NCBI GenBank assembly: GCA_024225875.1
Contig: JAAEMD010000004.1
Coordinates: 1 to 33,513, forward strand
Direction of reading: 5' to 3'
DNA: 33,513 bases
Source of the DNA: a bacterium
Lineage (GTDB): Bacteria > Margulisbacteria > Marinamargulisbacteria > JAAEMD01
Position numbers and translations under genes: made by a program. Below, piece by piece: positions 1-33,513 of the stretch. Below the pieces are notes generated by a model, which was not told where the DNA came from, did not search any database, and worked only from the letters and a program-made list of their open reading frames with translations. The number at the start of each line of letters is the position of its first letter. Within the stretch, counting starts at the first letter, position 1.

Positions 1-572
1 AAAGTCTAACTGCTCGTGGACTATCTGGTGTTAAGTACATTGTGTCAGATGATCACGAAGGGTTGAAATCCGCCTTAGAGTCAGTCTTTCCAAATGTGAT
101 TTGGAATCGATGCCACACTCATTTAGCTCGTAATGCTCAACCCTGTGTGAGTCGAAAAATTAACAAGGCAGATGTGGCTTCAGATATCCGTGATATCCTT
201 CAGGCTGCAGATCAAGAAACTGCACAGTTTCTTCTCAACCGATTTATTGAGACTTGGCAAAAAACTGAACCAAAACTGGTGGAATGGGCTGAACTCAATA
301 TCCCAGAAGGATTCAATGTGTTTAACTTGCCAAAAGCCATTCAAAAACGGCTTAGAACAACGAACCTTATTGAACGAATGAATCAAGAGCTTAAACGACG
401 CTCACGCGTCGTTCGCATCTTTCCAAATGAGGCATCTTGTCTCCGGCTCTTATCTGCTGTTGCTCTCGAAATTCACGAAGACTGGTTAACTGAAAGGAGG
501 TGTTTTTCTGATGACTATTTAATCATTTCTGAAACTATTGGAAATAGAAATTACAGAAAGAAGGTTGCTTAA
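1..572 (+). mobile_element. IS256-family (Mutator-type DDE) transposase, 5'-truncated by the window edge
   Basis: Frame is open from nt 3 (SLTARGLSGVKYIVSDDHEGL..FP..WNRCHTH..RN) and has RTTNLIERMNQELKRR..V.RIFPNE.SCLRL, hallmark IS256 motifs. The ORF-track start at 42 is internal. Confidence 0.92.
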
Positions 573-574
573 TC
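549..574 (+). repeat. Probable right terminal inverted repeat of the IS256 element
   Basis: AATTACAGAAAGAAGGTTGCTTAATC overlaps the transposase stop and resembles IS256-type right ends. The left partner lies outside the window. Confidence 0.55.
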
Positions 575-671
575 ATGTGACTATGTTACACTATATTTTG
601 AGATGAAAACAGTATTATGTTTTGGTAAATTTGAGAGTATAGAAAAACGAGGGTTTTAAGAAACTAAAGCT

Positions 672-1187
672 ATGATAGAACATGCCATGTTAACAACAAT
701 AATATCTTCGGGTGTTTTAGTAGCTATCGTTACATCTTGTTGTTCGATCATTATATCCATAAGAAATGAAAAATTTAAAAAAAATAGCTCAATCAACGAA
801 TTTCGGTATAAGAAATTATTTGATTTGAATTATGAATTACATAGCTTGCCGCCTATTGATTACACACTGGGAAAAGAAAAAAATGGAAAATTCGAGCAAA
901 CTAAAGACAAGGTAAGCAATGTAGTTAAGAAAGATACTGAAAAATTTTTTAAAATTAAAGATATTTTTAATAAATCCACCCCTTTGCTTGACAAACCCTT
1001 AATTGATGAGTTGCTACCTTTAATAAAGCAAGAAGAAGATTTAAGCCATGTACTAGTAAAACGTATTTATACCACAGATTTAGATCCTCCAGGTTCACTA
1101 AAAGAACTTTTTGAGGCAAGAAATATATTTAAAGAGACTTTTAGTGCTTCAATTATAACTCAACTTAGAAAACTTGTTTTGGAATAA
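672..1187 (+). CDS. Hypothetical protein with an N-terminal hydrophobic/TM segment (island cargo)
   Basis: 171-aa ORF; hydrophobic residues ~6-30 followed by a basic stretch; very AT-rich; no recognisable motif. Confidence 0.7.
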   Translation: MIEHAMLTTIISSGVLVAIVTSCCSIIISIRNEKFKKNSSINEFRYKKLFDLNYELHSLPPIDYTLGKEKNGKFEQTKDKVSNVVKKDTEKFFKIKDIFNKSTPLLDKPLIDELLPLIKQEEDLSHVLVKRIYTTDLDPPGSLKELFEARNIFKETFSASIITQLRKLVLE

Positions 1188-1190
1188 ATA

Positions 1191-1394
1191 GCTCTGTGAC
1201 ATAATTTTTCAGTTGATTTAAACATAATAATGAATGGGGTAAACCTTAAAACCGTTCAAGAATTCTTAGGCCATGCCTCAATTGAAATCACCTCAGATTA
1301 CTACAGTCATCTATGCCCTTCTTTCAAACAAAATGAGGTAGATAAACTAAACTATAAGCTTTCTGGCATTGAAACAACCAATCTACTTACTTAA
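1191..1394 (+). pseudogene. Tyrosine recombinase/integrase C-terminal remnant
   Basis: Hand translation: AL*HNFSVDLNIIMNGVNLKTVQEFLGHASIEITSDYYSHL...NLLT*. Matches integrase box II (LRH...G..L..VQ..LGH..I..T..Y.H), with TGA at 1197-1199 where the catalytic Arg is expected. Confidence 0.85.
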
Positions 1395-1445
1395 TAACAT
1401 TCTTTCATCTTAAATCTATGGATAACATTTTTTCAATTAGCATGT

Positions 1446-1503
1446 TTTTATTTGCTTTTATTTGCGTCCGCTAACCACAAGTTTCTTAGACATTTCTTAG
1501 ACA
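1446..1503. repeat. Two tandem direct-repeat pairs (TTTTATTTGC x2; TTTCTTAGACA x2), att arm-site-like
   Basis: Perfect pairs at 1446-1455/1456-1465 and 1482-1492/1493-1503, between the integrase remnant and the tRNA 3' end. Confidence 0.6.
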
Positions 1504-1560
1504 CTTTTGTTGTTAAGCGTTTCAGTACTACCTTTTCCTGTTATTTCAAAGCTAAAAAAA

Positions 1561-1637
1561 TGGTACCCCCGACAGGATTCGAACCTGAGACCTTCGGATT
1601 AGGAATCCGACGCTCTATCCTACTGAGCTACGGGGGC
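1561..1637 (-). tRNA. tRNA-Arg (anticodon CCT)
   Basis: Reverse complement GCCCCCGTAGCTCAGTAGGATAGAGCG-TCGGA-TTCCTAA-TCCGA-AGGTCTCAGGTTCGAATCCTGTCGGGGGTACCA: cloverleaf, TTCGAATC T-loop, encoded CCA. Confidence 0.97.
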
Positions 1638-1672
1638 AAATTATTGTATTTGATATGTTAAGCGAACAAACA

Positions 1673-1707
1673 TTGATTATTATGTATCCAGCAGGCATAA
1701 TAATCAA
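1673..1707. promoter_or_regulatory. Perfect 12-bp inverted repeat forming a candidate bidirectional sigma70 promoter or operator
   Basis: TTGATTATTATG-N11-CATAATAATCAA; gives TTGATT-N17-CATAAT on both strands, between the divergent tRNA and exonuclease genes. Confidence 0.55.
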
Positions 1708-1709
1708 CC

Positions 1710-3131
1710 ATGTTTATATTTTATGACTTTGAAACATCCTCCAAAGAACTTTTAGGCCAGATTCTTACTTATGCCTTTCTGGTAGTCGACAGTCACTTCA
1801 ATATTATTGACGAAATGACAGGCAAAATAAAACTCAACAGAACTCAACTACCGGATATAGAAGCTATTCTCACAAATAAACTTAATGTACTGGATCTACA
1901 AAAAGAAGGAGATCCTGAAAATATAGCTGCAATAAAAATAAGCCGGTTCCTCAGCAAACAAGTCGATAAATATCACCAGGTTAAATTAACTGGTTACAAC
2001 TCAAATAATTTTGATCTTGCATTTTTAAGGAACCTGCTTATAAGATATGGTATCAATCCATACTTTGAAGGCAGATTATCCAGTATAGATATACTGCACT
2101 ATGTCCAGCACCTTGCTTTTGAAAACCCCGATAAATACAGATGGTCTTTAGCACTGAATAAAAATAATCAGCCTTATTATAGTTTTAAACTTGAAAATAC
2201 ACTGCATAAATTCGGACTGCTGGATAAAAAACAATCGCACGAAGCAAGGGAAGATGTCATCTCTACAATTAAGCTTGTAAGAAAGCTTCAGGATGAATTT
2301 AACTTACCTCTAAACAAATTCAAGCCGATCCATATCCCCCATAATTTTGAATGCCATGATAGTATGGAGGTCGCTAAACAAAAGACCCCTGATTATAACA
2401 GTAATGAAGCTGGCCTTAGTAAATTCATCTATACTTACTGGCTGAAAATACAGTCCTCTCCTAAAAATAAACTTGTAGTAAACCTGGCAAGATATCAAGA
2501 ACTGACATCATCAGACTTCTCACTTATGGGAACTGGTGATAATGCTAAATATCTTCGTTATATAAACCATAATAAACATTTTTTTATCCTGGAACCATTA
2601 AATAAAAGTGAAAGAACAAAGTGGCAGCCTGTTATTGAAAAATGCAAAAATGATCCTTTCCTGCAAAGTTTAAATATGGAAAAATACTTTACACTCATAA
2701 AAAAAGAATGGGACATTGAATATCAAATCCATGAGCTTGGGTTTCAAAAAATAAAAGATCTTCATTATTTGATAAATAAACTCTTAACTTATCCGGAAAA
2801 CTATAATGACACCCTGAAAATATTATTAAATAGTAGAAAAGATAAAAAAGACAATTATCTTATTCAGCTGTATAACCGGGTATATTTAAACTATCATCCT
2901 GATCCAAGGCCAGAATACCTCTATAAATATATTGAACCCAGATACATAACTGGTACTATGACAAAAAATCCGGATGATTTTGTTCCACTAAAGCAAAGGT
3001 TAGAGAAAATGACTTTAATATTAAAGTCCGATGAGTACTCAAAAGAAGACAGGGTATTAATCAAAAGCTTAAAAGACTATTATCTTAACTTTTTAAAACA
3101 TAACCATCTTCAGTCTTTTTCTACTGACTGA
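1710..3131 (+). CDS. DEDDh 3'-5' exonuclease, exodeoxyribonuclease I (SbcB)-like
   Basis: FIFYDFET (Exo I), GYNSNNFD (Exo II), SFKLE, SHEAREDV (Exo III); 473 aa, similar in length to ExoI; divergent C-terminal half. Confidence 0.8.
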   Translation: MFIFYDFETSSKELLGQILTYAFLVVDSHFNIIDEMTGKIKLNRTQLPDIEAILTNKLNVLDLQKEGDPENIAAIKISRFLSKQVDKYHQVKLTGYNSNNFDLAFLRNLLIRYGINPYFEGRLSSIDILHYVQHLAFENPDKYRWSLALNKNNQPYYSFKLENTLHKFGLLDKKQSHEAREDVISTIKLVRKLQDEFNLPLNKFKPIHIPHNFECHDSMEVAKQKTPDYNSNEAGLSKFIYTYWLKIQSSPKNKLVVNLARYQELTSSDFSLMGTGDNAKYLRYINHNKHFFILEPLNKSERTKWQPVIEKCKNDPFLQSLNMEKYFTLIKKEWDIEYQIHELGFQKIKDLHYLINKLLTYPENYNDTLKILLNSRKDKKDNYLIQLYNRVYLNYHPDPRPEYLYKYIEPRYITGTMTKNPDDFVPLKQRLEKMTLILKSDEYSKEDRVLIKSLKDYYLNFLKHNHLQSFSTD

Positions 3132-3222
3132 TAATCCATAAAGACAGGATAACAAATCATAACAAACAAGCTGCTGCATGACAGATAAAGGATATGATAA
3201 ATATATCTGAGTATTTACGTAA

Positions 3223-4335
3223 TTAAAAAGTACTTTTTATTCTATCATAAATGTTTTCTGACCGTTTAGAATCACCTCGCACCTTACTAAACTCTTTAAT
3301 CAGCTCTTTTTCCTTTGAAGAAAGGTTGCCAGGAATAGTAACCTTTACCTTGACATACTGATCCCCTTTGCCAAAGCCCCGCAAATGTGGGATACCCTTA
3401 CCTTTTAACCTGAAAACAGTATCCGGCTGTGTACCGGGTGGTATTTTCAGCACAGCTTTGCTGTCAAGAGTCGGAACCTCTATTTCCGTACCAAGAACTA
3501 CCTGACTAAACGGAACTTCCGCCTCTATATGTATATTATCTTCTTCCCTTTTAAAATATCGATGATATTTAACTTTAATAAATACATACAAATCTCCAGG
3601 AGATCCTCCATTAGCGCCATAATTACCTTCCCCGCTTACTCTTAGTTTAACCCCATTATCAATCCCGGCAGGGATATCAACTTTTATCTTTTTTTTCTTT
3701 TTCTCCAGGCCCTTACCATAACAGTTACGACATTGTTTTTCTATTACCTGTCCGGCACCGCCACATTTAGTGCAGGTAGAAACCTGTGAAATACTGCCAA
3801 GAATTGTTCTTTGTATAATCTTTATCTGACCTGTTCCATGACAATTAGAACAGGTTGTTTTTGAGGTACCCTTTTCCGCACCACTGCCTTTACATCCAGA
3901 GCATTTATCCAGATGATATATATCTATATTTTTAGAGAAGCTCTTTATTGTATCTTCAAGCTTAATTTCAAAATCAAACCGCAGATCCTCTCCTCTAACA
4001 GGACCTGAAGACCGACCTGAAGATCTTCTGCCTGGCCCACCAAAAAAAGATTCAAAAATATCTTCAAATCCATCAAAACCGCCAAAGCCACCAAAACCGT
4101 CGCCACCTCCTCCCGGAGCATCATCGGTTATTCCAAATTGATCGTATGCAGATTTTTTTTGTGCATTAGAAAGAATATCATACGCCCGCTGAACCGTTTT
4201 AAATTTTTCTTCTGCATCAGCTTCTTTGTTTACATCAGGATGATACTTCCTGGCTAAATTACGATAGGCTTTTTTTATTTCAGCTTCACTTGCATTTCTG
4301 TTTAACCCTAAATTTCCATATAAATCTTCAGACAT
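3223..4335 (-). CDS. dnaJ: Chaperone DnaJ
   Basis: J-domain HPD, G/F-rich region, four CxxCxGxG repeats. Confidence 0.98.
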
Positions 4336-4353
4336 TTATCCTCTTCCCAAATA

Positions 4354-4379
4354 AGAAGCTGCTTAAAAAAGCAGCTTCT
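4354..4379 (-). terminator. Stem-loop between dnaK and dnaJ (partial terminator or mRNA stabiliser)
   Basis: AGAAGCTGCTT-AAAA-AAGCAGCTTCT perfect 11-bp stem, followed by TATTT on the minus strand. Confidence 0.65.
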
Positions 4380-4393
4380 CTATATTATAGATA

Positions 4394-6313
4394 TTATTTT
4401 TTTTCTTTGACTTCAGTATATTCTGCGTCTACTACATTATCATCTGCCCTGCTGTTACTTTCCCCCTGCTCTTCTCCTGCCTGCTGTTCCGTACTTTGAG
4501 CAGCTTCCGATGCTCCTGCATTTTTGTATAGTTCTTCTGACATTTTATATACATCCTGCTGAAGTTTTTCTGTAGCAGCTTTCATTTTTTCTGTATCATT
4601 CGATTCAACAGCTTTTTTGAGATCGTCAACACCTGTTTCCAGTGTCTTTTTTGCTTCCTCATTTATTTTATCAGCATTTTCCTTTATCTGCTTTTCAGTT
4701 GAATAAATCAGAGCATCTGCCTGATTTTTTGTTTCGATCTCTTCTTTTTTCTTTTTATCCTCTTCAGCATGGGCATCCGCATCATTTTTCATCTTTTCAA
4801 TATCTTCGTCAGACAAGCCGGAAGAAGCAGTTATTGTTATCTTTTGTTCTTTGCCAGTACCTTTATCTCTGGCTTTTACATTAAGTATACCATTAGCATC
4901 AATATCAAAAGAAACCTCAATCTGAGGAACACCTCTTGGAGCAGATGGAATGCCTTCCAGAATAAACCTGCCTAAAGTTCTGTTATTAGCTGCCATTTCA
5001 CGTTCACCCTGTAAAACATGTATATCTACACTGGTCTGCCCATCAGCCGCAGTTGAAAAAACCTGACTTTTAGACGTTGGAATAGTAGTATTACGCTCAA
5101 TTAATTTAGTGCATACACCGCCAAGAGTCTCTATACCCAGAGACAGAGGCGTAACATCAAGTAATACAACATCTTTAACATCTCCGGAAAGAACACCTCC
5201 CTGTATAGCTGCCCCTAAAGCAACAACCTCATCAGGATTAACACCCCTGTTTGGTTCTTTACCAAAAAACTTTTTAACTTCTTCCTGAATGACAGGTATC
5301 CTGGTTGTTCCACCAACAAGAATTATCTCGTTAATATCATCTTTAGTTAAGCCGGCATCTTTCAGCGCTTTTTCACAAGGCTCTAACGAACGTCTGACCA
5401 TACCATCGATCATCTGCTCAAATTTTGCTCTGCTCAGTTGTATATTAAGGTGCTTTGGCCCGGAACTATCTGCTGTAACAAATGGCAGATTAATATCGGT
5501 AGTAGTAGTTGATGATAATTCAATTTTTGCTTTTTCAGCTCCCTCTTTTAAACGCTGAAGAGCTATCACATCCCTGCTTAAATCTATCCCCTGGTCTTTT
5601 TTAAACTCTGCCGTAAGCCACTCAATAATTATCTCATCAATATCATCTCCACCAAGATGAGTGTCCCCATTAGTAGATTTAACTTCAAAAACCCCATCCC
5701 CTATTTCCAGAATAGATATATCAAAAGTACCTCCACCAAAATCATAAACAGCTATTTTCTGATCATTCTTTTTATCCATTCCATAAGCTAAAGCTGCAGC
5801 TGTAGGTTCGTTAATAATCCTTAATACTTCCAGGCCAGCTATTTCCCCGGCATCTTTGGTAGCTTTTCTCTGGCTGTCATTAAAATAAGCAGGAACTGTT
5901 ATAACTGCCTGTTTAATTTCTTCTCCAACATAAGATTCAGCATCATTTTTAATTTTCTGGAGAATCATTGCCGAAATTTCAGGCGGAGTATACTCCTTGT
6001 CCTGAGCTTTAACAACAATAACACCATCACTTCGCTCATCTACTTTATATGAAACTATCTTCTCTTCTGCTTCTACTTCAGAATGGTTGCGGCCCATAAA
6101 TCTTTTTATTGAATAAACTGTGTTCTGAGGGTTTGTTACCGCCTGCCTTTTTGCCGGTTGACCAACAAGTCTCTCCGCATCTTTTGTGAATGCTACAACA
6201 GATGGCGTTGTCCTGGTACCTTCAGCATTAGTTATAATTGAAGGGTCCTTTCCTTCCATAACAGCAAAACATGAGTTTGTTGTACCCAAATCAATTCCTA
6301 AAATTTTACCCAT
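4394..6313 (-). CDS. dnaK: Chaperone DnaK (Hsp70)
   Basis: [33 protein letters not shown]-terminal DAEYTEV. Confidence 0.99.
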
Positions 6314-6404
6314 AATATTTACTCCTGATTATTTTTATAATTTAATTTTAACTTAACTATATTTTATATATATATTAAACCAAAAATGTTTGATTTAATT
6401 AATA

Positions 6405-6971
6405 TTATTTCGAAACAACAACCATAGCCGGTCTTATTACTTTTTCATGCAGCTTATACCCTTTCTGCATTTCTTTTATAACAGTGTCAGGCTCCACCTC
6501 CTCACTTTCTTCCTGCATAATCGCCTGATGATAATTATGATCGAATTTTTTACCAGTTGACTCTATTTGTGTAATACCTGCCTTATCAAGAACATCATGA
6601 AACTGTTTTTGAATCAGGATAAACCCTTTCATAACTTCCTGAGTTTGAGATTCCGAGTCCTGTGAATGCTCACATGCCCGGTCAAAGCTGTCCAGTACAG
6701 GTAATAACTGCATTATCAGTTCTTCTACAGCATATTTTCTAAACGACTCCAGCTCCTGATTTTTTCTCTTCTTAAAATTTTCAAGTTCAGCAAGGGCTCG
6801 TAAAACTTTTTCATTACTTTCTTCTATAGCGGGCCGAACGTCCTCTTTCTCTTTTTCCAGTTCACAGATCCTTTCTTCCAGTTCTGTTATCTTCTTTTTA
6901 TCTTTATTCTCTGTTGCTCCAGTAGATTTCTTCCTGTTTCTTTTCTTCTTTTTCTCAACTTCCTTAGTCAT
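6405..6971 (-). CDS. grpE: Nucleotide exchange factor GrpE
   Basis: LRALAELENFKKR, LLPVLDSFDRA, QKGYKLHEKVIRPAMVVVS; operon position. Confidence 0.97.
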   Translation of the reverse strand: MTKEVEKKKKRNRKKSTGATENKDKKKITELEERICELEKEKEDVRPAIEESNEKVLRALAELENFKKRKNQELESFRKYAVEELIMQLLPVLDSFDRACEHSQDSESQTQEVMKGFILIQKQFHDVLDKAGITQIESTGKKFDHNYHQAIMQEESEEVEPDTVIKEMQKGYKLHEKVIRPAMVVVSK

Positions 6972-7015
6972 TAAAATCCTCCATAATTATTAACAGTATC
7001 AACTAATCAATTTTC

Positions 7016-8041
7016 TTAAGTATTTAAACAAGTATCGACCATTTTAGAAATACTCTTAACCATAGGTACTATAGAAGGATATACCATCCTTTTAGGACCA
7101 AGTATTCCTATAGTACCCACAGGTGTTTTTTCAATTTTATATTGAGCAAGAATAAGGCTGCACTCCTCCAGCCCCTCTACCTTTGTCTCTTCACCTATTA
7201 AAACATTACAGCCCTTATCAGACATATATTCAGAAAGAATGCCAAGTAAAGCCTTGTTTTCTTCTAATAAATAAATGACTTTTTGAGTTAATTCTATATT
7301 TTTAAACTCAGGTAATTTCAACATATTTGAAAGACCGGTTGTGAGAATTTGCCGGCCCTTATTCTTGTTTAATGTCTGTAACCTGCTTATTTCTTTACAC
7401 AATTCTACCAGAATACCTTTAAACTGCGGCAACTCCGTTATTAATTCGGCAATAAGTTCTTTGTCAAACAACTCTAAAGATTTACCACCAAGTTTTTCAG
7501 TTACCAGTTTAGATATTTTATTTAGTTCCTCCTGGGTGACTTTATGTTCTATTCGTAACAAAAACTCCTTGTTTATACCCAGAGAATCCAGAAGAACAAC
7601 AAGTACCTTATTTATATCCATTAAAATTAAATGCGCTACTTTTAAGGTCTCCTGGTAAATATCTTTTTTAAATACTATCGTTGTATAATCAAACATTGAA
7701 GACAGTATATAAGAAATCTGCCGCAAAGAATCATGCACATTTTGTCCTATCACATTCACCTGAGTTAATACACGCCTTTTCTGCTCTTCTGTAGGTTCCT
7801 TATATTTCATTAAAGAGTCAACATAAACCCTGTATCCCTTATCAGTAGGAATTCGTCCAGATGATGAATGCCGCTGTGTTAAATAACCATCATTAACCAG
7901 TTCATTAAGCTCATGACGAATTGTTGCTGACCCGATATTAAACTTCTTATTCTCCGTCAAATACCTGGAACCTACCGGCTGGGCGGTTTCTATATAAGTT
8001 TCTATTGTTGCTTCAAGAATCTCCTGTTTTCTAATATCCAT
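7016..8041 (-). CDS. hrcA: Heat-inducible transcription repressor HrcA
   Basis: YIETAQPVGS, SATIR, HSSSGRIPTDKGYRVYVD, GILGPKRMVY; CIRCE upstream. Confidence 0.97.
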   Translation of the reverse strand: MDIRKQEILEATIETYIETAQPVGSRYLTENKKFNIGSATIRHELNELVNDGYLTQRHSSSGRIPTDKGYRVYVDSLMKYKEPTEEQKRRVLTQVNVIGQNVHDSLRQISYILSSMFDYTTIVFKKDIYQETLKVAHLILMDINKVLVVLLDSLGINKEFLLRIEHKVTQEELNKISKLVTEKLGGKSLELFDKELIAELITELPQFKGILVELCKEISRLQTLNKNKGRQILTTGLSNMLKLPEFKNIELTQKVIYLLEENKALLGILSEYMSDKGCNVLIGEETKVEGLEECSLILAQYKIEKTPVGTIGILGPKRMVYPSIVPMVKSISKMVDTCLNT

Positions 8042-8073
8042 AATTAAATTATTAACCTGTTAAAAATAAATTA

Positions 8074-8100
8074 TTAGCACTCTGTTGCAGCGAGTGCTAA
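8074..8100. promoter_or_regulatory. CIRCE operator (HrcA binding site)
   Basis: Exact consensus TTAGCACTC-N9(TGTTGCAGC)-GAGTGCTAA just upstream of hrcA. Confidence 0.97.
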
Positions 8101-8109
8101 AGAGCGCCT

Positions 8110-8139
8110 AGGATACCCTTAAAATGAACATAATGTCAA
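8110..8139 (-). promoter_or_regulatory. Putative sigma70 promoter of the hrcA operon
   Basis: Minus strand TTGACA-N18-TATCCT immediately upstream of CIRCE. Confidence 0.6.
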
Positions 8140-8154
8140 TATAGTTTTATACTA

Positions 8155-8223
8155 TACAGCTGGTACAAATTGAAATGTCCGTTTAACTTTAAGTGTCGGA
8201 CATTTTACTTTGGAACAGCTATA
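8155..8223 (+). repeat. Palindromic MITE-like element, copy 1a (internally deleted)
   Basis: Both ~27-bp terminal inverted repeats present; central ~48 bp missing compared with full copies. Confidence 0.85.
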
Positions 8224-8337
8224 TAGCCGATCCGAAATGAAATGTCCGTTTAAATGACTGAGTGCTGTGTACTGACGTACATAAACGAAGTCATTTGAAA
8301 ACTTTAGTGTCGGACATTTTACTTTGGAACAGCTATA
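8222..8337 (+). repeat. Palindromic MITE-like element, copy 1b (full length, 116 bp)
   Basis: TATAGCCG...GTACTGACGTAC...GGAACAGCTATA; shares the TA at 8222-8223 with copy 1a. Confidence 0.9.
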
Positions 8338-8414
8338 GCTCAAAGATAACTGTTTCTTGAGATTACAAAACATGTTATCTTTATTGACTTTATTAAAGGA
8401 GGGAAAGGAGCAGG

Positions 8415-9377
8415 ATGTTAAATACTGGAGTTATCGGCCTTGGTAATATGGGGCGGCACCATGTTAGATTATACAGCGAAAATAAAAGAGTTAATTTAGT
8501 TTGCGTTTGCGATATTCATCAGGACATCTTAAATAAATTCACTTCTAATTATTCATGCCGGGGTTACTTAAACCTCGATGATATGTTAAATAATGAAGAA
8601 CTTGACGCAGTAACCATAACCTCACCAACCTCATTACACTACGAAATTGCTAAAAAAATCATCCAGAAAGGCATCCATGTTCTTATTGAAAAACCAGTTA
8701 CAGATACAACCGAAAGAGCTAACGAGTTAATAGATCTTGCAAAAAAACATAATGTGATAATTATGGTCGGTCATATAGAACGTTTTAACCCGGCTGTTAC
8801 AGCTCTTAAAAAACTAATCGATGAAGGTCAGGCAGGCAGGATCATTTCCCTTTCTTCCCGCAGGCTTGGAACCTTTCCTAATCAAATAAAAGATGCCAGT
8901 GTTATTATTGATCTGGCAGTACATGATATTGATATCTGTTCTTACTTACTGGATAAAGAACCTGTAAAAGTATATGCCCATAAAGTTAAGGCTCTTATTG
9001 ACAGTAGAGAAGACCATGCAGAACTTTTTCTTACTTATGACAATGAAAGCGCTTTTATTCAAGTTAACTGGATAACCCCCATAAAGATAAGGACCCTTGC
9101 AGTAACAGGAACCAGAGGCTATGTAGAGCTGGATTATCTAACAAAAAAATTAACTTTATATAAGAGTAATTACTCCAGAAGCAAAGATATAAACGGAGAA
9201 ACTGTTATAAATTTTAAAGATACTGAAAAAGTTGATATACCTGTTCAAAACATCGATCAGCTGACAGTAGAAATAGACCATTTTGTTACCTGTATCAAAG
9301 AAAACAGGCCGCCTCTAATAGACGGTGAAGCAGGAAAGAAAGCTCTGGAAACAGCACTTAATGTTCTTAATCAATAA
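8415..9377 (+). CDS. Gfo/Idh/MocA family oxidoreductase (possibly WbpB/WlbA-like UDP-sugar 3-dehydrogenase)
   Basis: GVIGLGNMG, HVLIEKP, VGHIERFNPA, DLAVHDID; SD upstream. Confidence 0.88.
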   Translation: MLNTGVIGLGNMGRHHVRLYSENKRVNLVCVCDIHQDILNKFTSNYSCRGYLNLDDMLNNEELDAVTITSPTSLHYEIAKKIIQKGIHVLIEKPVTDTTERANELIDLAKKHNVIIMVGHIERFNPAVTALKKLIDEGQAGRIISLSSRRLGTFPNQIKDASVIIDLAVHDIDICSYLLDKEPVKVYAHKVKALIDSREDHAELFLTYDNESAFIQVNWITPIKIRTLAVTGTRGYVELDYLTKKLTLYKSNYSRSKDINGETVINFKDTEKVDIPVQNIDQLTVEIDHFVTCIKENRPPLIDGEAGKKALETALNVLNQ

Positions 9378-9458
9378 AGAATGATTTAATTAATTTCCTT
9401 AACTGTATCAGGAAAAAATTCAGCACTTCAAAAAAAAGTGTTTAATAATAGAAGTTAC

Positions 9459-9574
9459 TATAGCTGGTACAAATTGAACTGTCCGTTTAAATGGGAAAGT
9501 GCAGTGTACTGGCGTACATTAAAGAAGTCATTTGAAAACTTTAGTGTCGGACATTTTACTGTGGAACAGCTATA
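9459..9574 (+). repeat. Palindromic MITE-like element, copy 2 (116 bp)
   Basis: TATAGCTGGTACAAATTGAACTGTCCG...CGGACATTTTACTGTGGAACAGCTATA. Confidence 0.9.
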
Positions 9575-9661
9575 AACTTCCAAAACAATAAATATAATGA
9601 TAAACTTCCATTAAAATATTTAATATATATAATTTAACTTAGATAGAAAGGTTTAACTAAA

Positions 9662-10819
9662 ATGACGTATTTATTTAGTTCTGAATCTGTCTCGGAAGGA
9701 CATCCGGATAAACTTTGTGATCAGATATCTGATGCAATTCTTGATGAAGCTTATAGACAGGATCCCCTGTCCCGTGTTGCAGCAGAATGCTTCACAACTA
9801 CAGGATTAGTCGTTATTGGAGGTGAAATAACAACCAGGGCTCAACTGGATATTCAAAATATTGTAAGAAATACAATAAAAGAAATCGGCTACACTAATCC
9901 TGACTATGGACTGGATGGAAACAGCTGTTCTGTTCTATCTGCAATTCATGACCAGTCACCAGATATTGCACAGGGAGTTAACAAAGGTGCCGGACTACAT
10001 AAGGAAATGGGCGCTGGAGATCAGGGTATGATGTTTGGCTATGCCTGCCGTCAAACACCTGCATTGATGCCACTGCCAATATATCTTTCACATAACCTGG
10101 TTAAGGAACTGGCTCGTATAAGAAAGGCAAAGGAGCTATCGTACTTAAGACCGGATTCGAAAGCACAGGTTACAATAGAGTATGAAAATAATTTACCAAA
10201 AAGAGCTCATACAGTAGTAATATCAACACAGCATGATCCTGACGTCAGTCTTGAAACTATTGAAAAGGATATGATCAGCAAATTAATTAAAAATGTAATC
10301 CCGTCACAGTATTTAGATGAAAAAACAAGATACTTTATTAATCCTACCGGCCGCTTCGTTATCGGAGGCCCTCATGGAGACACCGGACTGACCGGCAGAA
10401 AAATCATTGTTGATACTTATGGCGGTTGGGGCGCTCATGGCGGAGGAGCTTTTTCTGGCAAAGACTGCTCAAAGGTAGATCGTTCCGGAGCATATATGGC
10501 AAGATATATTGCTAAAAATATAGTTGCCGCAGAGATTGCTAAAGAAATTGAAATACAAATAGCTTATGCTATTGGCGTTGCTGAACCGGTTTCATTAACA
10601 GTAAAAACGTATGGTTCAGGAAAAGTATCAAATCTTGAAATTACTAAATTAATAAATGACCACTTTGATTTAACCCCGGAAGGCATAATTAAAACACTGG
10701 ACTTAAGACGTCCAATATACAAAAAAACAGCTGCTTACGGGCATTTTGGTCGTGATGATTTAGATGTTAGCTGGGAAAAAACGGATAAAGCTGAAGAATT
10801 AAAAAAAGCTGTAAGTTAA
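9662..10819 (+). CDS. metK: S-adenosylmethionine synthetase
   Basis: [34 protein letters not shown]. Confidence 0.99.
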
Positions 10820-11004
10820 TAAGTTTTTATGCATGTTTATGACAATATTTATAGAATATGAAATACAGTATTATGACTATGATTTTTTACCTTTAATTAG
10901 TTAGACATAACTAAATTTATTGTTTATTTACATAAAAAGTGCAGAGGCAATAGCTTTATATTAACTTTTTTTATCATGCTTCCCGTTTTTGGATAAAAAA
11001 TAAA

Positions 11005-11532
11005 ATGGAAAATATTTTGTTTCAGAATGAACTTGATGATGCAACTCTCAAGTTTAACAGTAAACTTGATTTTGATGTGGCTAGATTATTAAAAACATCG
11101 AAACTAACGCTTTCTGTAGCAGAAACTGTTACAGGAGGAATGCTGGCACAAAGACTAACCAGCTTACCAGGCAGTTTAGTCTATTTTAAAGGTGGTGTTA
11201 TTTGTATAGACACTTTATCGAAAATAAATATTTGCGGGGCAAGCCCTGCCACACTTAGAAAAAAAGGTGAATACAGTAAAGAGTTAACACTAGAACTGGC
11301 AAATGGTGTAAAAAATATAATGAAAACAGATATTTCAATAGCAATTACAGGCCATACAAGTCGTTTTGCTGATAAAAAAGATGAGGTCTTCGGAAAAATT
11401 AATGCAGGCTTCATGTTTAAGAATGATAAAAAGATAAAAGTTTTTAAATTTAATGGAACAAGAAATATAATAAGATATCAGTCAACACTAGCTGCTTTAG
11501 GTTATTTACGCCAGTGGCTTTTAGCACATTAA
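11005..11532 (+). CDS. CinA C-terminal / PncC (NMN deamidase)-like protein, degenerate motifs
   Basis: LSVAETVTGG, PGSLVYFKGG, AITG, F.GTRNIIR; located directly upstream of recA. Confidence 0.8.
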   Translation: MENILFQNELDDATLKFNSKLDFDVARLLKTSKLTLSVAETVTGGMLAQRLTSLPGSLVYFKGGVICIDTLSKINICGASPATLRKKGEYSKELTLELANGVKNIMKTDISIAITGHTSRFADKKDEVFGKINAGFMFKNDKKIKVFKFNGTRNIIRYQSTLAALGYLRQWLLAH

Positions 11533-11584
11533 CTAAATTAAAAATGCTCTTTACCTTATTTACAAGTTATTAAAGGAGGATAAA

Positions 11585-12601
11585 ATGGACGAAAATAAAA
11601 CAAAAGCTCTTGACTTTGCTATAACACAAATTGAAAAAGCACACGGAAAAGGTTCTATTATGTGGTTAGGAAACTCACCAAAACAAACGTGTAGCGTAGT
11701 TTCTTCTGGTGCACTATCACTGGATCTGGCTCTTGGAGTCGGCGGCTACCCTACCGGCAGGATTGTTGAAATATTTGGACCGGAAGCTTCCGGAAAAACA
11801 ACACTATCTCTTCACGCTGTTGCTGAAACACAAAAAAATGGCGGTGTGTGTGCCTATATTGATACTGAGCACGCTTTAAATGCAGTTTATGCTGAAAAAC
11901 TGGGAATTAATTTACAAACCCTGCTTTTATCTCAGCCTGACTATGGTGAACAAGCACTTGAAATTGCTGAAACTTTAGTAAGATCAGGAGCTATAGATCT
12001 AATTGTTATAGATTCTGTTGCTGCGCTGGTACCCAAGTCAGAAATAGAAGGTGAAATGGGAGACCCTACAATGGGTACCCAGGCCAGACTAATGTCACAG
12101 GCTTTAAGAAAACTCACAGCTATTGTAAATAAATCCAATACCACAATTATTTTTGTTAACCAGATAAGAGAAAAACTCGGTGTAATGTTCGGAAATCCTG
12201 AAGTTACTCCCGGAGGACGAGCCTTAAAGTTCTATTCTTCTATCCGCATTGATATCCGAAAAATCGAATCAATAAAAACCGGTGTTGATATAACCGGTCA
12301 CAAAGTAAGAGTAAAAATTGTTAAAAACAAAGTAGCTCCACCATTTAAGTATACAGAGCTTGAAATTGAATTTGGCAAAGGAATATCAGGTGTTGGAGAT
12401 CTCCTGGACCTGGGTGTCAATATGGGCTTTATAGAAAAAAGCGGCACCTGGTTTTCTGTTGGAAAAGAAAGAATGGGCCAGGGAAGAGAAGCCGGAAAAA
12501 AGTTTTTGCGGGAAAATGAAGAAATCGCTAATGATATCAGAAATAAAATAAAGGCAAAAACAGGCCTTGTTCCAACTGCCGGAAAAAAAGAGGAGGAATA
12601 A
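11585..12601 (+). CDS. recA: Recombinase RecA
   Basis: [45 protein letters not shown]. Confidence 0.99.
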
Positions 12602-12604
12602 AAA

Positions 12605-14143
12605 GTGAGTTTATTAATCGCACTGTCCAGTGCAGGAATAATACTTATAACAGGGGTTTTTGTTTTCTTTATAATAAGAAAAAAATCTGCTGATATTAAA
12701 ATAGAAAATGCTGAAAAAAAAGCTCAGCACACTCTGGAAGATGCTGCTATCAAGGCACAGTCAATCCTCGCAAAAGCAAATACTGAAGGGCAGGATGTAA
12801 TAACAAAAGCGCGTCTTGGAGTTGAAGAAGAGGTTAAGGCCAGAAGACAGGCCATTGCTCAAGTCGAAAATAGAGTACTGCAAAAAGAAAAATATATTGA
12901 TACCAGAGAAACTCACCTGAGTGAAAAAGAATCCATGCTGGAAAAAGATCTTGAAAAGGTAAAAAACCTTAAGAAAAAACAGGAAGCTATTATTCAGGAT
13001 CTTTCCGATACTCTGGAAAAAGCTGCGGGCTATTCAAAAGAAGAGGCAAAAAAAATACTTCTTACTAATGTTGAAAGAGAAGTACGTCAGAGAGCTGGTC
13101 TTATGATAAAGCAAATTGAGGACCAGGCCAGAATAATAGCTAATAGAAAAGCCAGAGAAATTATAACTGATGCTATACAAAGAACAGCTATTGATCATAT
13201 TTCCGAAATCACAACTTCGGTAGTACAGCTGCCTGATGATGATATGAAAGGAAGGATCATTGGACGAGAAGGTAGAAATATCCGTGTATTTGAAGCTGTT
13301 ACAGGGGTAGATGTTATAATAGACGATACACCTGGAGCAGTTGTACTTTCATCATTTGATCCCATAAGAAGAGAAATTGCAAAATTAACGCTGTCTAAAC
13401 TTATTTCTGACGGACGTATCCATCCTACCAGAATAGAAGAGCTTGTTGAGATTTCCAGAAAAAATCTTAAAGAGTTCATTATAGAAAAAGGTGAGCAGGC
13501 TGCTGATCAGCTGGGGCTGCAGTTCTCTCCAAAAATCATTGAACTGTTAGGCAAGCTGCATTTCAGAACAAGTTACGGTCAGAATATTCTGACCCACTCT
13601 ATTGAATGTGCGCATACAGCAGCTATTATGGCTCAAGAATTACAGGTTAATGCTCACCTGGCAAAAAGAGGTGCCCTGTTACATGATATAGGTAAAGCTC
13701 TTGATTTTGAGCAGGATGGCACACATGTACAACTGGGTAAAGAAGTCTGCGAAAAAGCTAATGAATCTGAAGAAGTTCTAAACTGTATTGAAGCTCATCA
13801 TGAAGACGTTGCACCAGAAACAGTTGAAGCTATACTGGTAATGGTAGCAGACAGAATATCTTCTGTCAGACCAGGGGCCAGACGCGAGTCACTTGAAACA
13901 TATATTAAAAGACTTGAAAAACTGGAAACTGTTGCAAATTCTTTTGAAGGTATAGATAAGGCATACGCTATCCAGGCAGGACGTGAAATAAGGGTTGTTG
14001 TCAAACCGGATGAAGTTGATGATCCCGCTGCTTATAAATTAGCTTTAGATATTGCTAAGAAAATAGAGTCAGATGTTGATTATCCAGGAGAAGTTAAAGT
14101 ATCTATTATCCGTGAAACAAGAGCAGTCGGAGTTGCAAAATAA
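12605..14143 (+). CDS. rny: Ribonuclease Y
   Basis: N-terminal TM, coiled coil, KH (KGRIIGREGRNIR), HD (LLHDIGK), RPGARRE. Confidence 0.97.
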   Translation: MSLLIALSSAGIILITGVFVFFIIRKKSADIKIENAEKKAQHTLEDAAIKAQSILAKANTEGQDVITKARLGVEEEVKARRQAIAQVENRVLQKEKYIDTRETHLSEKESMLEKDLEKVKNLKKKQEAIIQDLSDTLEKAAGYSKEEAKKILLTNVEREVRQRAGLMIKQIEDQARIIANRKAREIITDAIQRTAIDHISEITTSVVQLPDDDMKGRIIGREGRNIRVFEAVTGVDVIIDDTPGAVVLSSFDPIRREIAKLTLSKLISDGRIHPTRIEELVEISRKNLKEFIIEKGEQAADQLGLQFSPKIIELLGKLHFRTSYGQNILTHSIECAHTAAIMAQELQVNAHLAKRGALLHDIGKALDFEQDGTHVQLGKEVCEKANESEEVLNCIEAHHEDVAPETVEAILVMVADRISSVRPGARRESLETYIKRLEKLETVANSFEGIDKAYAIQAGREIRVVVKPDEVDDPAAYKLALDIAKKIESDVDYPGEVKVSIIRETRAVGVAK

Positions 14144-14187
14144 TGATGATACAGTAACCATATATTTTTTGTAGATATCTATTTAAT

Positions 14188-14979
14188 ATGAAACTTATTA
14201 ATATACTTTGTCTTGGTGATGTTGTTGGAAAGCCAGGTAGAGAATGTCTTGAGAATAATTTAAAAAACATTCAAGATAAGCACAATATAGATTTTACGGT
14301 ATGCAATATTGAAAACGCTGCTGGTGGATTTGGTTTCACAAGAAACACTTATATTGATTTAAAAAACATAAATATCAACGCTTTTACTTCAGGTAACCAT
14401 GTATATCAGCAAAAATCTGTTCTACAGGACTTCAGCTACTTTAAGAGCCTGGTCAGACCTCTAAATTTTCCGAGTGATAATCCGGGGGCCGGATACAGGA
14501 TTTTTAATCTTAACACTATAAAAATCGGGGTTGTTAATCTTATTGGAAGGGTATTTCTTGGTGAATATGACTGTCCATTCCATTGCATCAAAAATCATAT
14601 TCACCAGATTAAAAAAGAAACCCCGATCATTTTAGTAGACTTCCATGCTGAAGCTACATCTGAAAAAGAAGCCATGGGCTGGTTCCTTGATGGAGAGGTT
14701 TCTCTTATATACGGAACACATACCCATGTAATGACAGCTGATGAGAGAATCCTGCATAAATCAACGGCTTATATTACTGACATCGGTATGACTGGAGCAA
14801 GAAACAGTATTCTGGGCATGAAAAAAGAGCCGGTTATAAAAAAATTTCTTACACAAATGCCCAGCCGGTTTGAAATACCAAAGGATGATGAATGTATTTT
14901 TAACGGTATCAAATGTGTTATTGAAACAGAAACAGGAAAAGCTGTTTGCATTGAAAGGATCTTTGAAGTTTTTAATTAG
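14188..14979 (+). CDS. ymdB: YmdB/TIGR00282 metallophosphoesterase
   Basis: GDVVGKPG, NIENAAGG, TSGNH, DFHAEATSEK, GTHTHV, TDIGMTG; follows rny. Confidence 0.93.
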   Translation: MKLINILCLGDVVGKPGRECLENNLKNIQDKHNIDFTVCNIENAAGGFGFTRNTYIDLKNININAFTSGNHVYQQKSVLQDFSYFKSLVRPLNFPSDNPGAGYRIFNLNTIKIGVVNLIGRVFLGEYDCPFHCIKNHIHQIKKETPIILVDFHAEATSEKEAMGWFLDGEVSLIYGTHTHVMTADERILHKSTAYITDIGMTGARNSILGMKKEPVIKKFLTQMPSRFEIPKDDECIFNGIKCVIETETGKAVCIERIFEVFN

Positions 14980-15015
14980 ATTTACTCTGTTATTTACAGC
15001 CTGTCTTCAAGTTTA

Positions 15016-15133
15016 TACAGCTGGTACAAATTGAACTGTCCGTTTAAATGGCTGAGTGCAGCTTCACAGACGTACATAAACGAAGTCATTTGAAAACTTT
15101 AAGTGTCGGACATTTTACTTTGGATCAGCTATA
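15016..15133 (+). repeat. Palindromic MITE-like element, copy 3 (118 bp)
   Basis: TACAGCTGGTACAAATTGAACTGTCCG...CGGACATTTTACTTTGGATCAGCTATA. Confidence 0.9.
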
Positions 15134-15235
15134 GTGTGCCCTTACTGTACTTATCCAGCAAGGCTGATATAGAGCAGGTAGTTAATTTTTAATTCTATAA
15201 AATAACAAATAATCTTGTTACAATAATTTTAACTT

Positions 15236-15532
15236 ATGAAAATATTAATAGATCTGAATATAATAAAAAAAGAAAAGCTGCCTGAACAAATAAACGTTAC
15301 GCTTCACCATGAAATCAGCAGCCCCTTAACCAGCATTATGATTGGATCTCAAGCCTTGAGCGAGTGGTTTGCAGATGGATCTGATGAAAAACATGTAATC
15401 AGCCATATAAAAGACTGCTCGAAACGTATTAAGGAAACAATGGGTTCTTCAGGTAATTTAAAAAACATTATTATTGATGAATATTTAGATGGAATAAAGA
15501 TGGTCAATTTATCAAAATCAAAAGGCCTCTGA
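15236..15532 (+). CDS. Small HisKA (DHp)-like domain protein without ATPase or sensor domain
   Basis: H-box-like VTLHHEISSPLTSI; 98 aa; in-frame stop (15230-15232) just upstream of the ATG. Confidence 0.6.
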   Translation: MKILIDLNIIKKEKLPEQINVTLHHEISSPLTSIMIGSQALSEWFADGSDEKHVISHIKDCSKRIKETMGSSGNLKNIIIDEYLDGIKMVNLSKSKGL

Positions 15533-15561
15533 CAATGTCTAAATAAGACAGGCACCATATT

Positions 15562-16281
15562 ATGATAAAAGCAAAAAATTTAGTTAAAATATATCATGGA
15601 CGAAAAGTAGTAGATGATGTAAATCTCACAATGAGCCGGGGAGAAATCGTAGGGTTACTCGGGCCAAACGGAGCCGGTAAAACAACTACTTTTTATATGA
15701 TTATAGGGCTTATCAAACCTGCGGCTGGAGAAGTGTTTTTCGATGATATCAACATAACCAGAATACCTATGTTTAAAAGAGCAAGACTGGGGCTGGGTTA
15801 TCTTCCACAAGAATCATCTATATTTAAAAAACTGACAGTTGAAGAGAATGTTTTAGCCTTATGGGAGATAGTCAAAAACATTCCGCCAGAAAAATATGAA
15901 GAAAAACTTGTTGAACTGTTAAAAGAAATGGGGTTATTACACTTAAGAAAATCCAGGGGCATTGAACTTTCAGGAGGAGAAAAAAGGAGGGTTGAGATTG
16001 TTAGAGCACTTGCTACAAATCCATCTTTTATACTGCTTGATGAACCTTTCGCAGGAATTGATCCTATAGCTGTAAACGAAATTCAGGAAATAATAAAATC
16101 TCTAAAAAAGAAAGGCCTTGGCATTATTATAACTGATCATAATGTACGTGAAACACTATCAATAACTGATAGAGCCTACCTGATCCATCAGGGCAAATTA
16201 ATTTTATCCGGCAATTCCAAAGAAATTGCGTCCAGTAAAGTAGCAAAAGAGTTTTATCTTGGTGATAACTTCAAACTTTAG
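15562..16281 (+). CDS. lptB: LPS export ABC transporter ATP-binding protein
   Basis: GPNGAGKTTTFYMI, GYLPQESSIF, LSGGEKRRVEI, LLDEPFAGIDP, ITDHNVRETL. Confidence 0.96.
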   Translation: MIKAKNLVKIYHGRKVVDDVNLTMSRGEIVGLLGPNGAGKTTTFYMIIGLIKPAAGEVFFDDINITRIPMFKRARLGLGYLPQESSIFKKLTVEENVLALWEIVKNIPPEKYEEKLVELLKEMGLLHLRKSRGIELSGGEKRRVEIVRALATNPSFILLDEPFAGIDPIAVNEIQEIIKSLKKKGLGIIITDHNVRETLSITDRAYLIHQGKLILSGNSKEIASSKVAKEFYLGDNFKL

Positions 16282-17380
16282 AATACTAAAAATTATTGAC
16301 AGCTATATAATAAAAGAGCTTACAGGGCCCTTTATTTTCGGCATAGCTGCCTTTAGCTGTATCCTTGCTGGCAGTACAGTACTATTCCCATTAATAGGGA
16401 CAGCTGTTTCATACAACATCCCGTACACACAAGTTGTTCAGTTATTTATCTATAAGTTACCTAATGTAATAGTTTTTTCTTTTCCTATGTCTATGCTTCT
16501 TGCTTCTATCTTAGCCTTCTCCAGACTTAGCTCAGATAATGAACTAATGGCCTTCAGGTCTACAGGTATCAGCTTCAGGAGATTAGTAATACCTGTTATT
16601 ATTACAGGATTCTTTGTTAGTCTGTTTGCTATCTGGTTTAACGAATCAGTTGTACCCGTATCTTCCAATTCAGCAGAAAACTTAATGAGATCATTTACAA
16701 AAAAACAACTTCCTAATATTAAAAAGAACATAAACTTCACAGAGTATGACCCGATAACAAAAGATCCTGTTCGAACAATAAATGTCAGTGAAGTTAAAGA
16801 TGAAAAAATGAAAAATATTACAATCGCTGAGTATGATAAAGGTAAGCTTGCCCGTATTGTAAGAGCTGGCTCCGGGAAGTGGCTGGAATCCGGGCAGTGG
16901 ATATTCTTTAATGGTGTTATGCACAGCTTTCCGGCAACAGATATAACACAGGTTACAGTTATAGAGTTTGAAAAAGAGTATATTGACATAAAAATCAATC
17001 CTGTTGACCTGACAAAAAGAAAAAAGAACATAGAAGAAATGACAAGAAAAGAGCTTAAGGCAAGAATTATTATGAAAAAAAATACAGGTGCTGACCCCAT
17101 TAAAGACATCGTAAATTATCATCTAAAATATTCCGTTCCCTTTGCCTGCCTTATATTCTCAATATTAGGAACATCCGTAGGTTTGAAACCAAATAGAAGC
17201 TCTTCTGCTTTAGGACTCGGAATAAGTTTAATTGTTATTTTGATATATTATATTTTACTGGGGATCAGTACCGGGCTTGGTTTAGCACATGCAATACCTG
17301 CCCTGTTAGCTGCCTGGCTGCCAAATATAGTGATTGGCATGGCAGGTTTTTTTCTTTTACATAAAATTGCTCAGCAATAG
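16259..17380 (+). CDS. LptF/LptG family permease (exact start uncertain)
   Basis: IDSYIIKEL, SRLSSDNEL.AFRSTGIS, AAWLPN; 3+3 TM layout; follows lptB. Confidence 0.92.
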   Translation: MVITSNFRILKIIDSYIIKELTGPFIFGIAAFSCILAGSTVLFPLIGTAVSYNIPYTQVVQLFIYKLPNVIVFSFPMSMLLASILAFSRLSSDNELMAFRSTGISFRRLVIPVIITGFFVSLFAIWFNESVVPVSSNSAENLMRSFTKKQLPNIKKNINFTEYDPITKDPVRTINVSEVKDEKMKNITIAEYDKGKLARIVRAGSGKWLESGQWIFFNGVMHSFPATDITQVTVIEFEKEYIDIKINPVDLTKRKKNIEEMTRKELKARIIMKKNTGADPIKDIVNYHLKYSVPFACLIFSILGTSVGLKPNRSSSALGLGISLIVILIYYILLGISTGLGLAHAIPALLAAWLPNIVIGMAGFFLLHKIAQQ

Positions 17381-17407
17381 TTTAACAGTCTTAATAGTTA
17401 TTAGCCA

Positions 17408-17436
17408 TTATCAGCAGGGAGTTTTATTGATATAAT
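17408..17436 (+). promoter_or_regulatory. Putative extended -10 promoter for the pyrophosphatase gene
   Basis: TTATCA-N17-TATAAT with TGn extension (TGATATAAT); AAGGAG SD downstream. Confidence 0.45.
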
Positions 17437-17478
17437 ATCCCGGTTTATACTTTTATTTTTTTAAAAGGAGAATTTTTT

Positions 17479-19782
17479 ATGTGTCAATTTACTTCTATAA
17501 TCTGGTGGCTTGCCCCCATATCAGCACTAACTGCACTTGGTTTCGCTCTGGTACTGTACAAATATTTAATAACTCTATCAGAAGGCACTGATAGAATGAA
17601 AGAAATCGCAGGATATATCAAAGATGGAGCTATGGCCTATCTAAGAAGACAATATACTACTATAACAGTTGTGTTTATGATTATATTTATAACTTTAGGA
17701 GTTATGTCACTTATGGGTCTGCAGAACCCTTTTGTTCCTTTTGTTTTCTTGAGTGGAGGTGTTTTATCAGGATTATCAGGTTATTTAGGAATGAAAACTG
17801 CTACTAATACCTCGGCAAGAACAGCGGCAGCCTGTCAAAAATCTCTAAATAGCGGCTTAAAAGTAGCTTTCAGGGGTGGAGCGATTATGGGACTGATGGT
17901 TGTGGGCTTTGGGTTACTGGGTATCTGCTGCTGGTACTTTATATTAAATTTTATTTTTGATAATAATATATTTGGTACAGCTGAATCTCTATTCATAAAA
18001 CTGGGTATTACAGCCTGGGAGCCTGGCCTGGTTAAAGATCAGATGTTTCAAAAAGTAAAACAGATAGAAATAACCTCTATTCTTCTTACCTACGCTATGG
18101 GCGCTTCAGCAATGGCCCTTTTTGCCAGAGTTGGCGGTGGTATTTTCACTAAAGCCGCAGATGTCGGAGCTGACCTTGTGGGAAAAGTAGAGGCTGGAAT
18201 CCCTGAAGATGATCCCAGAAATCCGGCAACCATAGCAGACAATGTTGGCGATAATGTTGGCGATGTTGCGGGCATGGGAGCAGATCTATATGAGTCTTAT
18301 TGCGGATCAATACTGGCAGCCGCTGCACTTGGGGCATCACTGGCTTTAACTAAAGGCGGCATTGAGCTGATAACAGCCCCTATGATTGTAGCAGGCGGAG
18401 GAATAATTTTTTCTTTAGCAGGTATTTTCTACGTTAGAACAAAAGAAGATGCTACCCAGAAAGATTTACTGCTTTCTCTACTAATGGGTACAGGGCTTGC
18501 TTCAATACTCACACTCATTTTCCTTGTTGCACTGGTAAAAATCGGTTTAATAAGCTGGGGTGTATTTGGTTCAGTTGTAACTGGTTTAATAGCGGGCATT
18601 ATTATTGGTCAGGCTACAGAATATTATACTTCATCAAACTTTAATCCAACAAAAAAAATAGCTGAATTCAGTCAGGACGGCCAGGCAAGTACAATACTAA
18701 CCGGTATATCAACAGGAATGATTTCCACCGGCATTCCAGTAATTGTTATAGTTGCCGGCATTATTATTTCTTATACACTATCCGGAGGACTTACAGATGT
18801 CTCATTTGGTATATACGGGATTGCTTTTGCTGCAATTGGTATGCTTTCAACACTTGGTATTCAATTAGCGACCGATGCCTTCGGACCAATTGCCGATAAT
18901 GCAGGAGGAAATGCTGAAATGGCAGGACTGCCTGAAGAGGTAAGGGAAAGAACAGATGCTCTTGATTCCTTAGGAAATACAACAGCGGCAACAGGAAAAG
19001 GCTTTGCTATTGGTTCTGCCGCTTTAACTGTTCTGGCTTTAATCACAGCATATCTTGACTCTATAAAAATAAGTTTAAGTAAATTAGCAGGCAAAAGCAC
19101 CCACTATATAGGAAATATGGGTTTTACTAATTCAGAGTTACTGGCCTCTAAAAACGAAGCTGTTCATTTCATCAGTGATTTAGATATACCGGCGCTGGTA
19201 GATATTTTCAGAATCAATATCATTAATCCAAAGTTCCTGGCCGGTCTTTTTCTCGGATCTATGCTTGCTTTTGTATTTTGTGCCTTAACTATTACAGCTG
19301 TAAGCAATGCTGCCAGTGAAATGGTTAAAGAAGTCAGACGTCAATTTAGAGAAATCAAGGGTATACTAACTGGAGAGGCTACACCTGATTATGCAAGATG
19401 TGTCGATATATCCACATCCGGCGCTCAAAAAGCAATGCTGCTACCTTCACTTCTAGCCATCTTATCACCAATTGCCACAGGTTATTTTTTGAATGTTGCT
19501 GGTGTAATAGGATTGTTGTCTGGTGCTCTTGTCTCAGGGTTCTCTTTAGCTATTTTCCTGAATAACTCAGGGGGAGCATGGGATAATGCAAAAAAATACA
19601 TTGAATCCGGGCAGTTCGGGGGCAAAGGAACAGATGCTCATAAAGCAGCTGTTATTGGTGATACAATAGGCGATCCCTTTAAAGATACTGCCGGCCCTTC
19701 TCTTAATATTTTAATTAAGCTGATGACTATTGTTTCTATAGTATTTGCCGGATTCATATTAAAATATGGCCTGTTTTTTTAA
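17479..19782 (+). CDS. hppA: Membrane-integral ion-pumping pyrophosphatase, K+-dependent type
   Basis: [47 protein letters not shown] (Ala = K+-dependent), [15 protein letters not shown]. Confidence 0.96.
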
Positions 19783-19842
19783 TTTAATTATAAAAATACA
19801 AATAATTACTTTTTTAAAAAACACATACTATAATTATCAGTT

Positions 19843-20685
19843 ATGCGAAATATCTCAACCACTGTAATTACTGAAAAAGTATCTGACCTGGTTAAAGTAA
19901 CAGCTTTATATCTTCGTCCTGATATTATGGATTTTTTCAAAAATGCTATAATAAAAGAAAAAGATGAAAATGCAAAAAAAAACCTGTTAAAGCTAATTGA
20001 AAATGCAGTAACCGCACAGGACAAAAAAGTACCTTACTGCCAGGATACTGGCTTTGAAATAATTTTTTGTGAAATAGGACAAGAAGTGCATATCACCGAT
20101 GGAAGCCTGGATGCTGCCATTCAGGAAGGCATTAAAAAAGGCAGTAAAGACGGCTTTTTAAGACAATCCATTGTTGAAGATCCGATTATACGTAAAAACA
20201 CAGCAACAAATACACCTGGTATTATTAATTATTCAATAGTAGAGGGAGACAAAATAAAATTTTCCTGTATTGCAAAAGGGTTCGGATGCGAAAATAAAGG
20301 ACAAGTCAGCATGTTAAACCCAACTGCTTCAATAAATGATATTAAAGATTTCGTCTTAAAAGTTATTAAAGAAGCTGGTCCCAATGCCTGCCCTCCATTT
20401 TTTATTGGTATCGGGCTTGGTGGTACTATGGACAAAGCTTGTGAACTTGCCAAAAAAGCTCTTTTAGAGCCAGTCGGGAAACACAATAAAAAGAAACACC
20501 TTGCAACACTGGAAAAGGAAATCCTTACTGAAGCTAATAATTTAAATACAGGGCCTCTGGGGCTGGGTGGCAACCTCAGCTGTATCGATATCAAAATCAA
20601 AGAGTATGCCTGCCATATTGCAGGCCTGCCAGTTGCCGTTAATATTGGCTGTCATGCAGTAAGAACAAAGACCATAGTGATATGA
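19843..20685 (+). CDS. Class I fumarate hydratase / tartrate dehydratase alpha subunit
   Basis: PYCQDTG, KGFGCEN, NACPP, GPLGLGG, CHIAGLPVAVNIGCHA. Confidence 0.92.
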   Translation: MRNISTTVITEKVSDLVKVTALYLRPDIMDFFKNAIIKEKDENAKKNLLKLIENAVTAQDKKVPYCQDTGFEIIFCEIGQEVHITDGSLDAAIQEGIKKGSKDGFLRQSIVEDPIIRKNTATNTPGIINYSIVEGDKIKFSCIAKGFGCENKGQVSMLNPTASINDIKDFVLKVIKEAGPNACPPFFIGIGLGGTMDKACELAKKALLEPVGKHNKKKHLATLEKEILTEANNLNTGPLGLGGNLSCIDIKIKEYACHIAGLPVAVNIGCHAVRTKTIVI

Positions 20686-21215
20686 TAATAAAAATTAACA
20701 CACCGATAGCTCAACACATTATCAATGATCTTAACAGTGGAGATTATGTTGAACTAACCGGGACAATCTATACTGCCCGTGATCAGGCCCATAAAAAACT
20801 TACAGACGCAATACTGGCAAATAAGAGCCTGCCTGTCCCGGTCAACTCAGTCTTATACTATGCCGGACCGTCTCCTGCCAGACCAGGAGAAGTTATAGGA
20901 TCCTGCGGACCAACAACATCAGCCAGAATGGACCAGTTCACGCCTTTATTAGTAGAAAATGGCTTTAAGGTTTGTATAGGTAAGGGTTTAAGAAATAAGA
21001 ATGTGCTTAAAGCAATTAAGAAAAACAAAGGGCTTTACCTTTCTGCTTTTGGCGGCTGTGGAGCACTGTATCATAATAAAATCTTAAAAGCAGAATGCAT
21101 CGCTTATAAGGATCTTCTGTCAGAAGCAATATTTAAACTATATGTAGAAAACTTTCCAGCAGTTGTCGCTATAGACTCAAAAGGAAATGATATTTTTACA
21201 AAGGAGCCTCTATGA
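20682..21215 (+). CDS. Class I fumarate hydratase / tartrate dehydratase beta subunit
   Basis: GTIYTARDQAHK, GPTTSARM, IGKG, VAIDSKG; ATGA overlap with the alpha gene. Confidence 0.92.
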   Translation: MIIKINTPIAQHIINDLNSGDYVELTGTIYTARDQAHKKLTDAILANKSLPVPVNSVLYYAGPSPARPGEVIGSCGPTTSARMDQFTPLLVENGFKVCIGKGLRNKNVLKAIKKNKGLYLSAFGGCGALYHNKILKAECIAYKDLLSEAIFKLYVENFPAVVAIDSKGNDIFTKEPL

Positions 21216-21793
21216 AAAAACTTTTAAAAGAATCATTTGAAAATTCAATAAAAGCTTTAAACAGCTTTTATCAGGATGGGGCAAACATAAATAAAGTGAT
21301 TAATATTTCAGAGTTGATAGCGAATTGTTTTAATAATGGTAATAAAGTTCTGATTTGCGGAAATGGTGGCAGTATGTGCGATGCTATGCATTTTGCTGAA
21401 GAATTTACCGGTCGATTTCGCAAGAATCGAAAAGCTTTACCTGCAATCGCAATTTCTGACCCATCTCACATAACTTGTGCAGCAAATGATTTTGGTTTTG
21501 ATAACATATTTGCCCGCAGTGTAGAGGCTTATGGTCAAAAAAACGATCTACTGATTGGACTTTCTACCAGTGGTAATTCACAAAATATTATCAATGCCGT
21601 AAAAAAAGCAAAAGAGCTGGAAATGAAAACATTCGCTCTACTGGGAAAAGACGGGGGAAAGTTAAAGCAGATTTGTGATTTTGAGTTTATTATACCTGAA
21701 AAAACCAGCGATAGAATTCAGGAAATACATATGATAATCTTACATATAATTATTGAAGGCGTAGAAAGAATTCTATTCCCTGCTAACTATTAA
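21212..21793 (+). CDS. gmhA: Phosphoheptose isomerase
   Basis: CGNGGS..DAMHFAEEFTGRF, STSGNS, DRIQEIH. Confidence 0.95.
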   Translation: MKKLLKESFENSIKALNSFYQDGANINKVINISELIANCFNNGNKVLICGNGGSMCDAMHFAEEFTGRFRKNRKALPAIAISDPSHITCAANDFGFDNIFARSVEAYGQKNDLLIGLSTSGNSQNIINAVKKAKELEMKTFALLGKDGGKLKQICDFEFIIPEKTSDRIQEIHMIILHIIIEGVERILFPANY

Positions 21794-21803
21794 GGAGCAA
21801 TAA

Positions 21804-23108
21804 ATGGGACTCAACACAATAAAACAAAAAATTGATAATAAATCACTTAAAGTCGGTGTCATCGGTCTTGGCTACGTCGGACTACCATTAGCTTGTGAAT
21901 TTGCTGAAGCTGATATAGAAGTTATCGGGTTCGATATTGCACAGGAAAAGGTTGATCTAATCAACATGGGCAAGTCCTATATTATAGATATAAAGGATCA
22001 GAAAATAGAAAAACAGGTCTCCAGAAAAAAACTATCCGCAACCACTGATTTTTCTGCTTTGAAAGAGGTTGACTCCATCAGCATCTGTGTTCCGACACCA
22101 CTAAACAAAAGTAAAGACCCTGATATATCTTATATTGAAGCTGCTCTTGAATCTATCATTCCGAACCTGAAAAAAGGACAAATTATAATATTGGAAAGCA
22201 CAACCTATCCTGGAACGACTGTAGAGGTCATTAAACCTCAACTGGAAAAAACCGGGCTTATTATTGGCAGGGACCTTTTCCTTGCTTTTTCACCTGAACG
22301 TGTTGACCCTGGAAACAAAATATATACTACAAAAAATACCCCAAAGGTCCTGGGCGGAGTAACTAAGGAATGCACTAAAACAGGGGCGCTTATTTACGAA
22401 CAGGTTATTAATAAAATAGTAACCGTATCTTCCCCTTCAAGTGCAGAAATGGTAAAGCTGCTGGAAAACACTTTTCGCTCAGTTAATATAGGCATGGCCA
22501 ATGAAATAGTGCTGATGTGCAATAAACTGGGACTAAATGCCTGGGAAATAATAGAAGCAGCAGCAACAAAACCCTTTGGTTTTATGCCTTTTTTTCCAGG
22601 GCCAGGGCTTGGCGGTCACTGTATACCAATCGATCCCCTGTATCTATCATGGAAGCTGAAAACACTAAACTATGATGCTAAATTCATAGGGTTAGCAGAT
22701 GAAATAAACAGCTCAATGCCAGAATATGTAACAACTAAAGTCACGCTCGGACTGAACCAGCATAAGAAAAGTATTAACGGTTCAAGAATTTTAATACTTG
22801 GAGTAGCTTACAAGGCAGATATTAATGATGTTCGCGAATCACCGGCTTTAGATATCATTATGAAACTCCAGAAACTGGGCGCTAATATACAGTATCATGA
22901 TAACTTTATTCCTGAAGTTAAACTTGGCGATAATACTTTCTATTCCCAGGAGCTTTCTGAAGAAAATATATCAAAAAACGATTGCCTTGTAATTATTACA
23001 CATCACTCATATTTCGATATAGACTATATAACAAAAAAGGCCCGGCTGATTATTGACACCAGAAATGCTACTAAAAATTTTAATACTGACAATATAATCA
23101 GACTCTGA
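21804..23108 (+). CDS. UDP-N-acetylhexosamine 6-dehydrogenase (WbpA/WecC family)
   Basis: GLGYVGLP, ICVPTP, LESTTYPGTT, FSPERVDPG, GGHCIPIDP, DVRESP. Confidence 0.93.
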   Translation: MGLNTIKQKIDNKSLKVGVIGLGYVGLPLACEFAEADIEVIGFDIAQEKVDLINMGKSYIIDIKDQKIEKQVSRKKLSATTDFSALKEVDSISICVPTPLNKSKDPDISYIEAALESIIPNLKKGQIIILESTTYPGTTVEVIKPQLEKTGLIIGRDLFLAFSPERVDPGNKIYTTKNTPKVLGGVTKECTKTGALIYEQVINKIVTVSSPSSAEMVKLLENTFRSVNIGMANEIVLMCNKLGLNAWEIIEAAATKPFGFMPFFPGPGLGGHCIPIDPLYLSWKLKTLNYDAKFIGLADEINSSMPEYVTTKVTLGLNQHKKSINGSRILILGVAYKADINDVRESPALDIIMKLQKLGANIQYHDNFIPEVKLGDNTFYSQELSEENISKNDCLVIITHHSYFDIDYITKKARLIIDTRNATKNFNTDNIIRL

Positions 23109-23158
23109 AAACAGAACTTTTCTGTTTTGAACAAAGATTTTTATAAGGAGTAAGTGTT

Positions 23159-23956
23159 ATGGAAAAGGTATCAACAGGTATTTTTGGCGGAAGCGGTTTT
23201 TATAAATTCGGAGAAAATATTAGTGAAGTTAAAATAGATACTCCCTATGGTATTACCAGCAGCTCTATATTTATAGCCTCAGTTGAAGGGAAAAGAGTAG
23301 CCTTTCTACCCCGACATGGAGTTGACCATATATATCCTCCTCATAAAATTAACTATAGAGCTAATTTATGGGCAATGAAAGAACTTGGAGTAAAACAGTT
23401 ATTCGGCCCATGTGCTGCAGGATCACTCCAGACACAAATAAAGCCCGGTGAACTGGTATTTTGCGATCAATTTATCGACAGAACTAATGGCCGGAAAGAT
23501 ACTTTCTATGATGGACCGGTAACTACACATATATCCTGTGCAGAACCTTATTGCCCTGAACTACGGACAATTGCCCGGAAATCAGCTGAAGATCTAAAAA
23601 TACCATTCCATAAAACAGGAACTGTTGTTGTAATTAATGGACCAAGATTCTCTTCAAAAGCCGAGTCAAAGTGGTTCTCTGAAAGCGGGTTTGACATCAT
23701 AAATATGTCACAGTACCCTGAAGTTGTTTTAGCAAGAGAACTGGAAATATGCTATATGAATATTTCATTAATAACTGATTATGACTGTGGCCTGGAGCAT
23801 GAGGCTGCACCAACTGATGTTAAAAGTATTATCGAAGTATTTGAACGTAACCTGTCAAACTTAAAATTATTATTATTCAGTATTATCAAAAATCTTCCAC
23901 CTGATCTGCCATGTTCTTGTAAAGAAACTCTAAAAGCATCAAGGTTCAATGATTAA
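23159..23956 (+). CDS. mtnP: 5'-methylthioadenosine phosphorylase
   Basis: GIFGGSG, FLPRHG..H..PPHKINYRAN, GPRFSSKAES, ITDYDC; clustered with mtnA. Confidence 0.9.
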   Translation: MEKVSTGIFGGSGFYKFGENISEVKIDTPYGITSSSIFIASVEGKRVAFLPRHGVDHIYPPHKINYRANLWAMKELGVKQLFGPCAAGSLQTQIKPGELVFCDQFIDRTNGRKDTFYDGPVTTHISCAEPYCPELRTIARKSAEDLKIPFHKTGTVVVINGPRFSSKAESKWFSESGFDIINMSQYPEVVLARELEICYMNISLITDYDCGLEHEAAPTDVKSIIEVFERNLSNLKLLLFSIIKNLPPDLPCSCKETLKASRFND

Positions 23957-24530
23957 TTTCCTGATAAAAAGAAATATTCATCAACAAATAAAACAGGTCG
24001 GTAGAAAATGCTTTCTTGCAGGCCTTAATAATTCACACAGCGGTAATATAAGTATCAAAAAAAATAATTATATTTATATAACCAGAACAGGCAGCAGTCT
24101 GGATCAGCTAAAAATAAGTGATATCATAAGAACAGAGCTCAATGTAAATAAAGTGGCTGATAGATATGCTTCTATTGAGCTCATTGTTCATCGTGCAATA
24201 TATAAGGCTAACCCGGATATCAACTCTATAACACATGCCCATGCCCCGTATGCTATTGCTATGGCAGATAAAGGCCGGGATTTAATCCCGTATGATGATG
24301 AAGGGAAGTATTATTTAGGCAGTATTCCTGTACTTAGTATTGAAAATACGATAGCATCAAAAAATATAGCTGATCAAATAAGAAGCTATGTTCATAATTC
24401 ACACAGTATTATAATTGCAAAACATGGAGTTTTTGCCTGGGGGCCATCTCTTGATGATGCTTATAAATTTTTGTCAGTAACTGAATCGGCCTGTAAAATA
24501 AACTATCTTACTATAGCTGGTACAAATTGA
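23949..24530 (+). CDS. Class II aldolase/adducin family protein (Ald2/FucA/MtnB-like)
   Basis: SGNIS, ASIELIVH, THAH, KHGV Zn-binding motifs; the last 5 residues and the stop come from repeat copy 4. Confidence 0.88.
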   Translation: MINFLIKRNIHQQIKQVGRKCFLAGLNNSHSGNISIKKNNYIYITRTGSSLDQLKISDIIRTELNVNKVADRYASIELIVHRAIYKANPDINSITHAHAPYAIAMADKGRDLIPYDDEGKYYLGSIPVLSIENTIASKNIADQIRSYVHNSHSIIIAKHGVFAWGPSLDDAYKFLSVTESACKINYLTIAGTN

Positions 24531-24615
24531 AATGTCTGAGTGCTGTGTACTGGCGTACATTAACGAAGTCATTTGAAAACGTCAGTGTCGGACATTTTAC
24601 TTTGGATCAGCTATA
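24512..24615 (+). repeat. Palindromic MITE-like element, copy 4 (104 bp, 12-bp internal deletion)
   Basis: TATAGCTGGTACAAATTGAAATGTCTGAG...CGGACATTTTACTTTGGATCAGCTATA. Confidence 0.9.
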
Positions 24616-24725
24616 CGTCACTTAAATTGTAAAAACAGCCCTGATAAAATGAGAGCAAACGCATTTTACATTATCGTATTTTCCTGTATTCTTAAAGAAG
24701 TTCCTTAAAATAAAAGGGGGTTACT

Positions 24726-25760
24726 ATGCTGCCAAAAACTATTGAGATTAAGAACGACCGGGTTTTCCTGATTGACCAGACTAAAATTCCTTATAAACTA
24801 ACAACAGTTGAAATAAAAGATATTGAAGAAATGTTCAGTGCGATCAAAAATATGATAGTCCGGGGCGCCCCGGCAATTGGCGTAGCTGCTGCTGCCGGCA
24901 TCGCACTTTACATAAAAAATCATAACTCTAACCAGCTGACCTTAAACAATATTGTTAATGCCGGCCAAAAACTTAAAAATGCCAGACCAACCGCAGTAAA
25001 TTTAAGCTGGGGCATAGATAATACTGTTAAATTCGCAGGTCAATTTACAGATATTAAACTTCTACAAAAAGAAATATGGACTTTTGTAAAAAAACTCGCT
25101 GATGAAGATATCACTACAAACAGATCCATAGGTAAAAATGGCGCTGAAATAATCAAAAAGAAAGATAAAATCAATGTACTTACACACTGCAATGCAGGTT
25201 CTCTGGCAACAGTTTACTGGGGCACTGCACTTGGCGTTATAAGGGAGTTAGCCTCTGAAAATAGAATCAACATGGTATATGCTGATGAAACCCGTCCTCG
25301 ACTTCAGGGTGGTAAAATAACAGCCTTCGAACTACAAAAGGATAATATACCGGTAACAGTACTAACAGACAGCATGGCTGCACACTTTATGAAAAAGGGG
25401 GTTATAGATATAGTGATTACTGGTGCTGACAGAATAGCTTTAAACGGGGATACTGCCAATAAAATAGGTACCTATAGTCTAGCGATTTGTGCTGATTATC
25501 ATAATATTCCGTTTTATGTAGCAGCGCCTGTATCAACTATTGATTTTAATGCCAGTACCGGCAATGATATACCTGTTGAAGAAAGGGGTCCAGAAGAAGT
25601 AACTCATATCAACAGTATAAATATCATAGCTGACAATGTAAAAGTGCTAAATCCTGCTTTTGATATAACACCTGCCAGACTTATCAAAGCAATAATTACT
25701 GAAAAAAAAGCAATTTCCGGAGATCTGGAAAAAGAAATTTTATTACTGAAAAAAATCTAA
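24726..25760 (+). CDS. mtnA: Methylthioribose-1-phosphate isomerase
   Basis: VRGAPAIG, ARPTAVNL, THCNAGSLA, ETRP, GADRI..NGDTANKIGTY, NPAFDITP. Confidence 0.95.
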   Translation: MLPKTIEIKNDRVFLIDQTKIPYKLTTVEIKDIEEMFSAIKNMIVRGAPAIGVAAAAGIALYIKNHNSNQLTLNNIVNAGQKLKNARPTAVNLSWGIDNTVKFAGQFTDIKLLQKEIWTFVKKLADEDITTNRSIGKNGAEIIKKKDKINVLTHCNAGSLATVYWGTALGVIRELASENRINMVYADETRPRLQGGKITAFELQKDNIPVTVLTDSMAAHFMKKGVIDIVITGADRIALNGDTANKIGTYSLAICADYHNIPFYVAAPVSTIDFNASTGNDIPVEERGPEEVTHINSINIIADNVKVLNPAFDITPARLIKAIITEKKAISGDLEKEILLLKKI

Positions 25761-25782
25761 CCAGTTTATATAAAATAAATAG

Positions 25783-26400
25783 TTACCTTTTAACCATTTT
25801 TAATACTGTTCTAAATAATATTTTCATATCTGTCCAGAAGCCTGCTTCATCTATATATTTTTTATACAAAGCAATTTTCTCTGGCAAAACCTCTTCCAGA
25901 TAACCTTTTTCTTTATCCTCAAATTTTGAAAGTACTCTTTCTTCTTCAATATAATCGATAGCAGCATAATCAGTAATACCTGGTCGAACTTTTAATATAT
26001 CCTGATAATCCTTCCTGTGTTTTACAATATATTTTTCCAGTTCAGGGCGGGGACCTACCAAAGAAATATCTCCAAGTAATACATTTACTAACTGCGGCAG
26101 CTCATCAAGTTTTGTACGCCTCAACCACCTGCCAGCACTGGTTATACGAGGGTCACACTGACTGGTAACACCAGGACCTTTTTTATCTGCATCATAGTAC
26201 ATGGATCTAAATTTATAAAATGTAAACAGCTTAAAATCGCGGCCTACTCTTTCCTGACGAAAAAACACCGGCCCTCTGGAAGTACACTTTATCAAAACTG
26301 CAACAAAAAACAATACCGGGCTTAAAATAAATAGTCCGGTTAATGCCAGAGCAAAGTCCATAATTCTTTTTATATAGTTTACATAAAAGCCTGATTTCAT
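25783..26400 (-). CDS. Small bacterial sugar transferase (undecaprenyl-P phosphoglycosyl transferase)
   Basis: KRIMD, FRQERVG, KFRSM, DPRIT, LDELPQL.NVL.GD.SLVGPRPE, PGITD. Confidence 0.93.
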   Translation of the reverse strand: MKSGFYVNYIKRIMDFALALTGLFILSPVLFFVAVLIKCTSRGPVFFRQERVGRDFKLFTFYKFRSMYYDADKKGPGVTSQCDPRITSAGRWLRRTKLDELPQLVNVLLGDISLVGPRPELEKYIVKHRKDYQDILKVRPGITDYAAIDYIEEERVLSKFEDKEKGYLEEVLPEKIALYKKYIDEAGFWTDMKILFRTVLKMVKR

Positions 26401-26407
26401 TGCATCT

Positions 26408-27526
26408 TTATCTGGCGTATTTAATGACTGTATCTATAATATAATCTATCTGTACATCTGTTAAATCAGGGTAAACAGGTAAAGATAGATACTGTTCAAA
26501 GCAGGCATTGGCTACAGAATATTTGCTATCGATAAACTTATACTTTTCTTTATAATATGGATGTTTATGAACAGGTATAAAATGTACTGAAGTAGATATC
26601 CCTTTTTCCTTCAGTTTCTTTATAAGCTCATTTCTATTTTGAACCCTGATAACATATAAGTGCCAGGCTGACTCCCTGTCTGCCGGTACAAAAGGAGTCT
26701 TTATAACTGTATCCTTAAAAGCGGCTGTATACTTTCCCGCAATCTCCGCTCTTTTATCTCTCATCCACTCCAGTTTTTCTAACTGGATAAGACCTAAAGC
26801 AGAACAAATATCAGTTAAATTATATTTATAACCATTATCTACTACTTCATAATACCAGTCACCTGATTCTGAGTAACGGTCCCATGCATCCCTGCTTATA
26901 CCATGTAACCGGTTAATCTTAATCTTCCTGGCATACTGTTCATTATCAGTAGTAGCCATACCTCCCTCTCCTGTAGCAAGTGTTTTGGTAGCATAAAAAG
27001 AAAAACAGGTAATATCACCTAAAGTTCCTATGTTCTTCCCTTTATATGTTGCAGGTACCGCATGAGCAGCATCTTCTATAACAAATAAATCATTCTTTTT
27101 TGCAATAGCCAGTATTTCGTCCATATCGCAGGCTGTTCCAGCAAAATGGACCGGTATTATAGCTTTTGTTCTATCAGTAATTAACTCATTAATTTTCTTG
27201 ACATCAATATTCAGCATCTTATCATCAATATCACATAAAACAGGAACCGCATCAAAATAAGTTACAACCTCAGCTGTAGCAATAAATGTATTAGTTGGCA
27301 GAATAACCTCATCTCCAGGCTTAATACCAACCGCTTTTAGTGCTAAATGTAAAGCTGCTGTTGCAGAATTAAGCGAAACTGCATGTCTGGCACCAGTAAA
27401 ATTTCTAAATCTCTTTTCAAACTCTACAGTTTTAGGCCCCATAGTAAGCCACCCTGACTTTAAGGTATCTACTACTGACTCTATTTCATTATCTCCTATA
27501 CAAGCTTTATGGAATGGTATTTTCAC
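26408..27526 (-). CDS. DegT/DnrJ/EryC1/StrS PLP-dependent sugar aminotransferase
   Basis: SGWLTMGPK, NSATAALHLAL, EDAAHA, FSFYATKTLATGEGG. Confidence 0.94.
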   Translation of the reverse strand: MKIPFHKACIGDNEIESVVDTLKSGWLTMGPKTVEFEKRFRNFTGARHAVSLNSATAALHLALKAVGIKPGDEVILPTNTFIATAEVVTYFDAVPVLCDIDDKMLNIDVKKINELITDRTKAIIPVHFAGTACDMDEILAIAKKNDLFVIEDAAHAVPATYKGKNIGTLGDITCFSFYATKTLATGEGGMATTDNEQYARKIKINRLHGISRDAWDRYSESGDWYYEVVDNGYKYNLTDICSALGLIQLEKLEWMRDKRAEIAGKYTAAFKDTVIKTPFVPADRESAWHLYVIRVQNRNELIKKLKEKGISTSVHFIPVHKHPYYKEKYKFIDSKYSVANACFEQYLSLPVYPDLTDVQIDYIIDTVIKYAR

Positions 27527-27543
27527 AGCAAAACCTCTCTATA

Positions 27544-28077
27544 TTAGTTATCAAGCACCACAAAATAATCAGTTTCCAGTGTATTAATATCACACAGCCC
27601 GATATCCAGAATAATACCGATTGCAACATAAGAAGCCATCGTTTTTAATAATGAAATTGCTGCTTTAGCTGTACCGCCAGTCGCAAAAACATCATCAATA
27701 AGTAAAACACGTGACTCTTTTAGTGAGCTGTTTACCTGCATTTCCAGGCAGTCAGTACCATACTCCAGACTATATTTAATTGATTTAACTTCACCTGGAA
27801 GCTTCCCCTTTTTACGTAGCGGGATAAAACCGCATTTAAGCTTTTGTGCTAAAGCTGATCCCAGGATAAAACCTCTGGCTTCAATACCTATAATATAATC
27901 TATACTCCTGAAACGACTGGACAAAGATGCCATATACTCAATAAGTATAGAAAAAGATTTATGGTTCTGATAAACAGGGTTTAAATCTTTAAACAGGATA
28001 CCTTTTTCAGGAAAATCCTGGTAAAACGTAACATTATTAGATAATATCTGCTTTACATCCTCTCTAGCCTGCTTCAT
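27544..28077 (-). CDS. apt: Adenine phosphoribosyltransferase
   Basis: DFPEKGILFKD, IEARGF, RKKGKLP, YSLEYG, VLLIDDVFATGGT. Confidence 0.93.
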   Translation of the reverse strand: MKQAREDVKQILSNNVTFYQDFPEKGILFKDLNPVYQNHKSFSILIEYMASLSSRFRSIDYIIGIEARGFILGSALAQKLKCGFIPLRKKGKLPGEVKSIKYSLEYGTDCLEMQVNSSLKESRVLLIDDVFATGGTAKAAISLLKTMASYVAIGIILDIGLCDINTLETDYFVVLDN

Positions 28078-28139
28078 AACAAACCTCCTGCTTGATAATT
28101 TTTCTTCTTAAAAAAAATTCATGACTGCACTTCTTATTT

Positions 28140-29126
28140 TTAATAAACTTTTTTCCAGTATTCTTTCAAAAAATCCAGTTTCTGTTCTACCCATTTAATG
28201 TTTTCAACATACCATGATACTGTTTTACTTATACCTTCTTCAAATTTAACCTGAGCTGACCAGCCGACCTCCTTATTAATCTTTCCGGTATTCAATGAGT
28301 ATCTGAAATCATGGCCCAGTCTATCTTTGACAAATTCTATTAAACTTTCTGGTCTATCAAGTATATTTAGTATAGCTTTAACAACATCAATATTTCTCTT
28401 CTCCTGCCCGCTGCCTGTATTATATATTTCACCTTTATTACCTTTTTCGATCAAAGCATATACAGCTTGAGCACAATCGGAAACATACAGCCACTCTCTA
28501 ACATTCAAGCCCTGGCCATAAACAGGTATTTTCTCATTATTCAGTGCTTTTAAAATAACAACTGGAATCAGTTTTTCAGGATACTGCCAGGCACCATAAT
28601 TATTTGACGGCCTGACTGTAATAACAGGTAACCCATAAGTATGATAATAAGCTCTTCCCATCATATCTGCCGATGCTTTACTAACCGAATAAGGAGAGTT
28701 CGGATCAAGTGGTGTATTTTCATAAAACTGGCCTTCTTCTCCAAGTTCGCCATACACCTCATCTGTAGAAATATTAATAAATTTCTCCAGCCCGGTCTTT
28801 CTGGCTGCATCAAGCACAACCTGAGTACCCCTTACATTTGTATCAATAAATGGTGAGGCATCCAGAATACTTCTATCCACATGACTTTCTGCCGCCCAGT
28901 GAACAACTGTATCCGGTTTTTCTTCCTCAAAAATCTTCTCCATGGAGTTTTTATCAGCAATATCTGCCTTAAAAAATCTTATTCTGTTTTTAACATCCTT
29001 TATTCTTTCCAGATCACCTGCATAAGCAAGATTATCAATAACACAAAGGTCTAAACCTTTATCTACTCCCTGCCTGATAAACTCACTACCTATAAAGCCA
29101 GCTCCACCGGTAACTAATATTTTCAA
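28140..29126 (-). CDS. rfbB: dTDP-glucose 4,6-dehydratase
   Basis: TGGAGFIG, AAESHVDRSI, STDEVYG, PYSVSK, SNNYG, PEKLIP, DRLGHDFRY. Confidence 0.96.
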   Translation of the reverse strand: MKILVTGGAGFIGSEFIRQGVDKGLDLCVIDNLAYAGDLERIKDVKNRIRFFKADIADKNSMEKIFEEEKPDTVVHWAAESHVDRSILDASPFIDTNVRGTQVVLDAARKTGLEKFINISTDEVYGELGEEGQFYENTPLDPNSPYSVSKASADMMGRAYYHTYGLPVITVRPSNNYGAWQYPEKLIPVVILKALNNEKIPVYGQGLNVREWLYVSDCAQAVYALIEKGNKGEIYNTGSGQEKRNIDVVKAILNILDRPESLIEFVKDRLGHDFRYSLNTGKINKEVGWSAQVKFEEGISKTVSWYVENIKWVEQKLDFLKEYWKKVY

Positions 29127-29141
29127 TTGCTCACTCCTTTT

Positions 29142-30008
29142 TTACTCTTTAATTATATCCATTAAATACTGACCATAACCTGTTTTTATCAGAGGACGGG
29201 CTAATTCAGTTAATTGTTTTTTATCGATATAACCCTCTCTGTAGGCTATTTCTTCGATACAGGCTATTTTTAAGCCCTGCCTTTCCTCTACAATTTTCAC
29301 AAAATTAGCTGCGTCTAAAAGAGCATTATGGGTACCAGTGTCTAACCAGGCATATCCCCGGCCCATAAGTTTTACATTCAACTCTCCCCTTTTTAAATAT
29401 ACATTATTAACAGATGTAATTTCCAATTCTCCTCTGGCTGATGGCTTTATTGATCTGGCAATTTTCGAAGCATCCTTATCATAATAATAGAGACCTGTAA
29501 CAGCATAGTTAGACCTGGGTATCCCGGGCTTTTCTTCAATAGAAACAGCCTTACCATCACTATCAAACTCAACAACTCCATAGCTTTCTGGATCAGCTAC
29601 ATAATAGCCAAAAACTGCAGCGCCTGACTTTTGTCTGGCTGTTTCTTTTAATAATTCCGTCAAATTCTGGCCAAAATATATATTATCTCCCAAAACAAGC
29701 CAGACACTATCACCATCAATAAACTCTTCACCAATAATTAAAGCGTCCGCTATACCTTTAGGAGAATCCTGAACTGCATATGAGAAGCTAAGTCCTAAAT
29801 GTTTTCCGTCTCCAAAAAGATCCTGATATCGTCCCAGATCTTTTGGTGTTGATATAATTAATATCTCGTTTACTCCTGCTAACATTAAAGTTGATAGCGG
29901 GTAATAAATCATCGGCTTATCATAGACTGGCAATAACTGCTTTAGTGTCGGTATCGTTATCGGATACAAACGGGTACCACTGCCGCCAGCAAGAATTATC
30001 CCTTTCAT
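29142..30008 (-). CDS. rfbA: Glucose-1-phosphate thymidylyltransferase
   Basis: [43 protein letters not shown]. Confidence 0.97.
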
Positions 30009-30052
30009 TATTTAAACAACTCCTTTTTCATCTTAAATATAATCCGTTTACT

Positions 30053-31201
30053 TTACTCTATTAAACCCATATTAGATTCTAAGAATTTTAATACATTTTC
30101 CGGATTTTTAATATCTGTTGGAATATTTACAACTTTGTCAGCCAGTTCAACAGCAATGGGATACCTGTCTGTTTCAAAATACCATTTATCAAAACCTGAT
30201 TCTACAGGATGAAGAGGTGAAATAAACCAGTCACCAAGCCTTATTTTAGATTTTTCTGCCAGAGCAAAAAACTTCTTTCTATCATTAACCAGAATCGGAT
30301 ATTTCAAAAAAGAATGGTTTTTAAAATGTTCTTTTTTAATATGTACTTTCCCGTTACGCATCAAAAATTCATTATAATGCCTGGCATTATTCTTTCTTAA
30401 TTCCATCACATATGGCAGTTCTTTCAAATTCTTCAAGCCTTCTCTGGCCTGAGCAGTGCTAAAACCTCTAAAAAAGTTATCCGGAATATCTGTTGAGGTT
30501 ATTTCTATACCTTGAGAAGAACCAATAATAAGATTATGCCTGCTTAAGAATCTATAAAGTCTTAACAGAAGCCAGTAAGAACTATCACATAAAAAATACC
30601 TTCTGACAAAATATAAAACCCTTAAAACCAGCTCTGCTTTAAAACCGGGCTCTGATTTCTGATTATACAAGCTGCTCATTTTATCAAAAATTGTCTGATT
30701 ATTAATTAACGCAAACCCACCTAATCCAGTTGAAAAAGGTTTGTTCCACTGTGTTGAAAAAAAAGCAGCATCACAATAACTTCCATTGGGCTTACCCTTA
30801 TATGTTCCGCCAAAACCATGACAACAATCTTCAATTGTCAATAATTTACAGGCTTTTGCTATTGCGGCTATCTCTTCCAGGTTTGATGATAATCCATAGG
30901 TATTCTGACAAATTACAGCTTTTGTTTTCTCAGTTATTGCTTCTGCTAATTTTGAAACATCCATATTATATGTCTGTCTGTCTACATCTACATAAACAGG
31001 TTTAGCTCCCAGATAAATAATTTGATTAGGGACTACCACACAGGTATAAGCAGGCAGGATAACCTCATCACCAGAAGAAATGCCAGCGCTCTTTAATATC
31101 GAGTAGAGAGCGACCCTGCCCTTCCAGTAAAAAAACAGCTGCCTGCTGGCAGGCAAATATCTGGTTAACTGCTCATTAAAATTATCTAAATATTTTTTCA
31201 C
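30053..31201 (-). CDS. Divergent DegT/DnrJ-family PLP-dependent protein
   Basis: GDEVILPAYTCVVV, IEDCCH, FFSTQWNKPFSTGLGG (PLP Lys). Confidence 0.85.
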   Translation of the reverse strand: MKKYLDNFNEQLTRYLPASRQLFFYWKGRVALYSILKSAGISSGDEVILPAYTCVVVPNQIIYLGAKPVYVDVDRQTYNMDVSKLAEAITEKTKAVICQNTYGLSSNLEEIAAIAKACKLLTIEDCCHGFGGTYKGKPNGSYCDAAFFSTQWNKPFSTGLGGFALINNQTIFDKMSSLYNQKSEPGFKAELVLRVLYFVRRYFLCDSSYWLLLRLYRFLSRHNLIIGSSQGIEITSTDIPDNFFRGFSTAQAREGLKNLKELPYVMELRKNNARHYNEFLMRNGKVHIKKEHFKNHSFLKYPILVNDRKKFFALAEKSKIRLGDWFISPLHPVESGFDKWYFETDRYPIAVELADKVVNIPTDIKNPENVLKFLESNMGLIE

Positions 31202-31223
31202 TGAACTTTATATTAACTTAAAA

Positions 31224-32339
31224 CTAAATGAATAAAAATTGCTTTAAATGCTCTACAATTCTATGCGCGGCTTTACCATCCCAGTATTTGAGCTCCTGTT
31301 TTCTTTTATTATTACCGTTTATTATATTTTTATATGCCCTGTAAATATTTTCTGGATCAGTACCTGCTAAATAGTTTGTGCCATTAGTAACAGTTACTGG
31401 TCGCTCTGTATTATCACGAATTGTTATACATGGCACATCTAAATAACTGGTTTCTTCCTGTAAGCCGCCGCTATCTGTTAAAACCATACCTGCATTCATA
31501 GTCAGGCTTAACATTTCATTATAACCAAGCGGGTCAAGCAGATTTATAACCCCCTCTTCTATACTATTAGAAAATGATTTATATCTGAAACCAAACTCAG
31601 AAACTTTCTTCCTTGTTCTTGGGTGGATAGGAAATATAACTTTTGTATCCTGAGAAATTTTATCAATAACACCCCATATTCCAGAAAACACTTTCTCAAT
31701 ATCAACATTTGAAGGTCTATGAAGAGTCAAAAGCACATAATTTCCTTTTACCAGTCCAATATCTTTATAAAACCGGGCTACTTTTACTTCTTTAAGTTGA
31801 TTTTCCAGTGTATCAATCATTACATTACCAACAAACACTATCTTTTCTTTTACGGCACCTTCTTTTAACAGCTGTCTGTCAGCATCCTGTGATGGAGTAT
31901 ATAAAATATCAGCAACAGCATCTGTAACCAGCCGGTTGATTTCCTCCGGCATCCTGCGATCAAAACTTCTTAGACCCGCCTCAATATGTGCCACCGGAAC
32001 ATGTAGTTTTGCAGCAACTATACTACAGCCCATTGTTGAATTAACATCACCGGCCACAACTACCAGGTCCGGTCTTTCCTTAAGTACAACTTCTTCAAAC
32101 CTTTTCATTACTTCAGCTGTCTGCCAGGCATGTGATCCTGAGCCAACTCCCAGATTTATATCGGCCAGGGGTATGTTAAGCTGTTCGAAGAATGTATGAC
32201 TCATGTTCTTATCATAATGCTGTCCTGTATGGACAATAATCGACTCAAATAAATCAGGATACCTTTTCAATTCTCTTACAACCGGACCAATCTTCATAAA
32301 GTTAGGCCTGGCAGCTGCCACCAGAATTATTTTTTTCAT
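31224..32339 (-). CDS. wecB: Non-hydrolysing UDP-N-acetylglucosamine 2-epimerase
   Basis: ARPNFMK, HTGQHYD, GDVNST, HIEAGLRS, MPEEINR, TDSGGLQEE, NTERP. Confidence 0.93.
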   Translation of the reverse strand: MKKIILVAAARPNFMKIGPVVRELKRYPDLFESIIVHTGQHYDKNMSHTFFEQLNIPLADINLGVGSGSHAWQTAEVMKRFEEVVLKERPDLVVVAGDVNSTMGCSIVAAKLHVPVAHIEAGLRSFDRRMPEEINRLVTDAVADILYTPSQDADRQLLKEGAVKEKIVFVGNVMIDTLENQLKEVKVARFYKDIGLVKGNYVLLTLHRPSNVDIEKVFSGIWGVIDKISQDTKVIFPIHPRTRKKVSEFGFRYKSFSNSIEEGVINLLDPLGYNEMLSLTMNAGMVLTDSGGLQEETSYLDVPCITIRDNTERPVTVTNGTNYLAGTDPENIYRAYKNIINGNNKRKQELKYWDGKAAHRIVEHLKQFLFI

Positions 32340-32528
32340 TCTTCTCCTCTTTAATACTTAATTACAATAACAAAAGTATAGCTGTCAGACAAAAAACTTT
32401 ACCTTTTTTATTATCATAAAATATCATAATCACTGCCATCAGTTAAGAATACTTCAATATAAAGCCTTAAGATAAAAAACAATTTTAAACTGGCCCACAA
32501 TAGTGTTGATGGGCAATGAGGCTGAAAC

Positions 32529-32556
32529 TTCTAAGTTCTAAGTTCTAAGTTCGAAG
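32529..32556. repeat. Heptamer tandem repeat (TTCTAAG x3 + TTCGAAG)
   Basis: Read directly in the intergenic region upstream of wecB. Confidence 0.8.
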
Positions 32557-32649
32557 TTATTGCCAGATTACCAGCCATTTTTGCTTTTAAGCCAATATAT
32601 ACTGATAAATCGTAACTTTATGTACGTATTGTATGTTTATTTTAGAGCT

Positions 32650-32754
32650 GATAGCTGTTTCAAAGCAAAATATCCGACACTTAAAGTTCTCAAATAGCTT
32701 CGTTTATGTACGCCAGTACACTGTACTCAGACATTTTACTTTGGGACAGCTATA
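32650..32754 (-). repeat. Palindromic MITE-like element, copy 5 (105 bp, reverse orientation)
   Basis: Reverse complement TATAGCTGTCCCAAAGTAAAATGTCTGAGTACAGTGTACTGGCGTACATAAACGAAG...GTCGGATATTTTGCTTTGAAACAGCTATC. Confidence 0.88.
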
Positions 32755-32809
32755 TGAGTCTGTCCCCTGGTTGTTTAGATCTGATCATCTGAATTTTCTT
32801 CGTTCATAA

Positions 32810-33397
32810 CTATTCATATGAGAAGTTAAGTTTACTTTGAATGCCATTAGAACCCGCAAGGACATTTAAGTTTTCTATATAGTCTTTCAAATCATGTCCC
32901 CAGAATAAATCATCATCATTTTCATAATTCATTGTCGAATCAGATTTCAATTCAAATTTAAGTCCTAAGCCATTAACTTCTTGCACTAACCAGTTTTTGG
33001 CGTCAATACTTAAACGGCTGTTAGCAATAACAAACTTGTTAATAAAACAACAAACAGCCAGAGTAAAGGGACTTTTATGCAGAACCTGGATTCCTTTCTT
33101 TTGTAAGAATTTTTCTAATAACTTTAAATACTTTAAAGGCGCCTTAGGATCTCTATAGTCCAGATATCTCTTATAAGTTAATGTTTTATTGGGGTTATCA
33201 AAAGTGTCCAGCATGAACATTAATGATATGACTAGAGTAGTTGGTGTTTTCATGCCATCATGAAGTTTATCCAGGTTATTAAGCAGTTCACTGGATAACC
33301 TGGACTCCTCTTTTACATCACTTTGTTTTTTTATAGACTTTAGAACTGTTTTTTCAATTACTACGTCATCTTTATTATAGTTGATATCTTTTTTCAT
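32810..33397 (-). CDS. Hypothetical protein
   Basis: 195-aa ORF with no competing ORF; no recognisable motif. Confidence 0.65.
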   Translation of the reverse strand: MKKDINYNKDDVVIEKTVLKSIKKQSDVKEESRLSSELLNNLDKLHDGMKTPTTLVISLMFMLDTFDNPNKTLTYKRYLDYRDPKAPLKYLKLLEKFLQKKGIQVLHKSPFTLAVCCFINKFVIANSRLSIDAKNWLVQEVNGLGLKFELKSDSTMNYENDDDLFWGHDLKDYIENLNVLAGSNGIQSKLNFSYE

Positions 33398-33513
33398 TTT
33401 ACTTGATTTTGCGCTGATAATTTTATTACTCCGTACCTAAAGTAGTAGATAATAACTAGGCAGCGTAAGCAACTTCTTTTTTCTTAAAAAAGTTAGTAAT
33501 TTTGTTTGGAGAT

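Follow-up and report, generated by a model that had tools for sequence, protein, structure and literature searches.

We propose that the palindromic repeats dispersed over this Margulisbacteria genome very probably form an IS630-family group of TA-targeting MITEs, the ends of which are bound and cut by an IS630-type transposase supplied in trans. The repeat is a 112-bp non-coding unit (TAGCTG...CAGCTA) that, together with its duplicated TA flanks, extends over 116 bp from TATA to TATA. A link to IS630/Tc1-mariner elements had already been suggested by a sequence-only reading of this DNA, and the terminal repeats indeed match those that terminate IS630-family insertion sequences (ISs) in the same genome.

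Results

The stretch of DNA under analysis (33,513 nt, hereafter the window) holds six copies, for which a repeat search and a MAFFT alignment bear out the positions initially read from the letters alone. The first is a short copy of 69 bp (8155-8223, plus strand; nhmmer match over model positions 1-107, E 1.5e-12), in which the alignment shows a deletion of the central ~47 bp and retention of both terminal repeats. It has one TA in common with the full 116-bp copy that follows (8222-8337, plus strand), the junction reading CAGCTATATAGC. This second copy was delimited by alignment, predicted fold, nhmmer and repeat comparison, and a stretch of 26 nt in its left terminal repeat agrees exactly with the type-B repeat of IS630-family ISs on other contigs. 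Two more full copies on the plus strand emerge from repeat search, alignment and nhmmer: one of 116 bp (9459-9574), in the intergenic region that separates a GFO/IDH/MocA oxidoreductase gene from metK, and one of 118 bp (15016-15133), located 37 nt downstream of a ymdB-like gene. The 104-bp copy at 24512-24615 (plus strand; alignment, nhmmer) carries a 12-nt internal deletion, and its first 19 nt provide a class II aldolase ORF (23949-24530) with its final six codons and TGA stop. The same deletion recurs in the 105-bp copy on the minus strand (32650-32754; repeat search, alignment, nhmmer), which is the most diverged of the six. All six copies are oriented like their neighbouring genes. The window is devoid of a cognate transposase, as had been stated before, though fragments of IS630-type ISs are located on other contigs.

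The limits of the repeat unit are sharp (TATAGCTG...CAGCTATA) and the flanks are random. At the left boundary T/A/T/A is found in 172, 174, 166 and 174 of 174 copies, respectively, with the right boundary as its mirror image, and the commonest base at a flank position never exceeds 88 of 174 copies. Both ends are TATA, more than the TA first recognized. The terminal inverted repeats are 27 bp long and imperfect, with 22 of 27 positions pairing as counted on the consensus strings. The unit is within the size of MITEs (under ~200-300 bp) and contains neither a transposase gene nor an ORF. Copy 8222-8337 is predicted to fold as a single rod (-47 kcal/mol, z = -8.4 against shuffles) that includes every structural element described beforehand, i.e., the 27-bp inverted repeats, a second stem and the central GTGTAC-N4-GTACAT hairpin. 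The predicted folds of the remaining five window copies have z from -3.0 to -6.6 against shuffled controls.

An nhmmer profile built from the six window copies was used to search the assembly (2.52 Mb, 590 contigs). It yielded 336 matches at E<=1e-3 (best E 1e-33), far more than chance would give, which merge into 279 non-redundant places and account for about 1.1% of the assembly; the high genome-wide abundance predicted from the window is thereby confirmed. The whole model is spanned by 191 of the 279 copies, 161 of which measure 115-117 bp, and the modal length is 115-116 bp. As is typical of MITEs, the 279 copies are dispersed with unrelated flanks of random composition. Identity averages 92.7% to the consensus and 89.0% between copies, while near-identical pairs (99% or more) number 13 of 15051. 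Given this moderate divergence, the main burst of copying may be old. Among the copies scoring at least 60 bits, 189 of 214 are intergenic, 24 lie across an ORF edge and one is located inside an ORF, even though 81% of the TA dinucleotides of this genome fall in ORFs. The ORFs were called crudely, as the longest ORFs of at least 90 aa, and not by a gene finder. Contig ends are touched by 32 copies and lie within 300 nt of 94, and MITE copies explain much of the fragmentation of the assembly. Annotators should also be aware that gene ends may derive from MITEs, e.g., in the case of the aldolase ORF ending at 24530.

A comparison of filled and empty sites was possible for three of the 165 copies tested, the empty sites being paralogues inside this one genome and not alleles of other strains. 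The filled site C221:3953-4069 has a single TA as its empty counterpart on contig C176. For C256:26244-26360 the empty site is TA on C561 and TG on C159, and for C567:11446-11561 it is TT on both C315 and C242. Every empty site compared has two bases where the filled site holds the 116-bp unit, indicating a 2-bp target duplication. TA targeting, as claimed from the sequence, thus finds support in two of the three paralogous comparisons. Boundaries and empty sites together show a TA target that is duplicated on insertion, as expected for an IS630-dependent MITE.

A transposase with matching ends had been recommended as a search target, and IS630-type fragments of this kind were found on other contigs. 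C-terminal transposase fragments (DDE_3, PF13358) are present on C454, C54, C428, C536 and C159, and beyond them follow IS ends that read ...CCGGACATTT(T/C)ATTT(T/C)GG....GCTATA. Type A and type B IS ends agree with those of the MITE at 21-23 of 27 positions (counted on the printed strings). The 26-nt type-B repeat has 14 occurrences (<=2 mismatches), seven of which lead into an IS interior and seven into a MITE interior. Seven MITE copies, 8222-8337 among them, carry a left end identical to that of the type-B IS over 26 nt (in a search allowing up to 2 mismatches), and hybrid copies exist in which the type-B left end is joined to the standard right end. MITE and IS resemble each other in the ~27-bp ends only; further inside, the MITE bears no relation to the sub-terminal sequence of the IS, and it is therefore not a simple deletion derivative.

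The assembly contains no intact cognate transposase gene; its longest piece of one is a 162-aa, 5'-truncated remnant on C248. Other contigs with the cognate IS break inside it, and a contig walk from the left end of the type-B IS (C93, C454) found no overlapping contig in the assembly, so that the type-B IS stays incomplete within it. Full-length relatives of the transposase are 344 aa long and, with 188.7 and 192 bits, exceed the cut-off of 100 for the NCBIfam model NF033545 ('IS630 family transposase'). One of these relatives, P0002, which comes without a source record, shares 100% identity with the C454 fragment over the last 31 aa. A complete IS copy of 1159 bp, TATA to TATA, is located in metagenome locus L021 (2001-3159). 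The parent IS is ~1.16 kb long, with a single 344-aa ORF, a DDE_3 domain, ~27-bp terminal repeats and TA flanks. IS630-type copies with intact frames (C23, C203, C487) were considered as a source and rejected, having no end similarity to the MITE. The genome also contains a second, longer element that has its first ~40 bp in common with the MITE, contains a variable (TTAGAAC)n heptamer array and terminates in a type-A IS repeat.

The MITE family was not found in the 145 other genomes/species of the phylum that were searched, and the host is the sole genome of its family among those compared. One terminal-repeat pattern matched eight stretches in JGI metagenome contigs, all of them IS ends or an unrelated end and none a full MITE, and had 0 matches in viral contigs; BLAST with the 116-bp unit gave no match in plasmid records. 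In the literature, we found no report on miniature inverted-repeat elements of Margulisbacteria, nor on the 26-nt end string. Since Rfam, the literature and the other genomes of the phylum gave no match, the family may still be called possibly undescribed, as it was at the outset.

Discussion

The MITE-like nature that had been proposed for these repeats is well supported by their boundaries, the 2-bp duplication, the inverted repeats and the 279 copies. In our model, an IS630-family DDE transposase would bind and cleave at the 27-bp terminal repeats. This protein of 344 aa, which combines N-terminal helix-turn-helix domains with a catalytic DDE_3 domain, is presumably encoded by the ~1.16-kb ISs with near-identical ends elsewhere in the genome. 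Acting in trans, this transposase would excise the MITE and paste it into TA dinucleotides. The mobilizing enzyme would be a P0002-like protein of 344 aa, and the reaction would, by analogy, be of the cut-and-paste type, the established chemistry of IS630/Tc1-mariner elements. Insertions into coding DNA would be removed by selection, and copies would consequently accumulate between genes. Adjacent head-to-tail pairs evidently arose by later local tandem duplication across the terminal TATA; they occur in one orientation only (17/17) and are 95.1% identical within a pair vs. 89.6-92.0% between pairs.

It is rather unlikely, in our opinion, that several non-autonomous elements of this lineage form a small network serviced by one IS630-type transposase family; such a network would comprise the 116-bp MITE, the end-swapped hybrid copies and the second, longer element. 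If the heptamer array of the latter served neighbouring genes as a contingency switch, the system would amount to more than selfish DNA.

A different explanation is that the unit mainly serves as a structured RNA or DNA hairpin under selection (a terminator, mRNA stabilizer or sRNA), the copies of which are kept for their function. The long rod predicted for all six window copies, well below shuffled controls (z -3.0 to -8.4), and their co-orientation with neighbouring genes (6/6) are in line with such a role. In addition, the consensus strand has conserved G-T at pairs 18-99, 30-76, 46-61 and 36-70 and A-C at none, so that RNA of the plus strand would pair better than that of the minus strand; if this G-T-biased rod had a use in RNA as well, the system would again go beyond selfish DNA. 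We nevertheless regard a mainly structural role as very unlikely. Covariation, for which the sequence-only reading had recommended a test, is absent: over 41 predicted pairs and 174 copies, 94.8% of the cells are paired, where independent columns would give 94.5%, and changes at variable pairs disrupt the pairing without being compensated (e.g., 37-69 is GG in 33 copies and 48-59 is TC in 23). RNA.alifold returned no consensus structure for the 174 copies. The co-orientation seen in the window does not extend to the genome, where, in same-strand gene contexts, 34 copies run with the genes and 30 against them. Rfam has no family near threshold; at gathering thresholds the sole match in the window is a tRNA, and a search relaxed to E up to 10 gives a generic hairpin model as the best match below threshold (27.7 bits vs. 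67.5 required). Between 8000 and 9700, promoter-like sites (6 vs. 7.1 +/- 2.8 in shuffles) and terminator-like sites (1 vs. 0.8 +/- 0.8) are no more frequent than in shuffles, and the only terminator-like site, at 9309-9325, is not within any copy. Without covariation, orientation bias or a match in Rfam, an RNA function is unsupported, and the rod rather reflects the inverted-repeat origin of the unit than a selected RNA.

The palindromic rod also fits a REP-like element moved on single-stranded hairpins by an HUH/Y1 transposase (RAYT or IS200/IS605-type), and one Y1_Tnp gene (PF01797, 140.5 bits) is present in the genome, on contig C241. This origin is barely credible, however, because the element has a 2-bp target duplication, which to our knowledge Y1 transposition does not make, because its 27-bp inverted-repeat ends match those of IS630 ISs, and because C241, the sole contig with Y1_Tnp, has no similarity to the element (blastn-short). 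Movement by another, unseen transposase, or spread by recombination or duplication only, with the IS630-type end match acquired secondarily, is extremely unlikely as well. It would accommodate the unrelated MITE interior and the hybrid copies with type-B left and standard right ends, and the head-to-tail pairs clearly point to local duplication. Yet, the combination seen here, a TA duplication and 27-bp ends common to IS630-type ISs of this genome, is what characterizes IS630-mediated movement, the remaining IS630-type transposases (C23, C203, C487) have ends dissimilar to the MITE, and local duplication alone cannot account for 279 dispersed copies with unique flanks.

Under the preferred model of mobilization by an IS630-type transposase, the element is of an ordinary kind, in a lineage where none seems to have been described before. 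A well-documented pair of MITE and parent IS is thus added for a deep, uncultured lineage, and the identical ends on IS and MITE present a clean case on which trans-mobilization by an IS630-family transposase can be tested, while our knowledge of how such elements work is unchanged.

Among known repeats, the RPE of Rickettsia, with cores that the sequence-only reading had thought similar, has a similar size and palindromic fold. RPE is characterized in the excerpts of PMC2229807 by open reading frames, a terminal repeat of 12 bp and a target duplication listed as unknown. The present MITE differs by its 2-bp target duplication, with TA in two of three empty sites, and RPE-like insertion within genes is absent, with 1/214 copies inside a crude ORF and 24 at ORF edges. 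Correia/NEMIS elements of Neisseria, as described in the same excerpts (PMC2229807), resemble the MITE in their TA termini, target duplication, ~24-27-bp terminal repeat, long and short variants that differ in an internal segment, and a high copy number for a genome of ~2 Mb. A match between terminal repeat and IS had, according to them, been found for a single bacterial repeat element, RUP of Streptococcus pneumoniae (PMC2229807); consequently no cognate IS is given for Correia in that text, whereas we have identified one for this MITE. IS630-family ISs themselves are autonomous and have a transposase ORF, unlike the element in the window, a non-autonomous derivative without ORF.

By analogy, the element would work like RUP with IS630-Spn1. 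In view of its host, the MITE probably does not belong to RUP, Correia or ERIC as sequence families. According to the excerpted description (PMC2229807), both are non-coding, intergenic repeats of about 107-116 bp that insert at TA, both have ends resembling an IS630-family IS of their own genome, and trans-mobilization is in both cases deduced from repeat similarity. Copy number is 108 for RUP and 279 here, and the inverted repeats are 27 bp with 22 paired positions here vs. nine contiguous pairs in RUP (Table 1 of PMC2229807). Within this comparison, which is by description only, the MITE further differs from RUP by its host lineage and by the seven copies with an end identical to that of the IS.

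Copies in the Window and Across the Genome

All six copies of the 116-bp palindromic repeat (the MITE) claimed by the sequence-only reading were recovered by repeat search and MAFFT alignment, at 8155-8223, 8222-8337, 9459-9574, 15016-15133, 24512-24615 and 32650-32754 (minus). Four of the six are 116-118 bp or near in the alignment; the copy at 8155-8223 (69 bp) keeps both ends and has its centre absent, and those at 24512 and 32650 each lack 12 internal bases. Every window copy is predicted to fold as a single long rod (z -3.0 to -8.4 against shuffled controls), and the stems named by the same reading are present in the predicted fold of copy 8222-8337. Five copies lie between ORFs. The exception is copy 24512, the start of which (24512-24530) forms the terminal 19 nt of a class II aldolase ORF (23949-24530), and the final six codons (T-I-A-G-T-N) and TGA stop of this ORF come from the MITE. 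The window also carries an hrcA-grpE-dnaK heat-shock cluster (4394-8041, minus strand; grpE named by position alone), and its GC skew follows gene strand, being negative at 1-8000 and 26000-33513 with minus-strand genes and positive with plus-strand genes.

A profile HMM built from the six window copies was searched with nhmmer (E<=1e-3) against the assembly to which the window belongs as contig C4 (2.52 Mb, 590 contigs, completeness 89%), giving 336 matches that merge into 279 non-redundant places. The whole model is spanned by 191 places, 161 of them 115-117 bp long. Of the matches, 32 reach a contig end and 94 come within 300 nt of one; the true number is therefore at least this high, and the MITE contributes to the breaks in the assembly. 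Together the copies make up 27.8 kb, or 1.1% of the assembly; their identity averages 92.7% to the 116-nt consensus and 89.0% pairwise, and only 13 of 15051 copy pairs reach at least 99%.

In 174 full copies taken with their flanks, T-A-T-A opens the unit (172, 174, 166 and 174 copies, respectively) and its mirror image closes it, while outside the TATA the commonest base at any position is found in at most 88 copies. The 80-nt flanks of 165 copies were blasted against the same genome to seek empty sites, so that the comparisons are between paralogues within one genome and not between alleles. For three copies a paralogous place was found with both flanks 2 bases apart: C221:3953-4069 (empty on contig C176, a single TA), C256:26244-26360 (C561, TA; C159, TG) and C567:11446-11561 (C315 and C242, TT, both diverged). 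Since the empty sites hold two bases, the filled site is read as TA + 112 bp + TA.

IS630-Family Ends and a Candidate Transposase

Domain searches of the genome gave 14 matches to DDE_3 (PF13358) and one to Y1_Tnp. One group of transposase fragments, ending in '...FCNKSSPEHKAL..GTKLHLL', occurs on contigs C159, C454, C54, C428, C536, C542, C170, C121, C19 and C248, and is followed some 15-45 nt downstream by the end ...CCGGACATTT(T/C)ATTT(T/C)GG....GCTATA. This IS end has two variants, type A (C454, C54, C138, C553) and type B (C428, C536, C382, C476, with left ends on C93, C157 and C454), which share 21-23 of 27 positions with the MITE ends, counted by hand. The 26-nt type-B end is present 14 times in the genome at up to two mismatches, seven leading into IS interior and seven, including window copy 8222-8337, into MITE interior. 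The likeness does not reach beyond the ends into the interiors, which are unrelated.

Of the parent IS the assembly has fragments only, the 162-aa remnant on C248 being the longest; a walk through the contigs from the type-B left ends on C93 and C454 found no overlapping contig. Full-length relatives in the protein collection have 344 aa, with helix-turn-helix domains and DDE_3. In its last 31 aa one of them, P0002, shows 100% identity to the C454 fragment, and it scores 188.7 bits (cut-off 100) on NCBIfam NF033545, 'IS630 family transposase'. Metagenome locus L021 contains a complete IS copy that spans 1159 bp including its TATA ends and has a single 344-aa ORF. IS630/Tc1-mariner transposases cut and paste into TA, duplicating it, and the transposase of the MITE family would be expected to act likewise.

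The genome is repeat-rich for its 2.5 Mb. Other transposase types lie on contigs C23, C203, C487, C10, C550, C327, C554 and C241; besides further transposase fragments they include one Y1_Tnp gene (C241) and a 319-aa frame on C550 for a putative IS3-type integrase. Two further IS630-type groups have open 302-347-aa frames and ends unlike the MITE.

A second repeat family is seen at 32474-32578 of the window and at C27:22030-22190, C289:1900-2020, C155:1998-2200 and C159:1195-1290. Its 22-nt core CTGGCCCACAATAGTGTTGATG (at most three mismatches) occurs 97 times on 71 contigs and often adjoins a variable (AGTTCTA)n heptamer array, which follows 16 cores; 12 arrays have at least three perfect units. 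Some copies, on C289, start with the first ~40 bp of the MITE and finish with the type-A IS630 repeat and TA; others, on C159, are chimeric and contain the right half of the MITE. The family looks like a second non-autonomous element using the same transposase.

Adjacent Copies, Gene Context and Fold

All 17 neighbouring MITE pairs (gap up to 60 nt; e.g., C53:9130-9357, C27:28754-28980, C412:2877-3104) stand head-to-tail in the same orientation, with no inverted neighbours among them. In 11 of the 17, the two 112-bp units meet directly, without an additional TA, at the perfect palindromic junction CAGCTATAGCTG; the window pair has one TA common to both copies instead. In six full dimers, identity is 95.1% within a pair and 89.6-92.0% between pairs. 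On this ground we attribute the pairs to tandem duplication in place, running across the terminal TATA, and not to independent insertions or a mobile dimer.

Gene context was judged against our own crude call of the longest ORFs (90 aa or more), which cover 83% of the assembly. Of the 214 copies with scores of 60 bits or more, 189 are intergenic, 24 cross an ORF edge and one lies within an ORF; 81% of the genome's TA dinucleotides are in ORFs. Density per kb is 1.32 in divergent, 0.91 in convergent and 0.71 in same-strand spacers. Genome-wide, copies are oriented at random to the genes (34 co-oriented, 30 opposed), and the 6/6 co-orientation in the window is chance.

The fold could in principle point to an RNA function. 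Over the 41 predicted pairs, bases pair in 94.8% of cells, against 94.5% expected from independent columns, with no sign of covariation, and variable pairs of the rod are broken without compensation. An Rfam search returned no relevant match for the MITE, and at 8000-9700 sites resembling promoters or terminators are no more numerous than in shuffles. Strand-specific RNA pairing is hinted at only by four conserved G-T pairs, beside zero A-C pairs. Given no covariation, orientation bias or Rfam match, the rod is best read as a consequence of inverted-repeat origin.

Distribution

The MITE was found in none of 40 relatives, 54 other genomes of the class and 145 other genomes of the phylum, a set in which many genomes are incomplete and none is from the window's own family or genus. 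IS relatives occur in seven other phylum genomes (E<=1e-20). A search of genome contigs gave IS relatives in a record titled Candidatus Marinamargulisbacteria bacterium SCGC AAA071-K20 (79% identity, residues 1-344) and in a Desulfobacteraceae MAG. A scan of JGI metagenomes with the end pattern gave eight stretches, none with a full MITE, and viral contigs (end pattern) and plasmid records gave no MITE match, in collections from which the window's own genome may be absent. Four metagenome contigs (L019, L023, L024, L026) share an identical stretch ending ...CGGACATTTCATTTTGGCAATGCTATA, which has IS630-like end similarity. The part examined shows neither a MITE interior nor a nearby transposase, and the stretch may represent a further element of this end family from some other organism.

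Comparison With Known Families

Judged from their sequence features, the repeats make up a genuine MITE family, abundant and restricted to this lineage, that would depend on an IS630-family transposase. The family does not belong to REP/RAYT, as it shows a target duplication and is not linked to the Y1 gene. Literature searches for Margulisbacteria together with MITEs, and for the MITE end string, found no paper. Annotators can make use of the family, and it offers a clean test case. In the review PMC2229807, bacterial MITEs are elements shorter than 200 bp that carry terminal inverted repeats, are bounded by TA and have target duplications, and the present family has every structural feature named there. 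The same review gives RUP as 107 bp in 108 copies, with movement by IS630-Spn1 proposed from end similarity and TA targets. By that description the present MITE would work in a like manner to RUP; it adds to a well-known class and would not surprise a specialist.
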